A stretch of DNA of 64,000 bases from Proteiniphilum sp. (GTDB lineage Bacteria > Bacteroidota > Bacteroidia > Bacteroidales > Dysgonomonadaceae): contig JADMKJ010000134.1 of the NCBI GenBank assembly GCA_015478855.1, positions 11,729 to 75,728 on the forward strand, written 5' to 3'. Positions 1 to 64,000 of this stretch are shown one piece after another (the first letter of the stretch is position 1; the number at the start of each line of letters is the position of its first letter). The translations under genes and the position numbers were made by a program. A model generated the notes under the pieces. The model was not told the origin of the DNA. It searched no databases and saw only the letters and a program-made list of their open reading frames with translations.

Positions 1-1134
1 CAGTCCCGATACCGATACACCCCCTGCATTTGCTGCTTTACCGGGAGCATAGAGAATCTTGTTTTCCAGGAACAGATTTACTGCATCAGGTGTACTGGGC
101 ATATTGGCTCCTTCCGAAACGGCAAAAACACCGTTCTTTACCAGTGCCGCTGCATCAGTCTGATCAATCTCATTCTGTGTGGCCGAAGGGAGGGCGATAT
201 CCCCTTTCTCTCCCCAGGGACGTGCACCGGGGACATATTTACATCCAAACTCCTCTGCATATTCACGAATACGTCCCCTGTAGAGATTCTTCAACTCCAT
301 CACGAACTGCAGCTTCTCTGCAGTGATTCCATCAGGATCGTAGATATATCCGTCGGAGTCGGATAATGTGACCGGTATGGCACCCAACTCAAGTAGCTTC
401 TCACAGGTATATTGTGCTACGTTCCCTGAACCGGAAACGAGGCATTTCTTGCCTTTTATATCGATATTCCTGGTTTGCAACATCTCCAGCAGGAAGTAAA
501 CATTACCGTAGCCGGTAGCCTCAGGACGGACAAGCGACCCGCCAAATTCACGGCCTTTACCGGTGAAGGTGCCAGTGAACTCACCTGCCAGCTTCTTATA
601 TTTGCCAAACATGTAACCCACCTCACGACCACCCACACCGATATCTCCGGCAGGTACATCGGTATCGGGACCGATCACACGCCATACTCCCTCAACGAAA
701 GCCTGACAGAAGCGCATGATTTCACCATCGGATTTACCGCGTGGTGAAAAATCGGACCCTCCTTTCGCTCCACCCATGGGAAGCGTAGTGAGTGCATTTT
801 TAAAGGTCTGCTCAAAAGCAAGAAACTTAAGAATTGAGGGTGAAACAGAAGCGTGAAAACGTATCCCCCCCTTGTAGGGGCCGATGGCATTGTTATGCTG
901 CACACGGTATCCCATATTTGTCTGCACATTGCCTTTGTCGTCCACCCATGTTACGCGAAAGGAGTGTATCTTGTCGGGGATGATTAACCGCTCTATCAGA
1001 TTTACCTTTGTAAACTCCGGATGCTCGTTGTAGACATCCTCAATAGACTCTACCACTTCTTCAACAGCCTGATGGTATTCCGGTTCGTTAGGAAAACGCC
1101 TTCTCAATAGATCGATAACCTCTGTAGATTTCAT
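1..1134 (-). CDS. gdhA: NAD(P)-specific glutamate dehydrogenase, 3' end cut by the window edge
   Basis: Absent from the ORF track because it runs off the window. Hand translation of the minus strand from the ATG at 1134 gives MKSTEVIDLLRRRFPNEPEYHQAV...GPYKGGIRFH...LPMGGAKGGSDF...VSGSGNVAQY, which are Glu/Leu/Phe/Val dehydrogenase signatures. The frame stays open to base 1. Confidence 0.9.
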   Translation of the reverse strand, partial: MKSTEVIDLLRRRFPNEPEYHQAVEEVVESIEDVYNEHPEFTKVNLIERLIIPDKIHSFRVTWVDDKGNVQTNMGYRVQHNNAIGPYKGGIRFHASVSPSILKFLAFEQTFKNALTTLPMGGAKGGSDFSPRGKSDGEIMRFCQAFVEGVWRVIGPDTDVPAGDIGVGGREVGYMFGKYKKLAGEFTGTFTGKGREFGGSLVRPEATGYGNVYFLLEMLQTRNIDIKGKKCLVSGSGNVAQYTCEKLLELGAIPVTLSDSDGYIYDPDGITAEKLQFVMELKNLYRGRIREYAEEFGCKYVPGARPWGEKGDIALPSATQNEIDQTDAAALVKNGVFAVSEGANMPSTPDAVNLFLENKILYAPGKAANAGGVSVSGL

Positions 1135-1255
1135 ACAATTATTCTCTTTAAATCAGATAACTTCAAACAATAATCACTTTGAAGCACAAAATTAGAAATA
1201 ATTTTCTAATTCAAGAAATTTTCAAATGTTTTTATTGTTTTTGATACTAAATATG

Positions 1256-1426
1256 CTATTTTTTTAGATATTTGTAAATTGGAATAAAAACAATGGCGCC
1301 AGACATCAGGATGGAGATCACAGTGAAAATGTTCAACTCTGCATACAGGAGGATGTATACAACTAATGCAATCCAAAGGAGTATGATAAAAGCAATCTGT
1401 GTTTGGGAGAGTTTTCTTCGTGCCAT
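1256..1426 (-). CDS. Small hypothetical membrane protein (about 56 aa, 2 predicted TM helices)
   Basis: ORF 1256..1453. The internal start MARRKLSQTQIAFIILLWIALVVYILLY... gives a basic N-terminus followed by two hydrophobic stretches. No family recognised. Confidence 0.35.
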   Translation of the reverse strand: MARRKLSQTQIAFIILLWIALVVYILLYAELNIFTVISILMSGAIVFIPIYKYLKK

Positions 1427-1680
1427 ATTGGTGTAAATATTTCTTATGCACAAAGTTAAAAAAAAGGCACAGATATCACATCTATACCTCCTTAAAAACC
1501 TAAGAGAGTTAATGAAAAATTGATAATACTATTTATGTACCAAATGAATTGTTCTCTGCAAAGTAAATCAATAGTGGTTACAGATCGATTTCATTTCGGT
1601 TAAGTTTTGGTTACAGATGAATGCGACAGAAAAATAATAATTAATTTTACCCGGAAATAAACAATTAAAATGAATTATCT

Positions 1681-3525
1681 ATGTGTGGAATAGTAGGATA
1701 TATTGGCAACAGACAGGCATACCCAATTCTGATAAAGGGCCTTCACAGACTTGAATACAGAGGTTATGACAGTGCCGGAATTGCACTCATCGACCACGAT
1801 CACCTGAAGGTATACAAGACAAAAGGAAAAGTATCGGAGTTAGAGCTTTTTGCCCAACAGAAGGATATCACCGGGACAATTGGGATTGCTCATACACGCT
1901 GGGCAACGCACGGTGAACCCACGCAGACCAACGCACATCCTCATTTTTCACAAACAGAAGAGATCGCCATCATTCATAACGGTATCATTGAAAACTATTC
2001 AGTATTGAAAGAGGGCTTGATAAAAGAGGGATATACATTTCAGAGTCAGACAGATACTGAGGTTCTGGTTCAACTTATTGAGTATATGAAAAAATCGAAC
2101 GGTACCGATCTTCCTACCGCCGTACAGCTGGCATTGAATGAGGTAGTGGGTGCCTACGCCATTGCTGTGTTGGAGAGAAATAATCCGGATATGATTGTGG
2201 CCGCCAGAAAAGGTAGCCCTCTGGTAATCGGCATTGGTGAGGATGAGTATTTTATCGGATCGGACGCTACCCCCATTATTGAATTTACGGATCAGGTAAC
2301 ATACATTGGTGATGAGGAGATTGTAACCATACAACGAAACAAACCACTCAGGATTAGGACGATCGGGAACATCGACAAAACACCTGAGATTCAGAAGCTT
2401 GAGATGACGCTCAATCAGCTTGAAAAGGGAGGTTATCCCCATTTTATGCTCAAGGAGATTTTCGAGCAACCTCAGACATTGAGCGACTGTATGCGCGGCA
2501 GAGTGAATGTCGATTCCGACAATATCACCCTGGCCGGTTTCATCGATAACAAAGAGAAGTTTCTGAAAGCCAAAAGAATCATCATCACAGCATGTGGAAC
2601 TTCATGGCATGCCGCTCAGATAGGTATGTATGCCATCGAAGAGTACGCCCGTATTCCGGTTGAGGTAGAGTATTCATCGGAATTCCGTTACAGGAAGCCG
2701 GTGATTAACAAGGACGATATCGTGATTGCCATCTCTCAATCGGGTGAAACGGCAGATACACTGGCGGCAATAGAGTTGGCTAAACAGCAGGAAGCATTTA
2801 TATTTGGTATCTGTAATGTGGTCGGCTCCTCCATCCCCAGGAAAACACATTCAGGATGTTACACCCATGTAGGACCTGAGATTGGTGTTGCGTCCACCAA
2901 AGCTTTTACAGCGCAGGTGACCGTTCTCACCATGCTGGCTATCCTGATCGGAAAAGAGAAAGGTACGATCTCTCATGATGAATACCTGAGACTGATAAGG
3001 GAGTTGAGCCTCATACCCGATAAAGTGAGTGAGATCTTACAAAAGAGTGATCAGATGATTGCCGAACTGTCAAAAAGCTTTACTTATGCAAGCAACTGTA
3101 TTTACCTGGGCAGGGGATACAATTTCCCTGTAGCACTGGAGGGCGCTTTAAAATTAAAGGAGATCTCTTACATCCATGCCGAGGGTTATCCAGCCGCTGA
3201 GATGAAACATGGAGCGATAGCGCTTATAAGCAATGAGATGCCGGTTGTTGTGATTGCCACGCAATCGGATACCTACGAAAAAGTAACCAGCAACATCCAG
3301 GAAATAAAAGCCCGCAAAGGCAGAATCATCTCGGTAGTGACTGAAGGAGATACCCAGGTGAGAGATCTCTCTACGTTCTGTATCGAAGTACCCAAAACAG
3401 AACCCTGCTTAACCCCATTGCTATCGGTTATTCCACTACAATTGCTGGCATACCATATCGCCGTGGTGAAAGGATGTGACGTGGATCAACCACGCAACCT
3501 GGCAAAATCGGTTACGGTTGAATAG
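1681..3525 (+). CDS. glmS: Glutamine--fructose-6-phosphate aminotransferase (isomerising)
   Basis: N-terminal MCGIVGY Ntn-amidotransferase nucleophile, two SIS domains and the C-terminal ...AKSVTVE typical of GlmS. 614 aa. Confidence 0.97.
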   Translation: MCGIVGYIGNRQAYPILIKGLHRLEYRGYDSAGIALIDHDHLKVYKTKGKVSELELFAQQKDITGTIGIAHTRWATHGEPTQTNAHPHFSQTEEIAIIHNGIIENYSVLKEGLIKEGYTFQSQTDTEVLVQLIEYMKKSNGTDLPTAVQLALNEVVGAYAIAVLERNNPDMIVAARKGSPLVIGIGEDEYFIGSDATPIIEFTDQVTYIGDEEIVTIQRNKPLRIRTIGNIDKTPEIQKLEMTLNQLEKGGYPHFMLKEIFEQPQTLSDCMRGRVNVDSDNITLAGFIDNKEKFLKAKRIIITACGTSWHAAQIGMYAIEEYARIPVEVEYSSEFRYRKPVINKDDIVIAISQSGETADTLAAIELAKQQEAFIFGICNVVGSSIPRKTHSGCYTHVGPEIGVASTKAFTAQVTVLTMLAILIGKEKGTISHDEYLRLIRELSLIPDKVSEILQKSDQMIAELSKSFTYASNCIYLGRGYNFPVALEGALKLKEISYIHAEGYPAAEMKHGAIALISNEMPVVVIATQSDTYEKVTSNIQEIKARKGRIISVVTEGDTQVRDLSTFCIEVPKTEPCLTPLLSVIPLQLLAYHIAVVKGCDVDQPRNLAKSVTVE

Positions 3526-3764
3526 ACCAGCTGCAATCTTTCAAGTGCATTTCCTGTTCCATCTGTTCAGACTGCATTACTTCTCCCGCGGAAGTTTCTC
3601 CGTGTGAATCAACACCCCTATTCAGGGGTAAAATAATTGCATGGAAGAGAGAAGTAATTGTTGTTGTTTAGCATGAAGAATATTCAATTTATGATTATCT
3701 TTGGGAGGTTATTATTCAAAACTTTTTCATGGTATTTCAACATCCGAAACAATAATTCATCCCA

Positions 3765-6044
3765 ATGGATTCAATTTATTTAATCATTGTCATCATTCTG
3801 TTATGCCTGGCGACACTGGACCTTATTGTGGGTGTATCCAACGATGCGGTCAACTTCCTCAACTCAAGTATCGGCTCCAGGGTAGCCCCATTATGGGTAA
3901 TCTTCACCGTAGCTTCTATAGGTGTCCTGGTGGGTGTCCTGTTCTCAAGCGGTATGATGGAGGTAGCCCGCAGCGGTGTCTTCTATCCTGAGAAATTCAC
4001 CTTCCCGGCAATTATGACCCTTTTCCTGGCGGTGATGCTTACCGATGTGATCCTGCTGGACCTGTTCAACACCTTCGGACTGCCCACCTCTACGACCGTC
4101 TCGCTGGTGTTCGAACTGCTGGGAGCCGCGGTGGCGGTGGCGCTCTTCACATTATGGACCACGGAGACCGGCGAACAGCTGGGTGATTTCATCAATAGCG
4201 GTAAAGCACTGGCGATTATCTCGGGGATCTTTATCTCCATTGCAATTGCATTCATCGTGGGCAGCATCATCATGTATATCTCGCGATTGATCTTCTCCTT
4301 CAATTACGGGAAGACATTCAGGTTACTGGGGGCGATCTGGAGCGGCCTGGCCCTGACGGCGATCACCTATTTTGCTATTTTCAAGGGGTTGAAAGGAAGT
4401 GTACTGGTCACGGCGGAGACACTTGCTTATCTTGAAAACAACATGGCTACAGCCCTTCTGTACACTTTTGTGGGCTGGACAGTGCTGATGGCCCTGCTCC
4501 AACACATTTTCAGGGTGAAGATATTGAAAATCATCGTACTTGCAGGAACGGCCGCCCTGGCGATGGCATTTGCCGGTAACGACCTGGTCAATTTCATCGG
4601 TGTCTTTATGGCTGGTTTTGACTCTTTTAAGATTGCCAGTGAGGTGGCAGCATCAGGGGGTGATGTCAACACCCTTTACATGGGTGACCTTGCTCAACCG
4701 GTAGTCGCCAACATAGGGTGGTTGATGGGTGCAGGTATTATCATGGTACTGGCACTCTGGTTCTCCAAGAAATCGAGATCCGTAACTGATACAGAGGTGA
4801 ACCTGGCACGCAAGGGTGAAGGGATTGAACGGTTCTCCTCCTCGCCATTATCGCGCTCAATCGTCAGAAGCAGCCTTAATTTCAGCAAGACAATCGATCA
4901 GATAACACCGGCACCGGTCAAAAGATTCTTAGAAAATCGTTTTGAACCCATCGCACTGGAAAACAACGCCTCGTTCGACCTGATCCGGGCTTCTGTCAAC
5001 CTCACCATTGCTGCCCTGCTGATCTCACTCGGCACATCCCTGAAGCTGCCACTCTCCACCACCTATGTCACCTTTATGGTGGCCATGGGATCATCGCTGG
5101 CTGACCGTGCCTGGGGGCGCGAGAGCGCTGTCTACAGGATCAACGGGGTGCTTACGGTAGTGGCCGGATGGCTGCTGACCGCCCTGATCGCCTTCTCCGC
5201 ATCCCTGCTCATAGGCCTGTTCCTTGCCTGGGGAGGTAAGATTGCCATCGCTGTCATGGTGTTGCTTGTTGGCTTTCTCCTCTATAAATCGAGCAAACTT
5301 CACACGCAAAGAAAGAGCAAGGAGGAGCAGCTGCAGAAAGTTCCTTCCAGTGAAATACAGCTGGTCACCTCATGCAATGAGGATGTACGTCTTGTACTTG
5401 AAAAAACCCTGAGTATCTATAAAAGTGTGCTCGACGGCCTGAGGGATGAGGATCGCAAGAGGGTGAAGAAAGCGATGAATGAGGCATATGACCTGTATGA
5501 AAAGTTCGGTGATAAACGTACCTACGAGGTGGTTCCCACCATTGAAAAGATGCAGATGAATGCCCTGGATCTGGAACAGGAGTATGTGCAGCTGGTGGAC
5601 TACTCCTATGAGATCACCAAATCGCTGAAAGCAATCACGGAATCAACATTCCGCTATATCGACAACAACCACACCGCCTTCACCAAAGAACAACTTGATG
5701 ATCTGCAGATGATCTACAAGATCCTCTCAGAATCGTTCGACAGTTATCACCAGATGGACAGAGAGGGTGATTATGCTCAGTTCTCGAAGGTGACCGCCAT
5801 GCGTGATATCATCTTTGAGCTCTATTCAAAACTGAACAAACGGCAGATTAAACGCGTGAAAGCGAATGAGTCTACCACCCGCAGCAGCATTCTATTCCTG
5901 AACCTGGTGAATGAGTCAAAGATCATCACCCTGCAGTCGAGCAACCTGATGAAATCACACCGTAACTTTAAGGAGAATTATGCCGGTACGGGACCCGAAT
6001 TGAACGCCAAGGCACTGTTAAAGAAGATTACGCTGAATTTATAG
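3765..6044 (+). CDS. PiT (PHO4) family inorganic phosphate transporter with a long C-terminal soluble helical tail
   Basis: Two PHO4 repeats (GVSNDAVNFLNSSIGSR and AGNDLVNFIGVF), about 12 hydrophobic segments, then about 230 aa of charged helical sequence. 759 aa. Confidence 0.85.
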   Translation: MDSIYLIIVIILLCLATLDLIVGVSNDAVNFLNSSIGSRVAPLWVIFTVASIGVLVGVLFSSGMMEVARSGVFYPEKFTFPAIMTLFLAVMLTDVILLDLFNTFGLPTSTTVSLVFELLGAAVAVALFTLWTTETGEQLGDFINSGKALAIISGIFISIAIAFIVGSIIMYISRLIFSFNYGKTFRLLGAIWSGLALTAITYFAIFKGLKGSVLVTAETLAYLENNMATALLYTFVGWTVLMALLQHIFRVKILKIIVLAGTAALAMAFAGNDLVNFIGVFMAGFDSFKIASEVAASGGDVNTLYMGDLAQPVVANIGWLMGAGIIMVLALWFSKKSRSVTDTEVNLARKGEGIERFSSSPLSRSIVRSSLNFSKTIDQITPAPVKRFLENRFEPIALENNASFDLIRASVNLTIAALLISLGTSLKLPLSTTYVTFMVAMGSSLADRAWGRESAVYRINGVLTVVAGWLLTALIAFSASLLIGLFLAWGGKIAIAVMVLLVGFLLYKSSKLHTQRKSKEEQLQKVPSSEIQLVTSCNEDVRLVLEKTLSIYKSVLDGLRDEDRKRVKKAMNEAYDLYEKFGDKRTYEVVPTIEKMQMNALDLEQEYVQLVDYSYEITKSLKAITESTFRYIDNNHTAFTKEQLDDLQMIYKILSESFDSYHQMDREGDYAQFSKVTAMRDIIFELYSKLNKRQIKRVKANESTTRSSILFLNLVNESKIITLQSSNLMKSHRNFKENYAGTGPELNAKALLKKITLNL

Positions 6045-6179
6045 CACAGATGATTTCTCTGCAATGATAGTCATGGGTAATCAGCAACACTCGATTATAA
6101 CAGACAGTGTTGAACGATAGTTTCACTTATCTGTTACTGGATTAAATCGAATATCCAGATTCGTTTAAAGAGAAGGGAA

Positions 6180-6974
6180 ATGTTTAAAAGCCTGTTTCAT
6201 ATCTCTCAAATGGATTGCCCTTCTGAAGAGCAGTTAATCCGTATGCAACTCAGCCGGTTCGATGAGATACAATCGCTGGAGTTCGATATTCCGGGAAGGA
6301 AACTCACTGTCTGGCACAACGAAAGCCCTGAGCTTTTATCTTCCGCTCTGGAAGGGCTGAAGCTGCAAACAATCCTGCTATCAACGGAAACGGCGGTTGA
6401 TAAGGATGTGAAAGGAACAGATCACAGCCAGCGGAAAATACTCCTTACAGTACTGATCATCAACTTCCTTTTTTTTGTACTTGAGATGCTGTTCGGGGTT
6501 CTGTCCGGTTCTATGGGACTTGTAGCCGACAGTCTGGACATGCTTGCCGACAGTCTTGTCTATGGCCTGGCACTTTTTGCCGTAGGTGGTTCGATAGCGA
6601 GAAAAAACAATATCGCTAAAACAGCCGGTTACTTTCAGCTGCTGCTGGCACTTTTAGGTTTGATTGAGGTAATCCGCCGATTTATTGGTTTTGAAGAGAT
6701 GCCTGATTTTCAAACGATGATTATCATCTCACTTATGGCATTGATTGCAAACGCATATTGTCTCTATCTCCTGCAAAAAGAGAGAAGCAAAGAGGTGCAT
6801 ATGCAGGCCAGTATGATCTTCACATCCAACGATATCATCATCAACGCTGGTGTCATTCTTGCGGGAGTGCTGGTCCACCTGCTGCAATCGGGTTTTCCCG
6901 ATCTGATTATAGGTGCCATCGTGTTTTTGATCGTCGCCAGAGGAGCATTCAGAATACTTAAACTGGCGGGGTAA
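6180..6974 (+). CDS. Cation diffusion facilitator (CDF) metal efflux transporter with an N-terminal HMA-like domain
   Basis: Six TM segments with ADSLDMLADS in TM2 and TSNDIIIN in TM5. An N-terminal domain of about 70 aa carries the motif QMDCPSEEQLIR. Confidence 0.85.
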   Translation: MFKSLFHISQMDCPSEEQLIRMQLSRFDEIQSLEFDIPGRKLTVWHNESPELLSSALEGLKLQTILLSTETAVDKDVKGTDHSQRKILLTVLIINFLFFVLEMLFGVLSGSMGLVADSLDMLADSLVYGLALFAVGGSIARKNNIAKTAGYFQLLLALLGLIEVIRRFIGFEEMPDFQTMIIISLMALIANAYCLYLLQKERSKEVHMQASMIFTSNDIIINAGVILAGVLVHLLQSGFPDLIIGAIVFLIVARGAFRILKLAG

Positions 6975-7011
6975 AAGTACGGAGAATCATTGGGCCTTCA
7001 CTTCACTCAAC

Positions 7012-7038
7012 AAAAAAAGTTTGCCGGCCAGGGCAAAC
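7012..7038 (-). terminator. Intrinsic terminator downstream of the 7065..7439 gene
   Basis: On the minus strand: GTTTGCC-ctggcc-GGCAAAC hairpin followed by TTTTTTT. It lies between convergent genes. Confidence 0.6.
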
Positions 7039-7064
7039 TCTCTTATCATCTATGCGATCAATGT

Positions 7065-7439
7065 TTACTTCTGAAACAGACTGATATGAAGCCGCTCATT
7101 CTTCATCAGATCGACCTGCATCGAAACAGGTTCGTAAGAGATCAGCTCCACAAGCAGCCGGTAACTGCCGGGCTTTACATCCCTGATTGAGAAGTTACCA
7201 TCCAGATCGGAGTAATATTTTTTACCCTCTATCACAATGGTAGCACCTGCCAGTGCTTCTTTATTCTTTTCGTCCACCACTGAGCCTGTCAGCTGTATCA
7301 CGTTCACATTTTCAACAAGGGTGACTGATTTCGACTCATTTCCCCTTTTTTCGTTTTTATTATCAGTGCCTGCAGATGCTGACACTGAAAGCAATAAAGA
7401 GGCTGCAAGAACTAATACAGTTTTCATTCTTATTTCCAT
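7065..7439 (-). CDS. Secreted stand-alone CarboxypepD_reg-like (carboxypeptidase regulatory-like) domain protein
   Basis: Signal peptide MKTVLVLAASLLLSVSASA. GSVVDEKNKEALAGATIVIEGKKYYSDLDGNFSIRDVKPGSY resembles the N-terminal domain of Bacteroidota TonB-dependent receptors. The start may be the second Met (7427). Confidence 0.6.
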   Translation of the reverse strand: MEIRMKTVLVLAASLLLSVSASAGTDNKNEKRGNESKSVTLVENVNVIQLTGSVVDEKNKEALAGATIVIEGKKYYSDLDGNFSIRDVKPGSYRLLVELISYEPVSMQVDLMKNERLHISLFQK

Positions 7440-7540
7440 TTTTGTTGGTTTAACTTACACAAAGGTAGGTAGATATATAATCAAACCTGTTACTTTTTTA
7501 TGAAGTTAATGTTAAGTTTTTGATTCGCTCATCAGAGGTT

Positions 7541-8032
7541 TCAATACTGTTTTTCGTCCACCAGCTCTCCCTTCTCATCCCACATACGCCAGAGACCGGT
7601 TTTTTTCCCGTTGTTATAGCTCATCTCATAGCGCTGATTGCCCAGCTCATCCCAGATTCGCCATGTTCCATGCTTCTGTCCGTTCTTGTACTCTGCCTCC
7701 GAGATGAGCTGTCCTGAGATGTCATAACTTCTCCAGAGACCGTGCAGCTTCCCATCTTTGTAGGATCGTACCTCCTGGGGTTTGCGGTTCTCAAAATAGA
7801 CAATATAGGGCCCTTCCGGCATACCGTCACTTATCTGCATTTCGAGCTTCACCGTACCATTTTCGTAATACTCACGGTAGTCGCCGGTGTAATATTTTGT
7901 CTGCGCTTTATCAGCATAATAAAAGCCGCCACTGAAATAGATCGGCGGATTAGTCTGTTGATCCTGTTGCTCCTGCGCTGGAGTTAAAAAGAGCAGAGAG
8001 AGAAAAAATGAGAGGATTCCTAACTTCTTCAT
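7541..8032 (-). CDS. MORN-variant repeat (YwqK-like) secreted protein
   Basis: Signal peptide, then repeated Y.NG....E..Y.DGK.HG.W units (YENGTVKLEMQ, YKDGKLHGLWRSY, YKNGQKHGTWRIW, YNNGKKTGLWRMW). Confidence 0.7.
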   Translation of the reverse strand: MKKLGILSFFLSLLFLTPAQEQQDQQTNPPIYFSGGFYYADKAQTKYYTGDYREYYENGTVKLEMQISDGMPEGPYIVYFENRKPQEVRSYKDGKLHGLWRSYDISGQLISEAEYKNGQKHGTWRIWDELGNQRYEMSYNNGKKTGLWRMWDEKGELVDEKQY

Positions 8033-8307
8033 ACATTCTATTTATTGAACTTTCGCATGTTGCTATAGAAATGAATACGGCTAAAGATGAGACCTATAAA
8101 TATTTTGTGGAGACCCATTGACCTCGTGGAATGTAAAAAGAGCAGCAGTTTTAAGCCAAATGGGTAAAAGACAAGATTACTTGTATTATACCATGGCAGG
8201 CAAATATCTACGTGAGTGAACGAGGGCAAACATGGGTAGCAACACATTGTCAGTTAAGTTTTATCTGTAAGCGTATCATATAAAACTTGAATTATATATC
8301 GGATGTA

Positions 8308-8337
8308 TTATCCCGCAATGGAAACATAGCGGGATAA
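8308..8337 (-). terminator. Hairpin downstream of the duplicated lipoprotein gene (possible terminator, no U-tract)
   Basis: TTATCCCGC-12 nt loop-GCGGGATAA, a 9-bp perfect stem lying 28 bp after the stop at 8365. Confidence 0.4.
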
Positions 8338-8364
8338 GTTGCAACTATTCATTCAACAGGGCTT

Positions 8365-10326
8365 TTAATGAAACCATGTCCAGGCAGAAATATCTAGTTT
8401 TCCATTCTGATAACTACCCGTGAGTGTGGCTACAATACCTTCAATCAACACATTTGTGAGAGGGCCGTCATTGGGCATATCAACCTGTGTGGCATATCCT
8501 TCCAGATAAACGTTGGTCATCGTAGCACCGGACTGTTTTTTGAACTGCAATGCAATCCCCGAGGGTGCTGATGCATTGGAGTTGATTGCTGTTAAATTGA
8601 CAATTGCAGGGTTCTTGTTCACACCATCCGCTTCTACCACCGTTGAAAAATTATTGATGGTATGCTTCACATAGGCATTCGTCACAGTGCCATTCCAACC
8701 CTCCGTCCAGTCAATGGCATCATCCTCGTTATTTTCAAGGTAGAGGTTCTCAACGGATACCGTACCACCAAAGAACTCCACACCATCGTCTGCACCATTG
8801 ATCACAGCTACATTCTTAATCTCAGTCCCTGTACCCACGGCGTAGAGCGTTAAACCATTGTATTCCGACTCGGTATCGATTTTAGCACCTGATCCTTTGA
8901 TAACCAGATAATTGATTTTTCCGGAATTATCTGCATCATTGGTACCACCATACTTGAAGCTACCCACCTCGGCTGTGGCATCCACGCCAGCAGTGGTCGT
9001 CGCCCTGCCACAGATGGTCAGTCCGCCCCAGTCCTGCGGTTGCGCATTGGCAGAGGTCATGACCACCGGTTTATCGGATGTACCAAGAATATCAATCTGC
9101 GCTCCCATCATGACGGCTATATATGTTTCCGTTTCCTGTCCCTGAGATGCAACCGCCAAAATACGGGTTCCCGCAGGGATGGTCAATTTACCGGTTTCTA
9201 CGATGTAAGACCCGGTAAGTCTGTAGGCTTTCGTTGCATCCAAAGTAACATTCCCGTTCTGTTTCCCTTTCAGTTCCACAATCTCCACCACACTGGCTTC
9301 AGCCCAGGTCCAGGTGGAGGGGTTCACTGTGGGTGCAGCGTCATAAGTTTTGTCGTGGCTTGCAACCTCTCCCTCGATCATCACATTGGTCAACGGACCA
9401 TCATTGGCCATATCGATGATCTCGTCATAACCCAATAACGATAAACCGGTAATGGTCGCTCCTGACTCTTTCTTGAATTGAAGAGCCGTACCTCCCGTGG
9501 TGGAAATAGCAGTGAGGTTCACAATTTTAGGATTTTTATTGGCACCATCAGCTTCCACAACTGTGGAGAATCCTTCAATCGTATGTTTCACATATGCATT
9601 GGTGACCGTACCATTCCATCCTTCGGTCCAGTCAATGGCATCATCCTCGTTATTCTCAAGGTAGAGGTTCTCAACGGATACCGTGCCTCCAAAAAACTCT
9701 ACGCCATCGTCAGCACCATTGATCACAGCTACATTCCTGATCTCAGTTCCTGTACCCACGGCATAAAGCGTTAAACCGTTGTATTCCGACTCGGTATTGA
9801 TCTTTGCTCCCGAACCTTTAATAACCAGATAATTAATTTTTCCGGAATTATCGGCGTCGTTGGTACCACCATACCTGAAGTTCCCCACCTCGGCAGTAGC
9901 ATCCACGCCGGCAGTGGTCGTCGCCCTGCCACAGATGGTCAGTCCGCCCCAGTCCTGTGGTTGTGCATTGGGAGAGGTCATCACTACAGGGTCAGCCGCT
10001 GTTCCGTTGACCATGATTTTACCATCCATCATGACAGCTATATAGGTCTCTGTTTCCTGTCCCTGTGATGCATTGGCGATGATCTGGGTTCCTGCAGGTA
10101 TCGTCAGTGTTGCACCAGCGTCCACAACAAACTTACCTGTTAACCTGTAGCTTGTGCCGGCATCCAATGTATAATTTTCTTTCAGTACCCCTTTCATTTC
10201 ACCATTCTCAAGCAGCTCAATCACCGGATTTGTTTCCGGAAGTGGATCACTTTCGTCACAACTGACCCATACAAAAAGTGATATGAACATCACTATGATT
10301 CCTGATAATAAAACATTTTTTTTCAT
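8365..10326 (-). CDS. Lipoprotein of unknown function built from two tandem 307-aa modules (beta-helix-like repeat pattern)
   Basis: ORF 8365..10353. The likely start is MKKNVLL (10326), with lipobox VWVSC. The mature protein is two copies of one module. It lies immediately downstream of the TonB-dependent receptor (11-bp gap). Confidence 0.8.
   Translation of the reverse strand: MKKNVLLSGIIVMFISLFVWVSCDESDPLPETNPVIELLENGEMKGVLKENYTLDAGTSYRLTGKFVVDAGATLTIPAGTQIIANASQGQETETYIAVMMDGKIMVNGTAADPVVMTSPNAQPQDWGGLTICGRATTTAGVDATAEVGNFRYGGTNDADNSGKINYLVIKGSGAKINTESEYNGLTLYAVGTGTEIRNVAVINGADDGVEFFGGTVSVENLYLENNEDDAIDWTEGWNGTVTNAYVKHTIEGFSTVVEADGANKNPKIVNLTAISTTGGTALQFKKESGATITGLSLLGYDEIIDMANDGPLTNVMIEGEVASHDKTYDAAPTVNPSTWTWAEASVVEIVELKGKQNGNVTLDATKAYRLTGSYIVETGKLTIPAGTRILAVASQGQETETYIAVMMGAQIDILGTSDKPVVMTSANAQPQDWGGLTICGRATTTAGVDATAEVGSFKYGGTNDADNSGKINYLVIKGSGAKIDTESEYNGLTLYAVGTGTEIKNVAVINGADDGVEFFGGTVSVENLYLENNEDDAIDWTEGWNGTVTNAYVKHTINNFSTVVEADGVNKNPAIVNLTAINSNASAPSGIALQFKKQSGATMTNVYLEGYATQVDMPNDGPLTNVLIEGIVATLTGSYQNGKLDISAWTWFH
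8368..10212 (-). repeat. Intragenic tandem duplication, period 921 bp (copies about 8368..9290 and 9291..10212)
   Basis: Anchors tcaatggcat (8711 and 9632) and ccacagatgg (9008 and 9929) are both offset by exactly 921 bp. Long stretches between the copies are near-identical at nucleotide level. Confidence 0.9.
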
Positions 10327-10364
10327 TGTTCTGATGTTTAATAATGTTGTCAACTTGTTTATTT

Positions 10365-13118
10365 CTAAAATGTATAATTCAGCGATAATTGCAGCTTCAT
10401 TCCTTTTTGATAGGACTCCACCACATGATTTTCTTCTTCACCCGTATTCAGATCTCTCAGATGCTGTGTCATTTTCATCTCCTGGTTCAGCAGGTTACGA
10501 GCAACAATCTTCAGCGAGAAATGATCTGTGAGCTCTTTACTCAATACGGCATCCAGTGTGATAAAACCTTTCTCGGTGATCTCATCGTTGTAGAGATAAT
10601 CTCTGTTTTCTGCATCCTTGGGACTGCCCATAGCGAATATCCTGTCGGAAGAGTAGTTGCCGGAAATGCTGGCAAGCCACTTCTTTTGCTTGTCTTCATA
10701 GCTGAGAGACAGGTTAGCAATCAAATCGGAGGCTCCCTGCAGGCCGGAAGTTGTTTTGTTGTTGTACTGATAGGCTTCCAGCAGATCCTGCTCTACCCAC
10801 ATCTTTGTGCCATTCAGGATCATACGCACCACGTTCTCGTCACTTTTGTACAGATTCAGCCGTGCCTCCGCTTCCAATCCGAAGACCTTGGCTTCTTCAC
10901 CGGTGTTTGCATAGACCAGATAACCGGCCCCACCCGTCAGTGAGGATATATTGATGGGGTCATTGATATTCTTGAAGAAGGCAGCCACGGAAATCAATTC
11001 ATCGGCCGACTTAAAGTATTCCCATTTCAGGTCGGCATTCCAGTTTTCAGACGCTTTCAGTTCCGGTGTACCCTGTATAATGGTACTGTTGGGCGAAGTA
11101 TAGGCAAAGGGGGCAATCTCCTTGAACTCTGGCAATGTGATGGTTTTACTTCCCGCGAGACGCAGACTATTTTTTTCGTTGAGGCTATATTTTAGGTTGA
11201 AGCTCGGGTAAAACTGCTTGTATATTTTCTTTATCATGGGTTCACGCAGAGGGTCATCATTGTTGATATCCCATTGTACCTCTATCTGGTCATGTTCATA
11301 TCTCACACCCACATTTCCGTCCAGATTACCATAGTCGAAGCCTACTGTTACATATCCGCCAAGGGCATTCAGTGTCGCATAATAAATATCTGCAGGAATC
11401 GTTTTGATCTTTCCACTGTCGAACGAAGGTGATGTGAAGATGGAGGTGATATCATCCACATTATCATCCTCTTTTCGAACGCCCATTAACTGTACACCCA
11501 CAAACTGGTTGCTGAAGTCTCTCTGTTTGTTGCGATAATTCACGCCATAGTTCAGCTTATAGGATTGATCACCCAGGTTCAAATCAATTTTATTCCGCAG
11601 AAAACCGTTGAACTCTATGTCGTCAATCTCCTGACTCGATTTCCGGTTTTCGAAATCGGATATGCGGTAGGAGAAATACAACGTGTTATTATCGAAACCG
11701 GTATAGGTTCTGATCCTGTTGGGCTCATCAGAGGCGACAGTGTTGTAGCCAACTCCCCACTCCACTCTGTTGGTTTCCGAAAAACGATGATCACCCAACA
11801 GCTGATTGACAATGAGCATCGTTGTCCTTGTATTCATATCACGGGTGAAAAATGAATCGGAGATCTCATCCATATCGAACTTGTACCCGCTTCCATTCCT
11901 GCCCTGTTCATAGACATTATCTGACAGTTTATTGATAAACAGGAGATTATAGTTCAGTTTGTGATGTGTATTGAACCTGTATGCAAGATTCAGCAGCCCG
12001 GTAAGATTTTCATTGCTTGTCCAGGATTCAGTATCGGAGAAGTCGGAATAGACCGTATTGGAGTTGAATCGTTTATAAATCCCCGTAGAGTGAGTGTGAT
12101 CACTTTTGTAGGAGAGGGTATAAAAAAGCGACAGGGTTTTCTCTGACAGTTTGAATTCACTGCCTCCAATCACAGAAATACCAATATCCATGGGAAAACG
12201 CTTCATTTGTGGATCCCATGATTGCCGGGTGATTGCATCCACAAGGTTATACTCGCGCTGATGAAAGCTCAGAAACGAGTTGCTCCTGTTGGGTGAGGCT
12301 TTGAAAACACTAAAGATGCCATCCGATAAAAGACTGCTATTGATACCTCCCTGCAGTTCCACCGAGAACTGATCTACAAATTCCTTCGAGATGATATTGA
12401 TGTTACCGGCCGACTGATCGATGTATCCTTCCGGGTTGTAGGTCTTGCTGATGCCCACATTCTGTATCACACCGGTGGAAAATAATCCCAGGTCGATATT
12501 TTTCTTGTCTACATCGACGGATGGTATGGGAAGGCCGTTCATGGTGGTCGACAGATAACGGTCGCCCAGTCCCCGGACAAACACCTCACCCGAACCTTCA
12601 CTCTTAACTACCCCGGTAATCTTACCTGTTGCAGTGGCAATATCCGATACGCCCTGCATCGACAACTGTTGTGCTCCCACACTCTCGCGGATCACCGTGG
12701 CGTTCTTCTGGTCCATCAGCAGGATACGTTCCGACTCCCTGCGGGGTGTAGCTACTATCACCACCTCGTCGAGGCTTACATCGTCCGTCTCCAGAGACAT
12801 ACGCAGGATGGTCTCTTTTCCACTCTCCACCAGGACATTGGTTATCACGACAGGGCGGTAAGCTACATAGGTAGCCCTCAATGAATAGGAGCCTTCCCCT
12901 ACGTTTTGGATGACAAAGTTCCCGTCTAAGTCTGCTGCTGCACCGTTGGAGGTTCCCTCCACGAGCACGGAAGCACCAATAAGCGGTTCGTTGGTCTTCG
13001 CGTCCACAATGATTCCTTTGATGGTGCCTGTTTGTGCAAAACCATTTGCCATTAAAAAGAAGAAGAGAGTGATGAGAGATAACCGAAAATAGTTGTTTAT
13101 TGGATTCATTTGCCGCAA
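10365..13118 (-). CDS. TonB-dependent receptor (CarboxypepD_reg N-domain, plug, beta-barrel) with no SusD partner
   Basis: Signal peptide. GTIKGIIVDAKTNEPLIGASVLVEGTSNGAAADLDGNF, a TonB-box-like DEVVIVAT, a plug, and a long barrel ending ...LSLNYTF with a terminal aromatic residue. 917 aa. Confidence 0.9.
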   Translation of the reverse strand: MRQMNPINNYFRLSLITLFFFLMANGFAQTGTIKGIIVDAKTNEPLIGASVLVEGTSNGAAADLDGNFVIQNVGEGSYSLRATYVAYRPVVITNVLVESGKETILRMSLETDDVSLDEVVIVATPRRESERILLMDQKNATVIRESVGAQQLSMQGVSDIATATGKITGVVKSEGSGEVFVRGLGDRYLSTTMNGLPIPSVDVDKKNIDLGLFSTGVIQNVGISKTYNPEGYIDQSAGNINIISKEFVDQFSVELQGGINSSLLSDGIFSVFKASPNRSNSFLSFHQREYNLVDAITRQSWDPQMKRFPMDIGISVIGGSEFKLSEKTLSLFYTLSYKSDHTHSTGIYKRFNSNTVYSDFSDTESWTSNENLTGLLNLAYRFNTHHKLNYNLLFINKLSDNVYEQGRNGSGYKFDMDEISDSFFTRDMNTRTTMLIVNQLLGDHRFSETNRVEWGVGYNTVASDEPNRIRTYTGFDNNTLYFSYRISDFENRKSSQEIDDIEFNGFLRNKIDLNLGDQSYKLNYGVNYRNKQRDFSNQFVGVQLMGVRKEDDNVDDITSIFTSPSFDSGKIKTIPADIYYATLNALGGYVTVGFDYGNLDGNVGVRYEHDQIEVQWDINNDDPLREPMIKKIYKQFYPSFNLKYSLNEKNSLRLAGSKTITLPEFKEIAPFAYTSPNSTIIQGTPELKASENWNADLKWEYFKSADELISVAAFFKNINDPINISSLTGGAGYLVYANTGEEAKVFGLEAEARLNLYKSDENVVRMILNGTKMWVEQDLLEAYQYNNKTTSGLQGASDLIANLSLSYEDKQKKWLASISGNYSSDRIFAMGSPKDAENRDYLYNDEITEKGFITLDAVLSKELTDHFSLKIVARNLLNQEMKMTQHLRDLNTGEEENHVVESYQKGMKLQLSLNYTF

Positions 13119-13227
13119 TAATCTGTATTATCTGATAGTAAGTTCTATCATCTTTTCGCGACAAAGGTCTGATATAAATGTTACAGAGCCGTTAAGAATC
13201 CATTACGTTATTGTTAAGATTAAAGCC

Positions 13228-13254
13228 AAAAAAAAACGGGGCTTCCTGCCCCGC
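13228..13254 (-). terminator. Intrinsic terminator of the DEAD-box helicase gene
   Basis: On the minus strand: CGGGGC-aggaa-GCCCCG followed by a run of nine T, about 10 bp after the stop. Confidence 0.7.
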
Positions 13255-13263
13255 TTCTTGCTA

Positions 13264-14988
13264 TTAGTATCTGACTTTCTTTTTTTTACTCTTTCCTCCG
13301 CTGTCATTCCCGTAGAATTTCTTTTTCCCCCGTTCCTGTCCGCTATCATCCTGCGCTATCTGTACCATCAGTTTCCTCTCATCTACATACATCCCTTTAA
13401 AAGTACTGACCACTTTCGATGCGAGCTCTTCCGGTACTTCGAAGAAGGAGAAATTTTTCATCAGGTCGATTCTGCCCACCGGCACTTTCCCTGGTACATT
13501 ATCGTTGATGAATCCCATGAGCGTTCCCGGGTTCACGCCATCCATCTTACCTATGTTGATGAAGAGGCGTGCATACCCTTTCTCAGCCCTACGTGCACCA
13601 CCATCCTGACGGTCACCTTTTCCGCGGAAATCATCCCTGCCTCTTCTGGAAGAGCCCTCCTGCGGTTCATAAATCTCTTCTGCCTGCTGGTAATATTCAA
13701 TCAGACGGTTGAACTCAAGTGATACGATCCGTTTGATGATATCTTCTTTCTCCAGCCATTCCAGCTTGCGAAAAATAGACGGGAGCAATCGCTCAATCTC
13801 TGCTTCGTTTACTTTCACTTTCTCGATCTTGTCGACAAAGTTGAAGAGTTGTTTTTCACAGATGACATCTCCCTTGGGTATTTCACGCTTCTCAAACTTC
13901 TTGTTGATCATCTTCTCGATCTGCGCAATTTTACCCTTTTCCTTGATATGGATGATCGAGATGGATGTGCCTGTTTTTCCGGCCCTGCCGGTTCTGCCGC
14001 TGCGATGTGTATAACTTTCCTGATCATCGGGCAGACCGAAGTTAATGATATGCGTCACATCATCCACATCCAGTCCGCGGGCAGCCACATCGGTAGCAAT
14101 CAGCAGCTGGAGGTTGTGATTCCTGAATTTAGCCATCACCAGGTCGCGTTGTGCCTGTGAGAGGTCGCCATGCAGTGAATCGGCATCGTAACCGTCCTGC
14201 ATCAGCTTATCGGCAATCTCCTGTGTCTCTTTCCTCGTGCGACAGAAGACAATGCCATAAATATTGGGGTAGTAATCCACAATGCGTTTTAGTGCGAGGT
14301 ATTTATCCTTGGCATGCACCATGTAAAAGAGGTGCCTCACGTTAAGCGCTCCTTCATTTTTTCTGCCGATGGTGATCTCAACCGGATCACTCATGTACTT
14401 CCTGGTGATTTTTTCAATCTCCTTCGGCATGGTGGCGGAGAAAAGCAGCATGCTTCGCTCTTCCGGCAGATGGGAGAGTATCTCATCAATATCTTCAGAG
14501 AAACCCATGTTCAGCATTTCATCAGCTTCATCAAGCACCATTGTGTGCACGTCGCTGAGTGAAACTGTTCTGCGTTTGATCAGGTCGATCAGCCTGCCGG
14601 GGGTGGCCACGATAATGTGTACACCTCTTTTCAGTGTGCGTATCTGACTGTCGATGCTCGATCCTCCATATACCGGAAGGATCTTGATGTCCTGCACGTA
14701 GGTGGAGTAATCGGTCAGGTCACCTGCAATCTGCAGGCATAGCTCCCTTGTAGGACAAAGGATAAGCGTTTGTGGCGATAACTGTTTAACGTTGATCTTC
14801 TGGATGATGGGGATACCGAAAGCGGCTGTTTTTCCGGTTCCTGTCTGTGCCAGTGCGATGATATCGCGTGTGTTGGCCAGCAGTTGAGGAATTACCTCTG
14901 TCTGTACCGGCATGGGTTGTTCAAATCCCAGTTCAGTAATAGCCTTCTGAATTTCGGGAATAACTCCGAGTTCTTCGAATGTTCTCAT
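13264..14988 (-). CDS. deaD: DEAD-box ATP-dependent RNA helicase with a DbpA-type C-terminal RNA-binding domain and basic tail
   Basis: Q-motif, AQTGTGKT, DEAD (VLDEADEM), SAT, HRSGRTGRAG, and the C-terminal INIGKMDGVNPGTLMGFI... DbpA-like domain. 574 aa. A 275-bp leader lies upstream. Confidence 0.92.
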   Translation of the reverse strand: MRTFEELGVIPEIQKAITELGFEQPMPVQTEVIPQLLANTRDIIALAQTGTGKTAAFGIPIIQKINVKQLSPQTLILCPTRELCLQIAGDLTDYSTYVQDIKILPVYGGSSIDSQIRTLKRGVHIIVATPGRLIDLIKRRTVSLSDVHTMVLDEADEMLNMGFSEDIDEILSHLPEERSMLLFSATMPKEIEKITRKYMSDPVEITIGRKNEGALNVRHLFYMVHAKDKYLALKRIVDYYPNIYGIVFCRTRKETQEIADKLMQDGYDADSLHGDLSQAQRDLVMAKFRNHNLQLLIATDVAARGLDVDDVTHIINFGLPDDQESYTHRSGRTGRAGKTGTSISIIHIKEKGKIAQIEKMINKKFEKREIPKGDVICEKQLFNFVDKIEKVKVNEAEIERLLPSIFRKLEWLEKEDIIKRIVSLEFNRLIEYYQQAEEIYEPQEGSSRRGRDDFRGKGDRQDGGARRAEKGYARLFINIGKMDGVNPGTLMGFINDNVPGKVPVGRIDLMKNFSFFEVPEELASKVVSTFKGMYVDERKLMVQIAQDDSGQERGKKKFYGNDSGGKSKKKKVRY

Positions 14989-15263
14989 TTTTTATAAAAT
15001 TTTTTTAATGTGTGGGTATTGATCTTTCTCCTTACTCCACACAACCATTCTATAAGGTCAGTTATTTGCCCGCAACGTTGTAATGCAAGTAAACTTGAAT
15101 TGTGAACGGATCGCTTGACGCAAATAATCATAAAGATGAGAGAAAATTCAATGACAATCTGTGATTTTTATAATGAAGATAACCTGTGTTCCTGTAGCGG
15201 ATAAAAAATCACCTTTTTTAAAATCGGGTGCAAAGGTATGAAAATTAATTCGATATATAGTAA

Positions 15264-16334
15264 TCAGAACTGATAAAGAAGATATTTCCTCAATAAATTT
15301 CTTTTACCGGTGGTCACCCGAAGCTCCTGCTCAAGGTAATTATCGACCGATCCATACTTCAGCTTAATATAATCAATAGCGTAATTGAGGTAAGACCTGT
15401 TCACTGAAAGCATGGCCGTCACGGCTTCCTGCATCGATTCTGAGAGATTTTTCGCATCAATCTCAGCCTTTGCAGGATCGATATGTTCATTTGAAAGCAT
15501 ATAATCCTGCTCCAGTGAATTTTGAGGAACACCAATGGCATATAATATAAAATAGGTTGCCAGTCCAATGCCATCTTTCCCAAGCGAACCTGTTAACAAC
15601 AGGGGGTAATTGCTGTCGTTGGTCAGCAGATCGAACAGCTCACCGAACTGGGTTTTATGATTCTCCACTATATTCACATACTCTTCCTGCACGTAACGGA
15701 TGGCATCGCTCCTGTCGAAATGTTCATCATTGAGTTGCTCATCCAGCTTTTCTGCATCCATAGGCATCAACGGAAGTGCTACCTTGCGTATGGATGGATG
15801 AAGAAGGATAGGATAACGTCTTGCTGTTCTTTCAGATCTGAAATCAATCACCGTTCTGATCTTCAACCTGCGTATTCTCTCCTGATCATAAAGTGTGGCA
15901 TTGCTTAAATTGGCCGAACGATAGATCTGCCCCCATTTCATCTGCCTGTTATCAGTAGTGAAATAGCCACCTATATCGCGAAAGTTCTTGATATTATCCA
16001 TGTCTATCACCCTGTTGGCAACAACACCAGAATAAACACCGGCAGTACGGAGAATAAAATATTCTCTCAATCCCGATCCGGTGGGATTCACCCGCATCAC
16101 CTGATCAGTTATTTTGGTGGAAGTGACCGGCGTGAAACTGGTGAGGGTACTATCGGTAAGGGAGGAATAGATATCAATATTACCCTCCTGATCGGGACTT
16201 ACTTCCCATTTTAACAGAAAATCCCCTTCTCTGTCTTTCTCAACCACAGAGGTAATCTTTACTGTTGACATACAAGCGTTTGCGCCAAACATCAGTAATA
16301 AAAGAAGGAGTATGGAATATCGTTGCTTCACCAT
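15264..16334 (-). CDS. Lipoprotein with a tyrosine-phosphatase-like (Y_phosphatase3-type) domain lacking the catalytic Cys and Arg
   Basis: Lipobox FGANAC. FRDIGGY...YRSANL...IRTVIDFRSE matches the PTP-like family. The P-loop position reads TGSLGKDGIG (15564..15593) where the family has HCxAGKDRTG. Confidence 0.75.
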   Translation of the reverse strand: MVKQRYSILLLLLLMFGANACMSTVKITSVVEKDREGDFLLKWEVSPDQEGNIDIYSSLTDSTLTSFTPVTSTKITDQVMRVNPTGSGLREYFILRTAGVYSGVVANRVIDMDNIKNFRDIGGYFTTDNRQMKWGQIYRSANLSNATLYDQERIRRLKIRTVIDFRSERTARRYPILLHPSIRKVALPLMPMDAEKLDEQLNDEHFDRSDAIRYVQEEYVNIVENHKTQFGELFDLLTNDSNYPLLLTGSLGKDGIGLATYFILYAIGVPQNSLEQDYMLSNEHIDPAKAEIDAKNLSESMQEAVTAMLSVNRSYLNYAIDYIKLKYGSVDNYLEQELRVTTGKRNLLRKYLLYQF

Positions 16335-16480
16335 TTAGCTTATTTACAAACAAATGTACATAAAAGTTTGTTCTAAAATAAAAATCCGGGCTGTCTATTA
16401 ACAATATATAATTATTCGTTTTTCTTTTTAATACTTTATCATTTAGCTATTTAACGATATTTTTTCATACAATGCATCAT

Positions 16481-16770
16481 TGTTGATAACTTGTGTGATA
16501 ATTGTGAAAAAATAATAACAAATAGAGTTGCAGGTTCCATATGGATTTATCCTATGAAATTATTCTTTTGATGCAAACATAATAAGGTTTATTTAACAAA
16601 AAAATATCAACCCCTTTTCAACAGGTGAAAAGAGATAAAAAGAATTTAATTATTAACTTTGTTGTTTATAAACAGAGTCTGACAAAATAAGTAATAAGCT
16701 AAATATTAGCATATAAAGAGATTTGAAGATGTTGAAACCTGTTGATAACTCACATCATATTGTTGATAAC
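16481..16770 (+). repeat. Three same-strand copies of TGTTGATAAC (16481-16490, 16740-16749, 16761-16770) in the AT-rich spacer upstream of nadA
   Basis: Exact 10-mers read directly. Two copies are preceded by CATCAT. The complement GTTATCAACA contains TTATCAACA, one mismatch from the DnaA box TTATCCACA. Confidence 0.6.
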
Positions 16771-16873
16771 GTCTCCTCTATTATTTTCATAAATAATTCA
16801 TTGACACTTTCAACATGCTATCATCACCATCATATATCTTTTCAAATTTTAAAACTATATAAATAATAAATAG

Positions 16874-17818
16874 ATGATCAAAGAAGAAATCATTCAACAC
16901 ATAGATAAACTCAGAAAAGAGAAGAATGCCATTATTCTGGCTCACTACTATCAGGAATCAGATATTCAGGATATTGCTGATTTCGTGGGCGACAGTCTGG
17001 CTCTGGCACAGTGGGCTGCGAAAACTACCGCCGATATTATTGTATTGTGTGGTGTTCATTTTATGGGAGAGACTGCAAAAATACTGAGTCCTCAAAAACG
17101 CGTTTTTATACCTGACCTAGCAGCAGGTTGCTCGCTGGCTGAGAGCTGCCCCGCCGATCAGTTTGAGGAATTTGTAAACGCACACCCGGATCATACGGTT
17201 ATCTCATATGTCAATACCACGGCTGCGGTGAAAGCACTGACAGATATCGTTGTCACCTCTACCAATGCTAAGCAGGTGGTGGAATCACTTCCCGAAAATG
17301 AAAAAATCATCTTCGGTCCTGACAAAAACCTGGGTGATTACATCAATAAGCTTACAGGTAGAGAGATGCTTCTGTGGGACGGTGTTTGTCATGTGCATGC
17401 ACAGTTCTCACTCGACAGGATCATAGCGTTGATGAAAGAATACCCGGATGCATTGATGCTTGCACATCCTGAATGTCCGAAGTATCTGCTGGAGATAGCG
17501 GATCATGTGGGCTCCACTTCATCCATACTTAAGTTTGCCACCACTTCAGAAAAAAAACAGTTTATTGTAGCTACTGAAGCAGGTATCCTGCACCAGATGC
17601 AAAAGGAAAATCCCGACAAGCTCTTTATTCCTGCTCCGCCGGAAGATGCCACCTGTGCCTGCAATGAATGTTTTTACATGAAAATGAATACCCTGGAGAA
17701 GCTTTATCTCTGTCTGAAAAATGAGAGACCTGAAATATTTGTGGATGAAGAGACAAGAGTAAAAGCAGTGAAACCAATTGAACGAATGCTTGAAATCTCT
17801 GCCAGGTATGGCTTGTAG
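16874..17818 (+). CDS. nadA: Quinolinate synthase
   Basis: ILAHYYQ, VHFMGETAKIL and YVNTTA motifs, conserved Cys ligands, 314 aa. Confidence 0.95.
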   Translation: MIKEEIIQHIDKLRKEKNAIILAHYYQESDIQDIADFVGDSLALAQWAAKTTADIIVLCGVHFMGETAKILSPQKRVFIPDLAAGCSLAESCPADQFEEFVNAHPDHTVISYVNTTAAVKALTDIVVTSTNAKQVVESLPENEKIIFGPDKNLGDYINKLTGREMLLWDGVCHVHAQFSLDRIIALMKEYPDALMLAHPECPKYLLEIADHVGSTSSILKFATTSEKKQFIVATEAGILHQMQKENPDKLFIPAPPEDATCACNECFYMKMNTLEKLYLCLKNERPEIFVDEETRVKAVKPIERMLEISARYGL

Positions 17819-17978
17819 AAATGGAATCAAATGTAAAAGGAAATGACAGTTAACGGAACATTGTGTCGGTTGCTGTAAGTGAACCTCTTTTTTTGTACCT
17901 TTGCACCCTTTAAAAATTCAATTAACTGCACCAACTATTCTTTTTTGTTTGTAGGTTAAGCGGTTTAAAATTAAAAAA

Positions 17979-19082
17979 ATGGCTTTACAATGTGGTATCG
18001 TGGGACTTCCCAATGTGGGAAAATCCACTCTTTTTAATTGTTTGTCCAATGCGAAAGCACAGGCGGCAAACTTTCCTTTTTGTACGATTGAACCTAATGT
18101 GGGTGTGATCACCGTGCCTGATGAACGATTGAACAGGCTGGCTGAACTGGTTCATCCACAAAAAATTGTGCCTACCACTGTTGAGATTGTTGATATTGCA
18201 GGGTTAGTAAAAGGAGCCAGTAAAGGAGAGGGTCTTGGAAACAAGTTCCTCGCCAATATACGTGAAACCGATGCTATATTGCATGTGTTGCGTTGTTTTG
18301 ATGATGAGAACGTAACACATGTTGATGGTCATATCGATCCTGTAAGAGACAAGGAGATTATCGATGCTGAACTACAGCTGAAAGACCTGGAAACGATTGA
18401 GGCACGTATAAAAAAAGTGGAGAAACAGGCAAAAACAGGAGGTGACAAAGAAGCCAGACTTGCATTCGAAGTCTATTCCAGCATAAGGGAGGTACTGTTA
18501 CGGGGCGAATCGGCCCGTACTGTTACTTTTGATACGAAAGATGAAGCCAGAGCTGCACGCGATCTATTTCTTTTAACGGCAAAACCTGTGATGTATGTCT
18601 GTAATGTTGACGAAGCTAACGCTGTTACAGGCAATAACTATGTAGATGCGGTTCGAGAAGCGGTGAAGAATGAAAATGCCGAGATATTGGTTGTCGCCGC
18701 CAAGATAGAGTCTGAAATAGCCGAGTTTGATACTTACGAAGAACGAGAGATGTTTCTGACTGAGATAGGATTGGATGAATCGGGTGTGAGTCGTCTGATC
18801 AAATCGGCATATAAACTGTTGAATCTACAGACATTTCTCACTGCGGGTCCACAGGAAGTTCGTGCCTGGACTTTTCAAAAAGGATGGAAAGCACCGCAGT
18901 GTGCAGGTGTGATACATACCGATTTTGAAAAAGGGTTTATCCGTGCCGAGGTAATAAAATATGCCGATTATATTACCTATGGTTCAGAAAATGCGGTGAA
19001 AGAAGCCGGCAAAATGAGCGTAGAAGGGAAAGAATACATTGTGCAGGATGGAGATATCATGCATTTTCGTTTTAATGTCTGA
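17979..19082 (+). CDS. ychF: Redox-regulated ribosome-binding ATPase YchF
   Basis: [16 protein letters not shown]-loop, a coiled-coil insert, a C-terminal TGS domain, and the ending ...[11 protein letters not shown]. 367 aa. Confidence 0.95.
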
Positions 19083-19103
19083 TGTTTCTTTAAATATATT
19101 ATT

Positions 19104-19325
19104 ATGGATACCACAGAAATATTTGGCTACCTGGCCATGACCTTCCTTGTCGTCTCTTTCCTGCCCACGCAGATGAGAAAAGTAAGAATGATCAACCTTA
19201 TCGCCTGCGCGTTATTTATCGTTTATGGTGTGCTTCTGGGCCTTAAATGGCCACTGATTATTTCCAATGCAGTGGTCTGCATCATCCAGATATATCATCT
19301 TTTTTTCCTGAAAAAGCGAACATAA
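19104..19325 (+). CDS. 73-aa three-TM membrane protein, possibly PQ-loop/SemiSWEET-like
   Basis: Three hydrophobic helices. The first helix ends ...VVSFLPTQMRKV, resembling the PQ-loop motif. It starts 21 bp after ychF. Confidence 0.45.
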   Translation: MDTTEIFGYLAMTFLVVSFLPTQMRKVRMINLIACALFIVYGVLLGLKWPLIISNAVVCIIQIYHLFFLKKRT

Positions 19326-19463
19326 AAAACTTTTTTCCACCTTTATTTTCTATTCCCGGTCCTTACCATGAATAAAGAAAAACAAATAATTATTTATTTA
19401 AAATTATTCTAAATTACCTGAATCTACGGAAATATGTTGTAAAACATACGATTATTTTTCTAA

Positions 19464-19475
19464 TTAAACGATTAA
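19464..19475. promoter_or_regulatory. Candidate LacI-family operator (TTAAACGATTAA) overlapping the regulator's own promoter
   Basis: Imperfect palindrome TTAA-N-CG-N-TTAA with the central CG typical of LacI operators. The same 12-mer occurs twice upstream of fucI. Confidence 0.5.
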
Positions 19476-19480
19476 CCTTA

Positions 19481-19488
19481 TACTTTTG
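19481..19488 (+). promoter_or_regulatory. Bacteroidota -7 promoter element (TACTTTTG = TAnnTTTG) for the LacI regulator gene
   Basis: Exact match to TAnnTTTG, 20-29 bp upstream of the candidate starts (TTG 19508, GTG 19517). Confidence 0.45.
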
Positions 19489-19507
19489 CGTTAACTAAAG
19501 TTATAAG

Positions 19508-20512
19508 TTGAAGATCGTGAAAAAGATTTCTTTAAAAGTAATCGCTAATGAAGTTGGCGTTTCAGCCGCAACTGTCTCGCTTGTTTTGAACGGAAAAAAC
19601 AAGAACGGCCGGGTGAGCAAAGAGGTATCAAGGAAAATATTGGAAAAGGCTGCAGAATTGAATTATGTGCCAAACAGCCTGGCCAAAGGACTGAAAATGG
19701 GAAACTCAAAATCAATCGGATTGATTGTAGCTGATATTTCAAACGTTTTTTTTGGTACTTTGGCATTACACATTCAGAATTTTGCCGAAAAAGAGGGTTA
19801 TACCGTAATTATCGGGAATACCAATGAAGAGTTGACCGAGATGCACAAAATGATTACCTTCTTTAACGCACGGCAGGTGGATGGTCTGATTATCACCCCT
19901 GCAGAAGGTGGGGAGCTGATTATACAATCACTGGTTGATAATAAAATACCCCTGGTACTGGTTGACAGAAGTTTTCCTGAATTGAATGCCGCCTCTGTGC
20001 TGATAGATAATTATGATATTTGTTATTCTTCCACGAAACAATTAATTGATCAGGGTTGTAAAAACCCGGCATTTATTTCCTATAAACAGGATCAGTTTCA
20101 TACAAATGAAAGAAAAAGAGGCTTTGTGGAAGCACTGAAGGAGCTGGGTCTTTACAATGAAGGAAATATAAAAGAGGTCAGTTACCATAATCTCAGCGAG
20201 GATGTTGATAATGTTATTGCGCAATTGATGAAACAAAGAAATAAAGTAGACGGAATCTTTTTTGCAACCAACTCTATATCAATAGCAGGCATAAGATCAT
20301 TATTTAAACATGGGGTGATGGTTCAAAAAGATATTCAGGTGATGTGTTTTGATGAAAGTGAAGCCATCGTTTTATTTCCGTTTCGGATTCCTTATATAAA
20401 ACAACCGGTTGAAGAGATGGCTAAAACTGCTTTAACTATGCTGATCGATCAGATTGAAAAAAGAGAATCGACTATCAGGACCTCTCTGATCAGGGCTGAA
20501 TTAATAAAGTGA
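19508..20512 (+). CDS. LacI-family transcriptional regulator
   Basis: N-terminal HTH ISLKVIANEVGVSAATVSLVLNGK, then a periplasmic-binding-protein-like sugar sensor domain. 334 aa. The start codon is non-ATG in the track. Confidence 0.9.
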   Translation: MKIVKKISLKVIANEVGVSAATVSLVLNGKNKNGRVSKEVSRKILEKAAELNYVPNSLAKGLKMGNSKSIGLIVADISNVFFGTLALHIQNFAEKEGYTVIIGNTNEELTEMHKMITFFNARQVDGLIITPAEGGELIIQSLVDNKIPLVLVDRSFPELNAASVLIDNYDICYSSTKQLIDQGCKNPAFISYKQDQFHTNERKRGFVEALKELGLYNEGNIKEVSYHNLSEDVDNVIAQLMKQRNKVDGIFFATNSISIAGIRSLFKHGVMVQKDIQVMCFDESEAIVLFPFRIPYIKQPVEEMAKTALTMLIDQIEKRESTIRTSLIRAELIK

Positions 20513-20524
20513 TTTTTTAAGCAG

Positions 20525-20541
20525 TTAGTTAAACGATTAAT
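20525..20541. promoter_or_regulatory. Candidate LacI operator O1 upstream of fucI (TTAGTTAAACGATTAAT)
   Basis: Exact 17-mer repeated at 20562..20578. It contains the TTAAACGATTAA core. Confidence 0.5.
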
Positions 20542-20561
20542 TAACCATTTTTCTACGCTGT

Positions 20562-20578
20562 TTAGTTAAACGATTAAT
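20562..20578. promoter_or_regulatory. Candidate LacI operator O2 upstream of fucI (TTAGTTAAACGATTAAT)
   Basis: Second exact copy, 37 bp from O1. It ends 19 bp before the fucI ATG. Confidence 0.5.
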
Positions 20579-20596
20579 CTTTTAAAATTATTATAT

Positions 20597-22369
20597 ATGA
20601 AGCAAGTTTATCCTAAAATTGGCATTCGTCCCATAATTGATGGGCGACGCGGTGGTATCAGGGAATCTTTGGAAGAGATAACCCTGAATCTGGCAAGAAG
20701 TGCCGCAAAGTTATACAGTGACACGTTGAGATATCCTGATGGAACTCCTGTAGTGTGTGTAATTGCCGACACATGTATTGGAGGTGTGAAAGAGGCTGCC
20801 AGTTGTGCCGATAAATTTGAAAGAGAAGGAGTCGGTCTTTCTCTATCTGTCACCCCCTGCTGGTGCTACGGTTCAGAAACGATCGATATGAACCCTTTGA
20901 TACCAAAAGCGATCTGGGGCTTTAACGGAACCGAACGTCCGGGTGCTGTATATCTGGCTGCTGCTCTTGCGGTCCACAACCAGAAAGGGTTGCCGGCATT
21001 CGGCATTTATGGAAAGGATGTACAGGATTCAGGAGACACTGAAATTCCTGAAGATGTGAAGGAGAAATTGCTTCGATTTGCAAAAGCAGGTCTGGCGGTA
21101 GCCATGATGAGAGGTAAGTCTTATCTGGCCATTGGCTCCGTTTCGATGGGTATCGGAGGGGCAATGGTCAATCCCGATTTCCTCCAGGATTATCTTGGTA
21201 TGAGAACGGAGTATGTGGATTCCACGGAGATACTTCGTCGTATACAGCTCGGCATATATGATAAGGATGAGTATACCAGGGCACTGCAATGGACGAAAGA
21301 GAAATGCGTGAGTCGTGAGGGGAAAGATTACAATCCGGACCACCTGAAACATGATCATATGCAAAAAGAGAAGGACTGGGAATTTGTGGTGAAGATGACC
21401 ATCATCATGCGTGATCTGATGATTGGAAATCCGCGACTTCTCGAGATGGGATATGGTGAAGAGGCGCTGGGACATAATGCCATTGCAGGAGGTTTTCAGG
21501 GACAACGACAGTGGACTGATTTCCTGCCTGACGGTGACTTTTCTGAAGCGATCCTTAATTCATCCTTCGACTGGAACGGGATACGTGAAGCATTTACTTT
21601 TGCCACGGAAAATGACCATCTGAATGGTATCAGTATGTTGTTCAATCACCTGCTGACCAACACCTCACAGATATTTGCCGATGTACGTACCTACTGGAGC
21701 CCCGAAGCAATTGAACGAACCAGTGGCTGGAAACCTGACGGATTACTTGAAAAGGGTGCTATCCACCTGATTAATTCCGGGTCCTGTACCCTCGACGGCA
21801 CAGGCCAGCAATCAGATGCAGAAGGGAATCCGGTGATGAAACCATTCTGGGAGATCACAAATGAAGAGGTGGATAAAATGCTGGAGGCAACCACCTGGCA
21901 TCCTGCATCGCTTGAATATATGCGTGGTGGTGGTTACTCTTCCAAGTTTCTGACAAGGCATGGGATGCCGGTCACCATGTGTCGTATCAACCTGATCAAA
22001 GGCCTGGGACCCGTTTTGCAGATTGCTGAAGGATGGACGGCCACCTTCCCGCAGGATGTGTTTGAGATAATTGATCAGCGTACCGACAAGACATGGCCCT
22101 CCACCTTCTTTGTGCCACGTATCACTGGCAATGGACGATTCACGGATGTTTATTCGGTGATGAACAATTGGGGTGCGAACCACGGAGCAATCAGCTACGG
22201 TCACATCGGAGCCGATTTGATCACACTGGCATCTGCGCTTTCTATTCCGGTGAATATGCATAATGTGGAGGAGGGTAAAATTTTCCGCCCTGCTGTGTGG
22301 GCTGCTTTCGGTGCTGACAATGAAGGTGCCGATTATCGTGCATGTGGTGCTTACGGACCGTTATATTAA
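20597..22369 (+). CDS. fucI: L-fucose isomerase family enzyme (L-fucose/D-arabinose isomerase)
   Basis: 590 aa. The N-terminus [27 protein letters not shown] and the overall length are typical of FucI. Confidence 0.92.
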
Positions 22370-22390
22370 TAATCTATATCATTGTATCAA

Positions 22391-25300
22391 ATGAAGAATA
22401 CATTATTTATCATTTTGCTATTGTTGACTAATTGTCTTTCAGTGATCGCTCAACAGATAGTGGTAACCGGAACTGTAATAGATGAGCAGGACCGTTCACC
22501 TCTCGTAAGTGTAGGAATTCAAGTGAAAGGGAAAAATATTGGCGTTCTCACAGACTTGGATGGAAAGTATGAGATTCAAGTTCAAAAGGGGGATGTCCTT
22601 ATGTTTTCGTACGTTGGTATGAAACCTCAGCAAATAACTGTGCAGGAACAGACAGTAATTGATGTCGTTATGACCTCGGATGGACAGATTGATGAGTTAG
22701 TAGTTATCGGATACGGAACAGCACGCAAAAGTGACTTAACGGGATCAGTTGGAACACTCAATATTGAGGACGTTGCGAAAACCAATCCTGTAAGTATTAA
22801 CCAGGCTTTACAAGGACGTATAGCCGGTGTGAACGTTATGCAGACCGATGGTGCCCCTGGATCATCAATCAGTATTCAAGTACGTGGAGCAAATTCTTTT
22901 GCTTCAAATACTGAACCCTTGTTTGTCATTGATGGAATTCCATTTGAAACAGGAGGTACACCCTCAGGAGGAACAGGTAGACAAGTAAATCCTTTGTCTT
23001 TTATCAATGTTCAGGATATTGAATCATTAGAGGTGCTAAAAGATGCTTCTGCTACTGCTATTTACGGTTCACGTGGTGCCAACGGTGTTGTTTTAGTGAC
23101 TACGAAAAAAGGAAAGAAAGGTGAGGACAAAATTGATGTGGGTGTCAATTTTACAGCATCATATTTAAACAATCGTGTGAAATTTTTGAATGGGCACGAC
23201 TATGCCACCTATGCCAACGAACGTCAACGTAATCACTATACCTACGATGGTGTTGCATATCTCTCACCTGTCTACGCAGGTGCCTGGGGATACGACCAGA
23301 ACAAGGGTTATTATGTATATAATCCCTCACCCCGGGATTTTGCTGATGGTTATATGAATGGAGGTACTAATTGGACTGACGTGATTACCCAACAGGCACT
23401 TTCAAAGGAATACATGCTTAGTTATTCTGGAGCCAGTGACGCAGGAGATCATTATGTGTCGGGGAGTTTTCTTGAACAAAATGGCGTTATTTATGGAACA
23501 GGGTATAGGCGGGCTAATTTGCATATGAAGATTAACCGAAATATTAAAGATTATCTTCGAACAGGCGCTTCTATTACATTCTCTAATTCAAAGACCGATT
23601 TTGCTGTCGCTAACTGGTCAAATGCAGACATATTCAGGGATGCACTTTACTATCCATCCACTGAATTTATCTTCGATCCTGTTACGATGGATGTGAATGA
23701 TGAAGATTTTTACTATGCAACGAATCCTTATGTTGCTGTTCGTGAATTAAATGACAATACCACCGGAAAAAACATCCACCTGAATGCCTATTTGGCAATC
23801 GATTTTTTAAAAGATTTCAACTTTAAACAGACCCTGGGTTATGGATACAATTTTTCCGAACGCCTGGCATATTACAGTCGTAACACCAGAGCCGGGTATG
23901 TAAACAATGGTACCGGTAGCCAATCAGATTACTGGAACTACAATGTTTCGTCTGAATCGCTGTTGACATACAACAAAACGTTTGCGAAAAACCACCGGGT
24001 AAACGCTGTTGGTGCATTTACATTTGAGCAATTCGATTATGGAAATAAAGGGATGTCGGCTTCGGAATTTCCAAACGATTATCTTCAGATGTACAACATG
24101 GGAACTACTCTTGACCCATTGAAGAAAAGTCTTTGGAGTGGAAGAGGACGCTCACGAATACTTTCATGGCTTGGACGTGTTAATTATGTGATGAAAGATA
24201 ATTATTTGTTTACTTTTTCAGCACGTGCTGATGGTTCCAGTAAATTTGCGGTGGGTAATAAATGGGCTGACTTCTACTCAGTTGCTTTTGCCTGGCGTGC
24301 TTCTGAGGAAGAGTTTATCAAAAAGCTCAATCTCTTTAGTACGTTAAAACCAAGAATTAGTTTTGGTCAAACAGGGAACCAGTCGATTAACAATTACCAA
24401 ACTGTTGAACTGTTGATTGCACAGGCATCATCTTTGAATGGAAATATCGTACCGGGTTATGCGGAAGCTGTTTGGAAAGGACCTGTAAATCTTGATCTTA
24501 TGTGGGAAACAACAGCTCAATATAATGTTGGTGCTGATGTAGGTTTTTACGACAATCGCCTCTTGCTTACATTAGACGCTTATTACAAAAAGACCCGTGA
24601 CTTATTACAGGACATCGCATTGCCATATAGTTCCGGTTTTGATGTGATGAAAGATAATTATGGTTACGTTATCAATCGCGGATTAGAACTGAGTGTACAA
24701 GCCAATTTATTGGAGAAAACACCTTTGAAATGGGATGTCAATGCAAATATTTACCTAAATAGAAATGAAATTGGTGGTTTAACGGACGATCAATATGCCC
24801 AGCGATTATTTGTCGGGGTTGATCAGATATACGTACACCGAAATGGAAAACCGATAGGTACAATTATTGGCTATCAATCAGATGGTTTCTACGATAGTGA
24901 AGCCGAAGTTCGTGCCGATCCCGTTCACGCTAAGAAAACCAATCAGGAAATTAAAGCATTGATCGGCGAAGAAAAAATTCGAAACAATGACGATAATAAG
25001 AGTAGTATTTCTGTTACCGACCGGGTAATAATTGGTAACGTGAATCCTGATTTTCAGTTTGGTATCACAAATAATCTTCAGTGGAAGAATTTTTCCTTTA
25101 GTTTTTTCATACAGGGTAACGTGGGAGGTAATATATTGAATGCCAATCTGCTGCAGAACGTAGATATGCTCGGTTGGGGAAATATACCGCAATTTGCATT
25201 TGACAATAGATGGACTGCCGCCAATCCATCTATAGCTCAGTTTCCCAAGCCAAATGAGGGATTTGGCAGGGTTTCTTATTTTTCCGATCGTTTTATTGAA

Positions 25301-25540
25301 GATGCGACATATGTAAGATTGAAGAACATCAATATTGGTTATAACTTTCAGAATCCTGTAAGGCATATTTCAAATATCAATTTATATGTAAACTTGTCAA
25401 ATATATTGACATTCACGAATTACCGATGGTTTGACCCTGATGTAAATTCATTTGGGGGAGATGTAACAAGAAGAGGTGTAGACTTGTCGGCATATCCTAC
25501 AGCAACAACTTTCCAATGCGGATTAAAAGTATCATTCTAA
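22391..25540 (+). CDS. SusC-type TonB-dependent outer-membrane transporter
   Basis: Signal peptide, CarboxypepD_reg domain, DELVVIGYGTARKSDLTGSV (SusC TonB box/plug signature), barrel ending GLKVSF. ATG at 22391; the track begins at an upstream TTG. Confidence 0.95.
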   Translation: MKNTLFIILLLLTNCLSVIAQQIVVTGTVIDEQDRSPLVSVGIQVKGKNIGVLTDLDGKYEIQVQKGDVLMFSYVGMKPQQITVQEQTVIDVVMTSDGQIDELVVIGYGTARKSDLTGSVGTLNIEDVAKTNPVSINQALQGRIAGVNVMQTDGAPGSSISIQVRGANSFASNTEPLFVIDGIPFETGGTPSGGTGRQVNPLSFINVQDIESLEVLKDASATAIYGSRGANGVVLVTTKKGKKGEDKIDVGVNFTASYLNNRVKFLNGHDYATYANERQRNHYTYDGVAYLSPVYAGAWGYDQNKGYYVYNPSPRDFADGYMNGGTNWTDVITQQALSKEYMLSYSGASDAGDHYVSGSFLEQNGVIYGTGYRRANLHMKINRNIKDYLRTGASITFSNSKTDFAVANWSNADIFRDALYYPSTEFIFDPVTMDVNDEDFYYATNPYVAVRELNDNTTGKNIHLNAYLAIDFLKDFNFKQTLGYGYNFSERLAYYSRNTRAGYVNNGTGSQSDYWNYNVSSESLLTYNKTFAKNHRVNAVGAFTFEQFDYGNKGMSASEFPNDYLQMYNMGTTLDPLKKSLWSGRGRSRILSWLGRVNYVMKDNYLFTFSARADGSSKFAVGNKWADFYSVAFAWRASEEEFIKKLNLFSTLKPRISFGQTGNQSINNYQTVELLIAQASSLNGNIVPGYAEAVWKGPVNLDLMWETTAQYNVGADVGFYDNRLLLTLDAYYKKTRDLLQDIALPYSSGFDVMKDNYGYVINRGLELSVQANLLEKTPLKWDVNANIYLNRNEIGGLTDDQYAQRLFVGVDQIYVHRNGKPIGTIIGYQSDGFYDSEAEVRADPVHAKKTNQEIKALIGEEKIRNNDDNKSSISVTDRVIIGNVNPDFQFGITNNLQWKNFSFSFFIQGNVGGNILNANLLQNVDMLGWGNIPQFAFDNRWTAANPSIAQFPKPNEGFGRVSYFSDRFIEDATYVRLKNINIGYNFQNPVRHISNINLYVNLSNILTFTNYRWFDPDVNSFGGDVTRRGVDLSAYPTATTFQCGLKVSF

Positions 25541-25553
25541 AAATCATACCATC

Positions 25554-27275
25554 ATGAGAAAAATAATATATTCATTAGGCATCGTAAGCATGATTTTCTT
25601 TACCTCCTGTTTTGAGGGTCTTTTGGAAGAGAAAGTTTATTCAGATGTAAGTGCCACTATATTCGATGACTCTGAATCATCGGCTAATATGCTTGTTAGT
25701 GGTGTATGGAATACATTGAGTGGGGGACAATTTCACCTCTATAATTCTTATTTTAAAATTGTGGAGTTTGACACTGATGACATGATTGCCGGTGACTGGG
25801 CATTGAAGACATATGGTGCCGGTAACTTTACAGAAGATCCATTTGATATTGACAATTGGTGGAGGGGAAGATACTCTTTGATTTATCGTAGTAACTATGC
25901 AATCGAAAAAATCGAACAAATGAATAATATTGACCCTGAAATCAAGAACAATATGATAGGGCAGATGATGTTCTTGAAAGGATGGGCTTACTTTCAACTG
26001 GTACAAGCTTACGGAGCAATTCCAATTCACAGGGAAAAGGTCTTTACTCCTGAAGAGTATCAGGTTCCACGTTCACCCATAACCGATGTATATTCACATA
26101 TCATTGAATTGCTGGATGAAGCTTCTGCTATGTTGATTACAAAAACCAATCCCAAATATAAAACAGGAAGCATCTCAAAGTATACAGCTAAAACCCTCCT
26201 TGCTTGTGTCTACACGACCATGGGTTCCGGATCACTGCCCCAGGGAACACAAATCAGTGTGATTGGTGGTCCTTCAGAAAGAATCAATAGTATCACGGGT
26301 GAAACAGAAAGAATTGAGTATCCTGTATCTATCACACATCAGAAAGAAAAGGTTGCAGGTTATGACTTTGATCCTGTGCAGTGCTATTCACGGGTGAAAC
26401 AATTATGTGATAGCATCATAGAATCGGGAGAGTTTAGTCTCCATAGTAGTTATTCGGATGTTTGGAAGATTAGCAGCCGCAATGGTCCGGAATTTATTTG
26501 GCAATTACAGGCTAACCAATCTATTGATTATTTACGCAATGCTCTTGGCGGATCAATCTCGGGTTATTATGATCCTAGAAATAATGGTCGTATCTCAGGT
26601 GCTTTATATGGCATTCGGGATCATTGGTACCGCTTATTTGAATCGAACGATCTCAGGGCGCGCGAAGGCATTCTACATCTATATGCCCGTTACGAACAAG
26701 GGGGAGCCGGTACCCCTCAGGAACACGAACCATGGTGGTTTTTCTTCCCTCGTGAAGATAGTCTGCGTCTGATTAGTGAAAACCCAGATAAACGTAACTG
26801 GGATGGCGGCATCACATATAGTCCAGGCATACAGATACTTACAAAGTTTCAAGCAGTTACAGATAATACTCAGGAGGGTTCTGACTACAATTATCCATTT
26901 TTACGCTATCCAATTGTTTACTTAATGCTTGCCGAAGCAGAATGTGAATTGGGTAATCTTCAACGTGCTAAAGAGGTGGTTGATGTGGTACGTGCAAGAT
27001 CTATGGCTTCGCAAATATCTACCGAGACGTATCCGGGATCACAGACTGAGATCCGTTCCTTTATATTGGAAGAACGTCGCAGAGAGCTGGCATTCGAAGG
27101 GATCCGTAAATGGGATTTACTACGCTGGGGAATTTACCTTCAAGTGATGAACGCAGTTGACAAAGACGGGTCAATAATAAAAAGAAGGCAAAGACGCAAT
27201 CTGCTTTTTCCTATTCCAATAGGTGAATTGAATGCGAACAAGGCATTAAATAATGAAAACAATCCTGGATGGTGA
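25554..27275 (+). CDS. SusD/RagB-family glycan-binding lipoprotein
   Basis: Lipobox FFTSC, a TPR-like helical body, and the C-terminal ERRRELAFEGIRKWDLLRWG motif. It lies 13 bp after susC. Confidence 0.9.
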   Translation: MRKIIYSLGIVSMIFFTSCFEGLLEEKVYSDVSATIFDDSESSANMLVSGVWNTLSGGQFHLYNSYFKIVEFDTDDMIAGDWALKTYGAGNFTEDPFDIDNWWRGRYSLIYRSNYAIEKIEQMNNIDPEIKNNMIGQMMFLKGWAYFQLVQAYGAIPIHREKVFTPEEYQVPRSPITDVYSHIIELLDEASAMLITKTNPKYKTGSISKYTAKTLLACVYTTMGSGSLPQGTQISVIGGPSERINSITGETERIEYPVSITHQKEKVAGYDFDPVQCYSRVKQLCDSIIESGEFSLHSSYSDVWKISSRNGPEFIWQLQANQSIDYLRNALGGSISGYYDPRNNGRISGALYGIRDHWYRLFESNDLRAREGILHLYARYEQGGAGTPQEHEPWWFFFPREDSLRLISENPDKRNWDGGITYSPGIQILTKFQAVTDNTQEGSDYNYPFLRYPIVYLMLAEAECELGNLQRAKEVVDVVRARSMASQISTETYPGSQTEIRSFILEERRRELAFEGIRKWDLLRWGIYLQVMNAVDKDGSIIKRRQRRNLLFPIPIGELNANKALNNENNPGW

Positions 27276-27300
27276 TCTTTAATCAACAAATCTCAGAAAA

Positions 27301-28539
27301 ATGAAACCAATAATTTATAAAAGCAGTATTTTTTTATTCTCATTGTTCGTCTTGTTTTTTTCGGAGGGATGTAATATCGATGACAATACAGACTCGCTAT
27401 GTAACGGTTTACCTGTAATCACACAAGTGAAGTACACTGTACTCGACGATTCAACCATTCTTACGGGAAATTTAGGTGATTGGATAATCATTGAAGGTTC
27501 AAATTTTTGCAATATCACCAAGATACGATTCAATGATGTGTGGGTTTCCATGCGTAACGTTTATATTGAGCCAGGTTTGATCAGTGTATCTATTCCACGT
27601 ATAGCCCCTTATGAAGAGAATAATATGATTACGTTGGTTACTGACAAGAATGATTCTATCGAATACCCTTTTAGTATTCTTGTTCCGGATTTAAAGGTAA
27701 AAGGATTATTGAACGAATGGGTTGAACCAGGTGAAACGGGGTATATTAATGGTGAGAATTTTGATATTCATCAGATTGATTCTCTTGATGGTGCCTGGAT
27801 ATTATTCGGTGATCTTGAACTTGCGATTCACAGGATGAGTTCTACCCGACTTTGGTTTGAAGTGCCTGATGATGCACAACCACGCACACCAATCTGGTTG
27901 TTCCGGCAAGATTCGTTAGGAAATATGCGTGTGGACAGCTTGCGAATCCCAGGTCTTTACAGGGATAACAGATATATATTGTACGATGGAACCTACAATG
28001 GTGTTGATCCCGGAACGCCATTTACTGATGGCTTGAGTCTTAGTGGATTTCCTGAAGCGGTGAACGGTACTTATTATTATTACCAGGGTGACTACCCTGC
28101 ATGGGCCTGGGGTGGAAAATGGCGACTTTATACACCATTTAATGTTGGGCAACCGATGAGTAACAATGGTTCATATGATGGTGACTGGTTATGGCATGTT
28201 CCTACCGATGAAGTAGACGTAGTATTTGAGGTGAATGTTATCAATGATTGGACTGGTGCCGAATTTAAAATAAATCTTTGGGATGGTTATTGGTATCACT
28301 GGAATCCACACGGTAGTGCTGCTTACCACACCAACGGATGGGAGACAATTCGTATTCCAATTAGAGAGTTTAAGAAGCCGGCAGTCACTGGCACACCATT
28401 CCCTGTATCGTTCTTTGATGCAACCGGTAATCCCTATTGGGATTGGAAAAACCGGGAAGTACAATTCCACGGTACAGCCAATCAGAATACATTCATCTGT
28501 TGGGACAACTTACGCATAGTGCCAAGATATAAATATTAA
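27301..28539 (+). CDS. Surface lipoprotein with IPT/TIG-like domains (candidate SusE/F-like surface glycan-binding protein)
   Basis: Lipobox FFSEGC. Two Ig-like segments (PVITQV...WIIIEGSNF... and VEPGETGYINGENF), then an aromatic-rich C-terminal domain. Positioned after susD. Confidence 0.55.
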   Translation: MKPIIYKSSIFLFSLFVLFFSEGCNIDDNTDSLCNGLPVITQVKYTVLDDSTILTGNLGDWIIIEGSNFCNITKIRFNDVWVSMRNVYIEPGLISVSIPRIAPYEENNMITLVTDKNDSIEYPFSILVPDLKVKGLLNEWVEPGETGYINGENFDIHQIDSLDGAWILFGDLELAIHRMSSTRLWFEVPDDAQPRTPIWLFRQDSLGNMRVDSLRIPGLYRDNRYILYDGTYNGVDPGTPFTDGLSLSGFPEAVNGTYYYYQGDYPAWAWGGKWRLYTPFNVGQPMSNNGSYDGDWLWHVPTDEVDVVFEVNVINDWTGAEFKINLWDGYWYHWNPHGSAAYHTNGWETIRIPIREFKKPAVTGTPFPVSFFDATGNPYWDWKNREVQFHGTANQNTFICWDNLRIVPRYKY

Positions 28540-28556
28540 TATAAAAATAAGCTAAC

Positions 28557-29441
28557 ATGAAAAAAATAGGATTATTTCTTTCAATCATCTTATTCATGAT
28601 GGGTTGTGAACATAGCGAAGAATTATTAAATAGTTCTGATTTGATTGGTCAATGGAAATTCACTTATCAACTACGTGACGGTGTGAAACAAACAATTTAT
28701 CCGAATCAGTATTGTAAATACGATCAGAGGTATGAATTTTTAGCCGATGGAACCGTAATGGGCAATAATCCGTGCCAATGGAACGAACGGACACTAAGCC
28801 AGGCTAAATGGAAAATAGGAGACGGTAAGTTATATATTGATTATTATGCAATAGATGGAATATCTGTTAATCCGGTCATTGTACGTTTAACCAAAGATAC
28901 GTTGGAACTGGAACAAATGTATGGTGATGTAACAGTTGTACGAAATGTATTCGCCCGGGATACGAAGAAATATTTTGATTATGCAGCCGATGTTGCTGGT
29001 CGGTATGTTGGGTATATGAACTATTCTCAGTGGTATATTTCAGAAGATTGGAAAGATCCTGATGCATTTCGTGGTGATTCCATCCCTGCCGAGATAGAAG
29101 TACAACGAAACAACTGGGGGAATTTATCTGTTATTTTCAAAGATATTGATGTGCTGGGTGAGGCGCGCACCGTGCAGGTTGATAGCATTCAGACTTCTCG
29201 CTATGAGAACCAACGAACATTCTCTTTGGCGCAAAACACCGGAACCAATATGCTGGTCATCGATCCTGAAAACAGATACAATATTCGAAGCTCCGGTTAT
29301 TTGGGCGCAATAGATAGTGACTCAGTCTATATTTCGTTGAATTTTTCCAAAACCGAGTTTAAAATCCCTGGTGATGTTAATTCTGGCAGCGTTGAAAACT
29401 ATTACCAGTTTCAACGTTTTAGAGGAATAAAAGTCCCCTAA
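28557..29441 (+). CDS. Lipoprotein, lipocalin-like N-terminal domain, unknown function
   Basis: Lipobox FMMGC. GQWKFTYQLRDG...YEFLADGTV...WKIGDGKLYI resembles lipocalin-like domains found in PUL lipoproteins. Confidence 0.5.
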   Translation: MKKIGLFLSIILFMMGCEHSEELLNSSDLIGQWKFTYQLRDGVKQTIYPNQYCKYDQRYEFLADGTVMGNNPCQWNERTLSQAKWKIGDGKLYIDYYAIDGISVNPVIVRLTKDTLELEQMYGDVTVVRNVFARDTKKYFDYAADVAGRYVGYMNYSQWYISEDWKDPDAFRGDSIPAEIEVQRNNWGNLSVIFKDIDVLGEARTVQVDSIQTSRYENQRTFSLAQNTGTNMLVIDPENRYNIRSSGYLGAIDSDSVYISLNFSKTEFKIPGDVNSGSVENYYQFQRFRGIKVP

Positions 29442-29452
29442 AGAATCGTATA

Positions 29453-30415
29453 ATGAAGAAAACTATTTATTCTCTATCCTTTTTATGGTTGTTCTCTGCT
29501 TTATTTGGACAATCCTGTAACGCATCTGAACATGAATATTTCAGAATCGGAGCTTTTAAAGAAGTGCATAATCCTGCCTGGGGGGTTAAAGATGATCCGT
29601 GGTGTATAAATGATCATACGGTCATATATAACGAGGAAACGCATCGCTGGCATGTGATTGGTATAACGCATTCGAAGGAGATGGATTATATAAAGGATCC
29701 GGGTCTTAATTTATTGCATATTTCAGCGGATAGCCTGTTTCAATCTCCATGGCAGATTCATCCCCATGCACTTACAGCAATGCCGGAGTATAATGAATCA
29801 GTTTTGTGGGCACCACACTATGTTTTTCATGAAGGAAGATACTATTTGTATGCTTGTGCCGGTGGAATGGAGGGAGCTCATGTCCATGATGCTTACCAGA
29901 TTAACCTCTATTTATCTGATGATTTGTTCCATTGGGAACGGTTCGAAGGAAACCCGTTGTTCACTGATGGCTTCGATGCCCGCGATCCTATGATATTAAA
30001 ATATGGTGATGAATGGATTATGTATTATACGGCAAACTCTACTCCCAATGGGGGTAATCATATTGTTGCCGCTTATACGAGTAAGGATTTATTCCAATGG
30101 GAAAATCGAAAGATAGTCTTTGAACATGCTCGTGAAGGTACTTTTGGTGGGCCCACAGAATCACCTTTTGTGGTGAAGCATGGTAGATGGTTTTATTTTT
30201 TTCTGTGTGACGGAGGTCACACAGATGTTTATCGAAGCAGTGACCCCTTACATTTCACGATGGATGATTTTATTGCAGAGATTGACAATTGCAGAGCATC
30301 TGAACTGGTGATGGATAAACAGGGTAACTATTATATTACCAGTGCAGGATGGTTCGGTGGTGATTATGGTTTAAAAATCGCCCCCTTTTATTGGATAGAT
30401 GAATCAGACAAATAA
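29453..30415 (+). CDS. Secreted five-bladed beta-propeller glycoside-hydrolase-like protein (GH43-clan-like, family unassigned)
   Basis: Signal peptide. Blade motifs WAPHYVFHEGRYYLYAC, ARDPMILKYGDEWIMYYTA and TESPFVVKHGRWFYFF give the Asp/Asp/Glu pattern of clan GH-F-like enzymes. Confidence 0.6.
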   Translation: MKKTIYSLSFLWLFSALFGQSCNASEHEYFRIGAFKEVHNPAWGVKDDPWCINDHTVIYNEETHRWHVIGITHSKEMDYIKDPGLNLLHISADSLFQSPWQIHPHALTAMPEYNESVLWAPHYVFHEGRYYLYACAGGMEGAHVHDAYQINLYLSDDLFHWERFEGNPLFTDGFDARDPMILKYGDEWIMYYTANSTPNGGNHIVAAYTSKDLFQWENRKIVFEHAREGTFGGPTESPFVVKHGRWFYFFLCDGGHTDVYRSSDPLHFTMDDFIAEIDNCRASELVMDKQGNYYITSAGWFGGDYGLKIAPFYWIDESDK

Positions 30416-30433
30416 AAACAATAATTAAAGAAC

Positions 30434-31621
30434 ATGAAGAGGAATATTTTCAAACTTATTGCTTTGGGTGTTGTCATATGGATGGCCTTCCCACTTTACT
30501 CTCAGCAATTCCCCGGGGAATTGAGCGGACTTTTTACCATTCGCGAGGGACTGCGTAACAGGCGTGTGAGCAGTGCTGATATTACCGGTAATAATGGTGA
30601 TGCTGTGGGACCGATTAAAGTGGGAGAATCAAAATTTATTGAGATCGCAGGAACAGGCATTATCAATCACATCTGGATGACAATTGCCCCATCAAACATC
30701 ATGCGAAATGATCTTATTCTGAGGATCTATTGGGACGGTGCCTCTTATCCCTCAGTTGAATCACCGATTGCAGCCTTTTTTGGAAATGGTTGGGATGAAC
30801 ATTATGACTTCACTTCTTTGCCATTAGCTATTGGACCAAGGGATGGAAGTGGTCTGACCTCCTATTTTCAGATGCCTTTTGAGAATGGAGTTCGTATTGA
30901 GATTGAAAACCAAAGCGATGTTGATTTAACGCACCTCTATTTTTATATCGACTATGTAGAAATGAAAAAACTACCCAATGATGCAGGACGTTTCCATGCA
31001 TGGTATAATCACGAACTTACAGATGCATTACCTGAAGGAGAAACAGAATGGGGCTTAGTTGGTCAACCACAAAACAATGTGGATGGTGCAGATAATTACG
31101 TTTTTGCCGACATTCAGGGTAAAGGACATTTCGTTGGAATCAATTATTATGTTCATTCACCTTCTCCTATGTGGTACGGTGAAGGAGATGATATGTTTTT
31201 TATTGATGGTGAAAGCAAAGCTTCGTTGCTTGGTACAGGTACAGAGGATTTTTTCAATACTTCCTGGTGTCCAAGTTCTATTTTCTATCATCCATATTAT
31301 GGATATGCAAGGGTCAATCGTGACAACGGTTGGTTAGGTCGAACACACGCTTATCGGTTTTTCGTTGCCGATCCCATATATTTTGAGACAGCATTGAAAG
31401 GGACCATTGAACATGGACATAACAATAACCTTACACTCGATCTCAGTAGTGTTGCCTATTGGTATCAATCTGCTCCCGGTAAATTGCCCTCTGCTCCCGA
31501 TAAGGAAGCCCGGGCTCCCAAACCTTTTATACGTGATCAGGATATGCACCGCTGGCGTCATGAATGGCGGAAAAATTTCGGTAACGATTCCAAACTCTGG
31601 GGTAATGAAATCCAGGATTAA
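30434..31621 (+). CDS. GH172 (DUF2961) family glycoside hydrolase, paralog 1
   Basis: Signal peptide. IAGTGIINHIWMT, YFYIDY and LLGTGTEDFFNTSW motifs are shared with the other two paralogs. Confidence 0.8.
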   Translation: MKRNIFKLIALGVVIWMAFPLYSQQFPGELSGLFTIREGLRNRRVSSADITGNNGDAVGPIKVGESKFIEIAGTGIINHIWMTIAPSNIMRNDLILRIYWDGASYPSVESPIAAFFGNGWDEHYDFTSLPLAIGPRDGSGLTSYFQMPFENGVRIEIENQSDVDLTHLYFYIDYVEMKKLPNDAGRFHAWYNHELTDALPEGETEWGLVGQPQNNVDGADNYVFADIQGKGHFVGINYYVHSPSPMWYGEGDDMFFIDGESKASLLGTGTEDFFNTSWCPSSIFYHPYYGYARVNRDNGWLGRTHAYRFFVADPIYFETALKGTIEHGHNNNLTLDLSSVAYWYQSAPGKLPSAPDKEARAPKPFIRDQDMHRWRHEWRKNFGNDSKLWGNEIQD

Positions 31622-31653
31622 GTAAGAATCTATCATTAATACAATATCATTGC

Positions 31654-33741
31654 ATGAGATTTCTATTATGCTGTCTATTCCTTAGTGGTTTTATGGCTTA
31701 TACTTTGTCATCTGAGATGGTGAACAGTAATCATCCGGTACCGGTTATTGATGGTGATTGGTGGGACATTGCCGGAGTTCCCGACCTGGGTGAGTTCAAT
31801 AATGCCGGTATGGAGCCGGTTGATTTTGGTATATGGAAAGCAGCCGATGGTACCTGGCAGTTATGGTCTTGTATTCGCAATACATCTATTGGCGGGCATT
31901 CCCGTTTGTTCTACAGATGGGAAGGTAAACAATTGACTGATACCAATTGGATGCCAAAAGGTATTGCAATGATGTCCGATCCTTCGATAGGTGAACCTTT
32001 AGGAGGGTTACAAGCACCATTTGTTTTGAAGGAAAATAATATTTATTATATGTTTTATGGTGACTGGGACCGTATTAGCCTGGCCCAAAGTGTTGACGGT
32101 AAACAGTTTGAACGAATATTGAATGACAAGAGTCAAACAGGTTTGTTTGAAGGTCCTTATGAGAACACGAGAGATGCGATGGTTTTGAAAGTCGATGATC
32201 GTTTTTACTGCTACTATACGGGACATACCAGCAATCCTCCGGTTGGTGAGGATTCATGTGCCGTATTTTGCCGTATATCCACCGACCTCTTCAATTGGGG
32301 AGATCCCGTGATTGTTTGTTCAGGTGGTAGCCCCACAAAAGGGGTATGGTATGGGGCCGATAGCGAATCTCCTTTTGTGGTACATCGAAACGGTTTATTT
32401 TACCTTTTCCGTAACCAACTGTACGGGATGGGTGCGCTTAACTCACAATATGCTTCAGATAACCCGTTGTATTTCGGCATCCGTGATGACAGCCGGATGA
32501 TTGGACAGATGAATGTTGCAGCACCTGAGATAGTTGAACATGACGGTGAATATTATATTGTTGCACTCAAACCTAACCTGGATGGAATCCGGATGGCTAA
32601 GCTGACATGGAAAACAGCTCGGAAGTTTTATGTTGATTCATCCGGTGGAAACGATGAATGGAACGGATCAGAAGATCGTCCCTGGAAAAGTTTGAGTAAA
32701 GCTTCAACAGTAACATTGCAGCCAGGAGACACACTGTTTTTTGCACGGGGTTCGTCGTTTACAGGAGGGATTGATATCAAAGATTCGGGTGAGAAACGGC
32801 ATCCAATTGTATTGACAACCTACGGAGAAGGGATGATGCCTAAATTCAGTAATCCGGACCCAACCGTATTAAATGGTAATGCAATACGACTTTCAGGCAA
32901 TCACATTGTTGTGGATGGCCTCTATTTTCACGATTGTGCACCTGCAGCACCTAAAGCATCCTACACTGAAGTGTGGGATGTTGGTGCCGTACGAATTATG
33001 TTAGGAGCCAATTATTGTACAGTAAAAAACTGTGAATTCTATAATTGCCAGAAGGGTATTCAGTCAACAGGTGAATATATTCTGATTACAGGTAATTATC
33101 TCCACAGTGCTTGTTCCAGACCTTTATCTCCTCCCGATTGGGGACCTATCGGTATTCATATCGGCAACAGCCATCAGGAAGTTTCCTATAATGTCATTCG
33201 CGATTATTACTATATCGGTGGATCGTTTGGAGCCGATGGCGGGGCAATTGAGATTGATGACGGACGTAATCCAAAACAAGATATTTATATCCATCACAAC
33301 TATACTTCTTCTAACATGGGATTCCTCGAGGTAAGTTGGTTTGCCGATATTGCTAAAACCGAAACACATGATCTGCGGATAACACACAATATGAGTGATG
33401 ATTTCCAGGATTTTGTAATGCTTTGGGCGCCTGTTCACAACACAGTGATTGAAGATAATACGATTATTCGAACGAGACAGGTAAAAAATGACATAGTGCC
33501 GGCAGTATTCATCTGTGATTATGGAGGTGCTATTATCCGACGTAACTTAGTAATAACAGACTCGATCACACAGGTATATGCAGGAAAAAAAGAATATTAC
33601 CGTACCAATGATCATACGCAAAACATCTATCTATCGGCTGACGGAAGCCGTCCCAACATCGGTACGGAGCTTCATCCCACTGAGCATATGAGCAGTGTCG
33701 GTCCTTATGTACCTGAATTGAAAGTGGTAAACAGTTGGTAA
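31654..33741 (+). CDS. Fusion protein: N-terminal GH43-like beta-propeller plus C-terminal right-handed parallel beta-helix domain
   Basis: The N-half is paralogous to 29453..30415 (QAPFVLKENNIYYMFYG, TRDAMVLKVDDRFYCYYTG, SESPFVVHRNGLFYLF). The C-half reads FYVDSSGGNDEWNGSEDRPWKSL...GNHIVVDGLYFHDC, with periodic beta-helix turns. Confidence 0.65.
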   Translation: MRFLLCCLFLSGFMAYTLSSEMVNSNHPVPVIDGDWWDIAGVPDLGEFNNAGMEPVDFGIWKAADGTWQLWSCIRNTSIGGHSRLFYRWEGKQLTDTNWMPKGIAMMSDPSIGEPLGGLQAPFVLKENNIYYMFYGDWDRISLAQSVDGKQFERILNDKSQTGLFEGPYENTRDAMVLKVDDRFYCYYTGHTSNPPVGEDSCAVFCRISTDLFNWGDPVIVCSGGSPTKGVWYGADSESPFVVHRNGLFYLFRNQLYGMGALNSQYASDNPLYFGIRDDSRMIGQMNVAAPEIVEHDGEYYIVALKPNLDGIRMAKLTWKTARKFYVDSSGGNDEWNGSEDRPWKSLSKASTVTLQPGDTLFFARGSSFTGGIDIKDSGEKRHPIVLTTYGEGMMPKFSNPDPTVLNGNAIRLSGNHIVVDGLYFHDCAPAAPKASYTEVWDVGAVRIMLGANYCTVKNCEFYNCQKGIQSTGEYILITGNYLHSACSRPLSPPDWGPIGIHIGNSHQEVSYNVIRDYYYIGGSFGADGGAIEIDDGRNPKQDIYIHHNYTSSNMGFLEVSWFADIAKTETHDLRITHNMSDDFQDFVMLWAPVHNTVIEDNTIIRTRQVKNDIVPAVFICDYGGAIIRRNLVITDSITQVYAGKKEYYRTNDHTQNIYLSADGSRPNIGTELHPTEHMSSVGPYVPELKVVNSW

Positions 33742-33761
33742 TACCGATAACATGTTAACAT

Positions 33762-35804
33762 ATGAAGAAAACAGGGAGTATTTGTTTAATCCTCATTTTG
33801 AGTTTTTTATTACCCGTAATCGGAAATAACCGATACGATACTATTCGGCTGCATGCTGTTGATAAACATATTACTGATGAAACGGCATCGCTCCTTTATT
33901 GCTTAAAACAATTGAGAAATGAAGGTGTTTGGTTGGGACAACATGATGGTATGTGGATAAATGAGAACGGAAAAGTTGATTCCTATTTCTCTCAATTAAT
34001 AGGTAAATTACCGGCAATAGCGTCATTTGACTTTATGTTCATCACCAGACGTGACAATAGACACGGATCATGGACCCGTCAACAGGAAGATGATATCCGT
34101 AAAAGGATCATTGCTGCCCATGAAGAGGGCATTGCTATTACCATGTGTTGGCATTATAATGATCCATATACGGGTAAAACATTTTACGCTAAAGAAATTA
34201 CAAACAAACGATACAGAAATGAGTCGTTTCACTCAATTATGCCCGGACGGGAGAATCATGAGCAATTCAAAAAGGATTTGCAGAAAGTGGCTGAGTTTGC
34301 TCATTCATTGCGTGACGAAGATGACCAGGAGATACCTTTTATTTTCAGGCCCTTTCATGAGTTTGATGGTAACTGGTTCTGGTGGGGAGCTAAATACAAT
34401 ACTCCCGAAGAATTCAGAACGGTGTGGAGATTTATGGTCAATTATTTGAGAGATGATTTGAATGTCCACAATATCTTGTATGCTTTCTCTCCTGATGTTA
34501 AATTTAATTCTAAAGAAAAATATTTGTTGCGATATCCGGGTGATGAGTTTGTCGATATCCTTGGTATGGATGACTACAAAGATTTTAGATCGACAAAATA
34601 TCAATCTGAAAAAGCAAAGAAACGCATTCAAATACTGAGTGAGATGGCTGCTGAGAAACAAAAACCGTGTGCTTTGACCGAAGTAGGTTATTTTGTTGAC
34701 AGAGATAAGCCCCGGAAGAGAGATAAAAAGCGCATAAAACGAATGTTGGATATATTTATGGAGATGCATGCACCTTTGGCTTATATCACATTTTGGGGTA
34801 ATGGTTCAAGTGATTATTGTGTCCCTCCACCCGGAAGTCCCGGTGAACATGAGTTTACGGAATTTCTCAATCATCCATCTGTCCTGTTGAATGATAATCA
34901 GCCAAATCCCGTTCGTCTGGCTCTATTACCGGATATTCAAACGTATACACAAAGTTATCCTGAGATTGCAGTGGCCCAAACGCAATGGCTTGCTGATCAT
35001 AAAGATGATTTCCATTTTGTATTGCAGCAAGGTGACCTCACCGATTGGAACGCTCATGAACAATGGAAGTCAGCCCGCAATGCCTTTTCGAAATTAGATG
35101 GTAAAATTCCCTACACTTTTGTCCCCGGGAATCATGATATGGGCAATAACGCCGATATAAGAAATACCGATCTGTTCAATCTTTACTTTCCATATGAAAA
35201 ATACAGTAAAGCAACCGGTTTCGGTGGGGCATTTGAAGTTGGAAAGATGGACAATACGTGGCACATATTCAAAGCTGGTGGGATTGACTGGCTCATTCTA
35301 TCATTGGAATTCGGTACCCGTAATAAAGTTCTAAAATGGGCTGAGAACATAATTAGAGATCATCCGAGACATAAGGTTATTATTAACACCCATGACTATA
35401 TGTACTCAGATGATAGCCGTATGGGAGATGGGGATGATTGGTTACCTCAACATTATGGTGTGGGGAAGGAAGCCGGGGAAGAAGCGGTTAACAATGGAGA
35501 GCAAATGTGGAAAAAACTTGTCAGTCGCTATGAAAATATTCTTTTGGTTGTTAGCGGTCATGTTTTGCATTCAGGTACCGGAACATTGATTAGCCAGGGG
35601 ATACATGGCAATGATGTATATCAGATGTTGGCAAATTATCAGGGAGGTGTTGAAAAATCCATCAATGGAGGCAATGGGTTCTTACGGATTATCACTGTTG
35701 ACGTTTTAAAAAGAAGCATCGATGTAAAAACCTATTCCCCCTATATAGATCAATATCATCCTGATATCAACCAACATTTCAGGTTTGAAGAGATACATTT
35801 TTAA
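33762..35804 (+). CDS. Fusion protein: N-terminal GH26 glycoside hydrolase plus C-terminal calcineurin-like metallophosphoesterase
   Basis: GH26 acid/base motif FRPFHEFDGNWFWWG and nucleophile motif CALTEVGYF. C-half metallophosphoesterase motifs LPDIQT, QQGDLTDW, VPGNHD, INTHDY and VSGHVLH. Confidence 0.75.
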   Translation: MKKTGSICLILILSFLLPVIGNNRYDTIRLHAVDKHITDETASLLYCLKQLRNEGVWLGQHDGMWINENGKVDSYFSQLIGKLPAIASFDFMFITRRDNRHGSWTRQQEDDIRKRIIAAHEEGIAITMCWHYNDPYTGKTFYAKEITNKRYRNESFHSIMPGRENHEQFKKDLQKVAEFAHSLRDEDDQEIPFIFRPFHEFDGNWFWWGAKYNTPEEFRTVWRFMVNYLRDDLNVHNILYAFSPDVKFNSKEKYLLRYPGDEFVDILGMDDYKDFRSTKYQSEKAKKRIQILSEMAAEKQKPCALTEVGYFVDRDKPRKRDKKRIKRMLDIFMEMHAPLAYITFWGNGSSDYCVPPPGSPGEHEFTEFLNHPSVLLNDNQPNPVRLALLPDIQTYTQSYPEIAVAQTQWLADHKDDFHFVLQQGDLTDWNAHEQWKSARNAFSKLDGKIPYTFVPGNHDMGNNADIRNTDLFNLYFPYEKYSKATGFGGAFEVGKMDNTWHIFKAGGIDWLILSLEFGTRNKVLKWAENIIRDHPRHKVIINTHDYMYSDDSRMGDGDDWLPQHYGVGKEAGEEAVNNGEQMWKKLVSRYENILLVVSGHVLHSGTGTLISQGIHGNDVYQMLANYQGGVEKSINGGNGFLRIITVDVLKRSIDVKTYSPYIDQYHPDINQHFRFEEIHF

Positions 35805-35828
35805 AACAGTTGTTGGCCGTTGCCGCTA

Positions 35829-35861
35829 ATGATACAATCAAGAGATCTATGATACAATCAA
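35829..35861 (+). repeat. 13-bp direct repeat ATGATACAATCAA x2 (35829-35841, 35849-35861), 20 bp start to start
   Basis: Read directly in the 153-bp spacer that splits the PUL. Confidence 0.8.
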
Positions 35862-35957
35862 TACTTAATTTTTATTTAAAATATCAGGTATTGTATTACA
35901 TTTACTGTTCAAAAATAATCAAAATATTTTTTTAATACTCTTAACGATTACTTTTTT

Positions 35958-37124
35958 ATGCATTTAAAGTCAATTCTTCTTTTAATCGTTTGTTGTGTGA
36001 TAAATACAGCTTCTATCCAATCCCAAACATCCTTTAACGGTCTTGATATGAATATGGGTAACCTCTACCGTTTGTCCAACGCAGAGACACGCTCCATCAG
36101 TCCTGAGAACTTCACCGGGGAGAAAGGTAAAGGGGGTATGGCTACACCCGATCCCAATGCACCACGTAACACAGCCAACGCCACCCATGCATCACGCGAT
36201 CTGGGGCAGGGCTGGAAGGTGAATCCCTATGTCACCATCCGGCCGGGTGAAACGTTCACCATGGCTGAGATTGATGGTCCCGGCGCCATCCAGCATATCT
36301 GGATGACCCCTACCGGCAACTGGCGCTTCTCCATCATCCGCATTTACTGGGATGATGAGACAGAACCCTCTGTGGAGGTCCCAGTGGGTGATTTCTTCGG
36401 CATGGGCTGGAACGAGTATGCCCCTTTGAACTCACAACCGATCACCGTGAACCCGGGAAGTGCTTTCAACAGCTACTGGACGATGCCCTTTCGAAAAAAG
36501 TGCAGGATCACGATGACCAACATCAACGATGAACAGCCGATGAACCTCTACTATCAGATCGATTATACCCTTACCGATGTGCCGGAGGATGCTGCCTATT
36601 TCCATGCGCAGTTTCGCAGAACAAAGGTGAATGAAACATCCGATTATACCATCATCGACAATGTGAAGGGCGAAGGACACTACGTGGGCGTCTACATGGC
36701 ATGGCAGGTGAACAACAACGGTTGGTGGGGCGAAGGAGAGATCAAGTTCTTTATGGATGGCGATAAGCAATTCCCCACTATTATAGGCACCGGCACAGAA
36801 GATTACTTCTGCGGTTCGTATAATTTCGACAGACACGGGAAATATGTTACCTATACCACTCCCTATGCAGGATTGGTGCAGGTTCTTCCTCCTGATCAGA
36901 CCTACAAGTCGGGACAGCGCTTCGGCCTCTACCGCTGGCATGTGATGGACCCGATCCGGTTTAAAAAAGATCTGAAGATTACCATCCAGGATCTGGGATG
37001 GCGGCATGGCGGGCGTTATCTGCCACAGAAGTCGGATATCTCTTCAACCACATTCTGGTATCAGAGTGAACCACACGCAAAATTCCCGGCACTGCCCTCA
37101 TGGGAAGAATTAGAAGTGAATTAA
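35958..37124 (+). CDS. GH172 (DUF2961) family glycoside hydrolase, paralog 2
   Basis: Signal peptide. IDGPGAIQHIWMT, YYQIDY and IIGTGTEDYFCGSY motifs. 388 aa. Confidence 0.85.
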   Translation: MHLKSILLLIVCCVINTASIQSQTSFNGLDMNMGNLYRLSNAETRSISPENFTGEKGKGGMATPDPNAPRNTANATHASRDLGQGWKVNPYVTIRPGETFTMAEIDGPGAIQHIWMTPTGNWRFSIIRIYWDDETEPSVEVPVGDFFGMGWNEYAPLNSQPITVNPGSAFNSYWTMPFRKKCRITMTNINDEQPMNLYYQIDYTLTDVPEDAAYFHAQFRRTKVNETSDYTIIDNVKGEGHYVGVYMAWQVNNNGWWGEGEIKFFMDGDKQFPTIIGTGTEDYFCGSYNFDRHGKYVTYTTPYAGLVQVLPPDQTYKSGQRFGLYRWHVMDPIRFKKDLKITIQDLGWRHGGRYLPQKSDISSTTFWYQSEPHAKFPALPSWEELEVN

Positions 37125-37146
37125 TCACCATAATTAATCACCATAA
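37121..37146 (+). repeat. Tandem 13-mer TTAATCACCATAA x2 spanning the stop codon of GH172 paralog 2
   Basis: Read directly. It is followed by the degenerate partial copy TCAATCATAATG, which contains the next start codon. Confidence 0.8.
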
Positions 37147-37155
37147 TCAATCATA

Positions 37156-39096
37156 ATGAGAAGTAAATTAAATACATTTTTGCTGGCTCTCCTGTTTATG
37201 ACAGGTGTCTTTCAGTTGCACAGTCAAAATAAAACATACCGCTGGAGCGATGAAGTGACGCTGTTGAAGCGAGTGGATCAGCTACCCCGATACAGGCATA
37301 ATCAACTGATTGAGCAGGAGTCGAGCTACGACCGCACCGGCAACAACGATGACGGTTTTTCAGGGAAATATTCATATATCAGAAAAGAGGGAGACAATCT
37401 TGTCCTGGCCGATTTCAAGGGACCCGGTGTCGTGAACAGAATCTGGACCCCCACCCCTACCAACGACACACTGCTTTTCTATTTTGACGGAGAGAAGGAC
37501 CCCCGTCTGAAGATTCGTTTTATGGATCTCTTTTCAGGAGATGTCTACCCTTTTGTGAAACCGGTGTGCGGCAATGAGATAGGAGGATATTACAGTTATA
37601 TCCCCATCCCATTCAAAGAATCGCTGAAAATAGTTTTTCAGGGAGAAAAGATCATGTTCCACCAGATTCAGTACCGTGCACTATCCGGTATGGATGTGGA
37701 GTCATGGACAGGACAGTTCACCCCTGCCGACAGGGCACTGCTTGCAGAGGTGAGCAACTTGTGGGGTGACATCTCTCCCACGGTGAACAACTATACCTCG
37801 GGTCTCTCCGGCGGGCTCCTTACGGAGGAAAAGACGTTTACCATTGAGCCGGACCAGGAGGTGCTCTTCTTCGACAAGCAGTCGGGTGGCCGGATCGTCG
37901 GCTTTGAGATTGATGGCGGCACTGCCTTTGAAGGTCTCTACAAGGATCTTATCCTCTCGGCCCGGTGGGATAATGAGTCGGTGGAGGCGATCTATGCGCC
38001 GGTAGCCGATTTCTTTGGTTACGCTTATGGAAAGCCGGCAATGAGGAGCATCCTGATGGGCAGATACAACACCACCAACTATGCTTATCTTCCAATGCCG
38101 TTTGATCATTCTGCCAGGATGAAACTGGTCTACAGGAAAAGAGATGGTATAACCCAGAGTCCTCTTCCCGTGAGTGTGAAAGTATATTATAACAACAACA
38201 AACGCGATGTGAAGGAAGAGGGTAAGCTCTATACTGTTTGGAGAAGAGAGCAGCCTGAGACAGCCAGTTTCTACGAGTTTATGAAGACCCGGGGGAAAGG
38301 CCACTATGTGGGGACAATCCATAGTGCACAGGGACTGCGACCGGGTATGACGCTCTTCTTTGAGGGGGATGACAGTACCTATGTCGATGGGAAGATGCGT
38401 ATGCACGGCACCGGATCGGAAGATTATTACAACGGTGGCTGGTACGCGCTGCTCGATCGCTGGGACCGGGGAATAAGCATGCCCATCCATGGATCTCTCG
38501 ATTATTCACTTCCGATGAACCGTACAGGTGCATACCGTTTTTTCCTCTCGGATAAGCTGAGCTTTGAGCGGGAGATATATCACGCGATGGAGCATGGTCC
38601 CGAACGGAATGAATTTCCGGTGGACTACACCTCTGTCGCTTTCTATTACGGTGCACAGCCACTCAAAGAGCGAATGGAGCCGACAGCTGCGCTGAGAGAG
38701 GTCTATCTGCCGGAGAAACATGTCTATTTCCCCCAGCTGATGGAGATCACGCTTGAAAAGGGTGTGCAGGTTATCTTTGACAGAGGGCTGTCCATCTCAT
38801 CTTTTGGCCAGGGGGCTGTAAGAGTGATGCTGACCGATGTTCCTGAGGGAAGATACAGGGTGTTGCTCAATTATCATGAGGGTCCCAAGGGAGCGGATTT
38901 CCAGATATGGCAGCGACAGTATCAGCTTTCAGACTGGCATTCAACCAAAGCGGTTGCTGACCGATATCGTGAGAACGTGCATGTAGGTGATATTCATCTC
39001 ACACCACAGACGAACTCAATCACGGTGCATGTGCGGGACAACGGTGAAGCCAACCTGTTCGAGCTAACTTTGATAACACTGGAACGAATAGATTGA
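37156..39096 (+). CDS. GH172 (DUF2961) family glycoside hydrolase, paralog 3, with a C-terminal extension of about 150 aa
   Basis: FKGPGVVNRIWTPT, FHQIQY and MHGTGSEDYYNGGWY motifs. The extra C-terminal domain is beta-rich (residues about 500-646). Confidence 0.8.
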   Translation: MRSKLNTFLLALLFMTGVFQLHSQNKTYRWSDEVTLLKRVDQLPRYRHNQLIEQESSYDRTGNNDDGFSGKYSYIRKEGDNLVLADFKGPGVVNRIWTPTPTNDTLLFYFDGEKDPRLKIRFMDLFSGDVYPFVKPVCGNEIGGYYSYIPIPFKESLKIVFQGEKIMFHQIQYRALSGMDVESWTGQFTPADRALLAEVSNLWGDISPTVNNYTSGLSGGLLTEEKTFTIEPDQEVLFFDKQSGGRIVGFEIDGGTAFEGLYKDLILSARWDNESVEAIYAPVADFFGYAYGKPAMRSILMGRYNTTNYAYLPMPFDHSARMKLVYRKRDGITQSPLPVSVKVYYNNNKRDVKEEGKLYTVWRREQPETASFYEFMKTRGKGHYVGTIHSAQGLRPGMTLFFEGDDSTYVDGKMRMHGTGSEDYYNGGWYALLDRWDRGISMPIHGSLDYSLPMNRTGAYRFFLSDKLSFEREIYHAMEHGPERNEFPVDYTSVAFYYGAQPLKERMEPTAALREVYLPEKHVYFPQLMEITLEKGVQVIFDRGLSISSFGQGAVRVMLTDVPEGRYRVLLNYHEGPKGADFQIWQRQYQLSDWHSTKAVADRYRENVHVGDIHLTPQTNSITVHVRDNGEANLFELTLITLERID

Positions 39097-39104
39097 TCAC
39101 GAAG

Positions 39105-41192
39105 ATGAAAAGACGTTTTTATACCTCCCTGATCGGATCATTTGCAGCACTCTTTTGCATGGTTGCGCAGGTATCTGATCTGACCGGAGATGAGGTGTCA
39201 GTGATAAAAACATCTTTTCCGGGTGATCATACCCGGCAGACAATTCAATATGATCAGCTGGGAGTGCAAAAGGGGCAGAGCCATGTAACTGTCATCAATG
39301 AGCAATGCCTCCATGTGAAGATCAGCTTCATGCTCGGGCAACCACTGCAGCAGGACGACTGGCAGCTGTCAGTAACCCCCGGCTTTGTACCTTCCTTTCA
39401 CTGGTCGCCGCACCTGACTCCTACCGGGAGGCATATCGTCGATCAGCATGTCTTTCGTTCACCTGCCCTGATCATGTCTGACGGTAAGCAGATGATAGCG
39501 CTTGTCCCCGATCTGGATATCATGCAAAAAGGAACAGCCGTAAGATGGTATCTCGATCTGGATGCGCCCAATAACCGCCTTATACTGGGCATGAGCAACA
39601 GTAGTGTGGCTGAGCATATCCTGTTTCAGAGGGAGCCGGGGGCGACCTACCCTGAGGGTGAAGTGGAGATTGGTTTTTATCTTTTGCATGCTGCTGATGC
39701 AGCTGCTGTGGTTAATCCATTCAGAAAACCGCTCGATTTTATCTGGAGCCGCTGGGGACACCCACTCTACCATTCAGGACACCCGGTTGCAGGAAAGCTG
39801 GAGAACTATGTGGAACATACCTACAACTGGGCGTTCAATAGCTGGGGCGATGCTGTATGGCAGGAGTTTGAACTGAATGGGAACATTGTGGGTGCACCTG
39901 TTTTTATTGTCAACACAACGCAGAGTCCCAATTATCCGGGAGAGGTGAATGAACGTGAGTTCCGTTCTGTGTGGAACCAGGCCTGGTTCAGTTCGTTGCG
40001 CTCTGCCGGTGGTTTGTACCGGTACGCGAGACGAACGGGTAATAAAGCGTTGATGGAGAAAGCATTGCTCACCAAAGAGCTGGCACTCTCCTTTCCGCAG
40101 CGGGATGGATTTTTCTATGGGCTGATCGGCACGGAGATGGAGGAGGTTGAATCGGAAGGAAGGAAATACAACAGAAGCAAAGGATGGGACACCCACTACT
40201 GGGGCAATTCAAACAGGAACCCCTATACCTGGAATCCGCGGGAAGCACCTTTCCATATCCTGGATATGAGCTGGACGGCACTGCTGATGCTGCGCTGGTA
40301 TGATGAGCTGGAGAGAGATGACCGGCTGCTCACTTATGCAGAAGATTATGCGAAATCGTTACTGAAAATACAGTATTCAAACGGATTTTTCCCGGGGTGG
40401 CTGCATCTGGAGACACTGGAGCCGATGCAACATCTGAATGAATCGCCTGAGACAGCCATGTCGGTGACATTTCTTTTGAAACTGGCAGCACTGACAGGAA
40501 ATCACGATTATAAAAAGGCGGCACTGAAAGCAATGGATGCTGTGATCCGGAACGTGATCCCCACGGGTAGATGGGAGGATTTTGAAACCTACTGGTCCTG
40601 CTCCCGCTACGGATCAGACAGCCTGGTAGGTGAAAAAGTCTTAAGGAACAATATGCATAAACAGAATAACATCTCAATGTTCTGGACAGCTGAAGCGTTG
40701 TTGGAATGCTATCTGACAACGAAGGAGAAACACTATCTTGTGATGGGACAAAGGACGCTCGACGAGTTATTGATGACACAGGCAGCATGGCAGCCTCCCT
40801 ATATGTATGTGAACGTGCTGGGAGGTTTCGGTGTGATGAATGCGGATGGTGAATGGAACGATTCGAGGCAGAGCCTCTTTGCCGGGCTGATACTTCAGTA
40901 CGGCAAGCTCCTCAGCAAGACTGAATATAGTGAAAGAGGCTACGCTGCTCTGAAAGCATCTTTTGTGATGATGTACGCTCCTGAGAATCCTCAGACAAAG
41001 ATGCAATGGGAGAAAGTATACCCGTTCTTCGGTGCGGAAGATTATGGTTTTATGATGGAAAATTACGGTCATGGCGGGCGCACCAGTCCCGGAGGAGAAG
41101 GAATGGGAGAATTTGCCATCTACGATTGGGGTAACGGCGCTGCTGCCGAAGCTTATAATCGTATACTGGATAAATTCGGGACAATGGAATAA
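39105..41192 (+). CDS. 695-aa secreted protein of unknown family (beta-rich N-domain plus helix-rich C-domain, candidate (alpha/alpha)6 glycoside hydrolase)
   Basis: The ORF starts at 39093 (TTG) and overlaps the upstream stop. The ATG at 39105 gives MKRRFYTSLIGSFAALFCMVAQV. I recognise no family motif. The C-terminal 450 aa are rich in W/Y and helix-forming repeats. Confidence 0.6.
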   Translation: MKRRFYTSLIGSFAALFCMVAQVSDLTGDEVSVIKTSFPGDHTRQTIQYDQLGVQKGQSHVTVINEQCLHVKISFMLGQPLQQDDWQLSVTPGFVPSFHWSPHLTPTGRHIVDQHVFRSPALIMSDGKQMIALVPDLDIMQKGTAVRWYLDLDAPNNRLILGMSNSSVAEHILFQREPGATYPEGEVEIGFYLLHAADAAAVVNPFRKPLDFIWSRWGHPLYHSGHPVAGKLENYVEHTYNWAFNSWGDAVWQEFELNGNIVGAPVFIVNTTQSPNYPGEVNEREFRSVWNQAWFSSLRSAGGLYRYARRTGNKALMEKALLTKELALSFPQRDGFFYGLIGTEMEEVESEGRKYNRSKGWDTHYWGNSNRNPYTWNPREAPFHILDMSWTALLMLRWYDELERDDRLLTYAEDYAKSLLKIQYSNGFFPGWLHLETLEPMQHLNESPETAMSVTFLLKLAALTGNHDYKKAALKAMDAVIRNVIPTGRWEDFETYWSCSRYGSDSLVGEKVLRNNMHKQNNISMFWTAEALLECYLTTKEKHYLVMGQRTLDELLMTQAAWQPPYMYVNVLGGFGVMNADGEWNDSRQSLFAGLILQYGKLLSKTEYSERGYAALKASFVMMYAPENPQTKMQWEKVYPFFGAEDYGFMMENYGHGGRTSPGGEGMGEFAIYDWGNGAAAEAYNRILDKFGTME

Positions 41193-41211
41193 ATAATTTT
41201 AAAGATAAACT

Positions 41212-42462
41212 ATGAAACTGAAAACATTGAACAAGAGTCTGTTGGCTGCAGGTATCGGGGCCGCTATGCTGCTCTCCTGCACAGGCAACAATAAAACATC
41301 GGACACTATGAAGAAAGAGTATGAAGCAGGGACATTCGGGTATGATCTGAACTATCTCTCAGAGAAGGATAGTCTTATCGTCCTGAAATCAGATAACGGC
41401 AAAGCACAGGTGATTGTGTCAGCGAAATACCAGGCGAAGGTATTCACCTCTACCGCTACCGGTGAAGAGGGTAAAAGTCATGGATTTGTGAATTATAAGT
41501 TCTTTGATGCCGGAATTGTCGATGAGCATATGAACGGCTTTGGAGGAGAAAACCGCTTTTGGTTAGGACCCGAAGGAGGACAATACTCCATCTTCTTTGA
41601 ACCTGGGAAGGAGCAGATCTTCGATCACTGGCACACCCCTAACGCAATCGATATAGAGGAGTGGGATGTGAACAGCGCTACTGATGCTGAGGCAACCTTC
41701 ACGAAGGAGATGGAGCTGAAGAATTATCAGGGAAGCAGCCTGAAGATTGCTGTGGAAAGAACGATCGCACTGCTCCCCGACAGTGAAATAGCTCGCACTC
41801 TCGGGATTGACTTACACGAAGGAGTGAGCGCGGTTGCCTATTCAACCGAAAACAGGATCACCAACCGCAACGATTATGAGTGGACAAAAGAGACCGGAAC
41901 AGTCTGCATATGGATGCTTGACATGTTCAATCCTTCCGATTCGGCAGTGACGGTGATACCCTATCATACTGGAGATGAAAGTAGGCTGGGCAATGTGGTC
42001 ACATCCGATTATTTCGGTGAAATCCCACCTGAAAGATTGATTGATGACAGCGGCACTATTTTTTTTAAAACAGATGGGAAAAAAAGAGGTAAACTGGGGA
42101 TGAATGCAAAACGTACAAAATTGATTGCCGGTAACTATGATCCCATCTCACAACGGCTGACTGTCGTCACTTTTGGTGCTGATCCGGAGGCTGTCTATCT
42201 CAACCAGGAGTGGAACCCCGAAAGAGAGCCGCTCACAGGTGATGCGCTTAACGCCTATAACGACGGACCGCTGGATGACGGAAGCATCATGGGGCCTTTC
42301 CTGGAACTGGAGAGCAGCTCACCTGCCGCTTTTCTGAAACCGGATGAGTCATTATCGCACATGCATAACGTCTATCATTTCGTGGGCAGCGAGGCAGCCC
42401 TCTCCCCCATCGCGGAACAGCTGCTGGGCGTGAGTCTGGAAAAAGTAAAGACAATTTTTTAA
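41212..42462 (+). CDS. 416-aa lipoprotein of unknown function (possibly mutarotase-like beta-sandwich)
   Basis: Lipobox MLLSCTG. NGFGGENRFWLGPEGGQYSIFF and FLELESSSPAAFLKPDES resemble aldose-epimerase-like supersandwich proteins. This is a weak call. Confidence 0.55.
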   Translation: MKLKTLNKSLLAAGIGAAMLLSCTGNNKTSDTMKKEYEAGTFGYDLNYLSEKDSLIVLKSDNGKAQVIVSAKYQAKVFTSTATGEEGKSHGFVNYKFFDAGIVDEHMNGFGGENRFWLGPEGGQYSIFFEPGKEQIFDHWHTPNAIDIEEWDVNSATDAEATFTKEMELKNYQGSSLKIAVERTIALLPDSEIARTLGIDLHEGVSAVAYSTENRITNRNDYEWTKETGTVCIWMLDMFNPSDSAVTVIPYHTGDESRLGNVVTSDYFGEIPPERLIDDSGTIFFKTDGKKRGKLGMNAKRTKLIAGNYDPISQRLTVVTFGADPEAVYLNQEWNPEREPLTGDALNAYNDGPLDDGSIMGPFLELESSSPAAFLKPDESLSHMHNVYHFVGSEAALSPIAEQLLGVSLEKVKTIF

Positions 42463-42605
42463 TAAGCAATAAGCAATCAGTGATCAGCATTCAGCTTTGT
42501 AGGTGAAACGTGTGTAAGGTAACGGCCCGGGATAAAAATTTCAGATAGTCCGGACTTAAGGCTGAGAGCTAGGAATTGATAACTTTAAACTGACAACTTA
42601 TCAAA

Positions 42606-44075
42606 ATGAATACAACCTCAGAAAAACATCGATTAGTTCCTGCCGGGATTATTTTCCCCTTTATTCTCCTAACATCCCTCTTTTTCATCTGGGCGGTACC
42701 CAACAACATGACCGATACGATGCTGGCGGCATTCAAACGCATCATGAGCCTCTCTGATACCCAGACAGCATGGATCCAGGTGGTCTGCTATCTGCTGGGA
42801 TATGGCTTTTTTGCACTGCCGGGGGCGATTTTTATCAAGAAACATACCTACAAATCGGGTGTGCTGCTGGGACTGGCTTTCTGTATCACGGGTGGATTCC
42901 TCTTCTATCCCGCCATGCTGGCCAATGACATCGGCTCCTTCCTCAGCTTCGCGATGTACCTGCTGGCTATCTTCGTCCTTTTCGCGGGATTGTCGGTGCT
43001 GGAGACCTCTGCCAACTCCTATGTGTATGCTTTGGGAGATCAGCATACTGCAACAAGACGACTCAACTTCTCACAGTCGTTCAACCCTTTTGGTGCCCTC
43101 ACCGGCGTGCTGGTGAGCCAGGTATTCGTACTGTCGCAACTCAATACATTGAGTGCAGCTGAGAGAGGGGCATTGCAACAGGAGGAACTGACTGCCATAC
43201 AGAACCTTGAGCTCAATGCGGTTACCGGTGCATACCTGGTACTGGGAGCGGTGATGCTGGTGCTTTTCCTGATGATTCTTTTCACCAGGATACCCAAGGC
43301 TCAGGATGATGACAGAAGCCTCAACCTGAAGGCGACGCTGGTGCGGCTGAAAAGAAACAAAAACTATGTCTGGGGGGTGGTGGCGCAGTTCTTCTATGTA
43401 GGTGCCCAGATCGCCGTATGGTCGTTCATCATTCGCTACGTGATGCAACAGCTTAATTTCGATGCGGTGATCGCCGGACTGGGTGCAAACCCCTCACAGG
43501 AGTCAATCATCGCGGCATTGCGGGATGTGGAGCCTATCGCGGGTGGTTTCTACGGCCTCACCGAGTGGCTGGGTGTTGACGCGCTGTTGCCCCGTACCGC
43601 CGAACAGGCGGGTGCGACTTATTATATCATGTCGCTTATCCTTTTCGTGGTGGGACGGTTTGTCTGTACCTGGCTGATGAAGTATATACGTCCGGTGAAC
43701 CTGCTCTCCTTTCTCTCGGTGCTGGCGATTCTCCTGTCTATTATCGTGGTCACAGGATCGGGGTTTGTGGGTGTCTATGCACTGATGGGAATCTCGGGCT
43801 GCATGTCGCTGATGTTCCCCACCATCTATGGAATAGGACTGAGAGGCCTGGGTGAAGATACCAAGATTGCCGGTTCCGGCATGGTAATGGCCATTGCCGG
43901 GGCGGCACTGCTGACGCAGCTGCAGGGGATTCTATCAGATCAGTCAGGCAGCATCCGGTTTGCCTACCTGGTACCTGCTGCCGCGTTCGCTGTCATTGCT
44001 TACTATAGCCTTACCGTTGCCCGTAACAAGCGACTGCAGGATGCTATCAGTGATCATATCACTAAAACAGAATAA
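42606..44075 (+). CDS. MFS sugar:H+ symporter of the FucP (L-fucose permease) family
   Basis: 12 TM segments. The N-terminal LFFIWAVPNNMTDTMLAAFKRIMSLSDTQTAWIQ matches the FucP/glucose-galactose transporter signature region. 489 aa. Confidence 0.85.
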   Translation: MNTTSEKHRLVPAGIIFPFILLTSLFFIWAVPNNMTDTMLAAFKRIMSLSDTQTAWIQVVCYLLGYGFFALPGAIFIKKHTYKSGVLLGLAFCITGGFLFYPAMLANDIGSFLSFAMYLLAIFVLFAGLSVLETSANSYVYALGDQHTATRRLNFSQSFNPFGALTGVLVSQVFVLSQLNTLSAAERGALQQEELTAIQNLELNAVTGAYLVLGAVMLVLFLMILFTRIPKAQDDDRSLNLKATLVRLKRNKNYVWGVVAQFFYVGAQIAVWSFIIRYVMQQLNFDAVIAGLGANPSQESIIAALRDVEPIAGGFYGLTEWLGVDALLPRTAEQAGATYYIMSLILFVVGRFVCTWLMKYIRPVNLLSFLSVLAILLSIIVVTGSGFVGVYALMGISGCMSLMFPTIYGIGLRGLGEDTKIAGSGMVMAIAGAALLTQLQGILSDQSGSIRFAYLVPAAAFAVIAYYSLTVARNKRLQDAISDHITKTE

Positions 44076-44171
44076 TGGAAAAACTGTGATAAATGCAGTC
44101 ACCGGCGGAAGCACACCATGCCTGACAGTCAGATGGGGCTCTCAGTACAGAAAAATAGAACCGTTCCATAA

Positions 44172-44206
44172 ACCCGGTTAGTTTTCTGGAGAAAAGATAA
44201 CCGGGT
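44172..44206. terminator. Long hairpin between convergent genes (bidirectional terminator candidate)
   Basis: ACCCGGTTA G TTTTCT gg AGAAAA GA TAACCGGGT. The stem is nearly perfect, about 15 bp with a small bulge. Confidence 0.6.
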
Positions 44207-44212
44207 GACCGG

Positions 44213-44569
44213 TCATCTTTTCTCACGCTCTTTTCTGAAATCCTCCTTGAATTGATAGGGCTGATAATTATCATCAATGACATTGCCATGCCTGTCCACC
44301 AGCAAATAACGAGGTATACCGTTGAAGCGGAATAGCTCCCTTAACAACAGATATTCGTCATTGGACAGATAGTGGTTGCCATACTCATTCAGCTTGTTTT
44401 CCTCCACAAACCGGTCATATGCACCTCTTGGTGAGTCGCCATCGCTGGTGATAAAAAGAAACGCCACATCCGGATTATCTTTCATCTCTTCACGCATGGC
44501 TGTCATGCTTCTGATTGCCGCAATACAGGGGCCGCAGGTAGTAGCCCAACTAATAAAGGATGATCTCAA
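44213..44569 (-). pseudogene. N-terminally truncated TlpA/thioredoxin-like fragment
   Basis: WATTCGPC redox motif only about 12 residues from the first possible (TTG) start, where normal thioredoxin folds have at least 30 residues before it. The C-terminal part (GIPRYLLVDRHGNVI) is intact. Confidence 0.45.
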
Positions 44570-44587
44570 CCAAAAGAAGGTCCGCCC

Positions 44588-45364
44588 TTACCCGGCTACG
44601 ATCGTTTGAATGCCCAGCTCCCCTACCCTTCGGGCAATTTCACGCAATACCTCTAGTGGCGCTTTTTCAAGCTCTCTGGCGGGCGTTTCCCTGTCGATGG
44701 TGTAGATCATCACCTCGCGTGGCCGGAGTGCCCTGACGAGCTGCAGCCAGGCCGAGAGCTCCTCTTCGGTGGTGTTGTCCACCACGCTCCCCTCAAACCG
44801 GCCGCGAAGGAACATCGATTGCAGAATAAAATCACCCTGAAACAGCATATACCGCTCCACCTGCTGACTTACGCTGTAGGTGGCCGCATTGGGCCGGTCG
44901 ATACGGCGTGCTGTCTCGTCGAAGGCAGAATCAAGTTTCAGGATGGGGTTGTCCACTTTTTTCATTGCATCGAACACCTCTTTTTTGTTGAGATGCAGTC
45001 CATTGGAGAGTACGCTGATTTTGGTGTGGGGAAAAAAACGGTCCCGCAGCTGCAGGGTGTCGACAATGATTCCCTCAAACTCCGGGTGCATCGTCGGTTC
45101 TCCATTACCTGCAAAGGTAATCACATCAAGCTTAGCACCCTCATCCTGCAGTGACTGCAGTTTATCCTGCAGTGCTGCGCGTACATTATCGCGGTCGGGT
45201 AATTTTGTTTTGGTGCGGAAATCCCTGTTGAACCCGCATTCGCAATAGATGCAGTCGAACGAGCAAAGTTTGCCGTCATAGGGCAGCAGGTTGACCCCCA
45301 GTGATGTTCCCATTCGTCGGCTGTGAACGGGACCATAGACTATTTCGTGAAAAAGAATCGTCAT
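44588..45364 (-). CDS. Radical SAM protein (small, stand-alone)
   Basis: CSFDCIYCEC = the CxxxCxxC 4Fe-4S/SAM motif near the N-terminus, followed by a GNGEP motif. The ATG at 45364 (MTILFHEIVYGPVHSRR) is preferred over the track's upstream TTG. Confidence 0.85.
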   Translation of the reverse strand: MTILFHEIVYGPVHSRRMGTSLGVNLLPYDGKLCSFDCIYCECGFNRDFRTKTKLPDRDNVRAALQDKLQSLQDEGAKLDVITFAGNGEPTMHPEFEGIIVDTLQLRDRFFPHTKISVLSNGLHLNKKEVFDAMKKVDNPILKLDSAFDETARRIDRPNAATYSVSQQVERYMLFQGDFILQSMFLRGRFEGSVVDNTTEEELSAWLQLVRALRPREVMIYTIDRETPARELEKAPLEVLREIARRVGELGIQTIVAG

Positions 45365-45392
45365 AACAATTAACAATTAACAATTAACAATT
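45365..45392 (-). repeat. Perfect heptanucleotide tandem repeat (AATTGTT)x4 abutting the radical SAM start codon
   Basis: The plus strand reads AACAATT x4 at 45365-45392. On the coding strand the repeat runs directly into the ATG. Confidence 0.9.
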
Positions 45393-45547
45393 ATAAATTG
45401 AGAGATAAGAGCTTAAAACTGGCAACCGACAGCTGACCACTGATCACTGATCCCTAAGACCTTATCGCTGCACTTACAAAGCTTGCTAAAAAAATGATAG
45501 CTGATAACAGAAAGCTTACCCTTAAGAACTGACCACTGACAACTGTA

Positions 45548-46009
45548 TCATAACCACGACATGATCTGACCTGTGCCAAAGCCAATCAGCAAGTATCGCA
45601 AAAATTTACCTAAAGTCATGGTGATCATCACCACGGGAACATTGGCCCGCATGAAGCCCAGTGCAACCAACATCGCATCACCTACCACAGGAAGAAAACC
45701 AAAGAACCCCATCACGGCACCCTTGCCATGAAGCCATCGCATTGTCTTCTCCAGCTTCTCCGGTTTAATCTTAAGCCATTTCTCCAGCCATTCCACATTG
45801 CCCAGGCGTCCCAGATAATAGCAGGTGGCCCCTCCGGCGGCATTGCCGATGGTAGCGTAAAAGATACATTGCCAGATATCCAGTCCGGATGCCACCAACG
45901 CCGCAAATACCACCTCTGAGCTGAACGGCAGCACTGTCGCCGCCAGAAAGGAAGCAATCAGCAAACCCCAGTAACCATATTCCGCAAATCCGTCAAGCAT
46001 GGCGATCAA
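45548..46009 (-). CDS. DedA/YqaA-family small membrane protein
   Basis: 153 aa, 4 TM segments. FLAATVLPFSSEVVFAAL and GNAAGGATCYYLGR motifs are typical of YqaA/DedA. It overlaps the polA stop by 4 nt. Confidence 0.8.
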   Translation of the reverse strand: MIAMLDGFAEYGYWGLLIASFLAATVLPFSSEVVFAALVASGLDIWQCIFYATIGNAAGGATCYYLGRLGNVEWLEKWLKIKPEKLEKTMRWLHGKGAVMGFFGFLPVVGDAMLVALGFMRANVPVVMITMTLGKFLRYLLIGFGTGQIMSWL

Positions 46010-48789
46010 TGGGCTACAAGCCAGTTCTCCCCAGCCCCCAGGTCGGTTTTCAGTGGGACACTCAGCGTACAGACATTTTCCATCTCCTCTGTCACAATTT
46101 CCCGGACAGCCTCCAACTCCCCGGGCACCACATTGAAATTTAACTCATCATGCACCTGAAGGATCATTTTCGATCTCATCCCTTTTTGTTGGAGCCTTTC
46201 GAAAATGCGTATCATCGCTGCCTTGATGATGTCAGCCGCACTACCCTGGATGGGTGCATTGATAGCATTGCGCTCAGCATACCCCCGAACGGTGGCATTG
46301 CGGGAGTTGATATCTGCCAGAAATCGCTTGCGGCCAAAGATCGTCTCCACATAACCCTTTACTTTTGCGTTGGTGATACATTCGTCCATATAACGCTTTA
46401 CACCGGGGAAGGTGACGAAATACTCATCAATCAGCTCTTTTGCCTCGCTACGCGGGATGTTGAGGCGTTCCGACAATCCAAAGGGGGTAATGCCGTAGAT
46501 AATACCGAAATTGGCAGTCTTCGCCTTTCTGCGCATATCTCCTGTCACCTCATCGATAGGTATTTTAAATATCTTGGCGGCTGTGGCAGCATGGATATCC
46601 TGCCCTTTGTTGAAAGCCTCCACCATGTTGCTGTCACCGCTGAGGTGGGCCATGATACGCAGTTCGATCTGTGAGTAGTCCGACGAGACAAAGATGCACC
46701 CCTCATCGGGGATAAATACTTTGCGCATCTCCCTGCCACGTTCATCCCTGATAGGGATGTTCTGAAGGTTGGGGTTTGTGCTGCTCAGGCGGCCGGTGGA
46801 AGCTACCGTCTGATTAAATGATGTATGTATCTTTCCTGTACGTGCATGGATAAGCAGAGGAAAAGCATCCACATAGGTGCTGAGCAGTTTTTTCAGCCCT
46901 CTCTGTTCCAGTATCTTGCCGATAATGGGATGTTTGAATCGCATTTTCTCCAGCTCCTCTTCACCGGTTTTGTACTGTCCTGTTTTGGTTTTTTTCGGTT
47001 TATCAATGATTTTCAACCGATCGAACAGCACCTCTCCAATCTGCTTGGGTGAATTGACATTGAAATCGATGCCTGCCATTCCGGTGATCTCCTTTTCAAT
47101 CTTCATCAGCTCCCTGCTGTACAGCGTGGAGAGATCGTTCAGCGCCTCCAGATCGAGACGTACCCCTGTCCACTCCATATCAGCAAGTACATTGATAAGC
47201 GGTGCTTCAATTTGGTAGAACAGGTTTTCAAGCTTGCTTGTGTGGATCTCCTTTTCCAGTATATTTTTCAGTTTCAGCGTGATATCTGCATCCTCAGCCG
47301 CATAGTCAGTCACAATTGCCGGATCTATATCACGCATATTTTTCTGGTTTTTTCCCTTCACTCCGATCAATTCATCGATATGAATGGTGCGGTAACGGAG
47401 ATAGGTCTCCGCCATGTAATCCATCCCGTGACGAATTTCGGGATTGAGCAGGTAGTGCGCAATCATCGTGTCGAAAAGCTTTCCTTTCACCTGTATGTCG
47501 TAATTCCGCAGCTCCAGGATATCATATTTGATGTTCTGCCCTATTTTCTCTATCTTTTCATTCTCGAAGAAGGGCCTGAAGATCTCCACCTGTTTTTGCG
47601 CTTCATCCCTGTCGGTAGAGACTGGCACATAGTATGCCTCCCCTTCTTGGTATGCGAATGAAAATCCTACCAACTCACTCAACAGCGGATCAATCCCAGT
47701 GGTTTCGGTATCGAAGCAGACCGATGTCTGCGCACAGAGTGTGGCAGAGAGATCAGTCATCTCCTTTTCTGTCAGCACCATCCTGTACCGATGCGCTGTA
47801 GTGTGTATATCGGTGAAGTTGGCCGGCAACACCTCCGGTTCCGCTGTCTCTCCATTGTCGTATGTGGGAAACAGTTCGCCTTGTGCCGGTTCTTTTGAAA
47901 TATTTTTCTGAGGCTCTTGTTTCAGTACGCGCGTTAGCATGGTGCGGAACTCAAGCTCTTCGAAAATCACTTTGATGGCTTCCTCATTGATCTCTTTACG
48001 CACAAATTCATCCTCTTTCACCTCAATGGGTACATCTGTTTTGATGGTGGCGAGAAATTTTGAAAATCGTATCTGATCACTGTGCTCTTCTACCTTTATT
48101 TTCAGCGCTCCTTTCAGCTGGTCACTTTTCTCCAGCAGGTTCTCCACAGAACCGAATTGCAGAAGAAGCTTGACCGCTGTTTTCTCCCCTACACCGGGAC
48201 ATCCCGGAATGTTGTCCGAAGCATCTCCCATTAATCCCAGCAGGTCAATCATCTGGGAAGGGTGGGAGAGGTTGTATTTTTCCATCACCCTCCTGTCATC
48301 CATCAGGTCAAAATCGTTACTGCCATACCTGGGTTTATACATGAAGATATGAGGTTCCGTCAGTTGTCCGTAATCCTTGTCCGGCGTCATCATGTAGACA
48401 TCAAAACGCTCTTTGTCTGCCCTTTTGGCGATGGTGCCGATCACATCATCGGCTTCAAAACCGGCCACTTCCAGCACCGGGATATTGTAAGCCCTGATAA
48501 TCGCTTTGATGATCGGCACAGAGAGTTTGATATCCTCGGGCGTTGCTTCACGCTGTGCTTTATATGACTCATACTCTACATGACGAAAAGTGGGTCCGGG
48601 AGGATCGAAAGCAACAGCAATATGGGATGGATTTTCCTTGCGCAGTACCTCTTCCAGCGTGTTCACAAAACCGAAGATAGCAGATGTGTTCAACCCTTTG
48701 GAATTTACCCTCGGGTTTCGTATAAATGCGTAGTAGGAGCGATAAATGAGCGCGTAGGCGTCGAGAAGGAAAAGCTTGTTTTTATTCAT
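46006..48789 (-). CDS. polA: DNA polymerase I
   Basis: 5'-3' exonuclease N-domain (LFLLDAYALIYRSYYA), a 3'-5' exonuclease region, and polymerase motifs A DYSQIELRIMAH, B RRKAKTANFGIIYG and C QVHDEL. Likely start MNKNKLFLLD. Confidence 0.97.
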   Translation of the reverse strand: MNKNKLFLLDAYALIYRSYYAFIRNPRVNSKGLNTSAIFGFVNTLEEVLRKENPSHIAVAFDPPGPTFRHVEYESYKAQREATPEDIKLSVPIIKAIIRAYNIPVLEVAGFEADDVIGTIAKRADKERFDVYMMTPDKDYGQLTEPHIFMYKPRYGSNDFDLMDDRRVMEKYNLSHPSQMIDLLGLMGDASDNIPGCPGVGEKTAVKLLLQFGSVENLLEKSDQLKGALKIKVEEHSDQIRFSKFLATIKTDVPIEVKEDEFVRKEINEEAIKVIFEELEFRTMLTRVLKQEPQKNISKEPAQGELFPTYDNGETAEPEVLPANFTDIHTTAHRYRMVLTEKEMTDLSATLCAQTSVCFDTETTGIDPLLSELVGFSFAYQEGEAYYVPVSTDRDEAQKQVEIFRPFFENEKIEKIGQNIKYDILELRNYDIQVKGKLFDTMIAHYLLNPEIRHGMDYMAETYLRYRTIHIDELIGVKGKNQKNMRDIDPAIVTDYAAEDADITLKLKNILEKEIHTSKLENLFYQIEAPLINVLADMEWTGVRLDLEALNDLSTLYSRELMKIEKEITGMAGIDFNVNSPKQIGEVLFDRLKIIDKPKKTKTGQYKTGEEELEKMRFKHPIIGKILEQRGLKKLLSTYVDAFPLLIHARTGKIHTSFNQTVASTGRLSSTNPNLQNIPIRDERGREMRKVFIPDEGCIFVSSDYSQIELRIMAHLSGDSNMVEAFNKGQDIHAATAAKIFKIPIDEVTGDMRRKAKTANFGIIYGITPFGLSERLNIPRSEAKELIDEYFVTFPGVKRYMDECITNAKVKGYVETIFGRKRFLADINSRNATVRGYAERNAINAPIQGSAADIIKAAMIRIFERLQQKGMRSKMILQVHDELNFNVVPGELEAVREIVTEEMENVCTLSVPLKTDLGAGENWLVAH

Positions 48790-48858
48790 AATCACCTGAA
48801 ATAACATGTAAGTAAATGTAAAGTTACGAATATTTGTTGCTTAGAGGAGAATTATTTT

Positions 48859-48866
48859 TACTTTTG
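48859..48866 (+). promoter_or_regulatory. Bacteroidota -7 promoter element (TACTTTTG) for the polyprenyl synthase gene
   Basis: Exact TAnnTTTG match 22 bp upstream of the ATG at 48888, in a divergent spacer shared with polA. Confidence 0.4.
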
Positions 48867-48887
48867 TAGGTTATAATTAAGGAGGGG

Positions 48888-49862
48888 ATGGATCAAAGTC
48901 AGCTTATAAAAGATTTTTTGCGCGAGGAGTTACTTCTTTTTGATGAATATCTGCTTGATTCAGTAAAAAGTGATAATCCGCACATAACTGAAATGGTCAA
49001 TTATCTTTTCAGATCAAAAGGTAAACGATTAAGACCAATATTGGTATTGCTTACTGCAAAGGCATGCGGAGGCATCATCCCTGAAACCTATCACGGTGCC
49101 GTAACCGTTGAGCTGTTGCACAGTGCCACGCTTATTCACGATGATGTGATTGACAAGTCGGAATTACGCAGAGGCAGACGTTCTGTAAATGCTGTTTACG
49201 ATAATACACAGGCTGTGCTCATCGGTGATTATCTGCTCTCTACTGCCCTGATGGAGAGTGTGAAAACAAGTGATCTTAACATCGTCAGGATCATCTCTGA
49301 GTTAGGCCAGAATCTTTCTGAAGGGGAACTGAACCAGTTCTCACTCGCCAGTGATATTATCATAGATGAGAAGGCATACTTTGATGTGATCGATAAGAAA
49401 ACTGCCTCTTTAATGCGGGCCAGCATCGTGATAGGGGCAATTACTGGAGGTGCAGACAGTAAGATGATTTCAAAATTCATGAGACTGGGTAGCATCCTGG
49501 GTATCTGTTTTCAGATCAGGGATGATATTTTTGATTACTTCAGCAACAACGTGGGCAAGCCTACCGGAAATGATATTAGGGAAGGTAAGATCACGCTGCC
49601 GCTGATTTATGCATTGAGAAATGCTCCTCACGAGCTGTCTCAAGTGATGATGCAAATTATCGAAGCACGCGATTATTCGGAAGAGAATATCGCTATCCTG
49701 CTGGATTTTGCCAAAGAGTATCATGGGGTGAAGTATGCCTATAGCAAGATGAATGAGTATCTTGCGGAAGCGGAAACAATCATTTCCGATTTCAGGTTTA
49801 ACGATGAGATAAAAACGCTGATGAACCTTTTTCTCTCCTATTTGAAAGAACGAAAATACTAA
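48888..49862 (+). CDS. Polyprenyl diphosphate synthase (trans-IPPS, octaprenyl-type)
   Basis: First DDxxD-type motif LIHDDVIDKSELRRG and second motif FQIRDDIFD. 324 aa. Confidence 0.9.
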   Translation: MDQSQLIKDFLREELLLFDEYLLDSVKSDNPHITEMVNYLFRSKGKRLRPILVLLTAKACGGIIPETYHGAVTVELLHSATLIHDDVIDKSELRRGRRSVNAVYDNTQAVLIGDYLLSTALMESVKTSDLNIVRIISELGQNLSEGELNQFSLASDIIIDEKAYFDVIDKKTASLMRASIVIGAITGGADSKMISKFMRLGSILGICFQIRDDIFDYFSNNVGKPTGNDIREGKITLPLIYALRNAPHELSQVMMQIIEARDYSEENIAILLDFAKEYHGVKYAYSKMNEYLAEAETIISDFRFNDEIKTLMNLFLSYLKERKY

Positions 49863-49939
49863 TGTGGAATGTGAACATACAGAGATTGCATTTGTTGAAT
49901 TTTCACACTGCCGTATCTCAGGCCTCCGCGTTGAAATAA

Positions 49940-49974
49940 AAAGAGGGTGGATCACTTAATGAAACACCCTCTTT
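49940..49974. terminator. Hairpin between convergent polyprenyl synthase and hsp20 genes
   Basis: AAAGAGGGTG-15 nt loop-CACCCTCTTT, a perfect 10-bp stem flanked by A/T runs. Confidence 0.6.
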
Positions 49975-49994
49975 CCTGTTATACAATGGTCATC

Positions 49995-50420
49995 TTATTG
50001 AATTTCAATCATTTTTGATGCCTTAACTTTCTCCTCATTTAAAGTGGGTATCTCAACTGTCAATACACCATTTTCCACTTTCGCTGAGATGTTCTCTTTC
50101 TCGATATTGTCGGGAAGGAGCATCGTTCTCTTGAACTGCGTGTAGGAGAACTCGCGTCTCAGATAGGTTCCTTTCTTGTCCTTGTCTTCTGTTTCGCTCT
50201 TCTTCTCGAATGAGATGACCAGGTTGTTGTCGTCATCAATACGCACATTGCAATCTTCCTTTGTCATTCCAGGTGCTGCAACCTCTACCGTGAAACCATT
50301 CTCATTTTGCTGAATATTGATGGCAGGCACAGATTTACTGTTGTTTTCCATCCACTCATTACCGAAAAAGTCATTGAAAACACTCGGTAACCAATTGTTT
50401 GTTCGTCTGATAATAGTCAT
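49995..50420 (-). CDS. Hsp20/alpha-crystallin family small heat-shock protein
   Basis: 141 aa. Alpha-crystallin domain (FTVEVAAPGMTKEDCNVRIDDDNNLVISFEKK...FKRTMLLPDNI...AKVENGVLTVEIP). Confidence 0.9.
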   Translation of the reverse strand: MTIIRRTNNWLPSVFNDFFGNEWMENNSKSVPAINIQQNENGFTVEVAAPGMTKEDCNVRIDDDNNLVISFEKKSETEDKDKKGTYLRREFSYTQFKRTMLLPDNIEKENISAKVENGVLTVEIPTLNEEKVKASKMIEIQ

Positions 50421-50713
50421 AATCTTACCCTTTCTTTTATTTGTTAATTTTTAAATTGAATCACTTATTCCATTACACAAAATGCAAAAGATATGCCGAT
50501 GCAGATTGAGACCTTTCTTTGCATAAAATAAGACATAATGGCGCAAAAAGAGTGATAAATACCGGAAAAAGGCACAAATAAAAGACTAAATGGCAGTTTT
50601 ACGGGGGTAGGGTTTAATAAAAAAGTCGCCTGCACTGATGTACTGACGACCCGTTTTACGGTTCCCGAACAGTTACGCTGTAATCATACAAGAGGGAAAA
50701 CCTGATTTATTAT

Positions 50714-52276
50714 TTATTCCAGTATACTGTATTTTCTCTTACCGAAATGTTGCTTGCCATACCGGTCGGTGGCCTTCACCTCAATGGTATGTTCTCCTGG
50801 AGGGAGGTCGAGCTTTAGCGACCCGCTCCAGAGGTGTGTACTGTTCACCGCGTTTGAGGGACGGCGTCCGGGAAGTAGTGTGTCGGTGTAATCCCACTCA
50901 TTCAGTTTTGTCAGGTAGGAGGGGTCGATGGCTTCAGTATAACGCATCTTCTGCCATGCACCGTTGTCAATACGGTATTCCACCAGATTATTTTTGCTGC
51001 CCATAAAGAAGTTCACCACAATCTGTGAGGTGGTTCTACCTTTGTATTGCACTACTTTCGGTGCGTAAATATTCATCTGATATGCAGCTTCTCTACCAGC
51101 AACTTTATAGTCCACATCATATTTGTTTCCGTTGATATTCAGGAAAACATAACCCTGTGGCGTGCCGTCGCGCATGGTGGCATCAGGCAATCCGCTGGCA
51201 TCTTTTTTTCCGGAATACCAGTCGCCCGAGGTGGTTCCCACGTTATACTCATGCAACGGTTTCTTTCCCTGCCATCCCTGTTCGATTGTGTACTCAATTT
51301 GATCCTGCAGGTGAGTGTGTGCCGACATGATCAGCACATTGTCAAACTCCTTCAGCAGATCGAATATCCGCTGTCTGTCACCTGTCCGGTATTCTGCTTC
51401 ATTCTTCATATGTATATGCTGCGACAAAACGATCAGTTTATTTTTGGGCACATGCTTCAGGTTATTTTCCAGAAAAAGAAGCTGATCCAGGCGATAACCA
51501 CCCCAGTATCCTTTTCCGTCACGTGGATCGGGATATAGGATATTGTCCAGAATGATGAAGTGTGCATTGCCGTAGTTGAACGCATAATTGGCAATACCGA
51601 AATTCTTCTCGAACGTCTCATCCGAGAGGTCATCAGAGGGCACATCGTAGTTCATGTCATGATTACCCATCACATTATACCACGGTAGCTGTAAACGGCG
51701 CATACGTTCCTTATAAACGGGTTGCAGGTCGAGGTTATCACCTACAATGTCGCCCAGGCTGATACCAAACAGTGTGCGCTCTGTTATCTCCACATCATCC
51801 ACAATCTTTTGAGTGAAATAATCCAGATCCTCCAGAGAGTAGGGTTGCGGGTCTCCAAACACGATCGCACTGAAATTATCCGGTTCGTTGTATTTATAGA
51901 GTGCAAAATCAATCGTCTCAGGGAGTTTACCGGTGGGAGAAACACCTTTATAAGTCAATGTTGCGGGTGATCCTTCCGGCTTGTAGTGGTAGTAGAACTG
52001 TGGAATAAAGTTTTCATCCACAGCTGTTTTATATCCACCTGGTTTGATCACGAAGAGTGTGTTTCCTGCGCTTAGTGGAACAGCATAGAACCCTTTCGCG
52101 TCGGTGAGTACCACATCAGTACCGTTTGATACGGCTACATTCGGAATGCCCGCTTCACGACGGTCTTTTTTGCCGTTGTTGTTTGCATCTTCATACACAT
52201 ATCCTTTGGCAATCTGTTGTGAATAGGCGATAATGGTGGCGAACAACAGCAAAAGAGTGAGAAAGTTTTTTTTCAT
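50714..52276 (-). CDS. Secreted calcineurin-like metallophosphoesterase with N- and C-terminal accessory beta-domains
   Basis: Signal peptide, N-terminal Ig/CarboxypepD-like domain. Motifs GDPQPY, LGDIVGDN, MGNHDMNY, SQHIHM and SAHTHL. Confidence 0.8.
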   Translation of the reverse strand: MKKNFLTLLLLFATIIAYSQQIAKGYVYEDANNNGKKDRREAGIPNVAVSNGTDVVLTDAKGFYAVPLSAGNTLFVIKPGGYKTAVDENFIPQFYYHYKPEGSPATLTYKGVSPTGKLPETIDFALYKYNEPDNFSAIVFGDPQPYSLEDLDYFTQKIVDDVEITERTLFGISLGDIVGDNLDLQPVYKERMRRLQLPWYNVMGNHDMNYDVPSDDLSDETFEKNFGIANYAFNYGNAHFIILDNILYPDPRDGKGYWGGYRLDQLLFLENNLKHVPKNKLIVLSQHIHMKNEAEYRTGDRQRIFDLLKEFDNVLIMSAHTHLQDQIEYTIEQGWQGKKPLHEYNVGTTSGDWYSGKKDASGLPDATMRDGTPQGYVFLNINGNKYDVDYKVAGREAAYQMNIYAPKVVQYKGRTTSQIVVNFFMGSKNNLVEYRIDNGAWQKMRYTEAIDPSYLTKLNEWDYTDTLLPGRRPSNAVNSTHLWSGSLKLDLPPGEHTIEVKATDRYGKQHFGKRKYSILE

Positions 52277-52462
52277 TATATTTTATTTAGTATTCTGTTC
52301 TTTGGAACAACATAGAGCTATTAATGTTCTCTGTTCTTTGTTACGATAATGTGAATTTTTAATCAGGTAAGAGGTGACCGGTCCTGGTGAAAGCATCCCC
52401 GGTGTATGATATGGAGATGCATCTTAGTGAGTAACCGCTTGAAGGGTATACCTTATGTTTGT

Positions 52463-56733
<4,271 letters not shown>

Positions 56734-56747
56734 GTTCTACTGCTATT

Positions 56748-57077
56748 TTATTTGTTTAATTTCTTGTTCTCCCTGTGCCTTGTGGCATCTCTCTCCGTTT
56801 TCTTTGCAATATTCTTCTGCAGGGCATCCTCCAGATCGACACCTGTTTGATTGGCCAGACAGATCAATACCCACAACACATCTGCCATCTCATCGGCAAG
56901 ATTTGTTGAAAGATCACTCTCTTTGAACGATTGGTCACCATAGGTGCGTGCCATGATACGTGCCAGTTCGCCCACCTCTTCGGTAAGGATAACCATATTG
57001 GTGAGCTCACTGAAGTAGCGTACACCATAGGTATGAATCCAGCTGTCTACTTGTTGTTGTGCTTCCTGTAATGTCAT
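56748..57077 (-). CDS. MazG-like nucleotide pyrophosphohydrolase
   Basis: 109 aa. EEVGELAR and ADEMADVLWVLICLAN metal-binding helices. The start codon directly abuts the dtd stop. Confidence 0.85.
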   Translation of the reverse strand: MTLQEAQQQVDSWIHTYGVRYFSELTNMVILTEEVGELARIMARTYGDQSFKESDLSTNLADEMADVLWVLICLANQTGVDLEDALQKNIAKKTERDATRHRENKKLNK

Positions 57078-57530
57078 TTATTCCCTGTTTTTAGAGTCTA
57101 TCCAGATAGTTACCGGACCGTCGTTCACCAGTTGAACTTTCATATCAGCACCAAATTTTCCCGTTTGTACCGGTCTCTGCAACCACTCAGTGAGCGTTAT
57201 GCAGAACTGTTCATATATGGGTATGGCAATTTCCGGTTTTGCGGCACGGATATAGGAGGGGCGGTTACCCTTTTTCGTGCTGGCATGAAGCGTGAATTGC
57301 GAAACAACCAGCATCTCACCCTCTGTTTCCAACACAGACCTGTTCATCACACCATTCTCATCATCAAAAATACGCAAATTAATACACTTTTTACAGAGAA
57401 ATGAGATATCTTCATTCTCATCGGCATCTTCAATACCTACGAAAAGCAACAACCCTTTGCCGATGCTGCTTGTTACCTCACCATCAATTGAGACTGCTGC
57501 CTCTGATACCCGCTGAATAAGTAATCGCAT
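57078..57530 (-). CDS. dtd: D-aminoacyl-tRNA deacylase
   Basis: MRLLIQRV..., SQFTL and NDGPVT motifs. 150 aa. Confidence 0.93.
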   Translation of the reverse strand: MRLLIQRVSEAAVSIDGEVTSSIGKGLLLFVGIEDADENEDISFLCKKCINLRIFDDENGVMNRSVLETEGEMLVVSQFTLHASTKKGNRPSYIRAAKPEIAIPIYEQFCITLTEWLQRPVQTGKFGADMKVQLVNDGPVTIWIDSKNRE

Positions 57531-57539
57531 AAACGCTCT

Positions 57540-59339
57540 TTATTTTTTTGTCTCGCTGATCCAGTTATAAATAATCTCACCCTTGCTGTTTCCGATGATC
57601 GAGATAATTTCATCTCTCCCTGCTTCTTTGATCCGCTTGATGCTTTTGAAGTGGGTGAGGAGTTTCTTTTTTGTCACTGAGCCGACACCTTTCACATTGT
57701 CCAGCTCAGATACAAGTTGTGATTTACTCCTTTTCTGCCGGTGAAAAGTGATCCCAAAGCGATGTGCCTCGTCACGCAGTTGCTGAATCAATTTTAACGT
57801 TTCAGAATTCTTGTCGATATAGAGCGGAACGGAATCGCCGGGGTAATATATCTCCTCCAGCCGCTTTGCAATGCCAATGATAGCGATCTTGCCATAGAGG
57901 TCGATTTTCCGGAGCGAATCTACGGCAGCGTTTAATTGGCCCTTACCGCCATCAATCACAATGAGTTGGGGTATGGGAGAGCCTTCGTTAAGCAGCCGAG
58001 AGTAGCGTCTTTCCACGATTTCCTGCATCGATGCGTAATCATCGGGTCCTGTAACGCTTTTCACGTTGTAATGACGGTACTCTTTCTTCGCCGGTTTTGC
58101 TTTCCTGAAGACAACACACGCCGCCACAGGATTTGTGCCCTGAATATTGGAGTTGTCAAAACACTCGATGTGCCAGGGGATCTCTTTCAGCTTAAGATCT
58201 TTCTGCATCGTCTTTAATATTCTCGTCGTTCGCTGCTCCGGATTGAGCATCTCTGCTTTCTTCATTTTGTCGAGCTTGTACTGCTTCACATTTTTCTCGG
58301 AGAGAGCGAGCAGCTTGCGTTTATCACCCCGCTGTGGTATCGTGAACTCCACATCCGCCAGCTTCAGGTCGGGAATAAAAGGTACGATGATCTCCTTCGA
58401 CTGACTTCCGTAGCGCTGTCTCATTTCCACGATACCCAGTCCGAGCAGCTCTTCGGCCGTCTCATCCAGTTTCTTTTTGTATTCAAAGGTGTATGCCTGG
58501 TTCACTGCTCCTTTCACTACATGCAGGTAATTGATGTATGCCGAATTCTCATCCTGCGCCAGGGAGAAGACATCAAGGTTATAGTCAAAACTGCTCACCA
58601 CCTGAGATTTTTCCCTGAAGTTTTGTATCAGTTGTAGCTTTTCTTTCAGCTCATGTGCTTCCTCAAAACGGAGTTCATCGGCAAGCGACTGCATCTTTTC
58701 CTCGATCTGTTTTTCGATGATGTTGACGTTTCCTTTCAGTATTTCCGTTATCTCACTGATGTTTTTGTTGTAATCCTCGAGCGATTGTAATGCTTCACAG
58801 GGACCCTTGCATTTCTTGATATGGTATTCGAGACAAACCCTGAACTTGCCGGCAGCAATATTCTCAGGGGTCAGATTCAGCCGGCAGGTTCGGATTTTAT
58901 AGACGTTTCTGAATATATCCAACAACGCATTCACCGATTGAACGGAGGTGTAGGGACCGAAATACCGGGACCCATCTTTCACAATATTCCTGGTCTTGTA
59001 AACACGTGGAAAAAATTCATTCCTGATCACGATGGAAGGATAGGTTTTGTCATCCTTCAGAAGTACATTGTAGCGTGGTCGTAATTGTTTGATCAGGTTA
59101 TTCTCCAGCAGGAAGGTATCCTCTTCCGTGTTGACAACAATATATTTTATCTTACGGATATTCCTTACAAGGATCCGTGTCTTGGGGTGCTCCTGGTATT
59201 TATTGAAGTAGGAAGATACGCGTTTCTTCAGATCTTTCGCCTTCCCGACATATATCACGCTCCCTTTCTCATCCAGAAACTGATAACAGCCCGGTTGATG
59301 AGGAATGACGGCAAGTGTATTTTTTATATCGTCGGTCAT
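57540..59339 (-). CDS. uvrC: Excinuclease ABC subunit C
   Basis: GIY-YIG domain (PGCYQFLDEKGSVIYVGKAKDLKKRVSSYF), UVR domain, endonuclease V-like domain and C-terminal HhH. The start MTDDIKNTLA is preferred over the track's upstream start. Confidence 0.95.
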   Translation of the reverse strand: MTDDIKNTLAVIPHQPGCYQFLDEKGSVIYVGKAKDLKKRVSSYFNKYQEHPKTRILVRNIRKIKYIVVNTEEDTFLLENNLIKQLRPRYNVLLKDDKTYPSIVIRNEFFPRVYKTRNIVKDGSRYFGPYTSVQSVNALLDIFRNVYKIRTCRLNLTPENIAAGKFRVCLEYHIKKCKGPCEALQSLEDYNKNISEITEILKGNVNIIEKQIEEKMQSLADELRFEEAHELKEKLQLIQNFREKSQVVSSFDYNLDVFSLAQDENSAYINYLHVVKGAVNQAYTFEYKKKLDETAEELLGLGIVEMRQRYGSQSKEIIVPFIPDLKLADVEFTIPQRGDKRKLLALSEKNVKQYKLDKMKKAEMLNPEQRTTRILKTMQKDLKLKEIPWHIECFDNSNIQGTNPVAACVVFRKAKPAKKEYRHYNVKSVTGPDDYASMQEIVERRYSRLLNEGSPIPQLIVIDGGKGQLNAAVDSLRKIDLYGKIAIIGIAKRLEEIYYPGDSVPLYIDKNSETLKLIQQLRDEAHRFGITFHRQKRSKSQLVSELDNVKGVGSVTKKKLLTHFKSIKRIKEAGRDEIISIIGNSKGEIIYNWISETKK

Positions 59340-59454
59340 AAGAGGATGGAAGTGTGATGTTCGTTGGCAAAAATACAAAATAAAGCTCATTTTTGTTCTC
59401 TTTCAAATCGAAACAAAACAAAAATGAGCAGATAACTCTTTTACCCGGGTGTGT

Positions 59455-59985
59455 TCAGACTTTGAACTTTAAAACAGAGCTAACCTCTACCTCATCAGGG
59501 AACAGGACATGTCCTTCGAGTTCCTCCAGTTCGATCAGGAAGTTGATATATATTTTTTTCACTCCCAGTTTTTTCACCAGGTTATAAGCGGCGACCATGG
59601 TGCCACCTGTTGCCAGCAGGTCGTCATGAATCAACACCACATCCTCTTTTGTCAAAGCATCCTCATGAATCTGGATGGCATCTTCGCCATATTCCTTGGT
59701 GTAGGTCTCCTCGATCACCTTGTAGGGAAGCTTCCCCGGTTTGCGGATCGGCACGAACCCCGCACCCAGTTTAATGGCTACTGCCGGTCCCATAAAGAAG
59801 CCTCTCGATTCAATCCCTACTACTTTTGTGATCCCCCTGTCCCTGTATTTTTCAAACAGGATATCCGATAGCTCTTTCAGGTGCTCCGGCGATTGAAAGA
59901 GGGTGGTGATGTCCTTAAACTGGATGCCGGGAATAGGGAAATCGGGGATGTTCCTCACTGCCGCTGTTAATGTCTCTATGCTCAT
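59455..59985 (-). CDS. apt: Adenine phosphoribosyltransferase
   Basis: 176 aa. PRPP-binding motif VVLIHDDLLATGGT and IPDFPIPGIQFKDIT. Confidence 0.93.
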   Translation of the reverse strand: MSIETLTAAVRNIPDFPIPGIQFKDITTLFQSPEHLKELSDILFEKYRDRGITKVVGIESRGFFMGPAVAIKLGAGFVPIRKPGKLPYKVIEETYTKEYGEDAIQIHEDALTKEDVVLIHDDLLATGGTMVAAYNLVKKLGVKKIYINFLIELEELEGHVLFPDEVEVSSVLKFKV

Positions 59986-60044
59986 TATTTTGTAATTATA
60001 CGTTGTTTTTATCTTGAATGTTCCACGTGAAACATTTGTAATTC

Positions 60045-61919
60045 TTATCGTCCCATCAGCACCAGAAGGACGGAGATATCATTGGGTGAAACGCCCGGTA
60101 TCCTGCCTGCCTGGGCGATGGTTTCAGGGTTTATTTTCGTCAGTTTTTGCCTTGCTTCCGTCGATAGTGACTGTATATTGTTGTAGTTGAATTTGTCTTT
60201 GATGCGGATCTCCTCCAGGCGGGTTATTTTATCTGCCATCATCCGTTCCCGTTTGATGTAACCGCTGTACTTGATTTTAATATCGGCCGACTCAATGATC
60301 TCTTCCCTGCGTTCACCGATGGTCTCCAGCAGCTCTTTGAGTGGTGCCACATCCTGTGCCATCAGCTCCAGGTCGATATGCGGACGTGTGAGCAGCTCGA
60401 GCAGTTTCATCCCCTGCTTTAGTGGGGAGGTGCCGATGCGCTCAAGGAAAGGGTTGATGCGGTCGGCCTTGATGGAGAAATTACGCACAAAGTCGATGAT
60501 CTCCTCCACCTTTTCCTCTTTTTTTGTGAGCAGCTCCACTCTCTCATTGGATGCCAGTCCCAGCTGACTGGCCTTCTTTGTCAGTCTCTCATCCGCATTA
60601 TCCTGACGGAGCAGGATGCGGTACTCCGCGCGGGAGGTGAACATCCTGTAGGGTTCATCCACCCCCTTGGTGATCAGGTCGTCGATCAGTACACCGATAT
60701 AGGCTTCATCTCTGAGCAGCACGAAAGGATCACCTCCGTGACAGTTGATATGGGCGTTGATACCTGCAATGATACCCTGTCCTGCCGCCTCCTCATAGCC
60801 TGTAGTGCCGTTGATCTGCCCGGCAAAAAAGAGGTTCTTCACTGTTTTTGTCTCGAGTGTAGCATGCAGCTGTGTAGGATCAAAAAAATCATACTCAATG
60901 GCATATCCGGGACGGAAGATATGTACATCCCTGAATGCAGGTATGCTTTGTAGTGCTTTCAGTTGTGTCTGCAGTGGCAGGGAGGAGGAGAAGCCGTTGA
61001 GGTAGTATTCATTCGTTGTTTCACCTTCCGGTTCGAGAAAAAGCTGGTGGCTTGTCTTCCCGGAGAAGGTGACGATTTTTGTCTCAATGCTCGGGCAGTA
61101 GCGTGGCCCTATGCTTTGTATCTGTCCGTTGTAGAGCGGTGAATCGTTGAGCCCTTCACGCAGTGCTTCATGCACTTTTTCCGAGGTGAAAGCGATCCAG
61201 CAGCTTCGTTCTTTCAGCGTTCGCCGTACATGGGGGAGGTAGGAGAACTGATGGAAATCGGTATCTCCCTTCTGCTCTTCAAGCAGAGAGAAATCAACGC
61301 TCCTTGCATCGATGCGTACCGGTGTTCCTGTCTTCATGCGGTCGGTCCTGAACCCAAGGTCGCGCAGTTGCTCGGTCATGCCGAAGGATGCCGGTTCAGC
61401 GATACGACCGCCGCCTATCTGCACCGTGCCAATATGTATCAGCCCGTTCAGGAAGGTGCCGTTTGTGAGGATCACGGCTTTGGTGGTGAACGTCACGCCC
61501 ATGCGTGTTTTCACCCCTGTGACGGTTTTGTTGTCGAAAAGCAGCTCCGTGACGGTGTCCTGCCACATATCCAGGTTGGGTGTATTTTCGATGATCTCAC
61601 GCCATGTGCAGCTGAACTTCATACGGTCGCTCTGTACACGCGGGCTCCACATAGCAGGCCCTTTCGATCGGTTCAACATGCGGAACTGTATCGCTGTCTT
61701 GTCGCTCACGATACCTATCTGCCCCCCCAAAGCATCGATCTCACGTACGATCTGCCCCTTGGCAATACCGCCCACGGCAGGATTGCAGCTCATCTGGGCA
61801 ATCTTGTTCATGTCCATGGTGATGAGCAGCGTCCTGGAACCCAGGTTCGCTGCTGCTACAGCTGCTTCGCACCCGGCATGCCCCGCACCTACCACAATTA
61901 TGTCGTATTTAAAATTCAT
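60045..61919 (-). CDS. mnmG: tRNA uridine 5-carboxymethylaminomethyl modification enzyme MnmG (GidA)
   Basis: YDIIVVGAGHAGCEAA FAD motif, GPRYCPSIE, and a C-terminal helical domain. The start MNFKYDIIVVG is preferred. Confidence 0.96.
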   Translation of the reverse strand: MNFKYDIIVVGAGHAGCEAAVAAANLGSRTLLITMDMNKIAQMSCNPAVGGIAKGQIVREIDALGGQIGIVSDKTAIQFRMLNRSKGPAMWSPRVQSDRMKFSCTWREIIENTPNLDMWQDTVTELLFDNKTVTGVKTRMGVTFTTKAVILTNGTFLNGLIHIGTVQIGGGRIAEPASFGMTEQLRDLGFRTDRMKTGTPVRIDARSVDFSLLEEQKGDTDFHQFSYLPHVRRTLKERSCWIAFTSEKVHEALREGLNDSPLYNGQIQSIGPRYCPSIETKIVTFSGKTSHQLFLEPEGETTNEYYLNGFSSSLPLQTQLKALQSIPAFRDVHIFRPGYAIEYDFFDPTQLHATLETKTVKNLFFAGQINGTTGYEEAAGQGIIAGINAHINCHGGDPFVLLRDEAYIGVLIDDLITKGVDEPYRMFTSRAEYRILLRQDNADERLTKKASQLGLASNERVELLTKKEEKVEEIIDFVRNFSIKADRINPFLERIGTSPLKQGMKLLELLTRPHIDLELMAQDVAPLKELLETIGERREEIIESADIKIKYSGYIKRERMMADKITRLEEIRIKDKFNYNNIQSLSTEARQKLTKINPETIAQAGRIPGVSPNDISVLLVLMGR

Positions 61920-62009
61920 TTTGCTTTTTTGAGGATGCAAAGATACTAAAAAAGAAAAAGTTACCTGCGTATGAACTGTTAATAACCGATAAGAGGCTAC
62001 AGGAGGGAA

Positions 62010-62960
62010 TTATTTCAGATAAATACGCAGATAAACAGGCAGGTGGTCGCTGTAACCTCCGGTGTAACTACCCCTGTAGGTCCGATTGATATTCACCCGG
62101 TTTTTCCGGTCGAAATGGAGCAGATAGCGTGCATTGAATACATCTGCATATTCAGGCTTGCAGTCTATTTTCTCTGACAATAACATATTTCCGGAAACGA
62201 TAATCTGATCGAACAACAACCAACCCCTGTAGTATGTGCTGCCGATACCTTTCCTGTACCTTGGGTAGAGCAGGTTATAAAGCCTCAGATTTTTAATCTC
62301 TTCAAAACTTTTCTGTGCACCCAGCACCTCGTCCACGCTGTTATCGTCGGGGGTGTCGTTGAAGTCACCCATGATAATGATGTTCTCATCGGGGTTCTCA
62401 CTCGTCACCTTGTATACCGCGTTCCTCAGCTCGCTGGCTACGAAAAAGCGTCTGCGCTCAGAGAGGTCTGTACCCTCCTTGCGGGATGGGAAATGGGTGA
62501 TGAACAGATGCAGTATCTCACCTGTGATCGTCTCTCCCTTCACATGAAGAATGTCACGTGTGCGATCCTCAATACCGGGCAGATGAACAAGTACCGGGTT
62601 CGATTGCAACACTCTGAACGATTGTGTATTATATATCATCGCCACATCAGATCCCCGCTCATCGGGGCTGTCATAATGGACAAAGCTATATTGCTTCATT
62701 CCCTGCATCTGCATGCCGGCAAGGATACTCTCCATCACCGATTTGTTTTCAATCTCAGCCAGGCCGATGATATCCGGATAAGCGGGCTTTACGATCTCTT
62801 TGACTACTTTTGTTAACTTCTCCACCTTATCGTTGAACCGCTTTTCGGTCCATTTGTTATACCCTTCGGGAGTGAAGTCATCGTCCATGGTAAGGGGATC
62901 ATCAATAATGTCGTAAAAATTTTCGGTGTTGTAAAACATGAACGAGAAAGGAATCGGCAT
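62010..62960 (-). CDS. Endonuclease/exonuclease/phosphatase (EEP) family protein
   Basis: FYNTENF (N-terminal Asn/Glu), IMGDFND, and the C-terminal GGYSDHLPVY catalytic His motif. Confidence 0.75.
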   Translation of the reverse strand: MPIPFSFMFYNTENFYDIIDDPLTMDDDFTPEGYNKWTEKRFNDKVEKLTKVVKEIVKPAYPDIIGLAEIENKSVMESILAGMQMQGMKQYSFVHYDSPDERGSDVAMIYNTQSFRVLQSNPVLVHLPGIEDRTRDILHVKGETITGEILHLFITHFPSRKEGTDLSERRRFFVASELRNAVYKVTSENPDENIIIMGDFNDTPDDNSVDEVLGAQKSFEEIKNLRLYNLLYPRYRKGIGSTYYRGWLLFDQIIVSGNMLLSEKIDCKPEYADVFNARYLLHFDRKNRVNINRTYRGSYTGGYSDHLPVYLRIYLK

Positions 62961-63026
62961 AATAATATTCTATAAAGTTTACAAATGTGAATAGTTGAGC
63001 AGGTTTTTGGGTTAAATTGTAAATAG

Positions 63027-63452
63027 TTACTGCCTGTTTTTCAGGAGGGTGAGGGCGATGTTCTCAGCTTCTCTCATCTCGGTCTCCTCCTCTTCCGACT
63101 TATCGTTCACCCCACAGAGGTGGAGTATACCGTGAATAATTACACGGTGAAGCTCTTCCATAAATTCGGTCTGATACTTTTGTGAATTGGAGCGAACGGT
63201 ATCGATACTGATAAAAATATCCCCTGAGATGGTATCCTCTTCCGAATAGTCGAAAGTGATGATATCGGTATAAAAATCATGCTGCAGATAAGTGCGGTTG
63301 ATCTCTAATATTTTCTCATCATCACAAAAAAGGTAAGCAATCGCACCCACCTTCCTGTTATAATTTTTTGCTACGGTTTTGATCCAGTTTGCTGTCTCTC
63401 TTTTTTTTATTTTTGGGAGACCGATCCCCTCCGCATGAAATGTAATCGCCAT
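63027..63452 (-). CDS. ybeY: rRNA maturation endoribonuclease YbeY
   Basis: Zinc motif HGILHLCGVND. 141 aa from MAITFHAEGI. The track ORF begins further upstream inside the neighbouring gene. Confidence 0.9.
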   Translation of the reverse strand: MAITFHAEGIGLPKIKKRETANWIKTVAKNYNRKVGAIAYLFCDDEKILEINRTYLQHDFYTDIITFDYSEEDTISGDIFISIDTVRSNSQKYQTEFMEELHRVIIHGILHLCGVNDKSEEEETEMREAENIALTLLKNRQ

Positions 63453-63489
63453 AATTTTAAAATATTTTAACTCTGAGAATCGCTTTTTC

Positions 63490-64000
63490 CTATCCAAAAA
63501 AGAGATAAGCCACGAAAACGGCCGCAATAATACCTGCCAAATCCGCCAATAGCGCATAGGGAACGGTATAGCGTGAATTTTTAATGTTCACTGCACCATA
63601 ATAAACAGCCACAATATAGAAGGTAGTGTCGGTAGCACCCTGCAAAACGGCAGATAGTCTGCCGGCGAATGAGTCGGCTCCCAATGTCTTCATCGTGTCT
63701 ATCATCATCCCGCGTGCACCGCTGCCGCTTAGTGGTTTCATCAGTGCGGTGGGCATCCCGTCCACCCATTGTGTATCTGTTCCTGTCATCGCCACCAGGC
63801 TGCGCAGCCCCTCCATCAGGAAATCCATCGCACCGGAAGCACGGAAGACACCAATACCCACCAGTATCGCGATGAGGTAGGGGATGATGGTGACGGCTGT
63901 TTTGAATCCATCCTTTGCACCGTCGATAAAGGCTTCGAAGATGTTGATCTTTTTCCGCATCGCCTTCACGATAAAGAGGCAGATGATGGAGAAGAGTATC
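63490..64000 (-). CDS. SpmB-like nucleoside-recognition (spore maturation protein B family) membrane protein, 5' end outside the window
   Basis: FIDGAKDGFKTAVTIIPYLIAILVGIGVFRASGAMDFL...LMKPLSGSGARG...GADSFAGRLSAVLQGATDTTFY matches SpmB. The frame stays open upstream of 63969 to the window end. Confidence 0.75.
   Translation of the reverse strand, partial: ILFSIICLFIVKAMRKKINIFEAFIDGAKDGFKTAVTIIPYLIAILVGIGVFRASGAMDFLMEGLRSLVAMTGTDTQWVDGMPTALMKPLSGSGARGMMIDTMKTLGADSFAGRLSAVLQGATDTTFYIVAVYYGAVNIKNSRYTVPYALLADLAGIIAAVFVAYLFFG

Follow-up and report, generated by a model that had tools for sequence, protein, structure and literature searches.

A Proteiniphilum gene cluster with three GH172 genes and FucI that probably harvests D-arabinose from glycans with α-D-arabinofuranosyl residues

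An ORF listing and Pfam/NCBIfam scans of a 64-kb stretch of Proteiniphilum DNA (the window) revealed 15 co-directional genes on the + strand at 19508-44075. Every gene of the block proposed in an earlier sequence-only reading was recovered in the same order, and the mostly short gaps described there were found to be 8-32 bp, with three exceptions of 84, 153 and 143 bp. The start proposed in that reading, 19464, is not an ORF start, as the frame contains stop codons; it coincides with the first operator-like 12-mer (see below). A terminator-like hairpin is located 3′ of fucP (44195-44218, +), and no + strand terminator-like site was found in the 153-bp or 143-bp internal gaps. The signal peptides and lipoboxes in the locus proteins are consistent with the compartments proposed below. 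The Pfam scan of the window took in the locus genes and all other non-nested ORFs of at least 118 aa, apart from 1206-1451, 56748-57077, 63027-63557 and 63490-63969 (81-176 aa) and the ORF truncated at the first base of the window.

The first gene encodes a 334-aa LacI-family transcriptional regulator (19508-20512, +) with a LacI HTH and Peripla_BP_1/3/4 domains, which is 73-74% identical to its positional orthologue in Proteiniphilum acetatigenes and Proteiniphilum sp. X52. Its equivalog matches, including RbsR and the fructose repressor, were all below threshold. The 12-mer TTAAACGATTAA occurs in three exact copies, every one upstream of lacI or fucI: one at 19464-19475, upstream of lacI, and two in the lacI-fucI gap, at 20529-20540 and 20566-20577. 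Six matches to the candidate operator 14-mer were observed with two or fewer mismatches, as compared with 0.52 expected, and 21 related loci carry the identical 12-mer upstream of one of these two genes. These data suggest that the repeated 12-mer is likely the LacI operator.

Downstream of fucI, Pfam identified a SusC-like TonB-dependent transporter (22382-25540, +), 93% identical to a protein of the related locus L007, a SusD-like lipoprotein (25554-27275, +; lipoprotein Cys19) and a Lipocalin_4-domain lipoprotein (28557-29441, +). Between the latter two lies a surface glycan-binding lipoprotein (27301-28539, +) with SGBP_B_XBD and TIG-like domains, in which an acidic stretch comes after Cys24. 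ORF7 (29453-30415, +) is a 320-aa lipoprotein with a five-bladed propeller of GH32/GH43 type (Pfam GH32N, 43 bits; GH43, 36 bits) and of unclassified family. Its best PDB matches were 5MUI and 5MT2, deposited as 'Beta-galactosidase', which we regard as the GH137 propeller found in Bacteroides BT0996; GH43 arabinanases matched as well. The residues D54, E115, R177-D178-P179 and E236 are invariant in the ORF7 family, and profile comparison showed no similarity to GH183. ORF7 is a candidate furanosidase, and more tentatively a putative β-D-arabinofuranosidase. ORF9 (31654-33741, +) is a fusion of an N-terminal propeller of ORF7 type (hhalign probability 99.5%, E 4e-22, against the ORF7 family) to a C-terminal right-handed β-helix. 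The next gene (33762-35804, +) was assigned by Pfam to a fusion of a GH26 catalytic domain and a calcineurin-like metallophosphoesterase. The GH26 domain scored 296 bits against 6Q78 (GH26C), followed by β-mannanases, with its HEFDG (E200) and LTEVG (E307) motifs intact, and the GD/GNHD/GH motifs of the phosphoesterase are present. We know of no need for a GH26/β-mannanase-like enzyme in the breakdown of D-arabinan.

The three proposed GH172 paralogs all passed the DUF2961 HMM far over the Pfam cut-off: GH172_1 (30434-31621, +; PF11175, 270 bits), of Dg79/BACUNI_00161 type; GH172_2 (35958-37124, +; 321 bits), of the ExoMA1/DgGH172a clade; and the long GH172_3 (37156-39096, +; 177 bits over two matched stretches), of Dg71 type. 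Their strong divergence was evident from pairwise identities of 31-35%. As for the motifs ascribed to all three, G.G.(I/V).(H/R)IW is present in each, but GTG(T/S)EDY in two, with GH172_1 reading GTGTEDFF. Both catalytic glutamates are invariant, at spacings of 21, 22 and 19 residues that match those of Dg79, Dg67 and Dg71, respectively: E250 and E271 of GH172_1 align with E256 and E277 of Dg79, and the corresponding pairs are E259 and E281 in GH172_2 and E403 and E422 in GH172_3. The best PDB relatives of GH172_1 and GH172_2 are α-D-arabinofuranosidases, not the fructofuranosidase αFFase1; GH172_1 scored 574 bits (62% identity) against DgGH172c/Dg79 versus 175 bits against αFFase1, and GH172_2 scored 394 bits against the Microbacterium exo-α-D-arabinofuranosidase ExoMA1 (8IC8) versus 154 bits. 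GH172_1 is predicted to be a periplasmic exo-α-1,5-D-arabinofuranosidase, and GH172_2, the gene of which is absent from L007, an exo-α-D-arabinofuranosidase. GH172_3 is distant from every solved structure and has the duplicated-jelly-roll architecture of Dg71, with an additional jelly-roll and a further domain at the C-terminus (matches to GH172_1st, GH172_dom, GH172_2nd and DUF8441), with a mass of 74 kDa as compared with ~73 kDa for DgGH172b. Dg71, its characterised counterpart, shows mere trace activity on defined D-arabinosides (10.64898/2026.08.13.744632).

Unk695 (39105-41192, +), a secreted protein of 695 aa, had neither a Pfam family nor a PDB sequence match. Its AF2 model (pTM 0.83) consists of a β-sandwich and an (α/α)6-barrel, for which Foldseek returned, at low TM-scores, GH116, GH52, GH63, GH76, GH88 and the polysaccharide lyase 5NO8 (BACCELL_00875). 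In other bacteria, Unk695 homologues of 1174 aa are fusions to DUF4185/GH183, and homologues adjoin GH116, GH125 and GH172. Unk695 is a candidate for a new glycoside hydrolase family. The DUF6786 lipoprotein (41212-42462, +; PF20583, 530 bits) has a galactose-mutarotase-like fold in its AF2 model (pTM 0.82), and its top Foldseek matches were 3Q1N, 3K25, 3NRE and GalM 4BZE (E 3.5e-12 to 3.4e-10; TM-score, normalised to target, 0.55-0.65). In 15 of 24 loci its gene lies next to that of FucI or FucP, and it is a candidate periplasmic D-arabinose mutarotase. At least five products had been left without a confident family, a fair description, and predicted folds have now been assigned to two. The sugar-handling genes encode a 590-aa FucI-type L-fucose/D-arabinose isomerase (20597-22369, +), which has no signal peptide and scored 1056 bits against an NCBIfam equivalog cut-off of 775, and a FucP-type MFS sugar:H+ symporter (42606-44075, +; TIGR00885, 397 bits versus 280).

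Comparison with the published D-arabinan locus showed that the GH172 trio and FucI are common to this cluster and to PUL42 of Dysgonomonas gadei, a locus published in 2023 with three GH172 genes and a FucI that was the top-abundance carbohydrate-active protein in cells grown on D-arabinan (PMC10115798). The trio matches one-to-one the three exo-α-D-arabinofuranosidase types of PUL42 (Dg79, Dg67/ExoMA1 and Dg71), and DUF6786 occupies the position of 02469, a 416-aa protein that is abundant in D. gadei; the orthology of GH172_2, GH172_3 and DUF6786 was assigned by clade, architecture, length and synteny. A D-arabinofuranoside system of this kind is, accordingly, already described and not new, which the sequence-only reading had missed, along with the lack of GH183, GH116 and a kinase in this copy. 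That reading's choice of D-arabinose over L-fucose, made from FucI, FucP and the three GH172 enzymes, is supported by the sequence comparisons and by the PUL42 precedent (PMC10115798). We consider it probable (about 0.72) that the cluster is a LacI-regulated PUL harvesting D-arabinose from glycans with α-D-arabinofuranosyl residues.

The analysis established the gene content, the families, the retained catalytic residues, the orthology to characterised enzymes, the conserved gene neighbourhoods, the modelled folds and the repeat resembling an operator; from these we infer all activities, the details of localisation, the role of DUF6786, the inducer and the natural glycan, as follows. At the cell surface, SusC/SusD, the two lipoproteins and possibly the ORF7 propeller would bind, trim and import the glycan. 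In the periplasm, the three signal-peptide-bearing GH172 enzymes, with differing linkage preferences, would free D-arabinose, while ORF9, the GH26-phosphoesterase fusion and the (α/α)6 protein may take off other linkages or decorations. The DUF6786 mutarotase-fold lipoprotein would equilibrate the freed α-furanose, and D-arabinose would be taken up via FucP, converted to D-ribulose by cytoplasmic FucI, and phosphorylated by a kinase encoded outside the window. The LacI repressor would act on lacI and the fucI-led operon via the three TTAAACGATTAA operators.

GH183 is an endo-D-arabinanase family, and GH116 includes a characterised exo-β-D-arabinofuranosidase. Pfam and tblastn found no GH183, GH116 or ribulokinase within the 64-kb window, and therefore the locus does not demonstrate the full mycobacterial-type arabinan pathway. 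Among the families put forward for searching, GH172, GH26 and DUF6786 were found, together with the GH32N/GH43-like propellers, but GH183 and GH116 were not. The cluster thus lacks two signature enzymes of the system described in 2023 and carries uncharacterised enzymes in their stead. At the same chromosomal site, following Yphos-NadA-YchF-LacI-FucI, P. acetatigenes and sp. X52 carry GH172, SusC/D and GH183, and in P. acetatigenes alone of the two GH116 follows, whereas the window has SusC/D, the two GH32/43-like propellers, the β-helix and the GH26-metallophosphoesterase fusion. These differences favour a refinement of, not a contradiction to, the reading above, a refinement to which we give somewhat less than an even chance: that D-arabinose is released from a D-Araf glycan other than mycobacterial arabinogalactan/LAM, possibly a phosphodiester- and mannose-containing cell-wall or capsular polymer, with the GH26-phosphoesterase, propellers and β-helix providing backbone-specific chemistry. 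We surveyed 10 kb on each side of the GH172_1-clade gene in 80 genome loci. FucI was its most conserved neighbour (41 loci), followed by LacI (36), DUF6786 (24), GH183 and GH116 (22 each) and an FGGY kinase (13). ORF7 co-occurred with GH26 in 6 of 6 loci but in none of the 22 with GH116 or the 22 with GH183; the GH26-ORF7-GH172_1 triad was never found with either. GH38, ADP-ribosylglycohydrolase-family and PHP-domain proteins are also encoded in the triad loci of Bacteroides, the related locus L014 encodes its metallophosphoesterase separately, and the catalytic motifs of both fused domains are intact, as noted. However, this apparent mutual exclusion is not strong statistically, as zero overlap between 6 and 22 of 80 loci has a hand-calculated hypergeometric p of ~0.13 and the loci are phylogenetically related, and, as the survey spans 10 kb per side, GH183 or GH116 may sit elsewhere in the genome. 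We know of no fitting D-Araf glycan with β-mannan or phosphodiester features.

An L-fucose or fucosylated-glycan locus, in which GH172 would act on an L-fucose-configured furanoside (β-L-Fucf, β-L-Galf) or be accessory, appears unlikely. β-L-Fucf, β-L-Galf and α-D-Araf have a common ring stereochemistry, and because of this equivalence FucI accepts both L-fucose and D-arabinose. FucI and FucP are L-fucose equivalogs under the NCBIfam criteria, although use of the two sugars is inseparable by sequence, and marine planctomycete fucoidan PULs list a GH172 and a GH116 (PMC11685898). Nevertheless, no FucK, FucA, FucU, FGGY kinase, GH29 or GH95 was found in the 64-kb window by Pfam and tblastn, bearing out the claimed absence of fucK, fucA, fucU and GH29. 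The nearest characterised GH172 enzymes cleave D-arabinan, and orthologous clusters in other Bacteroidales include GH183 and GH116, families of characterised D-arabinan enzymes. A locus for fructans, caramel or difructose dianhydrides, with GH172 as α-D-fructofuranosidases and the GH32-like propellers as β-fructofuranosidases, is still less probable: fructokinase and a bona fide full-length GH32 are absent, and FucI plays, to our knowledge, no part in fructose catabolism. αFFase1 does belong to GH172, ORF7 and the ORF9 N-terminal domain match GH32N with the RDP motif kept, LacI has its sub-threshold fructose repressor match, and a B. uniformis fructan PUL has four GH32 genes alongside a GH172 (PMC9905522), but the scores of GH172_1 and GH172_2 favour arabinofuranosidases, and DFA I is cleaved by none of the D. 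gadei GH172 enzymes, the orthologue types (preprint 10.64898/2026.08.13.744632). Least probable is a primarily β-mannan PUL around GH26, with GH172 and FucI as an unrelated neighbouring operon, since, despite its β-mannanase-like domain with intact catalytic residues, there is one GH26, GH130, GH2, GH5, GH36 and mannose-handling genes are absent, the genes are tightly packed with no internal terminator found, and GH26 is sandwiched with GH172 genes in all triad loci.

Because GH183, GH116 and a kinase are absent here, the exact glycan may be other than mycobacterial-type D-arabinan. Taken together, the operon most likely strips D-arabinose off bacterial cell-wall-type sugars, feeding metabolism.

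Fifteen genes, all on the + strand, were found to form one block at window positions 19508–44075. The block opens with the gene of a LacI-family regulator (lacI, 19508–20512) followed by fucI (20597–22369), and continues with genes for the TonB-dependent transporter SusC (22382–25540), a SusD-like lipoprotein (25554–27275), an SGBP_B_XBD lipoprotein (SGBP, 27301–28539), a Lipocalin_4 lipoprotein (28557–29441), a 320-aa GH32N/GH43-like propeller (ORF7, 29453–30415), the first GH172 protein (GH172_1, 30434–31621), a propeller and β-helix fusion (ORF9, 31654–33741) and a GH26 and metallophosphoesterase fusion (GH26-MPE, 33762–35804). It ends with the second GH172 protein (GH172_2, 35958–37124), the 646-aa third (GH172_3, 37156–39096), a 695-aa protein with no family match (Unk695, 39105–41192), a DUF6786 protein (41212–42462) and FucP (42606–44075). 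Intergenic gaps are 8–32 bp, except for three wider ones of 84 bp between lacI and fucI, 153 bp ahead of GH172_2 and 143 bp ahead of fucP. Housekeeping genes border the block on both sides, with nadA and ychF lying upstream and a radical-SAM gene and polA lying downstream. FucI (1056 bits, cut-off 775) and FucP (TIGR00885, 397 bits, cut-off 280) both exceeded their NCBIfam equivalog cut-offs. A SusC/SusD pair, GH172 genes and FucI thus lie in a single co-directional cluster, the arrangement that marks a D-arabinan PUL of the kind of Dysgonomonas gadei PUL42. The scan comprised all non-nested window ORFs of at least 118 aa, apart from four ORFs of 81–176 aa and the one cut by the window start. 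No scanned ORF matched GH183 (PF13810), and neither D. gadei GH183 protein, used as a tblastn query, matched the window; a GH116 gene (subfamily 4 in D-arabinan PULs, the family of the exo-β-D-arabinofuranosidase ExoMA2) was found there neither as a Pfam domain nor by tblastn, and no FGGY D-ribulokinase was found in the 64 kb. Elsewhere in the window, a second small carbohydrate cluster on the − strand (50714–56733) encodes a metallophosphoesterase with MetallophosN/C domains, a 1120-aa GH2 β-galactosidase and a DeoC/LacD-family aldolase. At 8365–13118, also on the − strand, a 662-aa protein with a weak β-helix match adjoins a 917-aa TonB-dependent outer-membrane receptor for which no SusD partner was listed.

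All three GH172 proteins passed PF11175 (270, 321 and 177 bits for GH172_1, GH172_2 and GH172_3, respectively, against a cut-off of 27), a family that newer Pfam divides into GH172_1st, GH172_dom and GH172_2nd; every other gene assignment of the sequence-only reading was likewise reproduced by the Pfam and NCBIfam scans. The three paralogs are 31–35% identical to one another. The catalytic acid/base and nucleophile Glu residues of the D. gadei enzymes are E256/E277 in Dg79, E242/E264 in Dg67 and E387/E406 in Dg71 (preprint 10.64898/2026.08.13.744632), and in our alignment E256 and E277 of the D. gadei Dg79 ORF fell precisely on their published positions. The Glu pairs aligned to those of Dg79 were E250/E271 in GH172_1, E259/E281 in GH172_2 and E403/E422 in GH172_3, with spacings of 21, 22 and 19 residues that equal the published spacings of Dg79, Dg67 and Dg71. 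GH172_1 scored 581 bits to BACUNI_00161 (4KQ7) and 574 to Dg79 (8AH3), as compared with 175 to the α-D-fructofuranosidase αFFase1 (7V1V). GH172_2 scored 394 bits to ExoMA1 (8IC8), a Microbacterium exo-α-D-arabinofuranosidase that groups with DgGH172a (PMC10509167), as compared with 154 to αFFase1. By bit score, both proteins are therefore nearer to characterised α-D-arabinofuranosidases than to the α-D-fructofuranosidase. For GH172_3 this nearness is less secure, since its scores were weaker (90 and 70 bits to arabinofuranosidase structures versus 56 to αFFase1). Like Dg71/DgGH172b, an enzyme of about 73 kDa with a duplicated-jelly-roll architecture (PMC10115798; preprint 10.64898/2026.08.13.744632), this 74-kDa protein contains an inserted jelly-roll and, at its C-terminus, a domain that newer Pfam names DUF8441. 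Taken together, the catalytic spacings, scores and architecture suggest that the window holds one representative of each D. gadei GH172 type, of which Dg79 prefers α-1,5 linkages, Dg67 α-1,5 and α-1,3 linkages, branched substrates included, and Dg71 shows a weak α-1,3 preference (preprint 10.64898/2026.08.13.744632).

The pairing of FucI with GH172 enzymes, from which the sequence-only reading had proposed D-arabinose as the released sugar, has direct experimental backing in D. gadei. A predicted fucose isomerase was the top-abundance carbohydrate-active protein of this bacterium on enriched D-arabinan, and its gene lies in PUL42 together with those of three GH172 enzymes and two GH183 endo-arabinanases (PMC10115798). 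This kind of system is already known, having been described in 2023. The layout of PUL42 was assembled from the proteomics table, a Pfam scan of the D. gadei locus in our survey, which covers the 02473–02483 side, and Shimokawa et al. (PMC10509167). For genes 02467–02472, the comparison drew on what has been published about them, on the lengths given in the proteomics table and on the gene order of relatives; D. gadei proteins were absent among the 120 homologues listed. In this layout, GH172a (02467), a putative GH116 (02468), a 416-aa uncharacterised protein (02469) and GH172b (02471) are followed by FucI, placed at 02472 from the UniProt accession order, two SusC/SusD pairs (02473/02474 and 02476/02477), GH172c (02479), two GH183 proteins (02480 and 02481) and a ribulokinase (02482). 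The window locus has in common with PUL42 (Al-Jourani et al. 2023, PMC10115798) the SusC/D basis, the three GH172 types (hexamer-type Dg79, dodecamer-clade Dg67 and duplicated-jelly-roll Dg71), FucI within the locus, the protein that in PUL42 is the 416-aa one, at the DUF6786 position of related loci, and secreted hydrolases with, as predicted for the window, cytoplasmic isomerisation of D-arabinose. In contrast, the two GH183 endo-D-arabinanases, the GH116 and the FGGY ribulokinase of PUL42 have no counterpart in the window, which has one SusC/D pair instead of two and adds two GH32/43-like propellers, a β-helix, the GH26–metallophosphoesterase fusion, LacI and FucP. The gene order differs as well. 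The Microbacterium arabinogalactanolyticum cluster (Shimokawa et al. 2023, PMC10509167), which encodes ExoMA1, the GH172 enzyme to which GH172_2 is the closest relative, follows the same pathway logic, in which exo-enzymes free D-arabinose for an isomerase and a kinase. Unlike the window locus, however, it is actinobacterial, with an ABC importer and cytoplasmic exo-enzymes, and possesses GH183 endo-arabinanases and the GH116 β-D-arabinofuranosidase ExoMA2, both absent in the window.

A genome scan with GH172_1 detected 516 relatives, the best 80 loci of which were kept with 10-kb flanks; their neighbours were counted by tblastn of all window proteins together with D. gadei and Bacteroides muris-type reference proteins. 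Within these best 80 of 516, FucI was found in 41 loci and LacI in 36, the GH172_2 type in 27, the GH172_3 type and DUF6786 in 24 each, GH183 and GH116 in 22 each, Unk695 and FucP in 14 each, and an FGGY kinase in 13. In Escherichia coli, the fuc regulon serves the catabolism of both L-fucose and D-arabinose via FucP, FucI, FucK, FucA and FucU, and a FucI-type isomerase accepts the two sugars alike. The window shares a FucP-type symporter and a FucI-type isomerase with that regulon; in contrast, it has no FucK, FucA, FucU or FucR, and its regulator is of the LacI type. An L-fucose system might also be considered because L-fucofuranosides share ring stereochemistry with α-D-Araf and because GH172 and GH116 occur in planctomycete fucoidan PULs (PMC11685898). 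We consider it unlikely, as the neighbours in relatives belong to D-arabinan enzyme families and, in line with what had been noted from the sequence for fucK, fucA, fucU and GH29, none of FucK, FucA, FucU and the GH29 and GH95 fucosidase families was found among the scanned ORFs of the 64-kb window. With Bifidobacterium dentium αFFase1, a DFA I synthase/hydrolase, and Bacteroides fructan PULs, the window locus shares GH172, its retaining double-jelly-roll catalytic apparatus and GH32-type propellers. A fructan or DFA system is unlikely too, since the similarity of the window GH172 proteins to αFFase1, a cytoplasmic enzyme, is much lower (154–175 bits), the window contains no fructose-handling genes, FucI is pervasive in related loci, and DFA I is not cleaved by Dg79, Dg67 or Dg71 (preprint 10.64898/2026.08.13.744632). 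The observation of the locus is confirmed, and its interpretation as a D-arabinofuranoside utilisation system is supported.

The LacI protein consists of an N-terminal LacI HTH and a periplasmic-binding-protein-like effector domain. We found an exact 12-mer, TTAAACGATTAA, a CG-centred pseudo-palindrome typical of LacI-family operators, at 19464–19475 upstream of lacI and at 20529–20540 and 20566–20577 in the lacI–fucI gap. No exact copy occurs in the window beyond these three, which have the form TTAA-A-CG-A-TTAA and lie upstream of lacI and fucI, and a 14-mer allowing up to two mismatches gave 6 matches as compared with 0.52 expected. In 21 related loci, GH183-carrying ones included (e.g., L050 8092–8138, L062 8053–8151 and the groundwater relative L044 6965–6976), this 12-mer is likewise present ahead of lacI or fucI, at equivalent positions, suggesting that it is likely the LacI operator. 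A search for operator copies in the internal 153-bp and 143-bp gaps found none, only a poor half-match at 35944. No terminator-like hairpin was found on the + strand in the internal gaps, while one lies downstream of fucP, which fits a single LacI-controlled transcription unit from fucI to fucP.

The Yphos-NadA-YchF-LacI-FucI context is common to the window, Proteiniphilum acetatigenes and Proteiniphilum sp. X52. In both congeners FucI is followed by GH172, SusC/D and GH183, with GH116 in P. acetatigenes only. The groundwater relative L044 has the same flanks as the window and an operon without Sus genes, in the order LacI, FucI, GH172, FucP, GH172, GH172, Unk695 and DUF6786. In the window, SusC/D, SGBP, the lipocalin, ORF7, GH172_1, ORF9 and GH26-MPE stand between fucI and GH172_2. 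The stretch from fucI through GH26-MPE showed 84% nucleotide identity to the MAG locus L007, as compared with 69–70% for the genes to the right of GH26-MPE; GH172_2 is absent from L007. Third-position GC rises from 0.34–0.37 (SusC to GH26) to 0.53–0.63 (GH172_2 to polA), and this jump coincides with the drop in identity at about 35.9–36.0 kb, suggesting that window positions ~35900–36070 are probably a recombination or module-exchange breakpoint. Base composition was rejected as a proof that the Sus module had been transferred horizontally, since the low-GC stretch also spans the syntenic nadA and ychF; of the putative exchange, it is the right-hand breakpoint only that composition and similarity support. 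From the comparison with the congeners, L044 and L007, the depolymerising module looks exchangeable around a conserved monosaccharide-handling core.

Within the variant module, ORF7 is a lipoprotein (Cys22) that passed the GH32N and GH43 gathering scores over only ~135 residues, so that no single CAZy family is assignable. Its best solved relatives were 5MUI/5MT2 (deposited as 'Beta-galactosidase'), which we take to be the GH137 β-L-arabinofuranosidase propeller of Bacteroides BT0996, followed by GH43 endo-arabinanases; an NCBIfam match to a β-D-glucuronidase/β-L-arabinofuranosidase model agrees with that identity. In its family, of which 713 members were detected, D54, E115, R177-D178-P179 and E236 are invariant, a pattern like that of the acidic triad in clans GH-J/GH-F. 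ORF9 combines a paralogue of ORF7 as its N-terminal half (hhalign 99.5%) with a right-handed β-helix of the chondroitinase B/Pel9A/GH136 kind as its C-terminal half. The possibility that the propellers of ORF7 and ORF9 are diverged GH183 proteins was rejected at hhalign probabilities of only 0.8% and 0.2%, respectively. Relatives 45–50% identical to ORF7, from Planctomycetota, a JGI metagenome contig and Actinomycetota, proved not to be GH172-linked, which leaves the Bacteroidales clade as the informative one. D-Fructose has the D-arabino configuration, β-D-Araf being β-D-Fruf minus the C1 hydroxymethyl group. Since the GH172 family acts on α-D-Fruf and α-D-Araf alike, it is chemically reasonable, by analogy, that a GH32-like propeller could act on β-D-Araf and stand in for GH116.

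The GH26 domain of GH26-MPE passed PF02156 (150 bits) and has intact acid/base (HEFDG, E200) and nucleophile (LTEVG, E307) motifs, and the fused metallophosphoesterase retains its GD, GNHD and GH motifs. The GH26 domain scored best to 6Q78 (296 bits; deposited as 'GH26C') and then to β-mannanases; a β-mannan PUL is nevertheless unlikely, as there is one GH26 only, embedded among GH172 genes. We found no literature on 6Q78/GH26C or on GH32-type β-D-arabinofuranosidases. The GH26-ORF7-GH172_1 triad was found in 6 loci of the best 80 of 516, including those of Bacteroides rodentium, B. stercorirosoris and uncultured Bacteroidales, always among GH172_2-, GH172_3- or Unk695-type genes and with an FGGY kinase in 2/6. 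The Bacteroides triad loci add GH38, ADP-ribosylglycohydrolase-family, PHP and FGE-sulfatase-domain genes, a mix that hints at a phosphorylated, furanose-containing bacterial glycan. In L011 (13302–21005) and the equivalents in L010, L014 and L015, the triad is accompanied by ADP-ribosylglycohydrolase-family, PHP, GH38 α-mannosidase and FGE-sulfatase-domain proteins. Neither GH183 nor GH116 occurred within 10 kb of the triad in any of the six loci; for zero overlap between 6 and 22 of 80 loci, the hand-calculated hypergeometric P is ~0.13, and avoidance is suggestive only. The variant locus of a Bacteroidales MAG (L019) encodes a GH5-GH26 fusion (13811–16153) and a SASA-esterase-metallophosphoesterase fusion (17853–19814), other domain combinations on the same theme of GH26 and phosphoesterase.

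Unk695 gave no Pfam, NCBIfam or PDB sequence match, and permissive thresholds linked neither it nor DUF6786 to known families. Its AlphaFold2 model (56 sequences; pTM 0.83, mean pLDDT 75.5) has an N-terminal β-sandwich and an (α/α)6 barrel. Foldseek returned the polysaccharide lyase 5NO8 (BACCELL_00875) and GH116, GH52, GH63, GH76 and GH88-type proteins at E-values of 1e-7 to 1e-4, with query-normalised TM-scores of only 0.18–0.39, indicating that Unk695 has no close structural relative. A disguised GH116 was rejected: the two-domain architecture is alike, but the TM-scores to GH116 were just 0.26–0.39. Unk695 also co-occurs with genuine GH116 genes, which argues against a simple replacement for that family. 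Some Unk695 homologues showed weak GH88 matches, and at least nine of those listed, of 1121–1174 aa, carry a DUF4185/GH183 domain, a fusion that links the function of Unk695 to the breakdown of D-arabinan or LAM. The 1174-aa DUF4185/GH183 and Unk695 domain fusion is found at L087 10001–13525 (P0154) and L064 2–3296. The fusion cluster, in the order MFS, FGGY, GH172, SusC, SusD, [GH183-Unk695], GH116, GH97, GH125 and GH172, shares 99% identity with a Bacteroides muris locus, and this B. muris-type PUL looks like a LAM/arabinomannan locus.

DUF6786 is a lipoprotein whose lipid-attachment Cys is not followed by an acidic export signal. It showed no Pfam match besides DUF6786 even at E ≤10, PF01263 included, and no PDB sequence match, and we found no literature on the family. 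Its model is all-β (pTM 0.82, pLDDT 79), and the top four Foldseek matches, 3Q1N, 3K25, YphB 3NRE and GalM 4BZE, are all stand-alone galactose-mutarotase-like proteins (E-values 3.5e-12 to 3.4e-10; target-normalised TM-scores 0.55–0.65). In 15 of the 24 loci with DUF6786 (within the best 80 of 516), its gene lies no more than 150 bp from fucI or fucP. Tannerella and Parabacteroides loci place it as GH172a-GH116-DUF6786-...-FucI-SusC, a slot equivalent to that of protein 02469, the abundant 416-aa one of D. gadei. Solely on the basis of its fold and gene neighbourhood, we infer that DUF6786 may be a periplasmic D-arabinose mutarotase feeding FucP, a functional analogue that may stand in the place of E. 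coli FucU, but in the periplasm.

What the locus adds to this known kind of system is an uncharacterised module in exchange for that of GH183/GH116, a GH183-fused (α/α)6 family, the mutarotase-fold DUF6786 and a conserved candidate LacI operator. The module in place of GH183/GH116 may encode unrecognised D-arabinofuranoside-active enzymes. Four bolder readings follow. By analogy, the propeller family of ORF7 and the ORF9 N-terminal half could be a β-D-arabinofuranosidase; the GH26-phosphoesterase and β-helix could open a D-Araf-bearing phosphoglycan as yet unlinked to Bacteroidota; Unk695 could represent a new family of glycoside hydrolases in the D-arabinan pathway; and DUF6786 could turn out to be the first D-arabinose mutarotase of the periplasm. 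That at least one of the four is correct is possible, with the odds somewhat against it. Polymers of D-arabinofuranose are a hallmark of the cell walls of mycobacteria and related bacteria, and the enzymes that cut them, identified only in 2021–2023, are wanted as analytical tools and for clues to cell-wall turnover. The core of FucI, FucP, GH172 and DUF6786 is widespread in Bacteroidales (~80 related loci, the best 80 of 516) from anaerobic digesters, sediments, termite guts and animal guts. Three uncharacterised families in the D-arabinan or a sister pathway, the GH183-fused (α/α)6 protein, DUF6786 and the GH32-like propellers, provide concrete candidates for new glycoside hydrolase families, and they also point to a missing monosaccharide-handling step in D-arabinose catabolism.
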